A stretch of DNA of 64,000 nucleotides from Dehalococcoidia bacterium (lineage in GTDB: Bacteria > Chloroflexota > Dehalococcoidia > Bin125), in NCBI GenBank assembly GCA_963663235.2, contig CAXXNO010000012.1:288001-352000 (forward strand), read 5' to 3'. The notes beneath the pieces were generated by a model. The model was not told the origin of the DNA. It did no database searches and was given only the letters and a program-made list of their open reading frames with translations. Of the stretch, positions 1-64,000 are shown piece after piece (the stretch's first letter is position 1; every line of letters begins with the position of its first letter). The translations under genes and the position numbers were made by a program.

Positions 1-5
1 CAGGT

Positions 6-82
6 CGGGGCGTGGCGCAGTCCGGTAGCGCACTTGACTGGGGGTCAAGAGGTCGCTGGTTCGAATCCAGTCGCCCCGACCA
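6..82 (+). tRNA. tRNA-Pro(GGG)
   Basis: Full cloverleaf: acceptor CGGGGCG/CGCCCCG, D arm GCGC..GCGC, anticodon stem CTTGA/TCAAG with loop CT-GGG-GG, T loop TTCGAAT, encoded CCA end. Confidence 0.97.
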
Positions 83-153
83 GCATTTTCATCCTCGGAG
101 GCACCGACGCAGGCCGGTTGTCGCCCCACCCAACGGGCACATCGGCCCGTTGC

Positions 154-190
154 GCACGGCCGAGGCGATCGCAGCGTGAGGGCAAGGCCG
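154..190. repeat. Partial (37 bp) copy 1 of a local 58-bp repeat
   Basis: GCACGGCCGAGGCGATCGCAGCGTGAGGGCAAGGCCG matches the first 37 bp of the copies at 2297 and 3958. Confidence 0.85.
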
Positions 191-259
191 AGGGGTCGCA
201 TAGCGCCGTCATGCCGGAAGCCGCCGTCACACGACTGCTCAGCACGGGTGGGCGATCAG

Positions 260-283
260 GAAGAAGACCGGCGTGTTGTTCCC
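260..283. repeat. 24-bp exact direct repeat of catalase coding sequence (1410-1433)
   Basis: GAAGAAGACCGGCGTGTTGTTCCC occurs at both 260-283 and 1410-1433 (GNNTPVFF codons on the minus strand). Confidence 0.95.
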
Positions 284-287
284 AGCG

Positions 288-318
288 AAAACCCCGCGCC
301 CTGATGGAGGCGCGGGGT
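288..318 (-). terminator. Intrinsic terminator downstream of catalase
   Basis: Perfect 10-bp stem ACCCCGCGCC/GGCGCGGGGT with 8-nt loop, followed by a short T run on the minus strand, about 45 bp after the catalase stop. Confidence 0.75.
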
Positions 319-362
319 CACGTGTGAGACGAGCTAACGAGTGAACGCTCGCCGGGCGGCTC

Positions 363-1811
363 TTAGCCGCGGACGGCCTGCTCAATCCGGTTGCCGATCT
401 CCTTGTCGATGTTGCGCCAGTACTCGAAGGCTCGTTGAAGCACGGGCTCCGAGACGCCGTCGCTGAGGTGGCCGGCAACGTTCGACACGAGCCGGTCACG
501 CTGGGCGTCGTCCATGACCTCGCGGACCAGGGTGCCTGGCTGGCCCCAGTCGTCGTCGTCGGATCGGAGGCTGTAGGCGGAGCGGACCATCTCGCCGTCA
601 ACCTCCCAGGTGTTGTCTCGGCCGGCCAGTTCCGGGGAAGCGACCGGCCCGTCGTAGCTGTTCGGCGCGTACACGGGGTCCGAGACGGCCTGCACGCGCA
701 TGACGCCGTCCTTCGAGTAACTGTGGACGGGCGACTTCGGAGCGTTCACCGGAATCTGCTTGTAGCTGACCCCAAGGCGCGCCCGATGCGCGTCGGCATA
801 CGAGAAGCCGCGAGCCAGCAACATCTTGTCGGGTGAAAGCCCGGTGCCGGGCACCATGTTGTTTGGCTCGAACGCCGCCTGCTCCATCTCCGTGTGGTAG
901 TCGGAGACGTTGCGGTCCAGCGTCAGGGTGCCCACGTCGATGAGTGGGTAGTCGCCGTGCGGCCAGGCCTTCGTGAGGTCGAACGGGTTGAAGCGGTAGG
1001 TCTTGGCGTCCTCGTACGGCATGATCTGCATCTTGAGGGTCCAGCTCGGGAAGTCGCCTCGCCCGATCGCCTCGTACAGATCCCGCTGGTGGTAGTCAGC
1101 ATCCTGGCCGGCGAGCCGATCCGCCTCCTCTTGGGTGAGGCACTCGATGCCCTGGTTGGTCTTGAAGTGGTACTTGACCCAGACCAGCTCTCCGAACGCG
1201 TTGGTCCAGGAGTAGGTGTGGCTGGAGTACCCGTTCATGTGCCGCCAATTGCGGGGAATGCCGCGGTCGCCCATCAACCAGGTGACCTGGTGAGCCGACT
1301 CCGGTGAAAGAGTCCAGAAGTCCCACTGCATGTCGTGATCGCGTAGGTTGTTCGCCACCCGACGCTTCTGGGACCGGATGAAGTGCTGGAATTTCATCGG
1401 GTCGCGCACGAAGAAGACCGGCGTGTTGTTCCCGACGATGTCGAGGTTCCCCTGGGTCGTGTAGAACTTCACGGCGAAGCCGCGCGGGTCGCGCCAGGTG
1501 TCGGGGGACCCCCGTTCGCCGGCGACGCTGGAGAATCGAATCACCACCTCCGTCTCGGTCCCTGGCTGGAACACGGCCGCGCGCGTGTACGCGCTCACGT
1601 CGTTGGTGACAACGAACTTGCCGAACGCGCCGCCGCCCTTCGCGTGGGGCTGACGCTCGGGGATGCGCTCCCGGTTGAAATTCGCCATCTGCTCGAGCAG
1701 ATAGTGGTCCTGGAGCAGGATCGGCCCGTCGGGTCCAACCGTGAGCGAGTGCTCGTCGCTGGAGACGGGGACTCCGCCGTCGGTGGTTGTGGGGTTGCGT
1801 TCTGGTGACAT
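363..1811 (-). CDS. katA: Monofunctional heme catalase (small subunit)
   Basis: [15 protein letters not shown] (catalytic His), [31 protein letters not shown] (proximal Tyr). ATG at 1811 follows GAGAGGAG. Confidence 0.96.
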
Positions 1812-1993
1812 TCGCCGAGCTCCTCTCGAGTAGGTCGTCGATAACGGCCGCCGCGCCTGGCGCGACACGCGTCACGTCGACGACCCGCGCCGACCAATAG
1901 TAGGGATAGCACGAACGATCGAACTACGAAAGGCTTCAGGCGAGAGTGTGGCGAGGTGGGCACCGGCCCGCCTACTGGGGCAGGCACGAGCGG

Positions 1994-2195
1994 TCAGCGT
2001 CCCGCGCGCTCCCAGATCGCGAGCTGCTGCCGAAGCACCAGGTTCTCCAGGACCAGGTCCTGCCGTCGCCGTCCGAACAGCCGCAAAGCAACCTCGATGA
2101 GTCGCCAGTGGAGTCACATCTCCGTCCCTCCGCGGCGAGGTTCGGGCCGCACGCCCTCTCAAACAAGGACGGATGGGATTTTGAGACAGCACAGG
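1994..2195 (-). mobile_element. Remnant of an integrase-core (rve, IS481/IS3-like) transposase 5' end with putative terminal repeat
   Basis: Frame 2119->1994 reads M*LHWRLIEVALRLFGRRRQDLVLENLVLRQQLAIWERAGR*. LENLxLRQQL is typical of the N-terminus of these transposases. Upstream CCTGTGCTGTCTCAAAATCCCATCC resembles their termini. Confidence 0.6.
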
Positions 2196-2296
2196 CGCGA
2201 AGCCCGCCCGCCGATGCCCGACAGCGCGGCGAACGTCACTTTCGTGCACGGGCTCACGGGCGGGCAAATCACCCGCGTATCGGCCATCGCACGGTG

Positions 2297-2354
2297 GCAC
2301 GGCCCAGGCGACCGCAGCGTGAGGGCAAGGCCGCTCCGACCGGAGCTCAGGCCG
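2297..2354. repeat. Copy 2 of local 58-bp repeat, overlapping the methyltransferase stop
   Basis: 54/58 identical to 3958-4015; contains hairpin GCTCC-GACC-GGAGC and the minus-strand TGA at 2347-2349. Confidence 0.9.
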
Positions 2355-3591
2355 GGCGGTTGAGGGCCAGCACGTTGAGGTCGTAGAGCGCGTCGTAGGC
2401 CCGTTTCCACGCATCTAAGATCTGGCGGGCGCCGGCCGTGGGAAAGGCGGCGTCCGCTTGATCGAGGCCCGCGCCCAGCGGGCTCCGCCCATCGAAGGCG
2501 TTGAGCATCGCCCGCGCCGGCTCGCTCACCTCTACAGTGGCGAGGCCGACGTCGGTGTAGACCTTGGCCTTGCCGCTCCGCTTGAGCCCCGCCTCGATCG
2601 AATGCTCCAGGTCGAAGAAGGTCCAGACGGGAATGGCGCGCTCGTCGTCCCAGGCCGGCGGCGCCGGCGGGGTGTAGTCGTCACAGCAGGCGAAGAAGGA
2701 GTGCTTGACCATGCGCCCGTCCAGCAGTTCCGCCGCGGCCTGACGCTCTCGCTCGTCCAGGTGACGCACGTCCAGATCGGGACGGTGGATGATCGGGTCG
2801 TAGGCCTTGATATTGTCGAAGCGGACCATCCCCAGCCCGCTGGCGTCGAGCCACTCGTACAGTTGCGGCACGGTATAGGCGCGGTCCTGTGCGTGCAGGA
2901 ACATGTCCACCAAGCCGGCGTCGCCGCCCTCGCGCTGCTCCCGCCGCCACAGAGCCGAGTCGAAGGCAGCCCAATGGCGCTCGTGGAGCTCTTCCAAGGT
3001 CCTCTTGACCGCCGTGAGGCGCCTGGTATCGCGCCAGTCGGGCGGCGCCAGCAGCCGGAACAGTTGCTGCATCTGGTAGACGGCGGTGCGGCCGTAGAGG
3101 GCATAGACCATCACGCCCATCCCGCCGTCGGGTGTGAGCACGCCACGCAGCGTCTCCAGCCCCGCCGCCGGCGACGCCAGATGGTGCAGCACGCCTGAAC
3201 AGACGATGTAGTCGAACGGCCCCAGGCCCATCCCGGGGATCTCTTCGATCGGCGCGTGGATGAGGTCCGCGTTGTCCAGGCCGCGGGCGGCCAGGCGCTG
3301 CCGCGTGATCTTGAGCGAGGCCTCCGAGACGTCGATCGCGGTGACGCGGGCAGGCGTCTTGCGCAACTGCTCGGCCATGTAGACGGTGGAGTCGCCGGTG
3401 CCGCAGCCGGCGTCCAGCACCCGGAAGTTCTCGTCGTACTGCCGCGCGCCAGACCAGAAGACGTGGTTGACGCGCGCCAGCGACCCAAGCGTCGTCGCCT
3501 GCAGTCGTTTGCGCTCGTCGCGCGGCCGTCGGGGCGGATACGGACGGTCTTCGTACTGCTTACGGACCGTCGGCAGCAGCTTCAGCTTCAC
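2347..3591 (-). CDS. Class I SAM-dependent methyltransferase (QYExxPYP N-terminal type)
   Basis: VLDAGCGTG motif I, FDYIVCSGVLHHL, MVYA..GR..VY, D.FLH.QDR. GTG start at 3591 after GGAGG; the longer ORF extension looks non-coding. Confidence 0.85.
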   Translation of the reverse strand: MKLKLLPTVRKQYEDRPYPPRRPRDERKRLQATTLGSLARVNHVFWSGARQYDENFRVLDAGCGTGDSTVYMAEQLRKTPARVTAIDVSEASLKITRQRLAARGLDNADLIHAPIEEIPGMGLGPFDYIVCSGVLHHLASPAAGLETLRGVLTPDGGMGVMVYALYGRTAVYQMQQLFRLLAPPDWRDTRRLTAVKRTLEELHERHWAAFDSALWRREQREGGDAGLVDMFLHAQDRAYTVPQLYEWLDASGLGMVRFDNIKAYDPIIHRPDLDVRHLDERERQAAAELLDGRMVKHSFFACCDDYTPPAPPAWDDERAIPVWTFFDLEHSIEAGLKRSGKAKVYTDVGLATVEVSEPARAMLNAFDGRSPLGAGLDQADAAFPTAGARQILDAWKRAYDALYDLNVLALNRPA

Positions 3592-3821
3592 CGCAAGCCC
3601 TCCAGCCGCCCGGCCGCCGCCCCACGGCACGCCGCGCGCGTCCAGGGAGAGCATAGCGAGCGGAGTCCCGGGGAGGCCAGGCGGGAACGCATCCCGGCAC
3701 GCTCGCCCATCCGACGACCACCCGAGTGGCTTCGCGTACGCCAGCCGCCAAGCCCGGCGGCAAATCGGCGGCAATTGCGCCAAGTATTCGCAATGACGGT
3801 GCGGGAATCCAGAGAAGAAGA

Positions 3822-3868
3822 TGGAGGCGACGACCGGATTCAAACCCGTGACGGGAGTTTTGCAACTC
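3822..3868 (-). other. Degenerate 3' half of tRNA-Cys(GCA), att-like remnant
   Basis: Minus strand GAGTTGCAAAACTCCCGTCACGGGTTTGAATCCGGTCGTCGCCTCCA: GCA anticodon loop, imperfect T arm, acceptor 3' strand and CCA; no matching 5' half. Confidence 0.7.
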
Positions 3869-3957
3869 GAAGACGGTCCGGCGGAATCGCACTCACCGAT
3901 TCTCGGCGAGGGGCCCCAGACCACAACACGCCCACCCGCGAACCGCGACTGCCTCGC

Positions 3958-4015
3958 GCACGGCCGAGGCGACCGCAGCGTGGGAGCGAGGCCGCTCCGA
4001 CCGGAGCTCAGGCCG
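3958..4015. repeat. Copy 3 of local 58-bp repeat, overlapping the membrane-protein stop
   Basis: 54/58 identical to 2297-2354; contains the minus-strand TGA at 4008-4010. Confidence 0.9.
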
Positions 4016-4703
4016 CCGCAGGCTGCGACGGCTCGGAGCCGGTCCGGCGCCCTGCGCGCACAAGGAGCACGCCCGTCACCACAATGACCGCAAGCCCCGC
4101 GGGCCATGACGCGGCGCGGCTCCAGACAATGTAGGAATCCGGCGCCAGCCCTTGAAGGAGCAGGAAGACGCGCACGCCCCCCGTTGCCAGGATCTGCCCG
4201 GCCCAGAGGAGCGTGAGGAGATAGAACAAGCGGCACTGCAAGTCCACGCCGCCCACGAACCGCGGCGAGACCTCTCGGGCCACCAGGCCCAGGAGCGGTC
4301 GACGCAGGGCCAGGCTGCCAAGGATCACGCCGGCGGTGAGAAAGTCCCCGATCGGATCACGGAGCAAGAACGCTATGTCGCTGTTGAGTAGGATCCCGGC
4401 GACCGACGCACCCGTGGCGATGATCAGGCTCAGCAGCGCGATCCCGCCCATCACGCCGCGGCGCCGGTTGAGAGCGAAGACGACGATCAGCGCCAGGAAG
4501 GCGACGCCAATACCGATCTGTGTCCCGGCCGCATGCCGAACCACCACGTAGAGCACCACCGGCAGCAGATTCGCCACCGCGGCGAGGTTCACGTCGGGGA
4601 GCGCGCCGCCACGGCGCCGCGCCGCGATGCTTGGGAAGGGCAACCGGTGGCCCAGAACCGCGCGACTCTCTGAGTGGGAGCTAGCCAGCATCGTCGGTAC
4701 CAA
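4008..4703 (-). CDS. Integral membrane protein (DUF3159/VC0807-like); start uncertain
   Basis: About 5-6 hydrophobic segments; GSL..RRPL motif followed by LTLLW. Confidence 0.65.
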   Translation of the reverse strand: MVPTMLASSHSESRAVLGHRLPFPSIAARRRGGALPDVNLAAVANLLPVVLYVVVRHAAGTQIGIGVAFLALIVVFALNRRRGVMGGIALLSLIIATGASVAGILLNSDIAFLLRDPIGDFLTAGVILGSLALRRPLLGLVAREVSPRFVGGVDLQCRLFYLLTLLWAGQILATGGVRVFLLLQGLAPDSYIVWSRAASWPAGLAVIVVTGVLLVRAGRRTGSEPSQPAAA

Positions 4704-5060
4704 CTCCGATTACGCGGCAGCGATTTCGCACTCGACGAAGATCCTGCCCTGCGCTGCCGTGACGGAGCCCATGCGGGCGCCCGCCACACGCCCATTGTTC
4801 GTCCGCTCACCCGTTGGCGTCGGACCGAAAGCCGCTCGCAAGTCAAGGCAGGCGCCCTAGGGCGGCCGCCTCGCTCGTGTGCGACTCTCACAACTAATTG
4901 ACGACCAAAAACGCGATTTCGTGACGAACCGGCGGTTCGTTCTGTAAACCTGGCGTACTTGGCGGGCGGCAACGGGGAACGCGGCCCGCGGCGTCTCCCA
5001 CCTGGGCGGAGCGTCGGCCTCCGCTCCCCAGACGCGGCTCGGAGCGGCGGACCGCGCCGA

Positions 5061-8000
5061 TCAGGCCGCGCGCGTCGACCGGCGAAGAGCCGCCTCGACG
5101 CGCCGAAACTCCTCCTCGGCTTCAGCAGCCTTCGCCCCGGCCTCCTCCATGGCGCCGGCCTCCCCCAGTTGCTGAAGCTCGTGCGCCAGCGTCGCCAGCC
5201 GCTCGGCGCCGAGGTTCGCGGCGCTCCCCTTGAGCGTGTGCGCGGCTCGACGAACGGTCGCCGCGTCGTCCGACATCACGCCCTCCCGGATCTCGGCGAG
5301 CAACTCGGGAGCGGAGGTGGAGAACATCTCGGCCAACTCCGCCAGAAGATCATCGCCCCCGTCCGGCTGGAGTCGGCGCAGGTTGGCCAGGGTGCGCGCA
5401 TTCACGGCGTCGGCCACGCCGTCAGGCCCAGGTTCGGGAGAGACGGGCGCGTCCTCTTCCCCGGGCGCAGCCGCCGACAAGAAGCCGTGCAGAATGCGGC
5501 GCAGTTCGGGCTCTTGGATCGGCTTGGCGATGTAGTCGTCCATGCCGGCAGCGAGGCAGCGATCTCGATCGCCGGCCATCGCATTCGCCGTCACCGCGAT
5601 GATCGGGACGGTGCGCGAGCGCCGGCGGATCTCGCGCGTCGCCTCGTACCCGTCCATCTCCGGCATCTGACAGTCCATCAGCACGAGGTCGTAGGGGGCG
5701 GCTTCCACCGCCTGCACCGCTTCCAGCCCGTTCGCCACCGCATCCACCCGGCACCCCATCCGCTCCAGGATTCGTTGTGCCACGCGCTGGTTCACCATGT
5801 TGTCCTCGGCCAGCAGGATGCGCGGAGGCTTTCCCCTGCTGAGCAACGGCGCGGTGCTCTCGGGGATGGGCGGCGATTGGGCGCCCCACCGCGATTGCGC
5901 TGCGGCCCGTGTCGCCTCTTGCCGCGCCTCCCCGCCGAGCAGCGCCGTCACCAGCGCATCCAGCAATCGGGACGGGCTCACCGGCTTGGTGAGATGCGCG
6001 CTGCAGCACGGACCGCTCTCTGCTGCGGTCTCCTCGTGGCCCGCCGCGCCGAGGACGATGACCGCCGGGGCGGCGTCGAGCAAGACCGTTCTGGTCCTCC
6101 CGGCCAGCGCGTGCCCGTCCGGGTCCGGAGGAACGTCGCCGGCGACAACGAGCGCGTAGGGGTCCCGCGCCTCAACGGCATCCCGCAGCGCCGCCAGCGC
6201 CTCGTCGCCGTCCGCCACGCCGCACGCGCGCATCCCCCAGTCGCGCAGTTGCTCTGCCAGCACGGCGCGGAGCGCCTCGCTCGTGTCGACGATGAGAGCA
6301 CGGGCGTCGGAGAGATCCAGCCCCGGTGGGGGCGTCAGCGCCTCGCCGTCCGCGACCGGGAAGGGCAGCGTGAACCAGAATCGGGAGCCCGCGCTCTCCT
6401 CGCTTTCGACGCCGATCTCCCCGCCCATGAGAGTCACGAGCTGCCGCGCGATCGCCAACCCGAGTCCCGTGCCGCCGTACCGGCGGGTCGTCGACGCGTC
6501 GCCCTGGGCGAACCGGACGAAGATTCGCGCCTGCTGGTCTGCCGGGATACCGATCCCCGTGTCGTGGACCGTAAAGCGAAGCGTAGGACCATCACCGCTC
6601 GGATCGATCGCTTCGGTGTTGAGAGTGACGTGGCCGTGCTTCGTGAACTTGATTGCGTTCCCCACCAGGTTGAACAGGATCTGCCGAACCCGGCTGGAAT
6701 CTCCGCGCACGCGGCGGGGCACACCGGGTCCGTAGCGCACCAACAGGTCCAACCCCTTTTCTTCGGCGCTGGGGGCCAGCAGTTGGACCACCGCGTCGAC
6801 TGCGGTGTGGACGTCGAATTCCTCGGACTCCAGCTCAAACTGGCCCGCGCTCATCTTGGAGAAGTCCAGGATGTCGTTGATGACGGTCAGCAGCGCCGCG
6901 CCGGAGGAGTGGATCGCTTCCGCTTGATCGCGCTGTTCCGTCGTGAGGTCGGAGTCCAGAAGAAGCCCCGTCATGCCGATCACGCCGTTCATCGGCGTGC
7001 GGATCTCGTGGGACATCGTCGCCAGAAACTCCGACTTGTAACGTGACGACTGCTGCGCCTCCACCAGCGCGGAGTCCAGGGCGCGGTTGGCCGTGGACAA
7101 CTCGGCCGTGCGCGCCGCCACCAGCGTCTCGATCCGCCGCGTCCGGCGCTCGCGGCCGAGCAGGTAGAGCACGATCAACCCCGTCAGCAGCAGCGCCCCC
7201 ACCAGCACCGCCCGTGACTGCCCGTGCGACCCGAATGTGAAGCCGGCGCCGGGGACGGCGACGATCTCCCATTCCCGCCCGCCGACCAACAGCGTGTCGC
7301 GAACCGCGAATGCACCGGTAGGATCGGGTCCGTCCAGTCCCGAGGCGGATTCGATTGCCCCGTTGAAGTCGGCGGCATGGACGTACAGATCTCGGCTGCC
7401 CGGAGAGGCGGTCAGATCCTGGACATCGAACTCAATCCCGCGCGGGTCGAACAGGTCCAACGCGCCGGCGAAGATGTCGGCCAGGTCGTACGTACCGGCC
7501 ACGAAGCCTCGTAAGGCGGCGCGGCGTTGCTCGACCGTCTCCACAGGGCCGCCGGATCGGTACAGCGGGACCATGACCGTGAAGGCGGCCACCGTGGGCG
7601 CACCGAAGATCGGCGGCACGCGGCCGCTGGCGACCTCGGTTCCGCCGTCACGGGCACGTTCCAGCAGCTCCTGCATCCCCGGTACCGCCGTCGCGTCCAA
7701 GCCCACAAACTGCCGGGCGTCTTCTAGCGGCTCGATGAAATGGATCGGGTAGGAATCGCTCTCCCCACCACCTCCAAGCCCGCCGAACGAAGGCAGCGCT
7801 TCAAAGAAATCGACGCCGAAGAAGCCCTCTGCGTCGCCTCGCCGCTCAAATTCGGCCCGCTCATCCGCGGTCACCCTGGGGATCCACGTGAGCGCTAGCA
7901 GGCTGGAGTGACGCGCCAAGAAGCGGCCGGCCATGGTGGCGAATTCATCCCGCTCGACCTTCTGGGACGCCTCATAGAGGCCGATCAGCGCATAGAGCAC

Positions 8001-8255
8001 TTCGATGTCGGCGTCAATCTCCCGCTCCACCGCGTTGATGCGGTTCTGCGCCGCGTGGAGGAAGTCGGCTTCGTCGGCCCGATCCTCCCCGCGCTCCACC
8101 AGCTGCCACAGCACGAGCGAGAGCACGACGCCCGCGAGCAGGGCGGCGAGCGGGATACGCAGCGGCGGCCGGCGCGACGCCACAGGCCGCGTGCCGGGTT
8201 CCTGCTCGGGAGGGGACGGTCCCGGCGCTCCGTCGTCCACGGCATCGCTGCTCAT
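5061..8255 (-). CDS. Hybrid sensor histidine kinase (TM-CHASE-TM-HisKA-HATPase-REC-REC-Hpt)
   Basis: [19 protein letters not shown]-box, [38 protein letters not shown] receiver, AHTLKGSA Hpt; CHASE-like extracellular region. Confidence 0.95.
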
Positions 8256-8575
8256 GCTTCCATCTCCCCCGCCACGCCGCCTCACGCCCGACTGCGGGCG
8301 TTCCAGCCGCTCGCCGACGGCCCAGGCCCGACGGCCCCACGCTCTTCCATGACTCATTGATCGACTGCTTGCGCTCCGGTCCGCATCGGGGTTACCCGTA
8401 GGCGCCATCGGTCGGCGATCCCCGGGATCGCGGGCGGGCCACGGCCGAGCGCGGCCTCTACGGTGCCGTGTCTCCGCTTCCCGCGAACACCGCCGTCGCC
8501 CCGCTGCGAACGCGGCTATACTTGCCGCATTGCGGCACGCGCATCGCGGCCCTGAGGCGAGGAAGGTCTGACTCA

Positions 8576-9826
8576 ATGCACATTATGTACTTCACCGAGC
8601 AACCGGATTCGTCCTATCCGGCGGAGGAAGGGGACCGGCTCGGCTACACGGCCCTGCTCTTTCCCAACAGCAACTTTGACCCGGAGGCCGTGAGCGAGCT
8701 GTACCAGAAAACCCTCACGGAGTACGTCCTAGCCGAGGACGTGGGCTTCGACGCGATCATGCTCAACGAGCACCACAACGCCCCCTTCTGCCTCCAGTCC
8801 AAGTGCAACATCTTCGCCGCCATCCTGGCGGCCAAGACCAAGCGGGTGAAGATCGTCCTGCTGGGCAACCCGCTGCCCGTCAACGACAACCCCGTCCGCC
8901 TGGCCGAGGAGATCGGCATGGTGGACCTGATCTCGCAGGGACGCGTGGTGTCCGGATTCGTGCGCGGCGGCGGGACGGAGCAGATCTCCACCAACGCCAA
9001 CCCGGCCTATAACCGAGAGCGGATGACCGAGGCCCACGACTTGATCATCAAAACCTGGACGGAGCCGGGGCCGTGGCGATGGGAAGGCAACCACTACCAG
9101 TTGCGCGTGGTCAATCCTTGGGTGATGCCGTTGCAGAAGCCGCACCCGCGGATCTGGATCCCGGGCGTCGCCAGCAAGGAGACGGTCGTCTGGGCCGCGG
9201 AGCACCGCTACCCCTACATCGCCCTCCTCACCAACATGGACACCACCCTCAAAGTCTGGAAACTGTACGACGAAGCGGCCCGGCGTGTCGGCTATGAGGC
9301 CGGGACGGAGACCAAGGGCTATCAGCTCCGCGTCCACGTCCAGGACACGGAGGAGCGGGCGCTTCGGAACGCCGAAGAGTTCAACTGGATGCAGGGCGAG
9401 TTCCTGGGCGTCACCCACCCCGTCTGGCACAACCCCGCCGGCTACGCCTCCCCCATCTGGCGGCGGCAGATGGTCGAGATGGCCAACGGCCGGCGCAAGA
9501 ACGTCGCCAACGTGGCGCACAACACGCTCCAGGACCAGATCGAATCGATGCAGCTCATCGCCGGGACGCCGGACCAGGTCATCAAACGGTTCCGCACGAT
9601 CCTGGAGACCGTGCGGCCCGGCATCCTCGGCCTCTACGCCACCGACGGCAACGTCAGCCACGGCGACAACATGCGCTGCATCGAGCTCCTGGGCAACGAC
9701 GTCCTGCCGGCGCTGCGCGACATGGCGGACGAGTTCGGCCTCAACAGCCCCTTCGACGTCAACGCTCCCGTCAGCCTGGCCGCCACTCCCAAGGAGCAAC
9801 TCCAACCCCAGCTGGTCGGGGACTAG
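8576..9826 (+). CDS. LLM class flavin-dependent oxidoreductase
   Basis: [42 protein letters not shown] 8576 after AGGAAGG. Confidence 0.92.
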
Positions 9827-10057
9827 ACCGCGTCGGGAGGCCGCCCGTCGAAGCCCCATCGACTCGGCGGGGCTTTCGCGCCCTCGCATGCCGCGCCGCC
9901 TTGCCGCGCAACAACAGGGTCGCGCCGTGGATCGTTGCTCCCCGACCGTCGACAATGAGGCCCGCAGCGCTCCCTGGGGGGAAGCGCTCTCTCGAGCCGG
10001 AAGGCCGTCCGCGGCGCGTGAGCGTCGCCCGCCCGGGCGCGAAGAAGCAGAGGAGGC

Positions 10058-10729
10058 ATGAGCAGCGTGCACGCCCACCCCATTACACGGACGGGCGCCG
10101 GCATCGCGATGGTGACGATCGCCGCCGCCGCGGTGGTAAGCGGCGTCCTCATCCACAATCCGCACGCCTCAGCGCAGGAGGGCGACGCCGTGGACGTCGC
10201 CCTGGCCGACTTCAGCATCGATCCCGCCGCCACGACGGAGGTCGCCGGCCATGTGACCTTCGTCGTCAGCAACGGCGGCCTCGGGGAGCACGAGTTCCTG
10301 GTCGCGCGCACCGATCTCGCGGCCGACGCCCTACCGCTCACGGCGGGCGGCGCCGAGGTCGATGAGGCCCAGCTTGACGTGGTGGCGCGGATCGAGCCGT
10401 TCGCCGCCGGCGACACCCACTCGGTCACTGCGAATCTGGACCCGGGAGCCTACGTGCTCGTCTGCAACCTCCCCGGCCATTACGAGCTGGGCATGCGGGT
10501 CTCGTTCTCGGTGACGGCGCCGCCGCCGGAGTCGCAGGCGCCGCCGCCACCCCCCGCCGAGCCACCCGGCCCCACGGCCGATCTGCTGTCGGAAGGCGAT
10601 GGCGGCGGCCTCCCGGCGGCCGCCTGGTTCGGCCTCGCCTTGATGTTCGTCCTCGGCGGCGCGCTGATCCTCCTCGCGCTGGCCTATCTCCGGCCCCAGG
10701 CGCGCGAACCAGACGAGGCGCAGCACTAG
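10058..10729 (+). CDS. Exported cupredoxin (sulfocyanin/auracyanin-like) with Pro-rich linker and C-terminal membrane anchor
   Basis: Signal peptide ending ASA-Q; type 1 copper ligands HEF...CNLPGHYELGM; poly-Pro linker; C-terminal TM helix. Confidence 0.88.
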   Translation: MSSVHAHPITRTGAGIAMVTIAAAAVVSGVLIHNPHASAQEGDAVDVALADFSIDPAATTEVAGHVTFVVSNGGLGEHEFLVARTDLAADALPLTAGGAEVDEAQLDVVARIEPFAAGDTHSVTANLDPGAYVLVCNLPGHYELGMRVSFSVTAPPPESQAPPPPPAEPPGPTADLLSEGDGGGLPAAAWFGLALMFVLGGALILLALAYLRPQAREPDEAQH

Positions 10730-10781
10730 GCGCGCTCGCGATCGCCTGAGGGCGTCACCGATCGGCGGAGCGTACGCATCA

Positions 10782-10808
10782 CGCAGGGGAGACCCACGTC
10801 CCCCTGCG
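10782..10808. terminator. Hairpin between convergent genes
   Basis: CGCAGGGG(A)GAC-CCAC-GTC-CCCCTGCG stem-loop between stops at 10729 and 10892. Confidence 0.55.
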
Positions 10809-10891
10809 CGCCTCCATCACAAGGCCCTCGAGGACCGTGCCGCACCTCGGAACCGCCGCCCGAGGCCCCGCGCGCCCTCAGAAGCGGGTGA

Positions 10892-11359
10892 CTAGAATTC
10901 CGCCATGCGCTCCTTGACCCAGCCGTTCTCGTAGCGGGTGAAGAAGCCCAGGTGGATGCGCACCGTGTCGCACAGCCACGTGCCGCTGACCTTCTTGTAG
11001 GTGTCCGAGTAGGTGGCCGCGAAGAGGGTGGCGGAGTCGTTCACCGTCGCCGGCATCCAGATGTACCAGGTGGCCTTCGCGTCGACGCCGTTGTCGTCCA
11101 CGTCGATGATGTGCCCCAGCGTGTAGTGCAACGCGAACGTGTAGCTTGAGGAGACGTCCTTGAAGAAGTCGTGGATCTCCTTCTTCCCTTTGAGGTGGAA
11201 GCCCAGCTCGTCGGCGTCCCAGTGCGCGTTCTCGGTAAACAGATTGGAGAGACCAACGGGTTCGTAGTCCTCGTCACACAGCTTCGCATACTTCTGCTTG
11301 AGCGTGCGGATCTCCTCGATGTCCTCTAGCCGTTGAAGCCGCTGCTCGACCGTAGCCAT
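10892..11359 (-). CDS. SnoaL-like / NTF2 family protein
   Basis: RLQRLEDIEEIRTLKQKYAKLCD, LFTENA.W, ATY.D.Y.K..G.W. Confidence 0.88.
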   Translation of the reverse strand: MATVEQRLQRLEDIEEIRTLKQKYAKLCDEDYEPVGLSNLFTENAHWDADELGFHLKGKKEIHDFFKDVSSSYTFALHYTLGHIIDVDDNGVDAKATWYIWMPATVNDSATLFAATYSDTYKKVSGTWLCDTVRIHLGFFTRYENGWVKERMAEF

Positions 11360-11461
11360 TGCCTATCCTTCCTCTGACCCTAGACCGTCAAAACTCATGG
11401 GAGAGGAAGGCTAGCACTCGCCATCCCCGTGGGAAAGGCGGGCCGGCCGGGGCTGCGGTCG

Positions 11462-12049
11462 CTAGCCCCCTTTGAGGGCCAGGTTGTAATCGCGCCGCTC
11501 GGCGACGAGCGGTCGGGCGATCTCGACCCCTGCGCGGATGGCGTCGCCGTTCGCTTCGATCAGCGCTTGCCGGTGGGGCGGCAACATCTCCGGCAGCGCC
11601 TCGATCAGGCTCTCCACCCGGACGATGCCCGAGGCCTCCACGAACGCGCCCAGCGCGAGCATGGTCGCCAGCATCACGTTGCCCAGGTCCTGTTCCGCGG
11701 TGGCCGTAGCCGGGATCGGCATGAGAGAGACATCCGGTCTCTCGGGAAGCTCGGAGGCCAGCGTGCTGTTGGCGACCATGATGCCCCCGGCCTGGACGAT
11801 GCCCCCGAACCACGTCGCGTGCCGCTGATCCATGGCGATCGCCCCCCAGGGCTCGTCCCGCACGGGCGACAGCACCTCCTCGGTGGCGATCACCACCGTC
11901 GCGTAGATCGCGGCCCCGCGCACCCCCTGGCCGTAGATGTTGTTCTGGTAGGCCCGCTTTCCCTCAAAGCCGGCCGCCTGCGCCAGGATCTGGCTGGCCA
12001 GGCGGATCCCCTGCCCCCCCATCCCGCCGAGCATCACGTCGATCTCCAC
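11462..12049 (-). CDS. 2-oxoacid:ferredoxin oxidoreductase gamma subunit
   Basis: GGMGGQGI..A..ILA, YG..VRG, NxxxLGA. GTG start 12049 after GGAAGG. Confidence 0.9.
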   Translation of the reverse strand: MEIDVMLGGMGGQGIRLASQILAQAAGFEGKRAYQNNIYGQGVRGAAIYATVVIATEEVLSPVRDEPWGAIAMDQRHATWFGGIVQAGGIMVANSTLASELPERPDVSLMPIPATATAEQDLGNVMLATMLALGAFVEASGIVRVESLIEALPEMLPPHRQALIEANGDAIRAGVEIARPLVAERRDYNLALKGG

Positions 12050-12090
12050 GGCGCCCTTCCTCCGCTCTGAAGCCTCCGGCGGCCGGCGGC

Positions 12091-12864
12091 CTACGCCAGC
12101 GGGGAGCTCTTGATCTCCTCCACGGGGTAGACCGGCAGCATCTCCTCCTCCATCCACTCGATCGCCTGGATGGGGCTCATCTTCCAGCCGGAGTTGCAGG
12201 TGGAGAGGATCTCCAGGACGGACATCCCCAGGCCGCGCTGCTGGTTCTCGAACGCTTTCTTGATCGCCTTCTTGGCCTTGGCCACGCTGGCCGGGTTGTG
12301 GACGGATGCGCGGGCCGCGTACGTCACCCCGGGCGAGACGGCCAGCGTCTCCGTCATCTTCATCGGATAGCCGTGCTCCTTGGCGTCGCGCCCCTCCGGC
12401 GTCGTCACCGTCTTCATCCCCAGCACCGACGTCGGAGCCATCTGCGCCCCAGTCATAGCGATGGAGGAGTTGTTGAACCAGAAGAGCGAGATGCGTTCGC
12501 CGCGCCAGGCCGCGTTCACGGCCTCTGAAACGCCCTCGGAGCAGAGGTCGCCATCGCCCTGCACCGTGAACACGATCTTCTCCGGGTACAGCCGCTTGAG
12601 CGCCGTGGCCACCGCGGGCGCGCGACCGTGGGGCGCGCGGATGCCGTCCAGCTCCAGCCAGAGATGCCCGGCGCAGCCGTTGCCCGCCACCACGATCGCA
12701 TCCTTGGCGATTCCCATCTCGTCGATCGCCTCGGCGAAGATACGCGCAATGATCCCGTACGTGCAGCCAAAGCAATAGCTGTTGGGACTCTCGGACAGCG
12801 ATTCGGGCTTGGCGAAGACCTTGGTCATCCCGCCGGTGTCGACTGCGATCGCTTCGTCGGTCAT
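12091..12864 (-). CDS. 2-oxoacid:ferredoxin oxidoreductase beta (TPP-binding) subunit
   Basis: CFGC, GNGC, HGRA, QGDGDL, NN...AMTGAQ, C-terminal STC. Confidence 0.92.
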   Translation of the reverse strand: MTDEAIAVDTGGMTKVFAKPESLSESPNSYCFGCTYGIIARIFAEAIDEMGIAKDAIVVAGNGCAGHLWLELDGIRAPHGRAPAVATALKRLYPEKIVFTVQGDGDLCSEGVSEAVNAAWRGERISLFWFNNSSIAMTGAQMAPTSVLGMKTVTTPEGRDAKEHGYPMKMTETLAVSPGVTYAARASVHNPASVAKAKKAIKKAFENQQRGLGMSVLEILSTCNSGWKMSPIQAIEWMEEEMLPVYPVEEIKSSPLA

Positions 12865-13967
12865 ACGGCTATCCCCGTTTCCTCCGCTACTAGCTCACTC
12901 ACGGCGTCGCTGATCTCGGCGGGCGTGGGAACCACGCCGGCCTGCCGCCCGAAGAACCGCACGGGCACCCGCCCCTGGCAGGCGCGCTCGACGTCTTCGA
13001 TCATCTGGCCCAGGTTCATCTCCACCACCAGGATCCCCTTGACCTGCTCCGCCGCCTCGGCGATGGCCCCAGAGGGGAAGGGCCACAGCGTCTGGGGGCG
13101 GATCAGGCCCAGGCGGATCCCCTCGCTGCGCGCCCGCTCCACGACGGTCTTCGCGATCCGCCCGCACGTCCCGAACGCCACCACGGCCCACTCCGCGTCG
13201 TCCATCTGCACCAGCTCGACGCGAGTCTCGTTCTCGGTCATTCGTTGCCATTTCTCGCCCAGCCGCCGGGACTCCTGCTCATACACGGCCACGCCCTGGC
13301 CGGTGAGATCGCCGACGGGCCCGGCATCGTCGTAGCTGCGCCACTTGGGCACGCCGTCGCCCACGGCCCAGTCCTTGGGCGGCAGCGGCTCATCGATCGG
13401 CGGCGGGTACGTCACCAGCTCCGAGGACTGCGCCTGGATCACATCGCCCAGCAGCACGACGGGCGTGCGGTACTTGTCACCCAGGTGCAGCCCCAGGCGC
13501 ACCATCTCCACCGCCTCTTGCAGGGTTGACGGGGCCAGCACCAGCATGCGGGCGCCGCCGTGGGGACCACTCTTCGTCATCTGGAAGTAGTCCGCCTGCG
13601 AGGGCCCGATCCCGCTGTTACCCACGTGTCCGCGGCTGTGGTTGATCAGCAGGCAGGGCAGCTCCAATTGCACCATGTAGGAGATGCCTTCCATCATCAG
13701 GCTGAACCCCAAGCTGCTGCTGTTGATCGCGCAGCGGAAGCCGCCCGCCGATGCGCCCATGAGGTAGTTGATACCCTGCAACTCGCCTTCGGCGTGCAGG
13801 AACACGCCGCCACGCTTGGGCAGCTGGGTAGCGAAGTACTCCAGTGTCTTCTCGCCCGGGGAGATCGGGTAGCCGGTCGCGAACCGCACCCCGTAACGGA
13901 TGGCGGCCTCCGCCACCGCCTCCCCACCCACCCAGAGCTTCGGCCGCTCGCTGCTCGGCTCGCTCAT
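12861..13967 (-). CDS. 2-oxoacid:ferredoxin oxidoreductase alpha subunit (VorB-like)
   Basis: GYPISP, SSSLGFSLMMEG, PSQADY, RP.TLWPFP, EMNLGQM. Confidence 0.92.
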   Translation of the reverse strand: MSEPSSERPKLWVGGEAVAEAAIRYGVRFATGYPISPGEKTLEYFATQLPKRGGVFLHAEGELQGINYLMGASAGGFRCAINSSSLGFSLMMEGISYMVQLELPCLLINHSRGHVGNSGIGPSQADYFQMTKSGPHGGARMLVLAPSTLQEAVEMVRLGLHLGDKYRTPVVLLGDVIQAQSSELVTYPPPIDEPLPPKDWAVGDGVPKWRSYDDAGPVGDLTGQGVAVYEQESRRLGEKWQRMTENETRVELVQMDDAEWAVVAFGTCGRIAKTVVERARSEGIRLGLIRPQTLWPFPSGAIAEAAEQVKGILVVEMNLGQMIEDVERACQGRVPVRFFGRQAGVVPTPAEISDAVSELVAEETGIAV

Positions 13968-13980
13968 GGTCCGGCCGCCC

Positions 13981-14220
13981 TCAACTCACGGCCACGCGCT
14001 GCCGCGGCTCGCGATACACGTCGATCGCCATATCTGGGCACATGCGCCCGCAGATCTCGCAGCCCGTGCAGCCCTCCCGAGCCAGCACCGCGACGCGGTA
14101 TCCCATGCTGTTGGTCTGGTGGCTCAGGTCGATGACCTGCTCTGGGCAAAAGATGACGCAGAGGTCGCACCCTTTGCAACGCTCAGGGTCGATCACGATC
14201 GTGCTGCGCAGCTTCGCCAT
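13981..14220 (-). CDS. 2x[4Fe-4S] ferredoxin (delta subunit)
   Basis: CKGCDLCVIFCP and CTGCEICGRMCP; first gene of the operon. Confidence 0.93.
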   Translation of the reverse strand: MAKLRSTIVIDPERCKGCDLCVIFCPEQVIDLSHQTNSMGYRVAVLAREGCTGCEICGRMCPDMAIDVYREPRQRVAVS

Positions 14221-14341
14221 CGATCACTCCTACCACCGCAGCGATCCGGGAAGCGCGGGCCGCAACTCTGCGCCGCATCATAGAGGGGCGTGCCCGCGCC
14301 TGTCGAACGGACAAGCCGCCGGCCTGCTAGGCTGATCGACC

Positions 14342-15166
14342 GTGGAGTCGCTGGACGGCCGAGCGGAGCGATTCGGTCGCCTGACGCAAGGCGGCGATGA
14401 GAGCGTCGACCTCGCCCGGGCCGCGCTGGTGATCGGCGCCGTGGAGCGCCCGGACCTGGACGCCGCGCCGTATCTGGCGCTGCTGGACGAATTCGGCGAC
14501 GGGGTCCGCCGGCGGGCCGGCTCCACCTCCGATCCCGATCGCTTGGCCGAGGCGCTCCGCGCCCACCTCTTCGACGATCTCGGCTTTCGGGGCGACGAGC
14601 AGGACTACTACGACCCTCGGAACTCGCTGCTGGATGCCGTGCTCGACCGACGCCGCGGGCTGCCGATCACCCTCTCGGTGCTGTGCTTGGAGACGGCGCG
14701 GCGCGCCGGCCTAGAGATGGTCGGCGTGGGCGCGCCGCAACACTTCCTGGTCAAGTATCGCAACGCCCAGGGCGACCAGTTCCTGGACCCCTTCAACGAG
14801 GGGCGACGGATCCCCATCGGCCCGCTCCGCGAGCGAATCGCCCAGCTCTCCGGTGAACATGCGGTCGATGCGATGCTGGCGGGCGTGACCAAGCGGCAGA
14901 TCCTCGCCCGCATCCTGGTTAACCTCAAGGGCGCCCACCTGCGCCGCCGCGGCTACGACCAGGCCCTCCTGGTCTCCGACTACATCCTCGCCATGACCCC
15001 GTGGGACTTCCCGGCGATGCGTGACCGCGGGCTCCTACAGCGCCAGTTGAAGCGGCCCATCGAGGCGCTCGCCGACCTCCACGCCTACCGTGAGAACGTC
15101 CCGGATGCGCCCGATCACGCTCAGGTCGATCTGGTGATCCGCGAGCTGACCAACGAACCGGGGTAG
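14342..15166 (+). CDS. SirB1/YchA family transglutaminase-like protein with TPR
   Basis: GFRGDEQDYYDPRNSLL..VL.RRRG.PITLS, GVGAP.HFL, DPF..G, RDRG. Confidence 0.9.
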   Translation: MESLDGRAERFGRLTQGGDESVDLARAALVIGAVERPDLDAAPYLALLDEFGDGVRRRAGSTSDPDRLAEALRAHLFDDLGFRGDEQDYYDPRNSLLDAVLDRRRGLPITLSVLCLETARRAGLEMVGVGAPQHFLVKYRNAQGDQFLDPFNEGRRIPIGPLRERIAQLSGEHAVDAMLAGVTKRQILARILVNLKGAHLRRRGYDQALLVSDYILAMTPWDFPAMRDRGLLQRQLKRPIEALADLHAYRENVPDAPDHAQVDLVIRELTNEPG

Positions 15167-15259
15167 AAATCCACCTCAAGGGCCCGGATGAGGCCGGGCA
15201 AGCGGGGAGCCGCAACACGGACCGGGCGGGCGCGGCGGGGGACACGGCCTTCTACGCGT

Positions 15260-15332
15260 GCCCCCGTAGCCCAGTTGGATAGGGCGACGGTCTGCTAATC
15301 GGGAAGCGCGGCTCCAAGTCCCACCGAGGGCG
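15260..15332 (+). pseudogene. Degenerate tRNA (Arg-type body)
   Basis: GCCCCCG-TA-GCCC-AGTTGGATA-GGGC intact D arm and 6/7 acceptor pairs with CGAGGGC; anticodon stem and T arm disrupted; no CCA. Confidence 0.65.
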
Positions 15333-15458
15333 CGCATTATCTGTCGTCGCTGCCCCAGCCACCGTCATCCAGTATCGAACCCGAACTATTTAGGGCAACT
15401 CTTGCTCTGCCTCGACTGGGCCTTCCTCTCCACGGGCGACGCAGCCTGCTGCTTTCGC

Positions 15459-15665
15459 CTAGGTGAGGAACTCCTGGGCGGGGCCGGCCTGCCCATCATC
15501 GACGCGCCGATCGAAGCCTCGGCAGGCCAGCACCGGCAGCGGCGGATACTTCGCGAAGCCGGGATCGCTGTCGGATCTCCCGCAGCGCAGGAAGTGCGAC
15601 CCCTTGGCGCTCGCAATGACTCGCGCCCACGCGCAACGACCGCAGAGCCCCGGATCGACATCCAC
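15459..15665 (-). CDS. Small Cys-rich conserved hypothetical protein
   Basis: GLC.RC..AR.I.S.KGS.F.RC.RS..DP.F.KYP.LPVL.C.GF, a four-Cys pattern recognisable from a widespread small-protein family. Confidence 0.7.
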   Translation of the reverse strand: MDVDPGLCGRCAWARVIASAKGSHFLRCGRSDSDPGFAKYPPLPVLACRGFDRRVDDGQAGPAQEFLT

Positions 15666-15758
15666 ACGGGCAGTGTAGGCGGCGGGCCCGCGCTGCTACG
15701 ATCGTGCCCGGTCCGTGCTCGCACCCCAGGACCGCGCGGATCGGGAAGGATACGAGCG

Positions 15759-16562
15759 ATGCCGGTCAACCGATCGGGCCAGGTGCACACCACCATCGAC
15801 GAGCGAGCGGAGGCCGGTCGCATCGCCCGCGTCACGATCGACTACAGCGAGCGCCTCAACGTCCTCAACACCCCCATCATCAACGACCTCACCGCCACGC
15901 TGGCCGATCTCGCCGCCGATGAGGCACTCCGCGTGCTCGTGCTCACCGGCGCCGGCGACCGCGCCTTCATCGGCGGGGCGGACATCTACGAGCTGGTCGA
16001 ACTGGACAGCTCGACGGCGGCGCCGTTCGTCACCCGCCTCCACGGCCTCTGCACCGCAATCCGGGACCTGCCCGTCCCTGTCATCGCACGCATCGGCGGA
16101 CACTGTCTCGGGGGTGGTCTGGTGGTGGCCGCCGCCTGCGATCTGCGCGTCGCGGGCGAGAACGCCACCTTCGGGATGCCGGAGGTGCGGGTGGGGCTCC
16201 CCTCGGTGGTCGAGTCCGCCCTCCTGCCCTCGCTCATGGGCTGGGGCAAGGCTCGGGAAGTGCTCTACACCGGCGACGCAATCCCGGCCGCGGAGGCGCT
16301 GGCCTTCGGCCTGGTCGAGCGCGTCGTGCCCCCCGACCAGCTCGACGACGCTGTCGAGCGCTGGATCAGCTCGATCCTTGCCTCGGGCCCGCGCGCGGTT
16401 CGAGCGCAGAAAGCGTTGATGCGCCGCTGGGAGGCGCTGCCACTCGGTGACGCGATCACCGCCGGGATCCCGTTCTTTGTAGATGCCTACCGCAGCGACG
16501 AGCCCCGCACCTACATGCGCCGCTTCATCGATCGACAGCGGGGTCGGAGCGGCCGCCGCTAA
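15759..16562 (+). CDS. Enoyl-CoA hydratase/isomerase (crotonase) family protein
   Basis: AFIGGADI, G.CLGGG, FGMPEVRVG. ATG 15759 after GGAAGGA. Confidence 0.9.
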   Translation: MPVNRSGQVHTTIDERAEAGRIARVTIDYSERLNVLNTPIINDLTATLADLAADEALRVLVLTGAGDRAFIGGADIYELVELDSSTAAPFVTRLHGLCTAIRDLPVPVIARIGGHCLGGGLVVAAACDLRVAGENATFGMPEVRVGLPSVVESALLPSLMGWGKAREVLYTGDAIPAAEALAFGLVERVVPPDQLDDAVERWISSILASGPRAVRAQKALMRRWEALPLGDAITAGIPFFVDAYRSDEPRTYMRRFIDRQRGRSGRR

Positions 16563-16734
16563 CCGCACTCGTCTTGTGTCTGATAGTGCAAGTTGTAGGA
16601 ATGCCCACCATCACGACGTTGACAGCCGAGCATACGACCACGGTGTCGCTACCGAGTTGCCAAAGCGCCGGCCTAAGCGCAGACCGCGGACCCGCGGGGA
16701 TCGGCCTCCACCGCCGTGGGGCCGCAGCGCCGCG

Positions 16735-17973
16735 CTACGACGTGATCACACCCTCGATCACCAACTCGGCGATCCGCTCATCGTCGTAGCCCAAGCGCTC
16801 CTTCAGCACCTCTCCGGTGTGCTCGCCCAGGTCGGGGGAGTCCCGGCGGATGGTCGCCGGCGTGCGCGAGAGCGTCACGGGGTGGTTCAGCACCTTCACC
16901 ATTCCATAGTGGCGGTGCTCGTAATCGATCAGGTAGTCGTTGGCGATCACCGCCGGGTCGTTGGGCAGGTCGCCGATGTGCTGCACCCGCGCGTAGATCA
17001 GGTCCGGGTTGCGGTCCAGCCGCTTCTCCCACTCCGCCCGCGGCGCCGTCGCAAAGTGCGCGTCCAGGATCGTGATCAACTCCTCGGTGTTCTCCTTGCG
17101 CAGCTCCATGCTGCCGAAGCGCTCGTCGTCCAGCAGGTCGGCGCGGTCGATCGCCTCACAGAAGCCCGGCCAATGCCGCTCGGCGTCCACAATGCCCAGG
17201 CTGATCCACTCGCCGTCGCCGCACGCATAGAGGTTCCACAGCGGATTGCCCGCGCGCTTGCGGTCGAACCGGGGCCAATCCTCGTACCCCTTCAGCATCG
17301 AGACCGCGACCCCCCAGTAGGACAGCCACATGTTGGCGTTGATGTGGGAGACCTCCACCTTCTGGCCTTGTCCCCCTTGCAGCGCGCGCTCCGCCACCGC
17401 GGCGAGGATGCCGTAGGCCAAGCACGTCGCCCCCATGACGTCGGCCACCCCCATGGTGTTCCAGTTGGGCGGGTCCCCGGGCGACCCCATGGTCCACATG
17501 AAGCCGGAGCGCGCCTGCCCCACCGCATCCAGGGCCGGCTTGTGGGACTCCGCGCCCTTGAAGCCGTAGCCGGAGGTCGAGGCATAGATCAGCCGCGGGT
17601 TGGTCTTCGAGAGCACGTCCCAACCCAGCCCCATCTTGTCGAAGGCGCCCGGCCGGTAGTTCTCCAGGAAGATATCCGCGTCCTTGATCAGCTCTTTGAA
17701 GATCGCGCGCCCGCTCTCCATCTTGAGGTTCAGGGCCAGCGAGCGCTTGTTGCGGTTGAAGCTCTGGAAGGCGGCGCTGCGACCGTCCGGCATCAGGTTG
17801 TCGATCCCCGCCACGTTCATGACGTGGCGGGCGGCGTCCGGCCGGTCCGGGCTCTCGATCTTGATGATGTCCGCTCCCAGGTCGCCCAGCATCATCCCGC
17901 CGATGGGGCCGAACCCCCAGGTGCTGCATTCAATCATCTTGATGCCGGACAGCGGCAGTCCGTTCTCGGTCAT
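16735..17973 (-). CDS. CaiB/BaiF class III CoA transferase
   Basis: LGDLGADIIKIE, NRNKRSLALNLK, ENYRPG, catalytic Asp in VADVMG, P.LGEHT. Confidence 0.94.
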   Translation of the reverse strand: MTENGLPLSGIKMIECSTWGFGPIGGMMLGDLGADIIKIESPDRPDAARHVMNVAGIDNLMPDGRSAAFQSFNRNKRSLALNLKMESGRAIFKELIKDADIFLENYRPGAFDKMGLGWDVLSKTNPRLIYASTSGYGFKGAESHKPALDAVGQARSGFMWTMGSPGDPPNWNTMGVADVMGATCLAYGILAAVAERALQGGQGQKVEVSHINANMWLSYWGVAVSMLKGYEDWPRFDRKRAGNPLWNLYACGDGEWISLGIVDAERHWPGFCEAIDRADLLDDERFGSMELRKENTEELITILDAHFATAPRAEWEKRLDRNPDLIYARVQHIGDLPNDPAVIANDYLIDYEHRHYGMVKVLNHPVTLSRTPATIRRDSPDLGEHTGEVLKERLGYDDERIAELVIEGVITS

Positions 17974-18020
17974 CCCTCACTCCTTCGCGCCGGTCACAGG
18001 TGCGAGTTTGCTCGTTAACG

Positions 18021-19256
18021 CTACGCCACTACCTCCGCGGCCACCAGGTCGGCGATCTGCTCGTCGTTATACCCCAACCGCTCCTTCAGGATCTCTTGCG
18101 TGTGCTGGCCCAGCTCGGGAGCGACGCGGCGGATGCTGGCCGGGGTCTGCGTGAAGGTGACGGGGTGGTTGATCAGCGGCAACATCCCGTACCGCGGGTG
18201 GTCGACCTGCACGATGTAGTCGTTCGCCACCACCACGGGATCCGTGAGCAGATCACCCACCCGCTGTATCCGCTCGATGATCAGGTCCGGTTGCGTGCGC
18301 AGCTTCTGCTCCCACTCCGCCCGCGGCTTCGACGCAAAGAGCTCGTCCAGCATCCCCACGAGGATCTCGCAGTTCTGCCCGCGCGAGTCCAGCGTCGCGA
18401 AACGCTCGTCGTCCATGAGGTGCGTCAGCTCCATCGCCTCGCAGAACTTGGGCCAGTCCCGCTCCCCTTCGGCGATGCTGAGGAAGAGCCACTCGTCGTC
18501 GGCGCAGCGGTACCAGTTGAAGATCGGGTTCAACGCCGTCCGGCGATCGAACCGCGGCCACTCGGGCATCCCCAGCACCAGGGCGTTGCCCACCCCCCAA
18601 TGCTGCATCCACATCGCCGCCATGATGTGGGAGACCTCCACTCGCTGGCCCACGCCGTAGCGGTCGCGGGCCGTCAACGCCGCCAGCACCCCGTAGGCCA
18701 GGATCGTGGCGCCGGTCATGTCTGCGAGAGCGCGGTTGATCCAGACCGGCGGGTCGTCCGGCGTGCCGGCGGCCCACATCAGACCGCCACGCGCCGCGCC
18801 CACGGGGTCGAAGGCGGGCCGCTCCACTTCCTCGCCCTTGAACCCGTAGCCGCAGGCCACCGCATAGATCACGCGGGGATTGACCTGGCGCAGCACCTCG
18901 TAGCCCACGCCCAGGCGGTCCATGACGCCGGGCCGGTAGTTCTCCAGGAAGATGTCGGAGTCCTTCACCAGCTCCTTGACGATCTCGACGCCGGCCTCGG
19001 TCTTGAGGTCCAGCGCCAGCGAGCGCTTGTTGCGGTTCATGGTCAGGTAGGTCGCGCCCTCCCCGTCCGGCATGCGCGTGTCCATGCCGCCGCCGTAGAC
19101 CAGGGTGCGCGCGCCGTCGGGCCGGGTGGGGCTTTCGATCTTGATGACGTCGGCGCCCAGGTCGCCCAGCATCACGCCGGCCAGCGGACCGAAGCCCCAG
19201 GTGGAGCACTCCACGACCTTGATTCCATCGAGCGGCAGCATTCCGTTACTGGTCAT
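18021..19256 (-). CDS. CaiB/BaiF class III CoA transferase (tandem paralog)
   Basis: LGDLGADVIKIE, NRNKRSLALDLK, LADMTG, PELGQHT. Confidence 0.94.
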   Translation of the reverse strand: MTSNGMLPLDGIKVVECSTWGFGPLAGVMLGDLGADVIKIESPTRPDGARTLVYGGGMDTRMPDGEGATYLTMNRNKRSLALDLKTEAGVEIVKELVKDSDIFLENYRPGVMDRLGVGYEVLRQVNPRVIYAVACGYGFKGEEVERPAFDPVGAARGGLMWAAGTPDDPPVWINRALADMTGATILAYGVLAALTARDRYGVGQRVEVSHIMAAMWMQHWGVGNALVLGMPEWPRFDRRTALNPIFNWYRCADDEWLFLSIAEGERDWPKFCEAMELTHLMDDERFATLDSRGQNCEILVGMLDELFASKPRAEWEQKLRTQPDLIIERIQRVGDLLTDPVVVANDYIVQVDHPRYGMLPLINHPVTFTQTPASIRRVAPELGQHTQEILKERLGYNDEQIADLVAAEVVA

Positions 19257-19401
19257 TGGGGGATCCTGTCGGTTGAACGGCGATCCGTCGGCGATGGATC
19301 GGCTGACGGATCGCGAGCCGCACTGCCCCGCGTCACGGCACGAGGGCGGGCTACCCGATGCGTGTGATAGTCATTCCAGCCGCCGCCCCTGTCAAGAACC
19401 G

Positions 19402-20175
19402 CTACGAACCAGACGCACTGTGTGGCGGCAGGCGCTCCGTCCCTTCCGTGGCCGGCCTCGTGGGGTCCACGATGAAGCGGAGCGCGGGCAGGGTCACGTC
19501 GGCGACGCTGTGGAAGGCGGAGACAGGATAGAACGGGTCCAGCTCCGCCGCCGACCACGCCGCCGCGTCGAACGCGAGCATCTCCGGCCGCCCCCGATCC
19601 GCGCGGTGGATGGTGTAGCCAGGATCGACCTGGATCAGCCGTGGCGCCTCCTGGCCGTCACGCCGCACGCGCGCAAGGTGCAGGCTGGGCGCGTAATAGA
19701 CGCTGGTCCCGCCCAGCGGCTGGGGGTCCACCAGCGCGCAGTCCAGGATACGGCGTCCCTCCACCTCCACCGTGCCGGTGATGCGGTCGTGGAGCCGCCG
19801 CGTCGCCACCGCCGCCCGGCGCGGCGCGTAGCCCCATCGCTCCGATAGTTCACGGATGGCGTCGTCCGAGTCGCAGGCGGAGCCCAAGAGCAGGACGCGC
19901 GGGAAGATTCCGGCACGGCAGGTGATCTGCACTTGCGCCAGCTTGAACGGCCCCACCGGACTCTCCGGCACGGCCATGAACGTGAAGTAGCCGATGACCG
20001 GCATCGTGGGGTGCAACGCCGGCGGCAGGAGCGCCTCCACCCGACGGTCGCCCGTCTCGAACAGCACGTGGAGGATCTCCACGTGCGAGAGCTCCCACGG
20101 CTCCGTCTTCAGGTCCCGCAGCAACGGCCGCTGCGCCAGTCCCACCGTGGCGTCGAGCGTGCCGCTGAACGGCAT
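19402..20175 (-). CDS. Acetoacetate decarboxylase-like family protein
   Basis: ALLPP.L.P, ESPVGPF, E.WGY region; start overlaps the LLM stop (TGATG). Confidence 0.72.
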   Translation of the reverse strand: MPFSGTLDATVGLAQRPLLRDLKTEPWELSHVEILHVLFETGDRRVEALLPPALHPTMPVIGYFTFMAVPESPVGPFKLAQVQITCRAGIFPRVLLLGSACDSDDAIRELSERWGYAPRRAAVATRRLHDRITGTVEVEGRRILDCALVDPQPLGGTSVYYAPSLHLARVRRDGQEAPRLIQVDPGYTIHRADRGRPEMLAFDAAAWSAAELDPFYPVSAFHSVADVTLPALRFIVDPTRPATEGTERLPPHSASGS

Positions 20176-21281
20176 CAGCTGCCCGCGGAGGCGGCGGCTA
20201 CGGGCCGGTCGGCGAACTTGGGCATCACTTCCTTGGCGAAGAGCCGCAGGCTGTCCAACACCTCTTGCTGCGGCACCGTCTCCATCATGTTCAGCAGGAA
20301 CTGCACGCTGTCGACGCCCACCGCCTCCCAGCGCTTCAACGTCTCCGTGATGTGCTCCGGATCACCAATGGCGAGATCGGCCGACGGCCCGCTCTTCGCC
20401 TCATCGGCCTTCACCTTGTCCCGCAGTCCGGCCAGGAGGCCGCCCGTCGGGTAGGTGGGCGTGGGAAAGGCATCGCGGGTCTGCATGACCTGCGCCGCCA
20501 TGTAGCCGAACGTATCGGCCAGGCGCTGGCCCGTCTTCACGCCCGTCTCGTTGTCTTTGTGACAGTAAAGGAAGTTCACCGTGGCGATGTTTTCGTTGAC
20601 GAACTCGCCCACCGGCTCACAGGTTTGGATGATGCGCCGGTACTCCTTGAACCGGCCTTCCAGTTCCTCCGGGCGGCCGATCACCAGGGTCAGCGCGCCC
20701 AGGCCGCGCTCGGCTGCGTCGATCTCCGTGCCCGGCGTGGACACCGCCACCCACAACGGCGGATGCGGCTTCTGGTACGGCTTGGGCAGCACCGCCCGCG
20801 CCGGCATCTTGAACGCCCGGCCCACGTGGCTGTAGCGCTCCTGCGTCCACATCTTGGGGAGCGCGCGGACAATCTCGTCCCACGTCTTCTTCGTCTCTTC
20901 CGGGTTCGCGTCCATCCCGCCCAGCTCGGTCCAGGTCGCGGAGCGCCCGGTCCCCAGCTCCAGCCGCCCCCGCGAGAGGATGTCCAGCACCGCCGCCCGC
21001 TCCGCGATGCGCACCGGTTGGTTGAACTGCGGCACGCAGATCACGATGCCGTGGCCCACGCGGATCCGCTTCGTTTGCATGGCGCAGGCGGTGAGGAACA
21101 GCTCCGGCGACGAACAGTGCGAGAACTCCTCCAGGAAGTGGTGCTCCACCGCCCACACGTAGTCGAAGCCCAGTTCGTCCGCGACCCGCACTTGCTCCAG
21201 GCAGTTTTGGTAGACCTGGTATTCGGTCTCGGGACCCCAGGGACGGGGGATCGAGATCTCGTAGAAGATTCCGAACTTCAT
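20175..21281 (-). CDS. LLM class flavin-dependent oxidoreductase
   Basis: MKFGIFYE, WAVEHHF, RIAERAAVLDILSRGRLELGTGR, PKPYQKPHPPLW. Confidence 0.93.
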   Translation of the reverse strand: MKFGIFYEISIPRPWGPETEYQVYQNCLEQVRVADELGFDYVWAVEHHFLEEFSHCSSPELFLTACAMQTKRIRVGHGIVICVPQFNQPVRIAERAAVLDILSRGRLELGTGRSATWTELGGMDANPEETKKTWDEIVRALPKMWTQERYSHVGRAFKMPARAVLPKPYQKPHPPLWVAVSTPGTEIDAAERGLGALTLVIGRPEELEGRFKEYRRIIQTCEPVGEFVNENIATVNFLYCHKDNETGVKTGQRLADTFGYMAAQVMQTRDAFPTPTYPTGGLLAGLRDKVKADEAKSGPSADLAIGDPEHITETLKRWEAVGVDSVQFLLNMMETVPQQEVLDSLRLFAKEVMPKFADRPVAAASAGS

Positions 21282-21410
21282 CACAATGCCTCAGCGTGAC
21301 GATTGGGCTCTGCGGCCCGGCTCCCAGCGACGCGGACGAACGTTAACAGATTCTCGCCGGGGAGCCAATCCTCCGCAGGGGAGGTCGGCCGGCCGCGCGG
21401 CCGCGCCGCG

Positions 21411-22565
21411 CTAGACGACCGCCGTGAACCGCTGCAGGCGGAACATCCCGATGTCGTGCGACGTCTCCCCCCGCTCCGTCAGGTCTGCCATGATCTCGCC
21501 CACGACGCTGCAAAACTTGAAGCCGTGCCCAGAGAAGCCCGCGGCGATCGCCACCTGCGCGTACTCCGGGTGCCGGTCCAAGATGAAGTGCTCGTCGGGC
21601 GTGTTGCTGAACAGACACGCCTTGAGCGCCATCGTCGGCCCCGCGCCTGCGGGCAGATAACGCTCGACGAAGGACCGCAGCACCTCCTCGTCGCGAGGAT
21701 GGCACTCCCGATCGACCGCGTCAGGATCGCACGCCTCCTCCAGGTGGTGATAGCGTCCCACCTTCACGCCGGGCGCTCCGTGGATCGGCAGCCCGTAGAA
21801 GTGGCCCTCATCGACGCTGAGGTTGAAGACCGGAAACGTCGACGGCTGGAACAGCGCCGGATCCCGCGGCTGGAACCAACCGAGTACCTGCCGCTCCGGT
21901 GTCACCGTCGCTCCCAGCTCCGCCACCAGCTTCCCCGCCCACGCGCCCGCCGTCACCACCAGCCGGTCGGCCTCGTAGACGGCGCGATCGCTGCTCACGC
22001 GCACGCCGTCCCCCGTCGCCTCCCACGACGTGATGGCCTCCCGCGCGCGAATCTCCGCTCCCAGCGATTGCGCCAGCGTCACGTACGCCACGATGCAGCG
22101 CTCCGGCGTCAGGAAGCCGCCGTCCGGCTGCAAGACGGCCCGCGTCTCCGGCGGCAGCCGGTAGCCGGGAAACCGCGCCGACAACTCGGCGCTCGTTAGG
22201 ATCTCGTGCTCCAGCCCGTGCATCTCGCAGGCCTCGCGCGAGCCTTCGAAGATCCGTGCGCCCGGCGGACCCGCGTCGATCGACCCCGTGATGGTCAGCA
22301 ACTGCTCGCCCGCCCGCGACTCAAGATCGCGCCACAGCGCGTAGGCCCGACGCAGCAGCGGCACGTACGACGGATGCTCGAAGTACGCCAGCCGGATCAC
22401 CCGCGTGTGACCGTGGGATGACCCCATCTCATGGGGAATGTCGTAGCGCTCCAACCCCAGCACGCGCAGTCCCCGCGCCGCCAGGTGATACGCGGTCGCG
22501 CTGCCCATCCCGCCCACGCCCGCGACGATGACGTCGTAGCGCTCGCGCTGGCCTCCTACGACCAT
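21411..22565 (-). CDS. solA: N-methyl-L-tryptophan oxidase / monomeric sarcosine oxidase
   Basis: GVGGMGSA, GSSHG.TR.IRLAYFE, CLFSNTPDEHFI (covalent FAD Cys), GFSGHGFKF. Confidence 0.88.
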   Translation of the reverse strand: MVVGGQRERYDVIVAGVGGMGSATAYHLAARGLRVLGLERYDIPHEMGSSHGHTRVIRLAYFEHPSYVPLLRRAYALWRDLESRAGEQLLTITGSIDAGPPGARIFEGSREACEMHGLEHEILTSAELSARFPGYRLPPETRAVLQPDGGFLTPERCIVAYVTLAQSLGAEIRAREAITSWEATGDGVRVSSDRAVYEADRLVVTAGAWAGKLVAELGATVTPERQVLGWFQPRDPALFQPSTFPVFNLSVDEGHFYGLPIHGAPGVKVGRYHHLEEACDPDAVDRECHPRDEEVLRSFVERYLPAGAGPTMALKACLFSNTPDEHFILDRHPEYAQVAIAAGFSGHGFKFCSVVGEIMADLTERGETSHDIGMFRLQRFTAVV

Positions 22566-22667
22566 CACCGCCTCAGCCCGCGTGCATCAGCCTGCCACTC
22601 GGAAGGCTGCGGGTTCTGCAGGCGCCCGACCGTCCGCCTCACATGTTTCGCTCGTGACCGTCGGAGA

Positions 22668-23879
22668 TCAACCGCAAGGATTGAGAGGCGTCCCACACGG
22701 GATCTCAATCTCTAGTGCCGTCTCCGTGACGACCCACAAGACGTCACCGTCGATCAGAGCGAAGTTGGTTTGGCCCAGCGCCGGGATGAACGAGATCCAG
22801 CTCACAGCAGTGGCGTTGAACAGCCAGGCGATCTTGACCGTGCCGAACACGTCCGCCGCCTGCGCCGGCCCGAACGGCCAGAACACGAACTGCCCGCCCG
22901 CGTTCAACACGAGGATGTTGAAAGCCTCAGGCTCCGGCGCGCCGTCTCCGTTCTCGGGCTCACCGTCTCCCGCAGGCACATTCGCGACGATCTGGCCGCG
23001 AATCTCACCCGCCGGGATGGCCACGGTGTGGACGTTCACGTAGGCGTTGCCCGCCTCCATCTCCGCAACCAGGTCGGCGATGGTCCCGCCTTCCAGCGGG
23101 CCGATGAGATCGGCGGCGGTGATAGTGCCCGGCACCTGCACGCCGTCCACGCCTTCCGCGACAAGGCCGAAGAGGAACGCCGTGACCGGCCCGTTGTCAT
23201 CGGCCGGCCCGATGTGGATGTGCGCCTGCGTCACGCCGATGATGTCTCTCGCCACGAGCTCGAAGGAAATCGTGTCGCCCTCCAGCGTCGCGTCGAACGA
23301 CCCGCTCCCGTCCGTTTCGGTGGGGGGCACCTCTGCGCCGCCGCTCAGCGTGGCGCTGAACGTCTCCTCCGGCGGAATCCCGACAATCTGGCCGCGAATC
23401 TCACCCCCCGCGTTGACCAGGGTGTGGACGTTCACGTAGGCGTTGCCCGCCCGCATCTCCGCAACCAGGTCGGCGATGGTCCCGCCTTCCAGCGGGCCGA
23501 TGAGATCGGCCGCGGTCAGGGTGCCGTCGGCATCCACGCCGTCCACACCTTCCTCGACAAGGCCGAAGAGGAACGCCGCGACCGGCCCGGTGTCATCGGC
23601 CGGCCCGATGTGGATGTGCGCCTGCGTCACGCCGACGATATCCGTGGCCGCGAGCCCGAAGGCAATCGTCTCGCCGTCCTGGCCAACCTGCAGCGTCGCC
23701 GCGAACGACCCGGTCCCGTCCGATTCGACGGGGGGCACCTCGGCGTCGCCGCTCAGCGTAGCGCTGAACTGCACCGCCTGCGCCTGAACCTGCGCCCCGC
23801 CGCTCAACCCCAGGGCCAGCCCAATGGCGACCGCCAAGCCTGCCATCACCGTCGTCGCCATCCCTAGTCGAAACCGCAT
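22668..23879 (-). CDS. Exported protein with two CHRD domains and C-terminal GGQFVFW module
   Basis: Signal peptide (VQA-QA); two CHRD repeats (LSG..EVPP, AHIH, YVNVHT...GEIRGQ); acidic linker; ~70-aa terminal module. ATG after GGGGAG. Confidence 0.9.
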   Translation of the reverse strand: MRFRLGMATTVMAGLAVAIGLALGLSGGAQVQAQAVQFSATLSGDAEVPPVESDGTGSFAATLQVGQDGETIAFGLAATDIVGVTQAHIHIGPADDTGPVAAFLFGLVEEGVDGVDADGTLTAADLIGPLEGGTIADLVAEMRAGNAYVNVHTLVNAGGEIRGQIVGIPPEETFSATLSGGAEVPPTETDGSGSFDATLEGDTISFELVARDIIGVTQAHIHIGPADDNGPVTAFLFGLVAEGVDGVQVPGTITAADLIGPLEGGTIADLVAEMEAGNAYVNVHTVAIPAGEIRGQIVANVPAGDGEPENGDGAPEPEAFNILVLNAGGQFVFWPFGPAQAADVFGTVKIAWLFNATAVSWISFIPALGQTNFALIDGDVLWVVTETALEIEIPCGTPLNPCG

Positions 23880-24292
23880 GGGCTTCTCCCCTTCCAGCAC
23901 GTGGCTCCGCTCCGGCCGGGACCGGCCCGAGCCCGCTGAGGCTAACCACTGCCTGGTCGTGCCGCAACCCATCGGGTCGGGCGGCGCGGGTCAGCGCCTC
24001 CTTGGGGGAGGCCGGCTCCGCGCGGAAGGCGCGCCTCTGCTGCTGCGAGCGGTCCGGCTCAGAGTTCAACCTGGCGCCGAATGCGCTCCCGGTTCCGGCC
24101 ATCCCCGAGATCGGGCGCTCCGAGGCCGTCACGAACACCGCCGTCGACGCTCTATAGAACGTGCGGGTCGGTTGTCCGATGCTGCTCCCTGCTTCCGGTC
24201 GCGCCCGTGGCAGCCCGGCGCCGGCCCGCACCTTCAGCACCTACCGCGCGGGACCGACCGCTCGGTAGGCTGGGCGTCCGCCCGCGCCCGCG

Positions 24293-25366
24293 TCAATCGC
24301 GAGCCGCGGCCGGCCTTCCTCCGAGACCGCCCCGCGTCCCCGTCTCCGACGCGGCATCCGCCCCCGGCAGCTCGAACTCCTTCGCCAGCAACTCGTATGA
24401 CCGCAGCCGCGGCTCGAAGTCGTAGGTGATCGTCACGATCACGAACTCGTCGACGCCGTAAGCCTGGGCCAACTGCTCCAAGCGGTCGCGCACCTGCCCC
24501 GGCGTCCCGTGGATCGACCTGCCGCGCAGGTAGTCCAGGTACTCGCGCTCTTGATCCGTGTAGGGATACGAAAGCGCTTCCTCCACCGAGGGGATGCCCC
24601 GGTCTTGGATGCCACGATTGGCCTGGATCCGCCAGCACCAGCGGGTCCAGGAGAGCCGCTCAGCCTCCTCCTCCGTGTCGGCGCACACCACGAAGACGCC
24701 CAGGCTGACCCGCGGCTCTTCCAGCACGGGCGACGGCTGAAACGCGTCGCGGTAGGCGCGCACGACCCCCTCACCCCCATCCGGGCTGATGAACTGGGCG
24801 AAAGAGAAACCCCAGCCGATCTGGGCCGCGTAGTGCGCGCTCACGTTCGCCGACCCCAGCAGCCACAACTCGGGCATCCCCGCGCCGGGCGGCATGGCGT
24901 GGATGCCCTTGTACCGGTGGTCCGGCGGGAACTCATCGGCCAGGAAGTCATAGAGGTCCAGCAGTTGCTCGGGAAAATGCTCGATCCCTAACGCCCCGGG
25001 CCCGTGCGCCAGCGCTCGGGCGGTGCGCGTGTCGGCTCCCGGCGCCCGCCCGATCCCGAGGTCGATCCGGCCGGGGAACAGCGTCTCGAGCGTCCGAAAA
25101 AGCTCCGCCACCTTGAGCGGGCTGTAATGCGTCAGCATCACCCCGCCCGACCCGATCCGGATCCGCGACGTCCGAGCCGCCACTTGCGGGATGAGGATCT
25201 CCGGGGCGGGGCAGGCAAGCGAGCCGGTGTTGTGGTGCTCCGCCAGCCAGTAGCGGCCGTAACCCCAACGATCGGCAGCCTCCGCCAGCCGGAACGTCTC
25301 CGCGACCGCCGCCGCCGCGGTGCCGCCGTCTCGGACCGGAATCTGATCCAGAACGCCCAGCTTCAC
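24293..25366 (-). CDS. LLM class flavin-dependent oxidoreductase (YhbW/MsnO8-like)
   Basis: KLGVLDQ.P, YWLAEHHN, GSGGVMLTHYSP.KVAE.F..L..LFPGRIDLGIGRAPG. Confidence 0.92.
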   Translation of the reverse strand: MKLGVLDQIPVRDGGTAAAAVAETFRLAEAADRWGYGRYWLAEHHNTGSLACPAPEILIPQVAARTSRIRIGSGGVMLTHYSPLKVAELFRTLETLFPGRIDLGIGRAPGADTRTARALAHGPGALGIEHFPEQLLDLYDFLADEFPPDHRYKGIHAMPPGAGMPELWLLGSANVSAHYAAQIGWGFSFAQFISPDGGEGVVRAYRDAFQPSPVLEEPRVSLGVFVVCADTEEEAERLSWTRWCWRIQANRGIQDRGIPSVEEALSYPYTDQEREYLDYLRGRSIHGTPGQVRDRLEQLAQAYGVDEFVIVTITYDFEPRLRSYELLAKEFELPGADAASETGTRGGLGGRPAAARD

Positions 25367-25522
25367 GCGCGCTGCCCCTCGCCCGGCCACGACCCAGCAC
25401 GGGCCTCCGCGGCGACGGACGATCGGCCCGCGCGCCGGAAGCCCGCCTCGCGGCGACGGCTTCTGCTAGCCTCCGACTCCACGACGGAGATCGACGGGAC
25501 TTGCATCGGGAGAGCTACCGCC

Positions 25523-26299
25523 ATGACCACGTTCAGTGAGTATGCCAACAAGTACAACCACCTCAAGATGGAGCGCCGCGACGGCATCCTTCAGGTCACC
25601 GTACATACCGACGATGGGCCGCTCCAGTGGGGCCTTGTACCCCATCGCGAGTGCGCCGAGGCCTTCCGCGACATCGCCACCGACCGCGGCAACTCGGCCG
25701 TCATCCTCACCGGCGCCGGCGACGCCTTCTCCGGCCCCAAGGGCAACCCCGGCAGCCGCCCCAACGTCGAGGCCCGCGAGTGGGACGTCATCCACTGGGA
25801 AGGCCGCGAGTTGCTGTGGAACCTGCTGAGCATCGAGGTGCCGATGATCAGCGCCATCAACGGCCCCGCCTACCGCCACCCCGAGATTCCGCTGCTCTGC
25901 GATATCGTCCTCGCCGCCGACGGCGCGCGCGTCCAGGACTCCGGCCACTTCATCAACGGCATGGTCCCGGGCGATGGCGTCCACATCGTCTTTCCGTTGC
26001 TCATGGGCTGGAACCGCGGCCGCTACTTTCTCATGACCGGCCAGGACCTCTCGGTGCAGGAAGCCAAAGAGGCGGGCCTTGTGAATGAGGTGCTCCCCCG
26101 CGACCAGTTGCTGCCCAGGGCTTGGGAGCTGGCCGAGCAGATCGTCAAGCAGCCACCGCTGACCATCCGCTACACCCGACTCCTCGTCACGCATTACCTG
26201 AAAAGCATGATGCACGACATGCTGGGCTACGGCCTGGCGCTGGAGGGCATGGCCCTGCTCGATACCCCGCGCGACGAGGGCTACAAGCTGCCCGAGTAG
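25523..26299 (+). CDS. Crotonase family, 6-oxocamphor hydrolase (beta-diketone hydrolase)-like
   Basis: ERRDGIL..HT..G.L.W, EGR.LL.NLL.IEVP, NGP..RHPE, QD..HF..G.VPGDG.H, RGRYFL.TGQ match the OCH subfamily. Confidence 0.85.
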   Translation: MTTFSEYANKYNHLKMERRDGILQVTVHTDDGPLQWGLVPHRECAEAFRDIATDRGNSAVILTGAGDAFSGPKGNPGSRPNVEAREWDVIHWEGRELLWNLLSIEVPMISAINGPAYRHPEIPLLCDIVLAADGARVQDSGHFINGMVPGDGVHIVFPLLMGWNRGRYFLMTGQDLSVQEAKEAGLVNEVLPRDQLLPRAWELAEQIVKQPPLTIRYTRLLVTHYLKSMMHDMLGYGLALEGMALLDTPRDEGYKLPE

Positions 26300-26342
26300 G
26301 ACCAGTCGTCGACGGGCATCGCCAAAGGCCCGCGATCGGCCG

Positions 26343-27377
26343 CTACCAGTCCTGCCGCCATTCGCCCGCGGCGCGGATCTGCCGCGCCGCCGGCAGCACC
26401 TCCTGCCCGAACCACTCGATCTGCTCCTGCACCTCCCGCACCGTGCCCGACGGCGCGTCGAAGATCAGGTTCACCAGCGAATACCCGGCCGCCGCGAACT
26501 TCCCTAGGTCCTCCAGCACCTGCTCCGCGGTCCCCGTGCAACGCGGGCGCCGCTTCTTCCGCGATAGCTCGTGGTCCGGCTGCGTCATGTACGCCGACGT
26601 GACCGTCCCCATGCGAAAGTCCGACAAGTCCCGCCCCACTCGCTCCGCTTCCCGCCGCACCGCCTCCTGCATCGCATCGAACATATTCGGCGGGTCGTAC
26701 GGCGCCTGGATCGCCGTATAGACCCCGTCGCACTGCTGCACCGCCCGACGCCCGCCCGCCGCTGTCAGCGCTCCCCAGACGATCGGTGGGTGCGGCTGCT
26801 GCACCGGCTTCGGCTCCATAGAGAGCTGCGCGAAGTCGTAGTACTCGCCCTGATACTCCACGTCGTGCTGCGACCACGCCGCCTTGTAGACGTCGATGCA
26901 TTCCACCGTCCGCGCCACGCGCTCCTCGAACCGCACCCCCAGCGCCGCGAACTCCTCCCGGTTCCAGCCGGGCCCGACCCCCAGGATCAGGCGGCCGTTG
27001 GACAGCACGTCCAGCGACGCCAACTGCCGCGCGTCGCTGAGCGGATGCCGGTACGGCGCGATCAGCACCCCGGGCGCGAAGCGGATCCGGCTGGTGCTCA
27101 CCGCCACCGCCGCCAGCACCACGAACGTGTCCAGGATGTTCACGTCGATGGGGTAGGCGCGCCGCGCCGTCGCATCCGGGTTCGTGGGGTGCGCTCCCAC
27201 GGTGTCCTTGGGCATCGTCACGTGATCGCCGACCCACACGGAGTGGTAGCCCAGCCGCTCGGCTTGCTGCGCCACCTGGACGGGGCGCATCTCCACCGCG
27301 GGCACGTTCTGCCAGAACCATGCCTTCTCGTCGCGCAGGCCCACCCCATGCGTGGGCATGTACAGCCCGATCTCCAT
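26343..27377 (-). CDS. LLM class (probably F420-dependent) oxidoreductase
   Basis: WVGDHV, PYRHPL..ARQLASLD.LSNGRL.LGVG.GW..EEF, PKPVQ.PHPPI. Confidence 0.92.
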   Translation of the reverse strand: MEIGLYMPTHGVGLRDEKAWFWQNVPAVEMRPVQVAQQAERLGYHSVWVGDHVTMPKDTVGAHPTNPDATARRAYPIDVNILDTFVVLAAVAVSTSRIRFAPGVLIAPYRHPLSDARQLASLDVLSNGRLILGVGPGWNREEFAALGVRFEERVARTVECIDVYKAAWSQHDVEYQGEYYDFAQLSMEPKPVQQPHPPIVWGALTAAGGRRAVQQCDGVYTAIQAPYDPPNMFDAMQEAVRREAERVGRDLSDFRMGTVTSAYMTQPDHELSRKKRRPRCTGTAEQVLEDLGKFAAAGYSLVNLIFDAPSGTVREVQEQIEWFGQEVLPAARQIRAAGEWRQDW

Positions 27378-27402
27378 CGCTGCCGCTCCTTCCGGGCGGG
27401 GC

Positions 27403-28629
27403 TCAGCCGATCACGCCCTCGATGGCCAGCTCGGCGATGCGGTCGTCGTCGTAGCCCAGACGCTGCTTCAGGATCTCGTGCGTGTGCTCGCCCAGATCCG
27501 GCGCGGGCAGCCGGATGCTGGCTGGGTGGTTGGCGAACTCGACCGGATGGTTCGCCAGCAGCTTCGGGCCCAGGCGCGGGTGGTCGAACTCGACCAGGTA
27601 CTCGTTGGCCCGCACGGCCGGATCGTCCGGCAGGTCGCTGATCCGCTGCACCCGATCGAAAATCAGGTCCGGTTCCGCGCCCAGCCGCCGCTCCCACTCG
27701 ACGCGCGGCTCTTGCTCGAATCGCTCCTGCAACACCCCGATCAGCTCCGCGTTGTTCGTGAACCGGCCCTCCACGATGGGAAAGCGCGGATCGTCGAGCA
27801 GCGCCGTGAGCTCCATCGCCCGACAGATCTGCGGCCAATCCCGCTGAACGTTGACGCAGGCGAGAAAGATCCATTCGTCGTCGCCGCAGCGGTACAGGTT
27901 GAAGAGGGGGTTGTTCGCGGTGTGCCGGTCGAACCGCGGCCAATCCGGGATCCCTTGCAGCATGCACGCCGTCACCGCCCAGTACTCCAGCCAGATGGAG
28001 GCCATCATGTGCGACACCTCCACCTTCTCGCCGACGCCCGTTCGATCCCGCGATGCCAGCGCCGCGACCAGGCCGTAGGCCAGCATGTTGGCGCCCATGC
28101 AGTCGGCCACGGCGACACTCTGCCAGTTGGGCGGGTCCCCGGGACGCCCGTTGCTCCACATCAGCCCGGAGCGCGCCTGCCCCACTGGGTCCAGCGCCGG
28201 CCGTCCCGCATCGGGGCCCCGGAGGCCGTGCCCGGAGGCGCTGCCGTAAATGATCTGCGGGTTCACCTTCTTGAGGTCCTCGTACCCCAGGCCCAGCCGA
28301 TCCAGCGCGCCGGGTCGATAGTTCTCCAGGAAGATATCGGCGTCCTTGACCAGATCCAGCAGCAACGCCCGGCCCCGCTCCGCCTTCAGGTCGATCGCGA
28401 TGGAGCGCTTGTTGCGGTTCATCGCCTCGAACATCAGGCTGCGACCGCCCGGCAGGCTCATGTCGTACCCGGCGTTCGACACCAGGTTGCGCCCGCTGTC
28501 CGGCCGGGTCGGGCTCTCGACCTTGATCACGTCCGCTCCCAGGTCGCCCAGCATCGCCCCCGCCAGCGGCCCCAGCATCCACAAGGTGCAATCGATCACG
28601 GTGACCCCGCTCAGCGGCCCGTCAGTCAT
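27403..28629 (-). CDS. CaiB/BaiF class III CoA transferase
   Basis: LGDLGADVIKVE, NRNKRSI, VADCMG; close paralog of 16735 and 18021. Confidence 0.94.
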   Translation of the reverse strand: MTDGPLSGVTVIDCTLWMLGPLAGAMLGDLGADVIKVESPTRPDSGRNLVSNAGYDMSLPGGRSLMFEAMNRNKRSIAIDLKAERGRALLLDLVKDADIFLENYRPGALDRLGLGYEDLKKVNPQIIYGSASGHGLRGPDAGRPALDPVGQARSGLMWSNGRPGDPPNWQSVAVADCMGANMLAYGLVAALASRDRTGVGEKVEVSHMMASIWLEYWAVTACMLQGIPDWPRFDRHTANNPLFNLYRCGDDEWIFLACVNVQRDWPQICRAMELTALLDDPRFPIVEGRFTNNAELIGVLQERFEQEPRVEWERRLGAEPDLIFDRVQRISDLPDDPAVRANEYLVEFDHPRLGPKLLANHPVEFANHPASIRLPAPDLGEHTHEILKQRLGYDDDRIAELAIEGVIG

Positions 28630-28743
28630 TTGCGGACTCCCTTTCGTCTCCGGCGTTACTGCGCCTCGGTGGCGGCATCGTAGGCGACAGCGCAGGCCCG
28701 CCGTCCTACGCCGGTGCTCTCCGCTTCCCGGCGCGAGGCGGCG

Positions 28744-29262
28744 TCAGACGCTGCTTGAGCCTTCCCGACGGAGATCGAACCATCTCTGGTCCGCAAGCAC
28801 CACCGAGGTTTCGATCTGCCGCTCGGGAACCGACCAGTATCGTTTCAGCAACCGCTCCTTCTCCTCGCCGCCGGCCAATCGAAAGCCGCGCTGCTCGTAG
28901 AACCGGATCGCCCACGTGGCGGCGGCCCAGGTGCCGATCAACAGCGGCCGGGCGCTCTCTTCGCAAAGCGCGGAGAGCAGCATGCCCCCAATGCCACGAC
29001 CGCGTTCGGCCGTGCGGACATAGGCGTGTCGGATCAGAGTCACGTCGAGACGATCTTGAATGCCCATGACGCCAAGGAGCTCGCCCTTCTCTTCGTAACC
29101 GGAAAAGACGACCCCGGCATCCAACTCCTGCCGCAGCTCGTCTCTGGGCATGTACGGCTCATTCCAGCGGTCTGCCGGAATGACCCCTTTGTACGCCTGG
29201 GCCGCGTCGATGATGATCGCGTAGATGGCTTCGAATTCGCCGTCGCCGCATCGGCGGATCAT
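28744..29262 (-). CDS. GNAT family N-acetyltransferase
   Basis: LIRHAYV....RGRGIG acetyl-CoA motif; GTW.AA.WAI.FY...GF. Confidence 0.9.
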   Translation of the reverse strand: MIRRCGDGEFEAIYAIIIDAAQAYKGVIPADRWNEPYMPRDELRQELDAGVVFSGYEEKGELLGVMGIQDRLDVTLIRHAYVRTAERGRGIGGMLLSALCEESARPLLIGTWAAATWAIRFYEQRGFRLAGGEEKERLLKRYWSVPERQIETSVVLADQRWFDLRREGSSSV

Positions 29263-29438
29263 GGCCGCGTCTTCCGCCTCCATCTCCAATGAGGCGGAAA
29301 GGCTAATCGACGGGGTTAACCTGTCAAGCCGGACCACCCGCCGCCTGGTCGGTGCGCCCCGGCCGCTGCCTGCCTGCGTAGAAAGCCTGCCTAAAATCGA
29401 CGACAATCTCATCCGGAGAACCCCAGCCGAAAGCGCCC

Positions 29439-31865
29439 ATGCTCAGCCCCTACACCGTCCTCGACCTCACCGACCACCGCGGCGACCTCGCCGCCATGGT
29501 CCTCGGTGATCTCGGCGCCGACGTCATTAAGGTCGAGCCGCCCGACGGCTCCGCCGGCCGGCGCATCGGCCCGTTCCTCCACGGCGCCCCGGAAGCGGAG
29601 CGCAGCCTTCGCTTCTTCGCCTACAACCGCAACAAGCGCAGCCTCACGCTCGACCTCACCCGCGACGCCGACCGCCAGACCTTCCATCGGCTCGTCGAGC
29701 GCGCCGACTTCCTCATCGAGTCCGCCGAGCCCGGCGAGATGGATGCCCTCGGCCTCGGCTTCGATTCACTCCGCGCCCTCAACCCACGCCTCGTCTACGT
29801 CGCCATCACCCCCTTCGGCCGGGACGGGCCCCACGCCCACTTCACTGCCACCGACCTCACCATCGCCGCCATGGGCGGACCGATCAGCCTCCAGGGCACG
29901 CCGGAACGAGCCCCCGTGCGCGTCAGCGTTCCCCAGGTGTGGCGCCACGCCGCGGTCGAGGCCGCCGTCGGCGCACTTACGGCGCACGCCCGCACGCTGC
30001 GAACGGGCGAGGCGCAGTTCGTCGACGTCTCCGCCCAGTGCGTCATGGTCTGGACCATGCTCAACGCCATGGCCGCCCACGCCATCCAGGGCGCCGACTT
30101 CGAACGCCACGGCAGCGACCTCCAGCTCGGCCACATCACGATCCCGCTGCTCCACCCCTGCGCCGACGGCCACGTCGTCATGCGCCCCAACGGCCTGTTG
30201 ATGGCCGGCGCGGTGCGCCATCTTGTCGAAGAGGGCATCGTCCCGCCCCACTGGCTCGAGGCCGAAGACTGGGCCACCTACGACCGCCGCCTCGCCGCCG
30301 AGGAGCCGCTCACGATCAGCCCGGAACGGCTCGCCGACGCCGTCGTCCGCTACGCGCGCATGCACACCAAGGAGGATCTGTTCGAGCGCGGCCTGCGGGA
30401 TGGGGTCTCCTTCGCCCCCGTCAACACCGTCGCGGACGTTATCAAGCTGCGTCACCTGGAGGAGCGCGACTACTGGATCGATGCGCCGCTGCCCGACGGC
30501 CGAACCGCCCGCGCCCCCGGACCCTCCGTCCGCCTCTCCAAGACGCCGCTTTCAGTGGGGCGCCGGGCGCCCCGCCTCGGCGAGCACAGCGCGGAGATCC
30601 TCAGCGCGCTCCGCAATGCCCCGCCCGCAACGCCGGCGCCCTCACCCGACCACGATCCATTGCCCTTCGCCGGGCTCAAGGTGGCCGACTTCTCCTGGAT
30701 CGGCGTCGGACCGATCACCGCCAAGCACCTCGCCGACCACGGCGCAACCGTTGTCCACGTCGAGACGGAGGACCCTGCCGACAAAGTGCGCGTGGGCGGC
30801 CCCTTCAAGGACGGCGTCGTCGGGCCCAACCGCAGCCAGTTCTTCGTCGACTTCAACACCTCCAAGCTGAGCCTGTCGCTCAACCTCAAGAACCCCGCCG
30901 CCCGCGACGTCGCCCGACGCCTCATCGCCTGGGCCGACGTCTACCTGGAGAGCTTCACCCCCGGAACCGCCCACGACCTTGGCATCGGCTACGACGACGT
31001 CCGCGAAGAGAACCCGTCGCTGATCATGGTCGGCACCTGCCTCATGGGACAGACCGGGCCCGCCGCCACGTTCGCCGGCTACGGCTACCACGCCGGCGCC
31101 ATCGCCGGCTTCTACGAGATCACCGGCTGGCCCGACCTTCCGCCCGACGGCCCCTGGATGGCCTACACCGATACCATCGCCCCCCGCTTCCTGGCCGCGA
31201 CGCTCATGGCCGCGCTCGACCACCGCCGCCGCACCGGCGAGGGGCAATACATCGACGCCGCCCAGATCGAGATGGCGCTGCACTTCCTCGCGCCGGAACT
31301 CCTCGACTATCAAGCAAACGGGCGCGTTGCTACGCGACAGGGTAACCGCTCCGACAGCATGGCCCCGCACGGCGTCTACCCCTGCCGTGGTATCGACCAG
31401 TGGTGCGCGATCGCTGTCGCCGGCAACGCACAGTGGCAAGCCTTGCGCCGTGTCCTCGGCGACCCCGGCTGGGCCGGCGACGAGCGCCTCGACTCGGTCG
31501 CGGGCCGCCTCCAGCGCCAGGACGAACTCGACGCCCGCCTGAGCGACTGGACCCGCGCCCGCCCCCCCGCCGACGTGATGACGACGCTGCAAGCGGCCGG
31601 CGTGGCGGCGGGCGTCGTCCAACGCAGCAGCGACCTGCTCAAGGACCCGCAACTCGCCCATCGACGCTTCCACCTCTACATGCAGCACGGCGAGATGGGC
31701 CGCATCCCCCACACAGGGCACCAGTTCCGCATCCGCGACTACGACAGCGGCCCGCGCTTCTCCGCTCCCCTTCTGGGCGAGCACAGCCTGCACGTCATGC
31801 GCGACGTCCTCGCCATGACCGACGCCGAGATCGGCGAGGTCTACGCCGCCGGCGCGGTTGTTTGA
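29439..31865 (+). CDS. Two-domain (fused) class III CoA transferase
   Basis: Two CaiB/BaiF domains: LGDLGADVIKVE/NRNKRS, then LADHGA.V..VE/NTSK.S. Catalytic Asp evident only in the second (AYTDTIAP). Confidence 0.92.
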   Translation: MLSPYTVLDLTDHRGDLAAMVLGDLGADVIKVEPPDGSAGRRIGPFLHGAPEAERSLRFFAYNRNKRSLTLDLTRDADRQTFHRLVERADFLIESAEPGEMDALGLGFDSLRALNPRLVYVAITPFGRDGPHAHFTATDLTIAAMGGPISLQGTPERAPVRVSVPQVWRHAAVEAAVGALTAHARTLRTGEAQFVDVSAQCVMVWTMLNAMAAHAIQGADFERHGSDLQLGHITIPLLHPCADGHVVMRPNGLLMAGAVRHLVEEGIVPPHWLEAEDWATYDRRLAAEEPLTISPERLADAVVRYARMHTKEDLFERGLRDGVSFAPVNTVADVIKLRHLEERDYWIDAPLPDGRTARAPGPSVRLSKTPLSVGRRAPRLGEHSAEILSALRNAPPATPAPSPDHDPLPFAGLKVADFSWIGVGPITAKHLADHGATVVHVETEDPADKVRVGGPFKDGVVGPNRSQFFVDFNTSKLSLSLNLKNPAARDVARRLIAWADVYLESFTPGTAHDLGIGYDDVREENPSLIMVGTCLMGQTGPAATFAGYGYHAGAIAGFYEITGWPDLPPDGPWMAYTDTIAPRFLAATLMAALDHRRRTGEGQYIDAAQIEMALHFLAPELLDYQANGRVATRQGNRSDSMAPHGVYPCRGIDQWCAIAVAGNAQWQALRRVLGDPGWAGDERLDSVAGRLQRQDELDARLSDWTRARPPADVMTTLQAAGVAAGVVQRSSDLLKDPQLAHRRFHLYMQHGEMGRIPHTGHQFRIRDYDSGPRFSAPLLGEHSLHVMRDVLAMTDAEIGEVYAAGAVV

Positions 31866-31957
31866 CGCCAAGAGCCCACTGGTAGCGCGCCCTCTGGTCC
31901 TCAGTCGCCGCCCGCGCGCGTCCCAGCCGCTACACTGCCCGGCGAGGAGAACGCCGC

Positions 31958-33152
31958 ATGACCACCACCGTCCCCATCGATGGAACCTGCGCCCAGCGCT
32001 TCGCCGCCGTGCGCGATGCGTTCGCGGAGAACTTCGCCGTCCACGGCGAGGTCCGGCGCCGCGCTCGCCGTTACGGTCGAGAGCGAGCCTGTGGTCGACC
32101 TCTGGGCCGGTCACGTCGACGCCGACCGCTCCCGTCCCTGGCAGCGCGACACCATCGTCAACGTCTACTCCACCACCAAGGGCATGGGCGCTCTCTGCGC
32201 GCACATGCTGGTCGACCGCGGCCTGCTGGACCTGGACGCGCCGGTGGCCACGTACTGGCCCGAGTTCGCCCAGAACGGCAAGGAAGCGATCCCCGTGCGC
32301 TGGCTGCTCAGTCATCGCGCCGGCCTCCCGGCCGTCGAGCGTTCCCTGCCGCTCGATGCCGCCTTCGACTGGGAGACCATGACGGCGGCCGTCGCGGCGC
32401 AGAAGCCCTGGTGGGAGCCGGGGACACAACACGGCTACCACGCCTTCACCTTCTCCTGGCTGGTCGGCGAGGTGGTCCGACGGGTCGGCGGCAAGAGCAT
32501 CGGCGCGTTCTTCCGCGATGAGGTGGCGACGCCGCTCGGGCTCAACGCCCACATCGGCATCGGCCCGGAGTTCGACGCCCGCACCGCCGACATCATCCCC
32601 ACCCCGCCGCTTCCCGAGGGCCAAGTCGACCCAATGGCCCACGTGTGGGAGAACCCTGACTCGATGGAGGGCAAGGCCTTCAACAACCCACCCATGCGCC
32701 GGCGCACTGTGAATACACGCGAGTGGCGCGCCGCGGAGCTCGTCGCCGCCAACGGCCACACCGACGCCCGATCCCTGGCACGGATGTACGCGCTGCTCGC
32801 CAACGGCGGCGAGTTGGACGGAGTGCGCCTCCTGCGCTCGGAGACTATCGAGCGCGCCCGCGTGGAGCAGTCCAACGGCATCGACGCGGTGATCGGGAGC
32901 CAGAGCCGCTTCGGCCTGGGCTTCATGCTTCCCAGTCCCATGCGCCGCTTCTCGGACAACCCTGCGGCCTTGGGCCACAGCGGCATGGGCGGGTCGCTCG
33001 GCTTCGGCGATCCCGAGGCGCGGCTCGGCGTGGGCTACGCCATGAACCAGATGCTCACCAGCGTGCCCGGCGGCGACCGGCGCTGGTGGAGCATGCTCGG
33101 CGCCATCTACGGGGCGCTGGGCCTTCCGTTCACCGCGCCGGACCCGGCCTGA
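31958..33152 (+). pseudogene. Serine hydrolase (beta-lactamase/EstA family) with +1 frameshift near 32053
   Basis: MTTTVPIDGTC..RFAAVRDAF.ENF..HGEV joins GAALAV..VVDLWAG if one C is removed from GAGGTCCGGC; S-x-x-K (STTK), YHA, GHSG.GG. Real lesion or consensus error. Confidence 0.8.
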
Positions 33153-33271
33153 TCCTCCAGGTCCCGGGGCGCTGTCCCGGATAGCGCACCGCCCGCCGCC
33201 CCTCTACCATGAGGGTCGAGCCGATTCGGGCGCACGCATCCAATCGTCCGGGCCTGCTCCAAGGAGTACGC

Positions 33272-33850
33272 ATGCGCGGCATGATGAAGTCCATCGTCCG
33301 GGGCGCGCAGGTGTTCGTTCGCAAGCCCGTCACCATCCACTACCCCGATGAAAAACGGCGGCTGCCCACCCGGGCCCGCACCTTCCCCTACCTGATCTGG
33401 AACCACGATCTGGGCGAGGCCAACTGCACCGGCTGCGACAAGTGCGCTAAGGCCTGCCCGGTCGACTGCATGACGACGAAACTGTCGAAGAACCCCCTGT
33501 TCGCCACGGGCGGGAGCAACCACAAGGCAGTCATCGAGGCCTTTTACATCGACTTCGGCCGCTGCATGCGCTGCAACATCTGCGTCGAAGTCTGCCCCTT
33601 CGACGCCATCGCCATGCTGCCCCTCTGGGAGGGCCACGAGCAAGCCACCTTCGACCGCCGCGAGCTGGTCTTGGACCTCGACGACCTACTCGCCCCTAGC
33701 CGCGCCGACGCCGGCATCCCCTTCTGGATCCCGGAGACCGTGCTGCAAGTCACGGAGAAGGAGCGCAAGGGCCGGGCGGAGTTCACCGCCCAGCTCAAGG
33801 CCAGCCGCGGCGAGGCGCCCGCCGAACTGCCCACGGGTACCCAAAGCTAG
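33272..33850 (+). CDS. nuoI: NADH-quinone oxidoreductase subunit I-like 2x[4Fe-4S] protein (orphan)
   Basis: TIHYPDE, CTGCDKCAKACP, F.IDFGRCMRCNICVEVCPFDAI; AAGGAG before ATG 33272. Confidence 0.78.
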   Translation: MRGMMKSIVRGAQVFVRKPVTIHYPDEKRRLPTRARTFPYLIWNHDLGEANCTGCDKCAKACPVDCMTTKLSKNPLFATGGSNHKAVIEAFYIDFGRCMRCNICVEVCPFDAIAMLPLWEGHEQATFDRRELVLDLDDLLAPSRADAGIPFWIPETVLQVTEKERKGRAEFTAQLKASRGEAPAELPTGTQS

Positions 33851-33874
33851 AGTCCCCGCGCCGCGCCCCTGGCG

Positions 33875-34768
33875 TCACCGCCCGGCGCGCCCGGCCGCTT
33901 CTTCCGCCAGCGCGATCGCCCCCACCACTCCGGGGTCCGCCATCCCCGGCGGCACGATGTATCCGTCGATCTGCTCCGGGTCCCGGATCGCTTCGTGCGC
34001 CACGTAGTCGTTCAGCACCTCGCGCACCTTGGCGCGGACCTGCGCGTAGAGCCACTCCTGCTCCATGACGCCGCCGCCCAGCACCACGCGCTGCGGGGAG
34101 ATCGACAGGATCAGGTTCGCAATACCCAGTCCCAAGTAGTGCGCCTCCAGCCCCCACGCCGGATGGCTGGGCGGCAGATCCTCGGCCGGCCGCCCCCAGC
34201 GCTCGCGGATGGCCGGCCCGGCCGCCAGTCCCTCCAGGCAGTCGCGGTGATAGGGACACCGCCCCAGGTACTGATCGTCCGGGCGGCGCGGGATGCGGAG
34301 GTGTCCCATCTCGGGGTGCACGAGACCGTGCATGGGCCCGCCGTTGACCATCCCCCCTCCCCCGATCCCGGTGCCGACGGTCAGGTAGATGAACGTGTCC
34401 AGCCCCTGCGCCGCGCCCCAGCGCCCCTCCGCCAGCGCGGCCGCGTTCACGTCGGTGTCGAACGCCACGGGCATGTCCGGCCCGCCACAACCCCGCCGGA
34501 TGGCCGCCACGAAGTCGAAGTCCTGCCACGCCGTCTTGGGGGTGGTGGTGATCCGGCCGCGCTTCAGGTCCACGGGCCCAAACGACCCGATCCCGATCGC
34601 CGCCAGGTCCGGGTACGACTGGAAGAAGTCGATCGCCTCGCCCACGGTCTCCTCGGGCGTGGTGGTGTCGAAGCGCACCATGTTCGCGCCGATGTCGTCC
34701 GGCCCCGTGCCCACGGCGCAGACGAACTTCGTGCCCCCCGCTTCGATCCCTCCGAAACGCCGCGCCAT
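33875..34768 (-). CDS. ROK family sugar kinase (fructokinase-like)
   Basis: [46 protein letters not shown]. Confidence 0.92.
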
Positions 34769-34893
34769 GACAGCCTCTCTCCCACACCACCGGCCTCCGC
34801 AGTCTAATCGCCCCGCAACGATACCGAGGCCCGTCGCGATGGGCACGCCGGCGCGGCTAGACTGCCTTCGATCCATCCGCAAGGACTGAGCCG

Positions 34894-35781
34894 ATGAACT
34901 GCTCCACCTGTGGCCGCGCCAACCGCGACGACGCCCGCTTCTGCGACGCCTGCGGCGCTCGCCTGCTGTTGCCCCGCGACGCGGCCTCGGGCGGCGGCTG
35001 CGACGTCCTCCTCACCTTCGACGTCGACGGCCCCTCCGCCTTCGTCAACCGCGACCCCACCATCGAGCGACGCCCCTCCACTTACTCGATGGGCGAGTAC
35101 GGCCCCACCGTGGGCGCGCGCCGGATTTTGAGCCTGCTGGCGGAGCACGGGCTCCACGCCTCCTTCTTCATCCCCGGCTGGGTGGCCGAGCGTCACGAGT
35201 CCCTGGTCAAGCGGATCGCCGAGGCAGGCCACGAGGTGGGCCATCACGGCTACCTGCACGAGCCCCCCGCCACGCTCGACCGCGACGCGGAAGCCGACGT
35301 GCTGGACCGCACCAGCGCCATCCTCGAGCGCCTCTGCGGCGCACCGCCGCGCGGCTACCGCTCTCCCGCCTGGGAGCTGAGCGAGAGCACCCTCGACCTA
35401 CTGGCCGAGCGCGGCTTCCTCTACGATTCCAGCCTCATGGGCGACGACGTCCCCTACCTCGTGGGCGATGAAGGCCGCCAACTCGTCGAGATCCCCGTGC
35501 ACTGGTCCCTGGACGACTACCCCTACTTCGCCTTCACCCCCCAGGACGGCCGCCGCCTCATGGCCTCGCCCTCCCACGTCTTCGACGCCTGGGCCTCGGC
35601 CTTCGAAGAACTGCACCAGCGCGGCGCACCCTTCGTCCTCACGATGCATCCCTGGATCATTGGTCGGCCCGGCCGCCTCAGGATGCTCGACCGCCTGATC
35701 GCGCACATCGAGTCGTTCCCCAACGTCCGCTTCCGCCGCGCGATCGACATGGCCGCGGACTTCGCCGGGCAATCCGCCTAG
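34894..35781 (+). CDS. Polysaccharide deacetylase (CE4, PuuE/PgdA-like) with N-terminal zinc ribbon
   Basis: CSTC...FCDACG ribbon; [31 protein letters not shown]. Confidence 0.9.
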
Positions 35782-35872
35782 GATCCCGAACGAACGCTGG
35801 CCCCATGCCTGATGTTGACGCCTGGCGTTGATTCCTACCCCGGCCGCAGCTCCAACCGATGCCGCGCCGCCC

Positions 35873-37216
35873 CTACGTCCGGCGGCGAATCAGCACGAAG
35901 CCGCCCGCCGCCGCCGCGGCGGCAGCGACGATCCCCAGGATGACCGCGAGCGCGACCGAAGACCCGTCGGACGCGATGGGCTGATCGAGCCCACCGGAGC
36001 CCGTGGCCGGCAGCCCGCCCGGCGGAGCCACGCCACCGCCGGGGTCGCCAATGCTCCCGGGGTCCCCACCCTCGCCGCCGGGCCCGACACCCGCCCCGGG
36101 GTCGCCAATACTCCCGGGATCTTCACCGCCCGTGCCCGGCCCCTGGTCCGGCACATCAGGCGCACCGCCGATGCCGGACCCGTTCCCGATCTCATCGCCG
36201 TTCCCGTTCCCGTTTTCGTAGTTGTTGTCGATGAAGCACTCCGCCACCTCCGCCAGCGCGAGGGTGATGGTGCCGTCCGGCGCGCAATCCCCGCCGATCG
36301 AGACCTGCTCGTAACCCGGCGGACCGGGATCGTCTTCGCTGACCGTGTACTCGACGCCGGCATCGACCTCGGTTGCGTCGCCGCTCGTCACGACGCCTAC
36401 GCCGCCGTCGACGCGGAGCGTGAAGTCGCCTGGACCGGCGGTGCCACCGCCGTCGTTCGTCACGCGCTTGGTGACGATCAACTCCGGCGGCACATCATCG
36501 TTGGTGACCGTGCACGTCTTGTTATCTCCAGGCGCGAGCGTGATCGTGCCATCGGGCGCGCAATCCCCGCCGATCGTGCCCACATACTCCGGGCCGGGAT
36601 CGATTTCGCCGACCGTGTACACCACGCCCGGGCTGACGGTCACCGTCACACCGCTCCCCGTCGGGTTCCCGTTGAGGAACAGAGGAAAGTCGGCCTCGGT
36701 CGCCGTGCCGCCGTTGTCGTTGATCACGATCTTGGTGACGGTCAGCATCGGATCAGGGACGGTGGGGGTGTTGCGAAGCGTGCACTCGACGTCGCCTAGG
36801 GCGATCCGCACACGGAAGCATTCGCTCTCATCGGCAGTGTAACCGGGGGGGACGGTTTCCGTGACCGTACAAGTGTGATTGCTCTCGCTCCCCCCGACGC
36901 CCATCCAATTCAGCCACAGCGCCGCGCCCGGAGCAACCGTGCCGGTCACTGTCCGCTCCGGCGCAGCCGTGCTCCCGTCTTCGACGAGCGTTCCCGAGTC
37001 GCAAGTGACGCTAACTTCGACGGGGTCCGTGTTGCCGTCGTCGTATGTCTTTTCAATGTGGAGCATGCGCACGGCGCCCGTGAGGTGACCCGCGCTGCCT
37101 CCCGAGGGCGTCAGCAGCCCGATGCCCAGCGCGACCGCTGCGCCGAGGACCAGAGCCACCGCCATCGCCCGCCGCTGCCGGCGTGCCGCTTCGAAGACCT
37201 TCTCGTGACGACGCAT
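35873..37216 (-). CDS. LPXTG-type surface protein with repeated Ig/prealbumin-like domains
   Basis: Signal peptide; repeats LTVTK.V.ND.GGTA...DF.L...GGDC..DG.ITLA...C...ND; GN and GDPG low-complexity linker; LPATG, TM helix, RRRT tail. Confidence 0.88.
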   Translation of the reverse strand: MRRHEKVFEAARRQRRAMAVALVLGAAVALGIGLLTPSGGSAGHLTGAVRMLHIEKTYDDGNTDPVEVSVTCDSGTLVEDGSTAAPERTVTGTVAPGAALWLNWMGVGGSESNHTCTVTETVPPGYTADESECFRVRIALGDVECTLRNTPTVPDPMLTVTKIVINDNGGTATEADFPLFLNGNPTGSGVTVTVSPGVVYTVGEIDPGPEYVGTIGGDCAPDGTITLAPGDNKTCTVTNDDVPPELIVTKRVTNDGGGTAGPGDFTLRVDGGVGVVTSGDATEVDAGVEYTVSEDDPGPPGYEQVSIGGDCAPDGTITLALAEVAECFIDNNYENGNGNGDEIGNGSGIGGAPDVPDQGPGTGGEDPGSIGDPGAGVGPGGEGGDPGSIGDPGGGVAPPGGLPATGSGGLDQPIASDGSSVALAVILGIVAAAAAAAGGFVLIRRRT

Positions 37217-37280
37217 CCAGCACCCCCTAGCGGATCGGAAATCGTCGCGGCCCCGCCTGGAGCGGTTCGCCGCAGTGCCC

Positions 37281-38821
37281 CTACGTCCGGCGGCGAATCA
37301 GCACCAAGCCGCCCGCCGCCGCCGCCGCGACGATCCCCAGGATGACCGCGAGCGTGGCCGAAAACCCGTCGGTCGCGATGGGCTGATCGAGCCCACCGGA
37401 GCCCGTGGCCGGCAGCCCTGACGGCTGATCCAGGCCACCCGCCGGGTCCGGAAGGCCGCCCGGATCCTCACCGCCGGTCCCGGGGTCGCCGACGTCCCCG
37501 GGGTCTCCGCCGCCGGTGCCGGGCCGATCCCCGTTCCCGTTCCCATCACCGTTCCCGTTCCCGTTCCCGTTCCCGTCGTCGTCGTTATCGATGAAGCACT
37601 CCGCCGCCTCCGCCAGCGCGAGGGTGATGGTGCCGTCCGGCGCGCAATCCCCGCTGATCGAGACCTGCGTGTAGCCCAGCGGACCGGGATCGTCTTCGCC
37701 GACCGTGTACAGGACGTCGGCCATGACCTCGGTTGGGACGCCGCTCGTCACTTCGCGGCGGTCGACGCGGAGCGTGAAGTCGCTTGGAATGGCGGTGCCA
37801 CCGTCATCGTTCGTCACGCGCTTGGTGACGATCAACCTCGGCGGTATGTCGTCGTTGGTGATCGTGCAAAACCTGTTGTCTCCAGCCGCGATCGTGATCG
37901 TGCCATCGAGCGCGCAATCCCCGCCGACCGTGCCCACATAGTCCGGATTGGGATCTTCGATGATCGTGTGCACGCCCACGGCGACGGGGGTCGCCGAACC
38001 ACTCCCCGTCGGGACCCCGTCGATGAACAGCGTAAACTCGGCCACGGCCACGGCCCCGGTACCGCCGTCGTCGTTGATCACGATCTTGGTGACGGTCAAC
38101 GTTTACGGCACATCATCGTTGGTGATTGTGCAAAACCTGTTGTCGCCAAGCGCGAGCGTGATCGTGCCATCGGGCGCGCAATCCCCGCCGATCGTGCCCA
38201 CATAGCCCGGATTGGGATTTTCGCTGACCGTGTGCACGCCCGCGGTGACGGGGGTCGCCGAACCACTCCCCGTCGGGACCCCGTCGATGAACAGCGTAAA
38301 CTCGGCCACGGCCCCGGTACCGCCGTCGTTGTTGATCACGATCTTGGTGACGGTCAGGAACGTATCGCGCGTGTTTCGAAGCGTGCAGGTGACGTCGCCC
38401 CGGGCGATGTTCACACGGACACAGTCGCTCACATCGTTGGTGTAACCGGGGGGGCAGCGGTTTCCGTCACCGTGCAGGTGCCATCGATACCGCTCGCCGT
38501 TTCGCTCGTCCAATCCAGCAACAGCGGCGCGCCCGGCGCAACCGTGCCGTCCGCCGTCGCCGCCGGCGGAAGCGTGCTGCCCCGCTCGATGAGCGTTCCC
38601 GAGTCTCAAGTGACGTTGACATTGACGGGAGTCCTGCTGCCGTCGTCGTATGTCTTTTCGATGTCGAGCAGGTGCGTCCCCCCCGTCGGGTGAACCGCGC
38701 TGCCTCCCGAGGGCGTCAGCAGCCCGATGCCCAGCGCGACCGCCGCGCCAAGGACCAGAACCGCCGCCATCGCCCGCCGCGGCCTCCGTGCCGCTTCGAA
38801 GACCTTCTCGTGACCACGCAT
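37281..38821 (-). pseudogene. Disrupted tandem paralog of the LPXTG surface protein
   Basis: Same leader and LPATG-TM-RRRT end. TGA at 38606-38608 where the paralog has TGC, frameshift in the G run near 38450, in-frame TAA at 38103-38105. Confidence 0.85.
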
Positions 38822-39102
38822 CCAGCACCCCCTAGCGGATAGGAAATCGTCGCGGCCCCGCCTGGAGTGGTTCACCGCGGTGTCCAGCGCCCGGCGCCGG
38901 CTCTCGCGCCCCGCCGGAAGAGCGGGGCAGGCCCAAGCCGTCGTTCAGGACCAAGAGCGGTGAGATGGTGGCGCAGATGAACCGCACCCAGGACATGCCC
39001 GCCTCGGTTTCTCGCAGCATGCAGGCTAGTCCCCGGTGATCGCGAGCGTCAAGACGCGGTCCACAGGCGCCGGGCCGGCCTCACCCAAGCCGGCCTAGCC
39101 CC

Positions 39103-41436
39103 CTACCCCGGCCGCAGCTCCAACCGATGCGCCGCCGCCGCCGCCACCTCGGTGTCCAGGTAGTGCATCGGAACACGCTCGTGCCGCCGCCAAAGCTCCA
39201 ACTGGTCCGCGTAGTGCGCCGACCCCGGCCGCCCGCTCGCCCCGCCGGGGATAGCCCAACTCGCGTGCGCAATCTCGCTCAGGTCCACCATCTGCCGGTA
39301 CACCGACAACACCTCGATGTCGAAGCCCATCCGTTCGTTCCAGTTGTACCCGGCGTTCTGCACGGTTTCGCCGTCTCCTCCCAGCGGCGCGCGCGGCGGG
39401 TTCAGCCTCTCGCCGTGCTCCGGGAACACAGCCGCCAGCGGATGCTGCGACCCCGTCCCGTGCGCCGCGTCCCACCGCCACTTCGATGCGTCCTCCCCGC
39501 ACCGCTCGGCCGCCCCCCGCCACGCCGACGCCAGCGCCTCGGGTAGCACGTCGTCCCACGCGCGGCCGTCCGGCGCTTTCTTTGACCTCTCCAGCCCCAT
39601 GCTCACGTTGTAGAACCAGGCGCCCAGCATCCGGAACGTTGATGGATTGCCGCCCGACGCCACCCAGGCCCACGCCTCCACCCCCGTCAGCGGCTCGAAC
39701 AGCGCCCCCACCACCCGGCGACGGAAGTGCGCGTACAGCAGCGCCGCCCCGCTCTCCGGCCGCAGGTTCCCGTCCCAGCCCGCCAGCATCGCCCGCGCCA
39801 ACTCCGCCTCGCCCCGCAACGGCCCCACCCGCTCCAGCAACCGCGCCCATCGCCGCGCCACCGTCGACGTCGTGTCGCCCTGCAGCGCCGCCAGCTCCGC
39901 CGGGCTGAACCGCTCCTGCGACCGCAGCACCTCCACGATCCGCTCCGCCCTCGACGGCGGGCTGAACTCGTGCGCGATGTACGGCGCGTCGCCGTCCCGC
40001 ACCGCCTGGTTCGCCGTGGCGATGAATCCCTCCGGTGGGTTGACCGCCCGTGGCATCGCCTCGAACGGCACGTTCCCCACCCATTCGTGCTCGCCCGTCC
40101 ACCCCGGCGCCGGCAACTGCCGCCCTGCCTTCGACGACCGCACCGGCAAGCGGCCCCGCGTCATGTAGCCGATGTTCCCCATCGTGTCCGCCGCCACGAA
40201 GTTGTTGACCGGGTCCACCCACCCCCGCTGGCACTCGAACAGCTCCTCCACCGTCGCCGCCCCGAGCATCGGCCGGAATACCTCGAAGCCCCGGCACGGC
40301 TCGTCGATGGCCGTGTAGCGCAGCGCCAGCGCCTGCCCCTCGCGCGGGTCCCCGAACACCAGCGGCCCGTGCGCCGTCCGCCACACATCGATCCGCCGCG
40401 GCCCCACGCCCCGCACCGCAATCGTCTCGCTCCGCCCCTCGGCCTGCGACCACCCCTCGCGGGTTCGGTAACGCCCCGGCCGGCCCGGGTCGAACTGTTC
40501 GATGTACAGGTCCTGATAGTCCGCCCCCGTGTGCGTGATCGACCAGGCCACCCGGCCGTTGTGCCCGAAGTGCGGGAAGCCCGGCAGCCCGGCGAACGCC
40601 GCCCCGATCACGTCGAACTCCGGAAAGGCCACGTGCGCCTGCCAGTAGACGTTGGGCGCCTCCAGCGGCCGGTGGGAGTCGTTGCACAACACCGGCAGCC
40701 CGGTGGTCGTCCGGCTCCCATGCACCGCCCACGAGTTCGAGCCACCCTCGCCGCCCGCGAGCCGGCCCAGTTGCTCGGCCGCGGTTGCGAAATCCTCCGC
40801 GCGCTGCGCCATGAACGGCGCCAGCCCCCCGCCCGGCGGCAGGATCACCGGCGACCCCGCCGGCGCCCGACCGTCGAGCCGCGCGTAACGCTCCGGGCCG
40901 ATCCGCGCCAGCAGCGCCGCCTGCGCCATCTTCAACGGCCACTTGCCCATGTACACGTGGCGGATCTTGAACGCGGCCACCGAGTGCCACGGCTCCCACG
41001 GCTCCGGTTCCGTCTCCGTGAGCGCGAACTCCACCGGCAGCGGCTGTCCCGACGCCAGATACGCGTTCACCCCCGCCGCGTACGCCTCGAACATCCCCCG
41101 CGTCGAGGCCGACATCGACGCCACGTCCACCTGTGCCGCCTCGGCCAGCTGCAGCCGCCGCGCCAGGATGTCCTCGGCCACCGCCGCCCCGCCCGCCACC
41201 TCCGCCCAGCGTCCCGTCGCCCGACGCCGGTCGTAGTCCATCTGCCAGAGCCGGTCCTGCGCCGCCGCGTAGCCCATCCCGAACCAGGCGTCGTGCTCGT
41301 TTTCCGCCCGGATGTGGGCGATGCCGAAGCCGTCCCGGCGCACCGTCACCGGCGCATCGAGCCCATCGACCCTGGTCACGCCGTCCAGTTGCGGCTGCGC
41401 GGCGGCGAAATCGATTCGCCCGTTGGTTCCGGCCAT
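39103..41436 (-). CDS. Penicillin acylase family Ntn-hydrolase
   Basis: RD.FGI.HI.A, AQDRLWQMD..RR, GSNSWAV (nucleophile Ser), NDSHR, ATANQ, PGG.SG...S.HY.DQ; no obvious signal peptide. Confidence 0.93.
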   Translation of the reverse strand: MAGTNGRIDFAAAQPQLDGVTRVDGLDAPVTVRRDGFGIAHIRAENEHDAWFGMGYAAAQDRLWQMDYDRRRATGRWAEVAGGAAVAEDILARRLQLAEAAQVDVASMSASTRGMFEAYAAGVNAYLASGQPLPVEFALTETEPEPWEPWHSVAAFKIRHVYMGKWPLKMAQAALLARIGPERYARLDGRAPAGSPVILPPGGGLAPFMAQRAEDFATAAEQLGRLAGGEGGSNSWAVHGSRTTTGLPVLCNDSHRPLEAPNVYWQAHVAFPEFDVIGAAFAGLPGFPHFGHNGRVAWSITHTGADYQDLYIEQFDPGRPGRYRTREGWSQAEGRSETIAVRGVGPRRIDVWRTAHGPLVFGDPREGQALALRYTAIDEPCRGFEVFRPMLGAATVEELFECQRGWVDPVNNFVAADTMGNIGYMTRGRLPVRSSKAGRQLPAPGWTGEHEWVGNVPFEAMPRAVNPPEGFIATANQAVRDGDAPYIAHEFSPPSRAERIVEVLRSQERFSPAELAALQGDTTSTVARRWARLLERVGPLRGEAELARAMLAGWDGNLRPESGAALLYAHFRRRVVGALFEPLTGVEAWAWVASGGNPSTFRMLGAWFYNVSMGLERSKKAPDGRAWDDVLPEALASAWRGAAERCGEDASKWRWDAAHGTGSQHPLAAVFPEHGERLNPPRAPLGGDGETVQNAGYNWNERMGFDIEVLSVYRQMVDLSEIAHASWAIPGGASGRPGSAHYADQLELWRRHERVPMHYLDTEVAAAAAHRLELRPG

Positions 41437-41571
41437 CGGCCCTCTCCCGCCCGGCGATGCCTCGCCGCGATGCGCCCGCGCGATGCTACCAGCCGTGGGA
41501 GCGCATTGAATCCAGTGCGCACGCGGTGCTAGCCTCGCCCTCACTCACGCCGCAAGCGAAGGAGAAACGCG

Positions 41572-42030
41572 ATGCCGAGTCTCGAAGAGCGCGTTCAGCA
41601 ACTGGAGGACATCGAGGACATCCGCCGCCTGAAGATGGACTACGCCGCCCACTGCGACAACCACTACGACGCCCCCAAGATCGCGGCGCTCTTCACAGAG
41701 GACGGCGTCTTCGAAGCCGGCGAGTTCGGCGTGCACAAGGGTCGCCAGGCCGTTCACGACCTCTTCGACCCCATCTCCGACGACTGGACCTTCGCCCTGC
41801 ACTACTACATGGGGGACAAGATCGAGGTCACGGGAGACACCGCCACCGGCACCTGGTACTTCTGGGAGCCCGCGACCATCAAAGGGATCGCCGTCTTCAA
41901 CGCCGCCACCTACTACGACGAGTACCGCAAGATCGACGGGCGCTGGTACTTCACGCTCCAGAAGATCGACTTCAAGTTCCTCACGCCCTACGAGGACGGC
42001 TGGGTCAAGACGCCGTTCGCCGACCTCTGA
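41572..42030 (+). CDS. SnoaL-like / NTF2 family protein
   Basis: LEDIEDIRRLK..YA..CD, LFTEDG, Y.DEY.K.DG.W; paralog of 10892. Confidence 0.88.
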   Translation: MPSLEERVQQLEDIEDIRRLKMDYAAHCDNHYDAPKIAALFTEDGVFEAGEFGVHKGRQAVHDLFDPISDDWTFALHYYMGDKIEVTGDTATGTWYFWEPATIKGIAVFNAATYYDEYRKIDGRWYFTLQKIDFKFLTPYEDGWVKTPFADL

Positions 42031-42051
42031 CGGCGCCGCGCTCCGGCTGCG

Positions 42052-43281
42052 TCACGACCGCTCGACGACGACCTCGCCGCCGAGCAGCACCATGTGGATC
42101 CGCGACCGGTCCTCGAGCACCGCGAGGTCGCTGAGCGGATCGCCGTCCACCAGCAATAGGTCGGCCAGCTTCCCCTCTTCGACGGTGCCGGCCTGCTCCG
42201 CCATGCCCAGGATCTCCGCGTTCGTCGCCGTCGACGCCACCAGCGCCCCCATCGCGCCCAGCGCCTTCGACTTAAACTGCAGCTCTCGCGCCTTGAACGG
42301 CTGATGCGCCCCCAGCAGGTCCGACCCCGAGCCGATCTTCACCCCGGCGTCTCGGGCGATCTCCACTGACCCATACGCCCCCGCCAGCGCCTCTTCGATC
42401 TTGCGCACGCTGTTCTCGGGCACCCCGCGCTCGCGACCGTCCGCGGCGATCATTTCGTACACGGCGATGGTGGGGACCAGGTACGTGCCGCTCTCGGCCA
42501 TCAGCGCCGCCGTCGCCTCGTCCAGCAAATTGCCGTGCTCCAGCGTCCGCACCCCCGCCTCGATGCAGTTCCGCATCCCCTCGGGCGTGTAGGTGTGCGC
42601 CATCACGTACTTGCCGGTGGCCTTCGCCTCCTCCACCGCCGCGCGAAGCTCGGGCACGCTGAACTGGGTCGCGCCTAGCTCATCCGTGGGCGAGATCGCC
42701 CCGCCGTTCGCCATCACCTTGACCTGGTCCGCGCCTCGGCGCAGCACCTCCCGCGCCGCCCAGCGCACCCGCTCCGGCCCGTCCACGACCAGGCTCGGCG
42801 AGAAGACGCCGGGGTCGTACTGCGGGTCGCGCGTATCGTTCCGGCGGCGAAAGTCGCCGTGGCCCCCAGTCTGCGAGATCCAGGCATTGCTGATCACCAG
42901 GCGCGGCGCCCGGATCAGCCCTCGGCTCGCGGCCTCCTTGTACCCCCAGTCCAGGCCGCCGGCGTCACGGACGGTGGTGAAGCCCGCGTCCAGCGTGGCT
43001 TCGATCTCGCGCGCGACGCGCATCGCGTACACCGCCGCGGGCTCGCGCGCCGCCGCCGCGACGCTGAACTCGACCATCGCCAGATGCACGTGCGCGTCGA
43101 TGAGCCCCGGCATCAGCGTCCGCCCCGCACAATCGACTGTCCGATCCGCCCCTCCGTCCAGCGTCCCGCTCCGCCCGATCCGGGCGATACGGCCCTCCTC
43201 AACGCGCACGGCCATCTCGCGCTGCGGGTCACGCCCCGTGCAATCCAGCACTTGCGCGTGCTCAAAGAGAATGCTGGCCAT
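42052..43281 (-). CDS. Metal-dependent amidohydrolase (Xaa-Pro dipeptidase-like subgroup)
   Basis: MPGLIDAHVH, GFTTVRDAGG, QTGGHGD, MAH, LEHG, GSD, GKLADL. Confidence 0.92.
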   Translation of the reverse strand: MASILFEHAQVLDCTGRDPQREMAVRVEEGRIARIGRSGTLDGGADRTVDCAGRTLMPGLIDAHVHLAMVEFSVAAAAREPAAVYAMRVAREIEATLDAGFTTVRDAGGLDWGYKEAASRGLIRAPRLVISNAWISQTGGHGDFRRRNDTRDPQYDPGVFSPSLVVDGPERVRWAAREVLRRGADQVKVMANGGAISPTDELGATQFSVPELRAAVEEAKATGKYVMAHTYTPEGMRNCIEAGVRTLEHGNLLDEATAALMAESGTYLVPTIAVYEMIAADGRERGVPENSVRKIEEALAGAYGSVEIARDAGVKIGSGSDLLGAHQPFKARELQFKSKALGAMGALVASTATNAEILGMAEQAGTVEEGKLADLLLVDGDPLSDLAVLEDRSRIHMVLLGGEVVVERS

Positions 43282-43314
43282 CGCCCGCCCTCCGCCGTCG
43301 GGCCCCGCCGGACG

Positions 43315-43833
43315 CTACGGCTTCCGCGACCCCACCAGTACCGGCGCCAGCGCGTGCAGCAGGTCCCGCATCGAAACGATCCCCACCAGCTTGCCGTCCT
43401 CCACGACCGGCAAGTGGTGGACGCGATCGATCACCAGCCGCTCCATCGCCTTGCCGATAGGGTCGCCGGCGTTCGCCACCACGGGGTCGGGCGTCATCAG
43501 CTCGCGGATCGGGATCTGCTCCCCACTCTCGTCCGGCGGAAGTTTCAACACAATATCCCGCTCCGTGATGATCCCGACGATCGCCGCTCCGTCCACAATC
43601 ACCAGCGCGCGGATGTTGTGACGGCGCATCTTCTCCAGCGCCGCCGCAACGGACTCGTCCGGCGTCGCCGTGATCGGGTTGGGGGTGGCGATCTCCGTGA
43701 TGTGGCGCTCCAGCAGCAGCGTGGAGATCTCGTCGTGCGGCAGGGGCACGTCGATGCTGCGCAGATCGGAGCCGCAGTTGGCGCACCGATCCTGGCCTTC
43801 AATGTTCTCGGTGTCGCAGGAGGGACAGCGCAT
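43315..43833 (-). CDS. CBS-pair protein with N-terminal zinc ribbon
   Basis: MRCPSCD..N..G...CANCG; GIITERDI, MTPDP, HLPVV..G.LVGIVS.RD. Confidence 0.9.
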   Translation of the reverse strand: MRCPSCDTENIEGQDRCANCGSDLRSIDVPLPHDEISTLLLERHITEIATPNPITATPDESVAAALEKMRRHNIRALVIVDGAAIVGIITERDIVLKLPPDESGEQIPIRELMTPDPVVANAGDPIGKAMERLVIDRVHHLPVVEDGKLVGIVSMRDLLHALAPVLVGSRKP

Positions 43834-43836
43834 GCC

Positions 43837-44352
43837 CTACGCCCCTTCGGGTGTCGGCAGCGGCTGCGTCGGTTCCGGCGGCTGGTTGAGCACCGCCTCC
43901 GGCAGCGCCTCCGCCACGAACTCCAGCACGTCGCGCACGCTGAGCACCCCCAGCGGCCGCCCTTCGTCGTCCGTGATGGGAACGTGACGGTGCCCTTCGT
44001 CGTCCAGCAGCCGCAGCACGTCCGTAACCGTATCCTGCGGTGTCAGGCGGGAAGGGTCCGCCTTCATGACGGCCGATACCGGCGCGTCGCCCGGCGTCGT
44101 CGATCGGTACGCCTTCTCCACCAGGTCACGCTCCGTCACGATGCCGACCAGCTTGCCGTCCTCGACGATCACCAGCGTACCGACGTTCTCTCGGCGGAAG
44201 ACCTCCACCGCCTCCCGCAACGGCGTCGACGGCGCCACGCTCACCAGCGGATACCGCACCAGCGCCGAAAGCGGCGTGTGCTGGAACGCCGTCCGCACGT
44301 CCCCGCCCGCATCGCCCCCGCTTGCGGACTCGTCGGCGCCGCCGTGACTCAC
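43837..44352 (-). CDS. CBS-pair protein
   Basis: LVGIVTERDL, RHVPI.D..G.P.GVLSVRD; GTG start overlaps the ppdK stop (GTGA). Confidence 0.88.
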   Translation of the reverse strand: MSHGGADESASGGDAGGDVRTAFQHTPLSALVRYPLVSVAPSTPLREAVEVFRRENVGTLVIVEDGKLVGIVTERDLVEKAYRSTTPGDAPVSAVMKADPSRLTPQDTVTDVLRLLDDEGHRHVPITDDEGRPLGVLSVRDVLEFVAEALPEAVLNQPPEPTQPLPTPEGA

Positions 44353-47072
44353 AATGCCGCCCCCCGCAACGCAGCCTGCGCGGCCGCCAGCCGGGCGATG
44401 CGCACCCGGTACGGCGAGCAAGAGACGTAGTCGAAGCCGGCCTCGTGGCAGAACTCGATCGAGGCCGGGTTCCCGCCGTGCTCCCCGCAGATGCCGATCT
44501 TGAGGTCGGGGACCGTCTGGCGGCCCCGCTCGATGCCCATGCGCACCAGGTCGCCCACGCCCTCCCGGTCCAACTCCACGAAGGGGTCCCGCTCCAGCAG
44601 CCGCTTCTCGAGGTACGCGGGAAGGAAACGGCCGGCATCGTCGCGCGAAAGCCCGAAGACGGTCTGTGTCAGGTCGTTGGTGCCGAACGAGAAGAAGTCG
44701 GTGTGCGCGGCGATGGCGGCCGCCGTGACGCAAGCGCGAGGCAGTTCGATCATCGTGCCGATGGTGTAGTCGACGCGCACACTCCGCTCCGCCATCACCT
44801 CTTCCGCCACCGCCACGATACGCTCCCGCACCTGCCGCAGCTCCTCCGCCATACCCACCAGCGGCACCATGATCTCCGGAGTCACTCGCACGCCCTCGGC
44901 CGTCAGCGTGCAGGCCGCCTCCATGATCGCCCGCGTTTGTGCGTCGTAGATCTCTGGGTAGGTGATTGCCAGCCGCACACCGCGATGCCCCAGCATGGGG
45001 TTGAACTCCTCCAGCGCCGCGACGCGCCGCTCTACGTCCGCCGTCGACGTCCCCAGCGTCTCCGCCAGGCGCGCAATCTCCTCCGCGCCCCGCGGAAGGA
45101 ACTCGTGCAGCGGCGGATCGAGCAGGCGGACGGTCACGGGGTACCCCTCCATGACGCGGAGGATCCCTTCAAAGTCCTGGCGCTGCATCGGCAGGATCTT
45201 GTCCAGCGCAGCCCGACGCGCCTGCGCCCCCTCCGCCAGGATCATCTGCCGCACCGCCAGGATGCGGTCCTCCCCAAAGAACATGTGCTCGGTGCGGCAC
45301 AGCCCGATCCCCTCAGCCCCAAACTCGCGGGCCCGCGCCGCGTCCTGCGGCGTGTCCGCGTTGGCCCGCACCCCCAGCCGCCGTTCGGCGTCGGCCCAGC
45401 CCATCAGCCGTTCGTACTCGTCCGGCAGGACCGGCGCCACCAGCGGCACGCTGTCCAGCATCACCTCTCCGCTGCTGCCGTCCAACGAAACGATGTCGCC
45501 CCGCCGGACCACCACTTCGCCCTGCCCGTCGACCTGCACGCTGAACTGGCCCCGCTGATAGTCGATGGCGATCGCGTCGCAGCCGGCGACGCAGCACTTG
45601 CCCCAGCCCCGCGCCACCACCGCCGCGTGCGACGTCATGCCGCCCCGCGCCGTCAGGATCCCGCGGGCCACGATCATCCCCTGGATGTCCTCGGGGCTGG
45701 TCTCCGTGCGAACCAGGATCACCGCCTCGCCGCGCTCGCTCCATTCGTTCGCCTCCTCGGTCGAGAACACCACTCGGCCCACGGCCGCGCCCGGCGAGGC
45801 CGGCAGCCCCTTCGCGATCACATGCCGCGGGGCCAGCTCATCGAAAACCGCATGCAGCAACTCGGTGAGCTGCTCGGGATCTTGGCGCAGGACGGCCTCC
45901 CGCTCATCGATGATCCCTTCCGCCACCAGGTCCACGGCGATCGTCACCCCCGCCCGCCCCGTGCGTTTGCCGGTGCGCGTTTGCAGGATCCACAGCTTCG
46001 ATTGCTGGACGGTGAACTCCACGTCCTGCATGTCCCGATAGTGCGCCTCCAGCGTCTCGCAGGCGCGGCGCAGGTCGGCGTAGACCGCCGGCGTCGTCGC
46101 CTCCATCGAGTCCGGCCCGTCGTTCGCGCGGATCGGCCGCGGCGTGCGCACGCCCGCTACCACGTCCTCACCCTGGGCGTTGGGGAGGAACTCCCCAAAC
46201 AGGCTCCGGTCACCCGTCTTCGGATCGCGGGTGAAGACCACGCCCGTCGCGCAGTCCTCGCCCAGATTGCCGAAGACCATGGCTTGCACGTTCACGGCGG
46301 TGCCCCAATCGGAGGGATAGCCGTGCAAGTCGCGGTAGACCAGCGCGCGGGGACTCTCCCAAGAGTTGAAGACCGCCCCGATCGCGGCCCACAGCTGCTC
46401 CCAGGGATCGTCCGGGAACGAGATCCCCAGCCGGCGATGGATCTCCGCTTTTCCTTCGCTCACCAACTCCCGCAAGGCGTCGGCGGCCAGCTCCGTGTCC
46501 AGCGTGACGCCGTGCTCGCGCTTCTTGCGCTCCAGAATCACCTCAAACGGGTCCTCGTGCAGCTCGGATTCGCGCTTGAGGCCCAGCACCACGTCGCCGT
46601 ACATCGCCACGAAGCGCCGGTAGGAATCGAAGGCGAAGCGCGGGTCACCGGACCGGCGCGACAACCCCTCCACCGTCCCATCGTTCAGGCCCAGGTTGAG
46701 CACCGTGTCCATCATGCCCGGCATGGAGACGCGGGCGCCGGAGCGGACGGACACCAGCAGCGGGTTCTCCCCGTCGCCGAACCGCGCCCCCACGACCTGC
46801 TCGATGCGCGCCACGCCCTCCCGCACCTGCTGCTCCAGCCCGGCGGGATAGCGTCGGCCCAGCGCGTAGAAGGCGTTGCAGGCTTCGGTCGTGATCGTGA
46901 GCCCCGGTGGCACGGGGATGCCGAGGTTGCTCATCTCCGCCAGGCCGGACCCTTTCCCGCCCAGCAGGTCACGCTGATCGCGGCTGCCGTCTGCCCGGCC
47001 GTCGCCGAACAGATAGACGCGCTTATCGGAGAGCGGAGACTCCTCGCGCTGCTGAGAAGCGGTGGTTGCCAT
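44349..47072 (-). CDS. ppdK: Pyruvate, phosphate dikinase
   Basis: LLGGKG, SVRSGA..SMPGMMDT, GGMTSHAAVVARG (phospho-His), GLCRTEHMF, SFGTNDL, GICGEHGG. Confidence 0.97.
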   Translation of the reverse strand: MATTASQQREESPLSDKRVYLFGDGRADGSRDQRDLLGGKGSGLAEMSNLGIPVPPGLTITTEACNAFYALGRRYPAGLEQQVREGVARIEQVVGARFGDGENPLLVSVRSGARVSMPGMMDTVLNLGLNDGTVEGLSRRSGDPRFAFDSYRRFVAMYGDVVLGLKRESELHEDPFEVILERKKREHGVTLDTELAADALRELVSEGKAEIHRRLGISFPDDPWEQLWAAIGAVFNSWESPRALVYRDLHGYPSDWGTAVNVQAMVFGNLGEDCATGVVFTRDPKTGDRSLFGEFLPNAQGEDVVAGVRTPRPIRANDGPDSMEATTPAVYADLRRACETLEAHYRDMQDVEFTVQQSKLWILQTRTGKRTGRAGVTIAVDLVAEGIIDEREAVLRQDPEQLTELLHAVFDELAPRHVIAKGLPASPGAAVGRVVFSTEEANEWSERGEAVILVRTETSPEDIQGMIVARGILTARGGMTSHAAVVARGWGKCCVAGCDAIAIDYQRGQFSVQVDGQGEVVVRRGDIVSLDGSSGEVMLDSVPLVAPVLPDEYERLMGWADAERRLGVRANADTPQDAARAREFGAEGIGLCRTEHMFFGEDRILAVRQMILAEGAQARRAALDKILPMQRQDFEGILRVMEGYPVTVRLLDPPLHEFLPRGAEEIARLAETLGTSTADVERRVAALEEFNPMLGHRGVRLAITYPEIYDAQTRAIMEAACTLTAEGVRVTPEIMVPLVGMAEELRQVRERIVAVAEEVMAERSVRVDYTIGTMIELPRACVTAAAIAAHTDFFSFGTNDLTQTVFGLSRDDAGRFLPAYLEKRLLERDPFVELDREGVGDLVRMGIERGRQTVPDLKIGICGEHGGNPASIEFCHEAGFDYVSCSPYRVRIARLAAAQAALRGAAL

Positions 47073-47254
47073 CAAGGCTCCCTCAACATCCGGCCCCGGC
47101 GGCAGACAGCGGCGAGACTGGCTGATGACTCCAGATCCTCGCGCAGGCCAAAGCGGCCGGACGCGCCCATGAACCATCTTAGGCGGCGCGCCTCCTCTTC
47201 GCCGCGCGATCCATCCGCCCAGCTCCGTTATCCTCGCTGCACGGAGCGCGACCG

Positions 47255-47617
47255 ATGGCCCCACGCCCGAACAGCGACGCCGCCGTGACCGCGCGAATCG
47301 CCCTGATCCCGCGCCCGGAACGGGAAACCGCGACCGCCCTGCGGGACCTGATCCGGGCCGCCCTGCCGCGCGCACAAGAATCGATAAAATGAGGCTATCC
47401 CACCTACTCGGGCGAGAGCAACATCTGCTCCCTCAATCCGGCCAAGGGCTACGTCCGCCTCCAGTTCTTCCGGGGGGCGCATCTCCACGACCCCCACGGC
47501 CTGCTGGAAGGCACGGGCAAGGGCATGCGGCACATCAAGGTCCGGCGTCGCGCGGACGTGAAGAAGGGCCGCATGACCGCCCTGCTCAAGGCGGCTGAGA
47601 AGCTCGACCGCTCCTAG
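47255..47617 (+). pseudogene. DUF1801 (YdhG-like) protein with in-frame TGA; absent from the ORF track
   Basis: Manual translation: MAPRPNSD...LRDLIRAALP.AQESIK*GYPTY...L.FFRGA.L.DP.GLLEG.GKGMRHIK. TGA at 47390-47392 replaces the conserved Trp of E.IKWG.P.Y. Confidence 0.82.
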
Positions 47618-47759
47618 AACGACGAGCCCGCCCGGAGCGCGGCGGCCCGCCGGTCGTGTGTCGTACGTCATCGGGGTGGGGAAAGATCCTCAGCAGACGC
47701 CGCCCGCGGAAGTCCGCCGCCTCGCCGTTCAAGACCCCCGATCGAGCGGCCTTTCCCGC

Positions 47760-48218
47760 CTAAGCGACGGGGTGCACCCGCAGATCCACCTGGTAGTCGA
47801 TCTCCGGCTTGATGATTTGGCTCACGTAGCAACCGCGCTCCGCCCGCCTCAGTAAGGGGCGCACGGTCTCTTCCGGTGCGGAACTCCAGACATCGAGTTC
47901 CAGGGTGATCCGCTCCACCCACTTCTCCGGGTTTGCGCGCGTCCGCGCCTCGATCCGGGCAATGGGTACGTCGCGCCGCTCCGCCACTATCTGGAACGTG
48001 ATGAGCATGCAGGCGCTGAGCGCTCCCAGGAACGCGTTGACCGGGGTCGGTCCCAGGTCGCTGCCGCCTGTGGCGGCCGACCCGTCCAACGTCCACTCGT
48101 GCCGCTTGCGGCGCAGGTTGACGGCGACCGACGCGCCCTCCGCCACCGCGCGCACGTCTCGCTTCTCGAACGGCGCATCCGTCGCGGACGGGACCGAAAC
48201 GCCACCTGTCTGCTCCAT
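47760..48218 (-). CDS. OsmC/Ohr family protein
   Basis: GG.D.GPTP...LGAL.AC and second Cys in AERGCYVS; GGAGGAGG before ATG 48218. Confidence 0.87.
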   Translation of the reverse strand: MEQTGGVSVPSATDAPFEKRDVRAVAEGASVAVNLRRKRHEWTLDGSAATGGSDLGPTPVNAFLGALSACMLITFQIVAERRDVPIARIEARTRANPEKWVERITLELDVWSSAPEETVRPLLRRAERGCYVSQIIKPEIDYQVDLRVHPVA

Positions 48219-48312
48219 CGCAACGACCTCCTCCAGCACGCTCAGCCAGTCGCGCTGCGCGCCGCTCGATTGTTTCAGCCGCGGCGGCCGCCTTCAAGCG
48301 CTCCCGGTAGCC

Positions 48313-49164
48313 CTAGCCGCCCGTCCTCCCGGCGACCACCTTCGCCAGGCGGTCCAGTTCCGGAAGCACGGCCGCCCTCGGTCCGCTTGGCACCTCAAAG
48401 ATGCACCGCTCGATGCCCGCCCGTTCGTACGCCGCGATCAAGCCCGCGTCCGCCATCAGCAACGACGTCCCCACCGCGTCTGGATCGCGACCGGCGGCCT
48501 CAGTCCGCTTGCGCAGGTCTGCGACCCCGTGCGCGAGCCAGTCGGGGTCCGCAGCGGTGGGCAGCCAGCCGTCGGCCCACTCCGCCACCCGCTGCCGGCA
48601 CCAGCGGCTCGCCGCGCCGATGTAGACCGGCGGGTGCGGCGACTGCGCCGGCTTGGGGTAGACGAACGTCCGCGGCACGTTCACGAACTCACTCTGGTAC
48701 TCCGGCTCTTCTTCGGTCCACATCCGCTTCATCGCCGCCACCCGCTGCTCGGTCACCTGCCAGCGCGTCTCGAAGCGCGTCCCCAGCGGTTCCATCTCCT
48801 CGCGCAGCCAGCCCGCCCCGACGCCGAACAGCAACCGGCCGCCCGAGATGTCGTCCAGGCTGGCCACCGCCTTGGCCAGCGCGATCGGTTCGTGCTCCGT
48901 GACGAGGCAAACGGCCGTCCCCAGCTTGATCGTGCCGGTCGCCCCGGCGGCCGCCGCCAGCGCCACCAGCGGATCGTGCGCGCGCAGGTACCGCTCCGGC
49001 AGCGATCCGTCCTCGGACAGCGGGAACGGCGTCTGCCGCTTCACCGGGATGTGCACGTGTTCCGGCACCCACAGCGACTCGAACCCCCGCTCCTCGGCCG
49101 CCCGCGCCACCTCGACGATGGGCATCGCCTTGTCCGTCGCGAAGATAAAGATCCCGAACTTCAC
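48313..49164 (-). CDS. LLM class F420-dependent oxidoreductase (Rv2161c-like)
   Basis: AEERGFESLWVPEH.HIP, LAK.VASLD..SGGR..FGVGAGW..EEM. Confidence 0.92.
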   Translation of the reverse strand: MKFGIFIFATDKAMPIVEVARAAEERGFESLWVPEHVHIPVKRQTPFPLSEDGSLPERYLRAHDPLVALAAAAGATGTIKLGTAVCLVTEHEPIALAKAVASLDDISGGRLLFGVGAGWLREEMEPLGTRFETRWQVTEQRVAAMKRMWTEEEPEYQSEFVNVPRTFVYPKPAQSPHPPVYIGAASRWCRQRVAEWADGWLPTAADPDWLAHGVADLRKRTEAAGRDPDAVGTSLLMADAGLIAAYERAGIERCIFEVPSGPRAAVLPELDRLAKVVAGRTGG

Positions 49165-49291
49165 AGCGGCTCTCCTCTCGTCCGGCACCGCCGCGGCGGC
49201 GCGACGCCTAGACACTGATGCGCTAGGCTAATCCATCCAGACAGCCGATTCGAACGGCCGCTCGGCCGCCACGGGGAAAGAGGCGCGCGCG

Positions 49292-50383
49292 ATGGAACTC
49301 GGTCTGATCACCAACACTCACGGCTGCGGCGGTCGCGACGACACCGACTGGTGGCACCAGCCCATGCCGCCGGAGGAGATGCGCCCGGTCGAGTCCGCCC
49401 AACTGGCGGAGCGACTCGGCTTCTACATGGTCTCCTTCGGCGATCACGTCGCCTTTCCGGAGGCCTCCCCGGAGTCGCTGACTCCCGTCTACCGCGAGGG
49501 CCGCTCCAACCTAGAGGTGCGCCAGCGCGGCGAACTGGAGGGCGACGTCGGCAGCGCCAAGCGCCACTATCCGCCCAAGCCCAACATCCTCGACGGCATG
49601 GTTGTCATGGGCGCCATCGCCACGCATACCAGCCGCATCAGGATGGGCTCCGGCGTGCTCATCTCCCCCTATCGCCACCCTCTCAGCGATGCCCGCCAGT
49701 TCGCCACCATCGACTACCTCTCCAACGGCCGCCTGCTCATGGGGGTGGGCGCCGGCTGGATGAAGGAAGAGTTTGACGTGCTCGGCCTCGATCACAGCAA
49801 GCGCCTGCAGATGCTGGAGGAGTGCATCCAGGTGTATGACTGCTGCTGGACCCAAGACTTCGCCACCTTCCACGGCCAGTTCTACGACTTCGAGAACGTC
49901 GTCATGTTCCCCAAGCCCATCCAGAATCCCCGCCCGCCCTTCATCGTCGGCGCTACCACCAAACCCGGTGCCCGCATCACCGCCCGCTACGGCGACGCCC
50001 TCTACCCCATCCTCGTCCAAGCCAACACCCGCCCCCACGAGTACGACGTCCTCCAAGACGAGATCCGCCGCGAATGCGAGAAGATCGGCCGCGACCCCTC
50101 CGAGATCGCGATGATGGGCATCGTCTCCGCCCGCATTACGGATGCCAAAGACGAGGAAGCCACCCGCAAGCCCCGCCGCAACTTCGGCGGCACCGCCGAG
50201 CAGATCCTCTCCGACGTGGAGCGCTTCGCCGACGCCGGCTACTCCCTGCTCAACCTGGCGCCGCACGCCATCTCCGCCACCTACCAGGAGTGGGAGGAGC
50301 AAGTCCAGCGCATCGGCGAGGAGGTCCTGCCCCAGGCCAAGAAGATCAAGGCCGCGGGCGAGTGGCGCCAGGACCTCTGGTGA
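49292..50383 (+). CDS. LLM class (probably F420-dependent) oxidoreductase
   Basis: GDHV, PYRHPL.DARQ.ATID.LSNGRL; close paralog of 26343 (shared AAGEWRQD end). Confidence 0.92.
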   Translation: MELGLITNTHGCGGRDDTDWWHQPMPPEEMRPVESAQLAERLGFYMVSFGDHVAFPEASPESLTPVYREGRSNLEVRQRGELEGDVGSAKRHYPPKPNILDGMVVMGAIATHTSRIRMGSGVLISPYRHPLSDARQFATIDYLSNGRLLMGVGAGWMKEEFDVLGLDHSKRLQMLEECIQVYDCCWTQDFATFHGQFYDFENVVMFPKPIQNPRPPFIVGATTKPGARITARYGDALYPILVQANTRPHEYDVLQDEIRRECEKIGRDPSEIAMMGIVSARITDAKDEEATRKPRRNFGGTAEQILSDVERFADAGYSLLNLAPHAISATYQEWEEQVQRIGEEVLPQAKKIKAAGEWRQDLW

Positions 50384-50452
50384 GGCGGACCCACAACCGC
50401 CCGGCCATCTCCCGGATATAGAGATCCGAGACACCGCGGAAGGGGTGGGATC

Positions 50453-51244
50453 ATGCAGCGCGCAAACGTCGGCAGCGTCGAAGTCGTTGGCTTGGTGGAT
50501 ACACGTTTCGCCTTCCCGGTAGGCGGCGTCTTTCCAGAGATCGGGAAAGCGGCCTCCCAGTACCGGCACTTCCTCACCCCCGATGGCGACGTCCCCATGA
50601 TCTGCGCCTGCTTCCTCCTCCGGGCCAACGGCCAGACCATCCTCGTCGACACCGGCTACGCCGAGGCGGGCGACGCCCGCCTCCTGCCCGACCTCGAGAC
50701 CGCCGGCGTCAAGCTCGCCGATGTCGACACGGTCGTCTTTACCCACCTGCATCCGGACCACACCGCCTGGAACATCGACCGCAAGACCGGCGACCCGACC
50801 TTTCCCAACGCCCGCTACTGGGCGCCGCAGGCCGATTGGGACTTCTTCGACGCCCAAGGCGCCGACCACTTCACCCGCGACATGAAGCCGCTGCAAGCCG
50901 CCGGCCAACTCGATCTCTTCAGCGGCGAGAAGACCGTCACGCCATCCCTGACCACGCTCCCCACGCCGGGGCATACGCCCGGACACTCCAGCATCGCCAT
51001 CGTCTCCGGCAACGATCGCGGCTTCATCCTGGGCGACGTCGTACTCTCCGCGCTGGACGTCCAGGATCCCGATCTCGTCAACAGCTTCGATACCGACAGC
51101 GACCAGGCGCGGCAGACCCGCCTGACCATCCTCAAGCGCTTGGAATCGGGGCAAGAGCTAGTCGGCGCCGCGCATCTCCCGGGCGAGGGCCTGGGCCACT
51201 TCGGCCTCATGGAGGGCCGCCGCGTCTGGCGGCCGCTCACCTGA
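50453..51244 (+). CDS. MBL-fold metallo-hydrolase
   Basis: LVDTG, THLHPDH, TPGHTPGH, GDV, C-terminal His. Confidence 0.92.
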   Translation: MQRANVGSVEVVGLVDTRFAFPVGGVFPEIGKAASQYRHFLTPDGDVPMICACFLLRANGQTILVDTGYAEAGDARLLPDLETAGVKLADVDTVVFTHLHPDHTAWNIDRKTGDPTFPNARYWAPQADWDFFDAQGADHFTRDMKPLQAAGQLDLFSGEKTVTPSLTTLPTPGHTPGHSSIAIVSGNDRGFILGDVVLSALDVQDPDLVNSFDTDSDQARQTRLTILKRLESGQELVGAAHLPGEGLGHFGLMEGRRVWRPLT

Positions 51245-51261
51245 CCGGGGCTTGGGGGCCG

Positions 51262-51711
51262 CTAGCTCGGCCGCTTCCGGATCAGATAGGCGTGCATGCC
51301 CTCCAGGCAGAGCTCGCCGTGGTGGTTGGTGATCCGGCTCGTCAGACGCACCAACCCCATGTCTGTCTTCGGGACCAGTTCGCTCACCTCTAGCTCCGGC
51401 GTAATCGTGTCGCCGATCAGCACCGGCTTGAGGAATCGGGACGACTGCTCCAGGAACGCCACGATCGACCCCTCGATTAACGGGTTCAACGTCGAGGCCC
51501 CCGCCGCCGTCATCGATGCCAGCAGCAGCCCGTGCGTCACCCGCTTGCCGAAGCGGGTCCCCTTGGCGAACTCCTCGTCGTAGTGGATCGGGTTGTTGTC
51601 CCCGGTGAGCCCGGAGAAGAAAAGGAAGTGCGCGTCCGTCACCGTCTTGGACGGGATAGAGAACGTCTCCCCGATCTGGAAGTCCTCAAAGTACTTCGTC
51701 GCCTCTGTCAT
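51262..51711 (-). CDS. MaoC family dehydratase
   Basis: YFEDF, F..LTGD.NPIH.D.EFA, HG, FLKPV.IGDT. Confidence 0.92.
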   Translation of the reverse strand: MTEATKYFEDFQIGETFSIPSKTVTDAHFLFFSGLTGDNNPIHYDEEFAKGTRFGKRVTHGLLLASMTAAGASTLNPLIEGSIVAFLEQSSRFLKPVLIGDTITPELEVSELVPKTDMGLVRLTSRITNHHGELCLEGMHAYLIRKRPS

Positions 51712-51737
51712 CGCCTCTCCTGCCGCCGTTCCCGCCG

Positions 51738-52337
51738 CTATCGCCTCGCGGCCCGCTTCCGCGCCGGAGCTTTCCGTGCCGGAGCTTTCCGTGCCGGAGC
51801 CTTGCGCGCCGTCTTCTTTGCGGCCGTCCGTTTCGCCGCCCTTTTCCGCGCGGGCGCTCTCTTCGCGGCGCTCTTCCGCGCCCGACCCTTCTTGGCGGCG
51901 GCCTTCCGCGCCGGGGCCCGCTTCCGCGCCCGCGCCGCCGGCCGCCGCGGCTCGTCCAACACGGCGATGGCGTCTATCTCGATCAGCGCGCCGTCCCGGA
52001 GGATTCCCTTGATGATCACCCCCGTGGCCGCCGAGAAGCCGTTCTTCATGAACTCCCGACGGACCGCCGCGGTCTCCCGGTATCGCTCCGTTGTCGTGAT
52101 GAACTCCGTCGTCTTCACCACGTCGTCGAAGCTGCTCCCGGCGGCCTTGAGGATCTGATCCAGCTTCCGGTAGATCTGCCGCGTCTGTGACGCGATGTCC
52201 GGCCCGACGAGCCGGCCGCTCTCGTCCGTGCCCGTCATCCCGGAGATGAACAGCAAGTTGCCCTTCCGCACCGCCGGCGAGAACGTGTAGCGGTCGCTCC
52301 ACTCCCAGCCCGGATTCACCACCTCAAACTTGGGCAT
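51738..52337 (-). CDS. RidA/YjgF family protein with C-terminal histone-H1-like Lys/Arg/Ala tail
   Basis: FSPAV..GN.LFISG, IL.AAG.S..DVVK, A.VR, LIEIDAIA, then ~70 aa of KAPAR/AAKK/RAAKR repeats; AAGGAGG before ATG 52337. Confidence 0.88.
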   Translation of the reverse strand: MPKFEVVNPGWEWSDRYTFSPAVRKGNLLFISGMTGTDESGRLVGPDIASQTRQIYRKLDQILKAAGSSFDDVVKTTEFITTTERYRETAAVRREFMKNGFSAATGVIIKGILRDGALIEIDAIAVLDEPRRPAARARKRAPARKAAAKKGRARKSAAKRAPARKRAAKRTAAKKTARKAPARKAPARKAPARKRAARR

Positions 52338-52509
52338 CGCTTCCTCCTTGTGCTCCCACGGGACGCAGCGTGCGCCCGCCCCGAAACTGGTGCGAGGATC
52401 GCCGATGTCCCACAACATTTCAAGCGGGCATCGGCGTCTCGCTCGATGCCGCCCGCCTCTACAACCGCACGATCGCCCCCTGCGCCTCCAGCCGATGCCG
52501 CAGAGCTTC

Positions 52510-53477
52510 CTAGTGGGCCGCGTCGTGGTGTTCCGCCATGGGTCCGGCGCTCTCCGTATGGCCACGCTCCTTGAAGACTTCCTGCTCCAAGAAGTCGATC
52601 TCTCGCGGGTCCTCGCCGATAGGGCGCTGCTCAAGCTGGATGGTGGAGAAGTACGCCGCGTAGTCCTCGCGCAGCAGGCGCGTGATCCGTTCGAGTAACC
52701 CGGCGTCGGCCAACTCGTCGATACGCACGTGGGCCGACACGACGGTCTTGCCTGAGGTGAGGGTCCAGGCGTGGATATGGTGCATATCGACGGCCCCTGG
52801 AAGCGCCTCCACGTCGCGCTTGAGCCGGACCAGATCGAGATCCTTCGGCGTCGCCTCCAGGAAGATGTTCGTCGATTCCTTGATGATTCCCACCGAGGCC
52901 CAGAGCAGCAGCACACCGAACGCCATTCCGAGAATCGGGTCAATCTCCAGAAAACCCGTCGTCGCAATGACGATCGCGGCCACGATAATAATGAGACTGC
53001 CCACGAAGGTCTGCCCCACATGCCATATTGCCCCTTGGATATTCAGGTTGCCGCGCTGGCTTCGCAGCAGGAGAGTAAGCGCGATCACCTCCGTCACCAG
53101 CCCCCCGCCGGCGATGAGTAGCATCGGGACGGTTGCCAGGTCCTTGGGGTCGCTGAGTCGCAGCGCTCCCATCACAAAGACGAGAACCGCCATGCCGAGC
53201 AGGAAGAAGCCGTTGGCGAAGGCGCCGAGGACCTCCGCGCGCGGATGAGTCCGAAGGTCCGTGTGGGCGTCGCCGGCCTGCCAGCGAGGGACGCGGCCCC
53301 CATCGCGATCAGCACCCCGCCCACCGCCGAGAGCGTGTGGAAAGCGTCCGACAGCACAGCCACGGAGCCGATGAGCAGGCCCGCCGTGAGTTCGACGACG
53401 AAATAGATCCCTGTCAGAAGCGCGGAGACCTGCAGAGCGCGTGTTGTTCGACCGTCAAGGTGCTGGGCGTGTGCCAT
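52510..53477 (-). pseudogene. Cation diffusion facilitator (CzcD/ZitB-like) with 2-bp insertion near 53240
   Basis: SVAVLSDAFH, TFG..R(A)EVLGA..NG split by an extra CG in CGCGCGCG; NI.GA.WHV, D.HHIHAW, STIQLE. Confidence 0.85.
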
Positions 53478-53565
53478 TAGCGATGGCTAACCTACCAGCC
53501 TTGGCCTAGCGCGCGGCGGTGGGGCCCGAACTATACCTCCGCTCTGGGCTCGGCGCTGCCCGCCC

Positions 53566-54846
53566 CTACAGCCGCACGATCGCCCCCTGCGCCTCCAGCC
53601 GACGCCGCAGCGACGCCACGTCCAGCTCCTTGACCCCAACGCCCTCCTGCAACGCCATCGCCGCCGCCGTCCCCGCCGCCTGCCCCGTCGCCATGCACGG
53701 CGGGATCTCCTTGGTCGCGTGGTGCACTCGATGGTCCACCGAGATGCACCGGCCCGCCACCAGCACGTTGCTCAGCTCCTTCGGCAGCAGGCAGCGATAG
53801 GGGATCTGGTACAGCGCCTCGTATTTCGTCCAGTGCCCCGTCACCGCCACCGCGTCGTCGAACGCGCGGTCCATCTCCTCGCGTCGCAACACGTGCTCGC
53901 CCTGCAGGCGGCGGCTCTCCGTCACCCCCAACTGGTCGGCGATGTGGCAGAAGTGCGCCTTGGCGAAGCCGGGGACCTCCCGCCGCAGCCGGTCCGCCTC
54001 CTCCATCACCCGCTTCCGACCCTCCAGCTCCGCATAGGTCAGGTCCTCTGGCTTCGTCGCGTCGATCCGGCGCGAGATCTTTTCGGTCGCCCCCCAGGGC
54101 AGCAGCACCTTCCCCTCGCCGATGGTGCGGAAGAACCAGCCCCCCGCGTCGATCGCCGCCTCCGTCTCCTCCACCCCACCCATGCAGAACCACAGCCAGG
54201 GCAGCACCTCCGCCGTTTCATGGCGGCAGCCCGCCGCCGCCACGATGTCGCCGTCACCGCTCGCATCGATCACCACCCGCGCCAGCACCGCGAACCGCCC
54301 CGCCTTCGATTGGAACGTCACGCCCGTCACCCGGTCGTCTTCCACAATCGGGTCGGCCGCCCAGGCGTGCAGCAGCAGCCGCACGCCCGCCTCTTCCACC
54401 ATCTGGTTGAAGGCGAACTTCAGCTCCTCAGGCTCGTAGGCCACGGAGTAGCACACCCGGTGCGGTCCGCTGCCCCACACCAGCCCCCAGCGGGAGGCGT
54501 GTTTGACCAGCGCCTCGTCGTCGCTTCCCCACTCCGCCTCCGGCGGGAAGTACGCCGCGCCGCGCTTGGCCAGCCGGTCCGTCACCTCCTGGCACAGCCC
54601 GCCGACCACCTGCCGGCCCCGGCCGTCGTCCAGCGTCAAGAGGAGGATGATCAACCCGCCGGTGGCCAGCCCCCCCAAGTAGCCGTAGCGCTCCACCAGC
54701 ATGACGTCGGCGCCGTTGCGCGCCGCCGCCACCGCCGCCGACACCCCCGCCGCGCCCCCGCCCACCACCAGCACGTCCGCCTCCGCCCGCACCGGCGTCG
54801 ACCGCGACGGCTCCTGCACGAACGCTTGACCCTCTGACGACGTCAT
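53566..54846 (-). CDS. FAD-dependent oxidoreductase (FAD_oxidored family)
   Basis: DVLVVGGG.AG..AA, LGGLATGG, IDASGDGD, ESRR, IPYR.L.P, AGRCIS, GQAAG.AA. Confidence 0.9.
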   Translation of the reverse strand: MTSSEGQAFVQEPSRSTPVRAEADVLVVGGGAAGVSAAVAAARNGADVMLVERYGYLGGLATGGLIILLLTLDDGRGRQVVGGLCQEVTDRLAKRGAAYFPPEAEWGSDDEALVKHASRWGLVWGSGPHRVCYSVAYEPEELKFAFNQMVEEAGVRLLLHAWAADPIVEDDRVTGVTFQSKAGRFAVLARVVIDASGDGDIVAAAGCRHETAEVLPWLWFCMGGVEETEAAIDAGGWFFRTIGEGKVLLPWGATEKISRRIDATKPEDLTYAELEGRKRVMEEADRLRREVPGFAKAHFCHIADQLGVTESRRLQGEHVLRREEMDRAFDDAVAVTGHWTKYEALYQIPYRCLLPKELSNVLVAGRCISVDHRVHHATKEIPPCMATGQAAGTAAAMALQEGVGVKELDVASLRRRLEAQGAIVRL

Positions 54847-55065
54847 CGCTGCACTCCTCGCTCCACTCTCACTCCCCACCGGACGCCCGAACCGCTGGGG
54901 CGCGAGTTCGCGGCGTCGGTCACGCTACACGCCACCGCGATCCCTGTCCCGGCCGGATCGACGGCTCGCGGTGGAGGTCCACAACCTTCGAAAGCTGCAG
55001 GGCCCGTATTTGACCCGATGCGCCCGCGTGCCTAGGCTGCCGCATCAAGCGGAAAAGAGCCGCCC

Positions 55066-56797
55066 ATGAGGGCCTCGACCACTCGTCTGCATCTCCGGGC
55101 GGCGCTCGCAGTCCTCCTGTTTATGCTCGCTATCGCCGCCGCGTCGCACGGGCCGACGCTTCACGCCCAGGACGATGCCCAGCCGTCGGACTCAAGTCAG
55201 ACCCTCACGCTCAACGACGGCGGTCAATTCGTCTTCTGGTCCTTCGGTCCGTTCGACGCTGCCGACATCTTCGGCACCGTCAAGATCGCCTGGCGCTTCG
55301 ACCCCGACGCCGTCAACTGGACCGCCTTCATCCCCGCCCTCGGCGCCGTCAACTTCCCCATCGACGATGGCGACGTCCTCTGGATCGTCTCCGAGGGCGA
55401 CCAGGTCATCGACCTCGCGGGCGACGTTGTCACCGCCGACGATGGCAGCGCCACCCTCACCATCCCCCCCGGCGCGCTCCCCGAGGACGTCTCCCCGGAC
55501 GACATCCAGATCACAAACCTCACGGACCTCGTCCAAGTGGAGAGCGAAGACCCCGATGTGTCGCTCCTCGCCGCCTACCAACTGGAGCCGGACGGCCTCC
55601 AGCTTCAGAAGCCCGCCACCCTCGCCTTCACCGCCCCCATCGCTGATTAACGCCGTTGTCGTCGCCTACAACGTCTCCGACGCGGTCGAAGGCATCGAGA
55701 CCATCGACCTCGAACAGGACCCGGCCACCGGCCTCACATCAATCACGGCCGAGGTCGCCCACTTCAGCTTCGTCCCCTTCTTCCAGGAGGTCGGCGCCAA
55801 AGGCTTCATTCTGGAAGAGCCGCGCGAGGTCCCTGCGGGCCCCCACACCGTTGGCTCGACCTTCTCGGTCGTCTTTCCAATCACTCGCAGCGATGACTTT
55901 CGGCACGACGTGCGATTCACCATCACCATCCCCAACGGCCCCACCATCCGCGCCAGCATCGAGTTCCGCCCCAGGTCCGGGGGCAACTGGGGCGGCATAG
56001 GCCGCCCCACCACGCAGGGCCCCATCAGCCGCGTGGCCATGGGAACGTTCGACTTCCTCTGGCTCCTCCGCACCCAGCCGGACTTCAATTTCGCTGGTTC
56101 TTACAAGTGCGATGAGGCCGGCACCTACGAGTTCGACCTCGCTGCCAAGGCGCTCATCGACGCCAGGTATACCGTCGTCCTCTCCATCGACGGTTCCCTC
56201 CGCGCCGGTTCTGGCCGCGTCACCGCCGTCGGGCGCGACACGAAACAGCACTCCGGCCTCTGCTTCACCATCGTCGTGGATGACGACCGCTTCGGCTTCG
56301 CCCCCACGGACAACGAGATCCAGGTCGTGGGCGACTTCACGGACGGCGCCCGCACCCCAGAGTCCGAGGCCGCCGGGTGCATCCCTCTGGCCCGCAGATT
56401 CTTCTCCAATCTCCGCCTGGAGTTCGACTCTGAAGGCAACGTCCTGGTCATCGTGCAGCCCATCGTGAGTCAGCGCAGCACCCACCGCATCGACCCCGTG
56501 ACCGGGCAGTTCGTCGCTGACGTCTCCACCTTCCCCGTCGCCACCGTTCCTGGCGGCGCCTTCGGCGGCCCGGGACCGTTCTTCGATCCGGACACCTTCT
56601 ATAGCGGCGACCCGGATCCCTTCGCCGTCGAGGTCGACCGCGTCCTCGGTTCTCTGGAGCAGTCTTAGAACCCCGACGGCTTCGGCTTCTACGCCGGGAC
56701 GGTCCTCTCCGACGGATCCATGACCAACGGCCGCCACGCCCACGTCGACCCCGACGGTTGCCGCTCCACGTGGCGCGTGGACTTCGAGGCCCGCTAA
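55066..56797 (+). pseudogene. Exported protein with N-terminal GGQFVFW module and ZU5-like (HFS) domain; frameshift near 55648 and probable in-frame TAG at 56666
   Basis: Signal peptide (LHA-Q); module at ~55201-55413; LTIPPGAL..LEPDG..F continues in another frame to AEVAHFS. Coding-like codons continue past TAG 56666-56668 to TAA 56797. Confidence 0.72.
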
Positions 56798-56846
56798 ATC
56801 TCGCCACGCGCTACGCTGCTCGCCGGGACGATAGGAGCCGCGCCTC

Positions 56847-57893
56847 GTGGACTTCGGCCTCTTCTACCAGCTGCCGGCCTGGCCCGGCCAGGATCCGGCC
56901 CAGCGCTACCGCGACACGCTCGATCAGATCGCGGCCGGCGACGACCTGGGCTTCGACGTCGCCTGGCTGGCCGAGATGCACTTCGCCCCCCAATTCTCGA
57001 TCATGCCCTCGCCGCTCGTCGTAGGCGCCGCCGTCGCCGCCCGCACGCAACGCATCCGCATCGGCATCGGCGTCACCCTCCTGCCGCTCCACGATCCCGT
57101 CCGCGTCGCCGAAGACACCGCGACCCTCGATATCATCAGTGGCGGCCGCCTGGAGTACGGCGTCGGCCGGGGAGCGCGGCGCCAGCACTTCGAAGGCTTC
57201 GGCATCCCCGTCGAGGAGCGCAACGATCGCTTCGTCGAAGCGCTGGAGGTCTTGCTCCGCGCCTGGAGCGACGAACCGCTCACCTATGACGGGCGCTTCT
57301 TCCACTACCGCGACGTCGACGTGATCCCCAAGCCCCTCCAGCGGCCCCGGCCCCGGACGCGGCTCGCCGTGAACAGTGACGACAGCGCCGAACGCGCGGC
57401 CCGCTCCGGCCTCCAGATCATGCTCACGCCGATCACGGCGTCGCACGAGATGCTGCTGAAACGCATCGACATCTACCGCCGCGGCCGCGCCGAGGCCGGG
57501 AGCCCCGCCACCCCAGACGACATCGCCGTGCTCCTCCCCTCCTTCGTGGCGCCGGACGGCGACACCGCCCGCGCCGGCATGGAAAAGAGCATCATGAGCT
57601 ACGTGCGCATCGTGGCGGAGGTGATGCTCGGCCCCTATCTCCACAAGGGTGCGCAGGGGCAGGCCCCCGCCCTGGCGGAGCGCCTCAGCACCATCACCTA
57701 CCCCGAGGTGCTCGACCTCATGTGCGCCACCGGCGATCCCGACGAGGTGACCGCGAGGATCCAAGAGGCCGTCGATGCCTACGGCGCCGGCCAGGTCATC
57801 TGCTGGTTCAACCCCGGCGGCCTCGTCGAGCATGACAAGGTCATCGACACCATGCGGCTCTTCATGGAGCAGGTCCGCCCGCGCTTCGCCTAA
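56847..57893 (+). CDS. LLM class flavin-dependent oxidoreductase
   Basis: WLAEMHF, LPLHDPVRVAED.ATLDI.SGGRL.YGVGRG, PKPLQ.P. Confidence 0.92.
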   Translation: MDFGLFYQLPAWPGQDPAQRYRDTLDQIAAGDDLGFDVAWLAEMHFAPQFSIMPSPLVVGAAVAARTQRIRIGIGVTLLPLHDPVRVAEDTATLDIISGGRLEYGVGRGARRQHFEGFGIPVEERNDRFVEALEVLLRAWSDEPLTYDGRFFHYRDVDVIPKPLQRPRPRTRLAVNSDDSAERAARSGLQIMLTPITASHEMLLKRIDIYRRGRAEAGSPATPDDIAVLLPSFVAPDGDTARAGMEKSIMSYVRIVAEVMLGPYLHKGAQGQAPALAERLSTITYPEVLDLMCATGDPDEVTARIQEAVDAYGAGQVICWFNPGGLVEHDKVIDTMRLFMEQVRPRFA

Positions 57894-57932
57894 TCGCCCC
57901 CGCCTGGCGCGCCCCACTCCTCCACCACCCAC

Positions 57933-57978
57933 CGGCCCTCACGATAAAAGTGAGGGCCGCCATGTCGGCGGCCCTCAC
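57933..57978. terminator. Overlapping alternative hairpins between convergent genes
   Basis: CGGCCCTCAC-gataaaa-GTGAGGGCCG(CC)-atgtc-GGCGGCCCTCAC: the central arm can pair with either flank. Confidence 0.65.
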
Positions 57979-58010
57979 ACTCTTGCTTGCCTTCGGTCGG
58001 GTGCGGAACC

Positions 58011-59168
58011 CTAGGCCAAGACCTCAATCTCCTGCGCCGTGTCGGAGACGACCCAGAGGACGTCACCGTCGGCCAGAGCGAAGTTGGTGATGCCCAATGC
58101 AGGAATGAACGAAAGCCAGCTCACAGCCGTCGCGTTGAACAACCAGGCGATCTTCACGCCCGTAAACACGTCCGCCGCGTTTGCCGGCCCGAACTGCCAG
58201 AACACGAACTGCCCGCCCGCGTTCAAGGTCAGCGTGCCGAGCAGCTCCGGCTCCGGCTCCGGCATGCCGTCGCCGTCGCCGTCGCCGTTCTCGGGCTCGC
58301 CGTCGCCCGCCGGGATGGCCACGGTGTGGACGTTCACGTAGGCGTTGCCCGCCTCCATCTCCGCAACCAGGTCGGCGATGGTCCCGCCTTCCAGCGGGCC
58401 GATGAGATCGGCGGCGGTGATAGTGCCCGGCACCTGCACGCCGTCCACGCCTTCCGCGACAAGGCCGAAGAGGAACGCCGTGACCGGCCCGTTGTCATCG
58501 GCCGGCCCGATGTGGATGTGCGCTTGCGTTACGCCGATAATGTCGACGGCCACGAGCTCGAAAGAGATCGTGTCGCCCTCCAGCGTCGCGTCGAACGACC
58601 CGCTCCCGGCCGTTTTGATGGCGGGCACCTCTGCGCCGCCGCTCAGCGTGGCGCTGAACGTCTCCTCCGGCGGAATCCCGACAATCTGGCCGCGAATCTC
58701 ACCCCCCGCGTTGACCAGGGTGTGGACGTTCACGTAGGCGTTGCCCGCTCGCATCTCCGCAACCAGGTCGGCGATGGTCCCGCCTTCCAGCGGGCCGACG
58801 AGATCGGCCGCGGTCAGGGTGCCGTCGGCATCCACGCCGTCCACGCCTTCCTCGACAAGGCCGAAGAGGAACGCCGTGACCGGCCCGGTGTCATCGGCCG
58901 GCCCGATGTGGATGTGCGCCTGCGTCACGCCGATGATGTCTATCGCCGCGAGCCCGAAGGAAATCGTGTCGCCCTCCAGCGTCGCCGCGAACGACCCGGT
59001 CCCGTCCGTTTCGATGGCGGGCACCTCGGCGCCGCCGCTCAGCGTAGCGCTGAACTACACCGCCTGCGCCTCAACCTGCCCCCCGCCCCACACCAGCACC
59101 GCCACGACGGCCGCGAGCGCCACCCCGATGACCGAGCCCCAGCGCAACTGTCCGATTTGGATTCCCAA
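58011..59168 (-). pseudogene. Second CHRD-CHRD-GGQFVFW protein, disrupted
   Basis: TTG start after GGAAGGAG; signal peptide; TAG at 59055-59057 where the paralog has CAG; 39-bp deletion removes EIRGQIVANVPAG from CHRD2. DNA nearly identical to ~23010-23790. Confidence 0.85.
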
Positions 59169-59388
59169 ACTCTCGCTCCTTCCGTTTACTGATCTCTGCA
59201 TCTGCGATCGGGCCGAAGTCTACGGCCCGGCCCTGTTCGTAGGCCGCCTTAGGATACGAAACCGGCGTCTAGCCCGATCATGCGCGATGCGCCAAAAGGC
59301 ACGGACACCTGCCTGGAGGTATCCCGTGAGACGCGCCGCGGCGAACCTTTTTACCTCGCGGTTACAGGCCGCCGGGCGCGCAAACGCC

Positions 59389-59428
59389 GCGAGGCCGTCC
59401 TCCCACACCGGCGGAAGAACGGCCTCGC
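59389..59428 (-). terminator. Strong hairpin downstream of the large surface-protein gene
   Basis: 16-bp stem that pairs fully only on the minus strand (two G-U pairs): GCGAGGCCGTTCTTCC-8 nt-GGGAGGACGGCCTCGC. Confidence 0.75.
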
Positions 59429-59485
59429 CACAGACACACATTCGCTTGGGGTTACGGCCCCTTCCAGGCTACCGCAGTACCCCGG

Positions 59486-60750
59486 CTACGCCGCGATTGG
59501 TATCGCCTGCGCCGTCTCCGAGACGATCCACAGCACGGCGCCGTCATTCAGGGCGAAGTTGATGATGCCCAACGGCGGAATGAACGACGTCCAGCTGACC
59601 GTGGTCGAGTCGAACAGCCAGGCGATCTTCACCACCCCGAACAGGTCCGCCGCCAGCGCCGGCCCGAACGTCCACAAGACGAACTGCCCGCCCGCCCGCA
59701 ACGTGAGGACCTCGGCGGCGGGCGGCTCTTCTACCACCTCGTCCACCGGCTCCTCTTCCGCTTCCTCCTCGACGATCTCCACCAGCAGCACCGTCGTCAG
59801 GTGCGGCAGCGATGCCTGCACCACCACCGGCGGGCCCAGCGAGACGACGGTCACCGTAATGACCTCCCCGTTCACCACCACCGCGCTCGTGGCAGGGTCG
59901 AACCCCGCCGGCAGCTCGAACTGCACCGTCACCGCGGTGGTCCCCCCGATGTTGCCGCCGAACTGATCGGAGATGCTGATCTCTACCCCGAACGCCATCG
60001 TCCCCGCCGGTAGCCCGGCCTCCGCCAGCGCAGCCGTGACATCCCCCGCCGTGGCCGGTTGCATGCTCACCGTGATGTCGGTGGTGTTCCCCGGCAGGTC
60101 CGCCACGTCGATCCCCACCGTCGTCCCCGCCCCGTCCGTCACGTTGACCACGGTCATCCCGTTCTCCGTGGTGCTCTCCGTGGCCAGGTTGATCGTCGCC
60201 CGCCCCGTCGTCGGGTCCACCGTGTTAATCCCCGTCGCCGGGTCGAATGTCCCCTCGTCCGCCAGCGCCTCCTCCAAGTCGGCCGCCGACGCGGCGAAGA
60301 CGAAGTTGTCGCCCGCGCTGGCGAAGTCGACCGTCCCCGTGCTGGAGGTCACCTGCACGTCCACGGTGGCCGCCGTCCGGGCGACGAGGGTCGCCCGGAT
60401 CTGGGTGTCGCTGAGCACGTTGAATGCGACGGCGACGCCGCCGAAGGTGACGCCCGTCGCCGCCGTGAAGTTGGTGCCGTTAATGATCACGATGCCGCCC
60501 AGGCTGGCCAGGACCACAGGAGGGGCGAGGGTGACGATGCCGGGGAAGACCGTCAAGACCCCGTCGTCGGTGACGTTGGTCGCCGTGCTGGGGTTGGTGT
60601 TGGTGGTGGTCATGGTATCCCCACCACCGGCCTGGCCGTTGACGTTCAGCGTCTCGAAGGCGGTGTAGCCAGTGGCTCCCTGCCCCGTCAGCGTCACTGT
60701 GGTGTTGGTGGTGGTGATGATGTCGTTGCCGCCGGTGCCGTTGACTTTGA
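59486..60750 (-). pseudogene. 3' fragment of a large surface/adhesin protein (beta-roll-like repeats, IPT/TIG domain, acidic linker, C-terminal GGQFVFW module)
   Basis: VNGTGGNDIIT..ETLNVNG repeat; IINGTNF..ATGVTFGG..VLSDTQI (IPT/TIG); EEEAEEEPVDE linker; no start or signal peptide before the junction near 60745. Confidence 0.75.
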
Positions 60751-61783
60751 CCTCGGCGGCAGCAACGTCTCACTCGCCTTCGCGCCGCTCTTCGTCGTCG
60801 CGCTCTTGCTCGGCGCCGCCGAGGCGGCGCTCGCCGCGGTGATCGCGGTCATGCTCGCCCAAACCGTCCTGCGCCTCCCCTGGTACAAGGTCCTCTTCAA
60901 CGCTGCGGTCTTCGCTCTGGCCGCCATGGCCACCGCGACCATCTTCCACGCGCTCGCTGGCCCGTTCGACACCGCCGATGCGGCGGCCCAGCTGGCCCCC
61001 GTCGCACTCGCGGCGCTGGGCTCCTACCTCGTGAACGGCGTGCTGGTTGCGGGCGTGCTCACGCTCTCCGGGGCGACGAGCCCGATCTCGGCCTGGCGCG
61101 ACAAGTTTCTCTGGGCGGCGCCCCACTATCTCGCGCTGGCCTTCGTCGCCTACGCCGTCGCCTTCACCTATCGCGATGTCGGCGCCGTCGCCATGATCGC
61201 CTTCGCCCTGCCCATCGCCATGATGTGGCTGATCATGAAGCAGCACACCACCCGCACCCGCGCCGACATCGCGCGCCTCCGCACCGCCAAGGAAGCCCTG
61301 CGCCTGTCGGAGGCCCGCTACCGCGCGGTGGTCGAGACCTCCACCCGAGGAATCTTCAGCTGCGACGCCGGCGGCGCCATCCACTTCCACAATCAGCAGT
61401 TTGTGGCCACGGTCGGCGACGACGCGCCCTGCGCCGATCGCTCCATCCTCGACTTCGTCTCCGCCGCCGATCGCCCCGCCGTCGAGGCGGCGTTGCGCAC
61501 GGCGCCCCCGCAGAGCCGCAGTCTTGAGGTACACCTCCCCACCCCCCAGCGCGGTGAGCGACTCGTCAACTTGACGCTGCGCCGCTACGCCAACTCGGAA
61601 GACCTCCTCGGCGAGATCGACGACATCACGGAGCGCCGCGCCTTGGAATCGCGCGTGGAGCAGGCGCAACTGATGGACTCGGTCGGCAACCTGGCCGCGG
61701 GCATCTCGCATGACTTCAACAACCCCCGGACCCGCTCGGAGAGCGAGCACACAAACGCTGCGACGTGGCCCAGCGCTCGCTAG
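60745..61783 (+). pseudogene. Fragment of a membrane PAS sensor histidine kinase, truncated at both ends
   Basis: Multi-TM region, SEARYRAVVE PAS entry, DITERR, H-box LAAGISHDFNN, then loss of kinase similarity; no HATPase domain and no start. Confidence 0.78.
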
Positions 61784-61960
61784 AGGGGTGCTCCCAGCTC
61801 AAGGGGCGCCGGACCCTGAACTCCCGCTACCGCAGGAGGGCCACAGTGGGCGGGGTTCCACATCGTGATGGCCGTGCTGGTGCTCCAGGCGGGGGCAGCC
61901 GCCGCGGCGGAGGCGGGCGAAATCACGAACGTGCGGCAGTGCACGCGACGGATGGCCTGA
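61724..61960 (+). mobile_element. Degenerate C-terminal remnant of a DDE transposase (IS5/IS1182-like)
   Basis: Across frameshifts: RSLEGCSQLKGRRTLNS..R..V.(F)HIVMAVLVLQA.A....G....RQC.RRMA*, resembling the R..vEr.fs.lK and V..H C-terminal pattern; starts exactly where the kinase breaks. Confidence 0.5.
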
Positions 61961-61990
61961 AGCAGAACGAACAGATTGACGAAGATCTAC

Positions 61991-62038
61991 TTGACAGGAC
62001 ATATCATAGATGTGATATTCCACCTGTGCGATATCACA
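61991..62038 (+). promoter_or_regulatory. Sigma70-type promoter with overlapping inverted-repeat operators
   Basis: TTGACA (61991), 17 bp, TGn-GATATT; inverted repeats ATATCA/TGATAT (62001-62018) and TGTGATAT/ATATCACA (62011-62038). Confidence 0.7.
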
Positions 62039-62048
62039 AGGGTAATAG

Positions 62049-62393
62049 ATGGAGATCGTCTACTACGCCACGATTGCTGGCCAAGAGCCGGTCAAGGAGT
62101 ACCTAGACACTTTGGACGCTGCCGGAGAGGCCAAGGGTGTGGCTGTAATCATTGGTGCAGTGGACCTGCTCGAAGAACTCGGTCACCTAATTCGACCGCC
62201 AAGATCGAAACTGATTGACGAGAAGTATCGGATTTTCGAGCTTACGCCGGGCGACCATCGAGTCGCTTACGCCTTTCGTGCAAACAGCGCTCTGGTCCTT
62301 CATGCATGGCCGAAAACAACTCGGAAGCTTGATCGACAGGAGCGAGACCGGGCGCGACGGAATCTGGAGGACTGGGATGCACGACACGCATAG
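62049..62393 (+). CDS. higB: Type II TA toxin, RelE/ParE superfamily (HigB/Gp49-like)
   Basis: Y.T..G..PV.EYL..L, L.E.G....P.SK.I....IFEL, RV.Y, VLHAW.K.T.K; toxin-first order; visibly lower GC than flanks. Confidence 0.85.
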   Translation: MEIVYYATIAGQEPVKEYLDTLDAAGEAKGVAVIIGAVDLLEELGHLIRPPRSKLIDEKYRIFELTPGDHRVAYAFRANSALVLHAWPKTTRKLDRQERDRARRNLEDWDARHA

Positions 62394-62443
62394 TTAGCCG
62401 CTAGGTAAATGTGATGCAGAAATTTCAGAGAGCACACTTTGTC

Positions 62444-62734
62444 ATGACGACTTGGAAACAGCACCGCGAACAGCTTTTGGCCAACCCTGAAATTGCGAAG
62501 GAATACGACGCCATCCATCCTCGAATGGACGCCATTCGAGGACTCATCAAGGCACGGGCGGAGTGCGGTCTGACGCAGTTGCAGCTTGCATCGCTTTTGG
62601 GAACGACGCAAAACTCAATTAGCCGACTGGAATCTGGCGCGCACGAACCGCACTTGAGCACTCTGGCGAAGACCGCACACGCGATGGGATACTCGATCCA
62701 CGTCGAATATCGAAAAACTCTCGCTGGTCCCTGA
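62444..62734 (+). CDS. higA: XRE/HTH antitoxin (HigA-like)
   Basis: L.NPE...EY, LIKAR...GLTQ.QLA..LGT.Q..ISRLESG...P.LSTL.K.A. Confidence 0.88.
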   Translation: MTTWKQHREQLLANPEIAKEYDAIHPRMDAIRGLIKARAECGLTQLQLASLLGTTQNSISRLESGAHEPHLSTLAKTAHAMGYSIHVEYRKTLAGP

Positions 62735-62831
62735 GAGCTTATCGAACGTAACACCGCTCACCGCGCTACTCACTTGAGGAGTTCTGCACCTCCCTCAATC
62801 AACCGTTCGGCTCAGCGCGACGGCGCGTGCC

Positions 62832-63731
62832 CTACCCACCCACCACCGCCGGCCGGACCTCCCGCCACACCGCCTCCAACTGCCGCAACTGCGCGTCCAC
62901 GGACACCTTCGTCTTCGGATCCGTCTCCGGGTTGAGCAACAGCAACTGCGACGCCCCCGCGTCCCGATACCCCCGCAGCAACGTCGCCAGCTCGTCCAGG
63001 TTCTTGCTGAGCGGCGCCATCCACTGCACCGTGAACCGCTCCGGGTCCCGCCCCTCGGCCTTCAGCGTCTCCCGCATCCGCCCGATCGTCGCCGCCGCCT
63101 CCGCCGCCTGCGCCATCGGCGCACCAAGCCACCCGTCTCCCAGCCGCGCCGCCCGCCGCTCCGCCGCCTCCACGAAGCCCCCGATGATGATCGGCGGCCC
63201 CCCCGGCGTCACCGGCTTCGGCTCCATGTTCATCGACCGGATCGTCGTGTATTGGCCCTCGAACTCCACCGGCTCTGCCCCCCAGCACCGCCGCACCACC
63301 GCGATCGCCTCCTCGAACCGCGCGACCCGCTCCCTGAACGGCACCCCCAACGACTCGAACTCCGCCTCCCCCCACCCCATCCCGACCCCCAGCCGAAAAC
63401 GCCCGCCGCTGAGCACGTCGATCTCCGCCGCCTGCTTCGCCACCAGCGCCGGCTGCCGCTGCGGCAGCACCAGCACGCAGCTCTGGAGGATGACCCGCTC
63501 CGTGCACGCCGCCATGTGCGCCAGCAGCGTCATCGTCTCGTGCTGATACACCGGACCCGCGTAGAACCCCGGCTCACGATCCGGCCGGTTGTAGGCGTAG
63601 GCGACGTGGTCGTTCGTGCCGATCCACTCGTACCCGATCGCCTCCACCCCCCGCGCCCAGTCCCGCACCTCGGCGCCGTCCAGGTCCCACCCCATCCCCG
63701 TGAACATCACCCCCAGCTCGATCGCCTGCAT
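62832..63731 (-). CDS. LLM class F420-dependent oxidoreductase
   Basis: DHV, HE..TL, LVLPQRQ..LVAKQAAEID.LSGGR.RLGVG.GW...EFE.LG. Confidence 0.92.
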   Translation of the reverse strand: MQAIELGVMFTGMGWDLDGAEVRDWARGVEAIGYEWIGTNDHVAYAYNRPDREPGFYAGPVYQHETMTLLAHMAACTERVILQSCVLVLPQRQPALVAKQAAEIDVLSGGRFRLGVGMGWGEAEFESLGVPFRERVARFEEAIAVVRRCWGAEPVEFEGQYTTIRSMNMEPKPVTPGGPPIIIGGFVEAAERRAARLGDGWLGAPMAQAAEAAATIGRMRETLKAEGRDPERFTVQWMAPLSKNLDELATLLRGYRDAGASQLLLLNPETDPKTKVSVDAQLRQLEAVWREVRPAVVGG

Positions 63732-63917
63732 GTCAACCTCCCATCCTGTGGCGTGCGCGTGTCCAGCGCTCGGCCGGCATGCTAGCAGCCCCGGCCCACC
63801 CGCCCCCGATGCCGACCGCCCCCGACGCCAACCACGAAGTCCGTAGCCAGCCGAGCCGCGCAGCCGCTATGCTCAAACGAGCCCGGCCTATCGGACGGGC
63901 AGTGCGTGAGGGTCACT

Positions 63918-64000
63918 ATGCTCACCGATGAACGTCACGCTGGCGAAGAAGGAGTCATCCGCAGCGACATCGCCGAGATGATCGACCGCGCTGCGGCCAT
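63918..64000 (+). CDS. 5' end of an ORF running off the window, product unknown
   Basis: GAGG then ATG, open frame MLTDERHAGEEGVIRSDIAEMIDRAAA. Confidence 0.4.
   Translation, partial: MLTDERHAGEEGVIRSDIAEMIDRAAA

Follow-up and report, generated by a model that had tools for sequence, protein, structure and literature searches.

A 72-residue module that recurs on exported proteins of a Dehalococcoidia bacterium (G000, the genome under study) may dock on a second unnamed domain, PxxFYG, which is often found on cell-anchored proteins. The order of the genes, their joint occurrence in genomes and a complex prediction of weak support suggest that the two would act as a plug and socket, similar in arrangement to dockerin and cohesin and unrelated to them in sequence, that holds an S-layer-like protein and many passengers. 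We favor this reading, at somewhat better than an even chance, and lay out below the evidence for it and the alternatives.

The GGQF module and its carriers

The earlier note had described four copies of the module in the window, the whole 64,000-nt stretch of DNA that was analyzed, and all four are present on the strands it assigned (Table 1). The copies are pairwise identical at 45-59 of 72 residues. A profile built from them recovers all four from 36,584 six-frame ORFs at E ~1e-40 to 1e-42, and the resemblance is therefore not due to chance. None of the four carriers has a C-terminal TM helix or an LPxTG motif, as the note had also stated. The CHRD-pair carriers match PF07452 at E 3.6e-49 and 2.4e-36 and the TIG fragment matches PF01833 at E 3.8e-7, while the match of the 55066 carrier to PF00791 (E 0.033) is under the cut-off. 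The region between the TIG domain and the acidic linker recurs in four other carriers of the genome.

Table 1. Module copies and carriers (positions in the window) and the anchor gene (genome and contig position)
Feature	Position	Strand	Description
GGQF module copy 1	22701-22916	(-)	near C-terminus; model pLDDT 95.6
GGQF module copy 2	55201-55416	(+)	N-terminal, directly past signal peptide
GGQF module copy 3	58020-58235	(-)	C-terminal
GGQF module copy 4	59495-59710	(-)	C-terminal
Intact carrier	22668..23879	(-)	signal peptide, two CHRD domains (PF07452 x2), acidic/Pro linker, module
Carrier	55066..56797	(+)	signal peptide, module, weak ZU5-like region, further domains
Second CHRD-pair carrier, probable pseudogene	58011..59168	(-)	TAG past signal peptide
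5'-deleted carrier	59486..60769	(-)	TIG domain, shared region, acidic linker, module
Anchor gene	G000:C4:128746-129288		signal, PxxFYG domain, LPDTG, TM, RR

Two of the window carriers, the second CHRD gene and the TIG gene, are broken. The second CHRD gene is 88% identical in DNA to the first, is missing 21 nt where its second CHRD domain nears its end, and contains an in-frame TAG (59055-59057) between the signal peptide and the CHRD domains; contigs from public runs X1 and X2, either of which may be the source sample, span this codon and show no difference. It is probably a pseudogene. The TIG gene is cut near 60765 at a junction with an oppositely oriented, likewise 5'-truncated sensor gene, and X1 and X2 contigs bridge this junction. 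The frameshift near 55647 and the stop at 56666 in the 55066 gene occur in this assembly only. Contigs from four of four public runs (four studies) lack the extra base and read C at position 56666, which leaves the gene whole in those runs.

Searching the genome with the profile of the four copies, as had been proposed, recovered further copies, 26 in all, none of which lies on a recognizably cytoplasmic protein. Both protein ends are used (12 copies C-terminal, 9 N-terminal), in line with the initial description; its claim of terminal placement does not extend to the other five, which are internal or lie 26-98 residues from the end. A signal-like N-terminus is present on 18 of the 26 GGQF ORFs compared with 208 of 2267 called genes when a comparably crude hydropathy rule is applied. 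The remaining eight ORFs are broken genes, six with a signal in the upstream piece and two 5'-deleted. A few of the carrier signals resemble twin-arginine signals. The passenger domains are unrelated to one another; proteases and an oxidase are among them, as are propellers and beta-helices. Of 53 carriers scanned, none matched an SLH, dockerin, or sorting-signal family; choice-of-anchor Q on three carriers and choice-of-anchor X on one were over the cut-off. The family scans and the signal and terminus counts thus support the proposal of an unnamed domain on exported proteins that lack other anchors, with no match to a characterized domain, no cytoplasmic pattern, and more copies than the original four.

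By sequence comparison, the GGQF module is a single-unit subtype of a wider unnamed domain, GWN, which accounts for 29 ORFs of the genome beyond the GGQF set and extends to other Chloroflexota, Patescibacteria, Desulfobacterota-type bacteria, and archaea. The suspected kinship to LxxGWNLV repeats proved to be homology. The description of the module as lineage-specific applies to the GGQF subtype, found in 12 of 18 other genomes of the same family and in 0 of 12 from other families, but not to the parent domain, which occurs in several bacterial phyla and archaea. The link of the subtype to non-Chloroflexota units is transitive: the best match of the GGQF copies to a profile of 99 such units was at E 0.025. 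Of 46 candidates that a first contig scan with the GGQF alignment put forward, 0 were confirmed. Among 91 complete cross-phylum carriers, 0 have a terminal TM helix, and in 81 the module comes to within 10 residues of the protein end. One unit (L147) looks circularly permuted.

A single unit modeled alone as a complete domain (pLDDT 95.6, pTM 0.82), composed mostly of strands with one short helix, and a tandem unit modeled as a compact pair (pTM 0.87). The module is confidently predicted to be a small beta-rich domain with no close solved relative. The view that it belongs to no named family held up, as the module gave no sequence match in Pfam, NCBIfam, or the PDB, its models returned nothing from Foldseek at E <= 0.001 and no chain from VIA-align at Z >= 5, and an ESM Atlas search returned unnamed clusters only. 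Kelch-design PDB matches were rejected as summed 4-bit hairpin matches. Structurally, the single unit comes closest to the RCK_C/TrkA-C fold (PDB 4xtt_B; rmsd 2.6 and 16% identity over 61 aligned residues); the Z of 4.6 is below the meaningful level of the tool, and HPr and PpnP tie with it. For the tandem model, too, RCK_C entries are among the high-ranking ones, at Z 4.1-4.3. Unlike the exported module, RCK_C is a cytoplasmic nucleotide sensor, and we take no functional inference from this likeness.

The PxxFYG domain as candidate partner

The PxxFYG family, a domain of ~95 residues, was detected with a seeded profile; a first clustering of neighbors had placed the partner in one large Ig-linked cluster and so had not resolved it as a clean family. 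Its gene lies directly downstream in 29 of 79 cross-phylum module loci, including Patescibacteria, Hadarchaeum, and Methanoperedens records, and not in the other 50; these are raw adjacency counts for surface genes, which cluster in islands. A further sample of eight module loci had the partner directly downstream in five. Viewed from the partner, a 1.5-kb span shows no module at 26 of 55 loci, whether upstream or within the partner's own ORF. At 16 partner loci from genomes scored as module-negative, a divergent module was present in the adjacent or next gene in 10.

The partner is present in 81 of 85 module-positive genomes (four gave no match) vs 76 of 166 others, with kin among them not independent. 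Genomes positive for dockerin and negative for the module have the partner at the background rate (19 of 43). Mutual exclusion of module and dockerin was considered and fails at the level of presence, with 15 shared genomes vs 19.6 expected.

Among 46 complete partner proteins, 22 end in LPxTG plus TM or in TM, which places the co-inherited partner on a cell-anchored protein; 3 end in a dockerin-like repeat, and 21, including the G032 partner, have no recognized anchor. In 9 of 14 same-family genomes examined, a single-unit module gene is followed by a partner with a sortase-type tail. The partner domain also lies inside carriers, at 14 of 55 loci and in at least four of the six partner-domain ORFs of G000, an arrangement that would also fit a generic surface domain. 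One such partner-module fusion in G000 is encoded at G000:C11:123546-124346. No cohesin family was detected in 57 PxxFYG members, two members each giving weak Big_6 and CarboxypepD_reg matches, and the PxxFYG profile found no cohesin in the PDB (best E 0.033).

The predicted complex of the module and PxxFYG scored 0.55 (runs 0.73, 0.50, and 0.55) against 0.02 for the best control. The runs share at least 94% of contacts, with partner pLDDT of at least 89. The score mark is reached by 116 of 157 solved pairs and 2 of 215 mismatched pairs; those that reach it at 0.60 or below comprise 18 solved pairs and both mismatches. The prediction therefore lends weak support to module-partner binding, with a score in the range where passes are often wrong.

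The anchor gene of G000 encodes the sequence features of a sortase substrate in a host that has sortase (two PF04203 matches) and MurA, all over the cut-off. Both enzymes are also present in G004 and G033 and were not found in G103 and G032; both G103 partners have a plain TM end. The client gene upstream of the G000 anchor is shattered, still ending in a GGQF module, and its tie to the syntenic counterparts is marginal (tblastn, best E 2e-5 over 32 residues). In relatives, the upstream client is an ORF of 640-1500 aa with an N-terminal signal and 1.4-5% Arg. On composition and position only, this large, Arg-poor, beta-rich-looking protein is most likely an S-layer protein. Further points against the docking model are that more than 50 clients would have to share one small anchor gene and that, in G000, the gene of the presumed main client is broken.

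Alternative readings and known surface systems

The module could instead bind a surface glycan or the S-layer lattice directly, in the manner of SLH, CWB2, or LysM, with the PxxFYG gene a habitual neighbor in surface islands. We consider this unlikely. The export and terminal-position data fit it too, many carriers have no adjoining partner, and the four invariant Trp residues of the GGQF subtype could form a sugar-binding face. SLH (PF00395), CWB2, LysM, and choline-binding repeats bind wall polymers and are likewise non-covalent, at either end of S-layer and accessory proteins; the module, however, has no sequence match to them, is also present where peptidoglycan is absent, and has a protein as its candidate partner. 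SLH gave 0 matches in five genomes including G000, with positive controls, and none in the module scans. Direct binding leaves unexplained both the module-then-partner order across domains of life and the genome-level co-occurrence. MurA-less genomes and archaea are also among the carriers; therefore, no single known wall polymer is common to all, and peptidoglycan was rejected as a universal ligand. The wall-glycan binding proposed in the earlier note is disfavored as a general mechanism because two carrier genomes lack MurA and sortase and archaea carry the domain. The evidence points to a protein partner instead.

It is improbable that the module and partner serve to build a chain or pilus, in which two-domain proteins would link head to tail between a sortase- or TM-tailed base and module-only tips. 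The conserved partner-module fusions and the seemingly permuted L147 unit would suit such a chain, and a preprint reports a donor-strand pilus for the WxL system, in which a wall-binding domain with LPxTG and membrane partners had long been seen (bioRxiv 10.64898/2026.10.17.759780). As described there, WxL/Csc clusters and the Elr pilus also share with the present system an invariant attachment module and variable payloads encoded with an LPxTG protein; that pilus is, however, reportedly limited to Bacillota and requires a chaperone. Here, the single unit modeled alone as a complete domain and the tandem as a compact pair, with no unpaired donor strand evident in the model summaries, the module is placed at either end of or inside proteins, and an all-against-all neighbor comparison gave no second conserved neighbor such as a chaperone or prepilin peptidase. 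Pfam scans of the modules, 53 carriers, and 57 partners detected no WxL or DUF916/DUF3324.

There is a slim prospect that the module is an outward-facing accessory domain that binds or stabilizes toward host, substrate, or other cells and does not retain its own proteins. Many passengers are adhesin-like, and a few carriers (L135 and G000:C4:30317-32509) bear other C-terminal signals, but the spread over enzymes, propellers, and beta-helices, almost never with a second anchor, is what an anchor would show. If the module were recognized by a secretion or processing machine and removed or modified, like the type IX C-terminal domain, this would match the extreme C-terminal position in most cross-phylum carriers, but such a role is hardly credible given the N-terminal and non-terminal copies in G000, the archaea and single-membrane bacteria among the hosts, and the lack of a recurring transporter or protease family beside the module in the neighbor comparison.

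The docking reading has its closest parallel in dockerin-cohesin systems, in which exported proteins of many unrelated kinds carry a small module at one end that pairs with a beta-rich partner on a cell-anchored protein. Proteins with both parts exist, and non-cellulosomal pairs and sortase-anchored scaffoldins are known. The module and PxxFYG would resemble these by analogy in the terminal module, the cell-anchored partner, and the two-part proteins; they differ in that the module is beta-rich and has no EF-hand repeats, and dockerin (PF00404) had 0 matches in G000 and was present in 0 of 14 family genomes. In archaeal two-protein S-layers, the gene for the large surface protein SlaA precedes that for the smaller membrane-anchored stalk protein SlaB. 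A gene for a large, presumed surface protein directly before a smaller anchor gene is seen here too, although family scans of the module and the PxxFYG domain show no homology, sortase linkage is one option for the anchor here, and dozens of other proteins carry the module as well.

The proposed docking model and its meaning

In the docking model, carriers would be exported through their N-terminal signals, and the module, predicted to fold as a small beta-rich domain, would bind the PxxFYG domain that a short anchor protein presents at its outward N-terminus. The signals seen on the anchors suggest attachment to peptidoglycan by sortase where both exist, and retention by the C-terminal membrane helix elsewhere. 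The founding client was probably the large protein encoded directly upstream of the anchor, and the GGQF subtype has been copied onto about 25 other exported proteins, which would dock on the same kind of socket. A broader reading falls a little short of an even chance: that this is an undescribed docking pair common to Chloroflexota, Patescibacteria, other bacteria, and several archaeal groups, which would anchor S-layers by means of an exchangeable tail (sortase signal, membrane helix, or PGF-CTERM-like), allow S-layer attachment to survive the loss of peptidoglycan, and serve as a display tag for more than 50 proteins in one genome.

The literature searched, which covers a minority of subscription papers, contains no description of the module or of the module/PxxFYG pair, and the accessible part of PMC13319060 has nothing on the module. 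One preprint describes S-layer proteins that are new for Tepidiformales and Paceibacterales, together with 'many novel' anchoring domains, and its supplements may already show this module (bioRxiv 10.1101/2024.05.28.596244). In cultured Tepidiforma, the S-layer lies outside the peptidoglycan, and protein complexes that have no explanation so far sit on both of its faces (PMC10284905).

The two small domains named here as a candidate binding pair bear on how Dehalococcoidia, Patescibacteria, and several uncultured archaea hold their S-layers and surface enzymes. If they bind, they would constitute a cross-domain surface-display system with a new domain pair, giving a role to many 'hypothetical' proteins and possibly offering an orthogonal tag-receptor pair.

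GGQF copies in the window and across the genome

The earlier note had claimed four copies of the GGQF module, a 72-residue domain; all were found where it had placed them, on carriers whose domains in a family scan matched its description. The copies share 45-59 of 72 residues pairwise, and a profile built from them recovered them at E ~1e-40 to 1e-42 when run against the genome translated in six frames (36,584 ORFs). The second CHRD gene contains a TAG at 59055-59057, downstream of the signal peptide. Contigs from two public sequencing runs, X1 and X2, cross this codon with no difference seen, and a variant letter at it, found in all four runs ~30 bases from contig ends, probably derives from a paralogue. 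The gene at 55066 is frameshifted in this assembly only: a base at 55647 is absent from the contigs of 4/4 runs (4 studies), which also carry C at 56666. The TIG gene is cut off at the 5' end by a junction near 60765, bridged by contigs of X1 and X2, either of which is possibly the source sample of the assembly. Back to back with it lies a 5'-truncated membrane sensor fragment with what we take to be a PAS-like region, and a single deletion probably removed the starts of both.

Positions of module copies and other features (no prefix, window; C, contig of the genome; L, extracted locus)
Feature	Position	Strand
GGQF module copy 1	22701-22916	-
GGQF module copy 2	55201-55416	+
GGQF module copy 3	58020-58235	-
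GGQF module copy 4	59495-59710	-
Membrane sensor fragment	60765-61783	+
Tandem LPATG proteins	35876-38414	-
Two short ORFs	62049-62734	+
tRNA matches (2)	6-79; 15260-15332	+
Third CHRD carrier (L017)	C11:9778-11457	+
Near-identical carrier and neighbour, two sites	C12:49804-52257; C6:669-3683	
GGQF carrier preceded by two sortase genes	C12:460491-464499	
Sortase-tailed partner gene	C4:128746-129288	
Shattered S-layer-like gene (in L012 and upstream)	C4:~131450-129404	-
Repeat-plus-partner protein (L037)	C4:30317-32509	+
Carrier with permuted unit	L147:2089-5289	+

The window corresponds to C12:288001-352000 of a 92% complete genome. An iterated profile found the module in 26 ORFs of this genome, one copy apiece, placed, on our reading, C-terminally in 12, N-terminally in 9 and elsewhere in 5. 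By a crude hydropathy rule, 18/26 of these ORFs have a signal-like start, vs 208/2267 called genes; the remaining eight are broken genes, six with the signal in an upstream piece and two 5'-deleted. Passengers include CHRD, Kelch and PD40 propellers, choice-of-anchor Q and X, DUF11, CARDB and YHYH domains. In the third CHRD carrier the module contains a TAG, and a YHYH domain comes after it. One carrier and its neighbour recur nearly identically at two sites, both 5'-damaged, and five carriers, four of them broken, have a common region preceding the module; the damaged members would represent decay or silent cassettes. Two sortase genes directly precede another carrier.

The window also encodes two tandem proteins with LPATG-TM-RR sortase signals at their ends, the upstream one apparently split; neither contains the module. 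The first of two short ORFs resembles the toxin gene, of RelE/Gp49 type, in a toxin-antitoxin pair, and there are two tRNA matches.

A wider GWN family

Weak matches led to a second form, LxxGWNxVxW, mostly a tandem pair. A profile made without the GGQF copies identified 29 additional ORFs in the genome, among them subtilases, HtrA, an amine oxidase and DPBB proteins, and recovered the GGQF copies with a best E of 3e-6. The suggested kinship to LxxGWNLV-type repeats was borne out by profile-profile comparison, with probabilities of 97.5 against GWN (67 columns) and 96.5 against a cross-phylum tandem alignment. When 99 units from records with titles other than Chloroflexota were made into a profile, it matched the GWN units of this genome with a best E of 5e-25 and the GGQF copies at 0.025 only, so the GGQF link to those units is transitive. 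The single-unit model (pLDDT 95.6, pTM 0.82) and the tandem model (pLDDT 94.6, pTM 0.87) are confident, and strand and helix order is alike in both tandem halves. Pfam, NCBIfam, the PDB by sequence and the ESM Atlas gave no named family for the module, and the closest solved chain to its model was RCK_C (Z 4.6, 61 aligned, rmsd 2.6), with none reaching Z 5.

Lineage specificity, as first proposed, holds for the GGQF subtype and not for its parent. The subtype occurred in 12/18 other genomes of the same family and 0/12 from other families, with 168 representatives in 1.84 billion and a single unit in 123/146 rescored. The parent form was present in 85/251 genomes of the class and 29/201 of the phylum, and spans bacteria and archaea. 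A species-genome scan, from which 79 loci were kept (best 80 of 144 confirmed), returned records titled Dehalococcoidia, Anaerolineae, Chloroflexia, Patescibacteria, Desulfobacteraceae, Syntrophorhabdaceae, Poribacteria and Bacteroidota, the archaeal Bathyarchaeia, Methanosarcinales, Methanophagales, Methanocella, Nanoarchaeota, Hadarchaeum and others. Among 91 complete cross-phylum carriers, the module ended within 10 residues of the C-terminus in 81, and none had a terminal TM helix. In genus g54 (G065, G085 and G137; complete, 1.4-1.5 Mb), 0/3 genomes had a module match; G065, the only member among the partner-scan genomes listed, had no partner match either, and joint loss is possible.

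The PxxFYG candidate partner domain

A seeded profile defined a ~95-residue partner domain, PxxPxxFYGxV...G.Y, mostly straight after the signal peptide and with no family or PDB match. Its gene lay directly downstream of the carrier in 29/79 loci and somewhere in 33/79. In a first follow-up of 16 partner loci, the strongest matches listed from 15 genomes earlier scored module-negative, 10 showed a divergent module, either in the adjacent gene or in the one after it; in a second, on module loci from the phylum scan, the partner was directly downstream in 5/8. An additional 57 partner loci, 55 of them classified, had the module upstream (15), in the same ORF (14) or neither within 1.5 kb (26). 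The partner was present in 81/85 module-positive class genomes vs 76/166 others, a comparison in which kin are not independent and some of the 166 are missed carriers. The unpublished G240 (partner- and dockerin-positive, module-negative) is counted in these tallies; without it they become 75/165, 156/250 and, for dockerin, 57/250, and the conclusions are unchanged.

With 11 of 57 partner proteins cut by locus ends, the 46 complete ones ended in LPxTG plus TM (5), TM (17), a dockerin-like repeat (3) or nothing recognised by rule (21). We take the Methanoperedens tail to be PGF-CTERM-like and the ends of the L093, L069 and L154 partners to be CFI-box-CTERM-like. In Patescibacteria the partners have dockerin-like or other unnamed repeats at their ends. 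One protein (L037) combines two weak module-like repeats, the partner domain and an LPNTG tail. The L147 carrier ends in what appears to be a circular permutation of the unit, with the first hairpin relocated C-terminally, and two LPVTG-tailed partner genes come after this carrier.

The GGQF and partner alignments gave a complex score of 0.55 (runs 0.73, 0.50, 0.55; best control 0.02), graded weak by the tool, with at least 94% contact agreement between runs and partner pLDDT of at least 89. The mark was passed by 116/157 solved and 2/215 mismatched pairs, although passes at 0.60 or below comprised just 18 solved pairs plus both mismatches. Since the pair was picked beforehand from gene order, the score adds modestly to the independent evidence.

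Proposed surface docking and its alternatives

We lean somewhat towards module-partner docking as a surface anchor. Export signals, lack of other anchors, conserved gene order, co-occurrence and anchor tails are observed; the folds and a weak module-partner binding are predicted. The module would plug into the partner domain, itself attached to peptidoglycan via sortase or to the membrane via a helix. An S-layer protein would be the first client, other proteins would have borrowed the plug, and those bearing both domains would act as adaptors.

Direct binding of the module to a glycan or lattice is the next candidate, though an unlikely one. MurA and sortase were over the cut-off in G000 (the genome studied), G004 and G033 and not in the module-bearing G103 and G032 (99-100% complete). 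Peptidoglycan is ruled out as a universal ligand by these carriers lacking MurA and by the archaeal ones. SLH domains were found in 0/5 genomes, and dockerin in neither the studied genome nor 14 family genomes. Less likely again, module and partner could be assembly units of a chain or pilus, comparable to the WxL pilus reported in bioRxiv 10.64898/2026.10.17.759780. By sequence, the two domains belong to none of the dockerin, cohesin, SLH and WxL families. That the module is an outward-facing accessory domain we consider very doubtful, and a sorting signal is the least probable of all.

In the genome studied, the product of the sortase-tailed partner gene consists of a signal, the partner domain, LPDTG, TM and RR. 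In 9/14 family genomes examined, a single, mostly GG-type unit is on the gene preceding the sortase-tailed partner; in G033 a sortase gene stands between the partner and module genes. The preceding gene in relatives encodes an exported Arg-poor protein of 640-830 residues (up to 1500 in a sister family), which fits a candidate S-layer protein. In the genome studied this presumed client, linked to the relatives' genes by synteny and a marginal tblastn match, is broken by many frameshifts, its terminal GGQF module still readable. Loss of the organism's main surface protein may have gone along with spread of the module tag.

The literature searched gave no description of the module or the pair; the novel anchors reported in bioRxiv 10.1101/2024.05.28.596244 may include the module. 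The proposed system would work in a similar way to dockerin-cohesin pairs, but neither domain here belongs to those families by sequence; the arrangement is also reminiscent of SlaA/SlaB. The system would be of known type, built from two unnamed domains.
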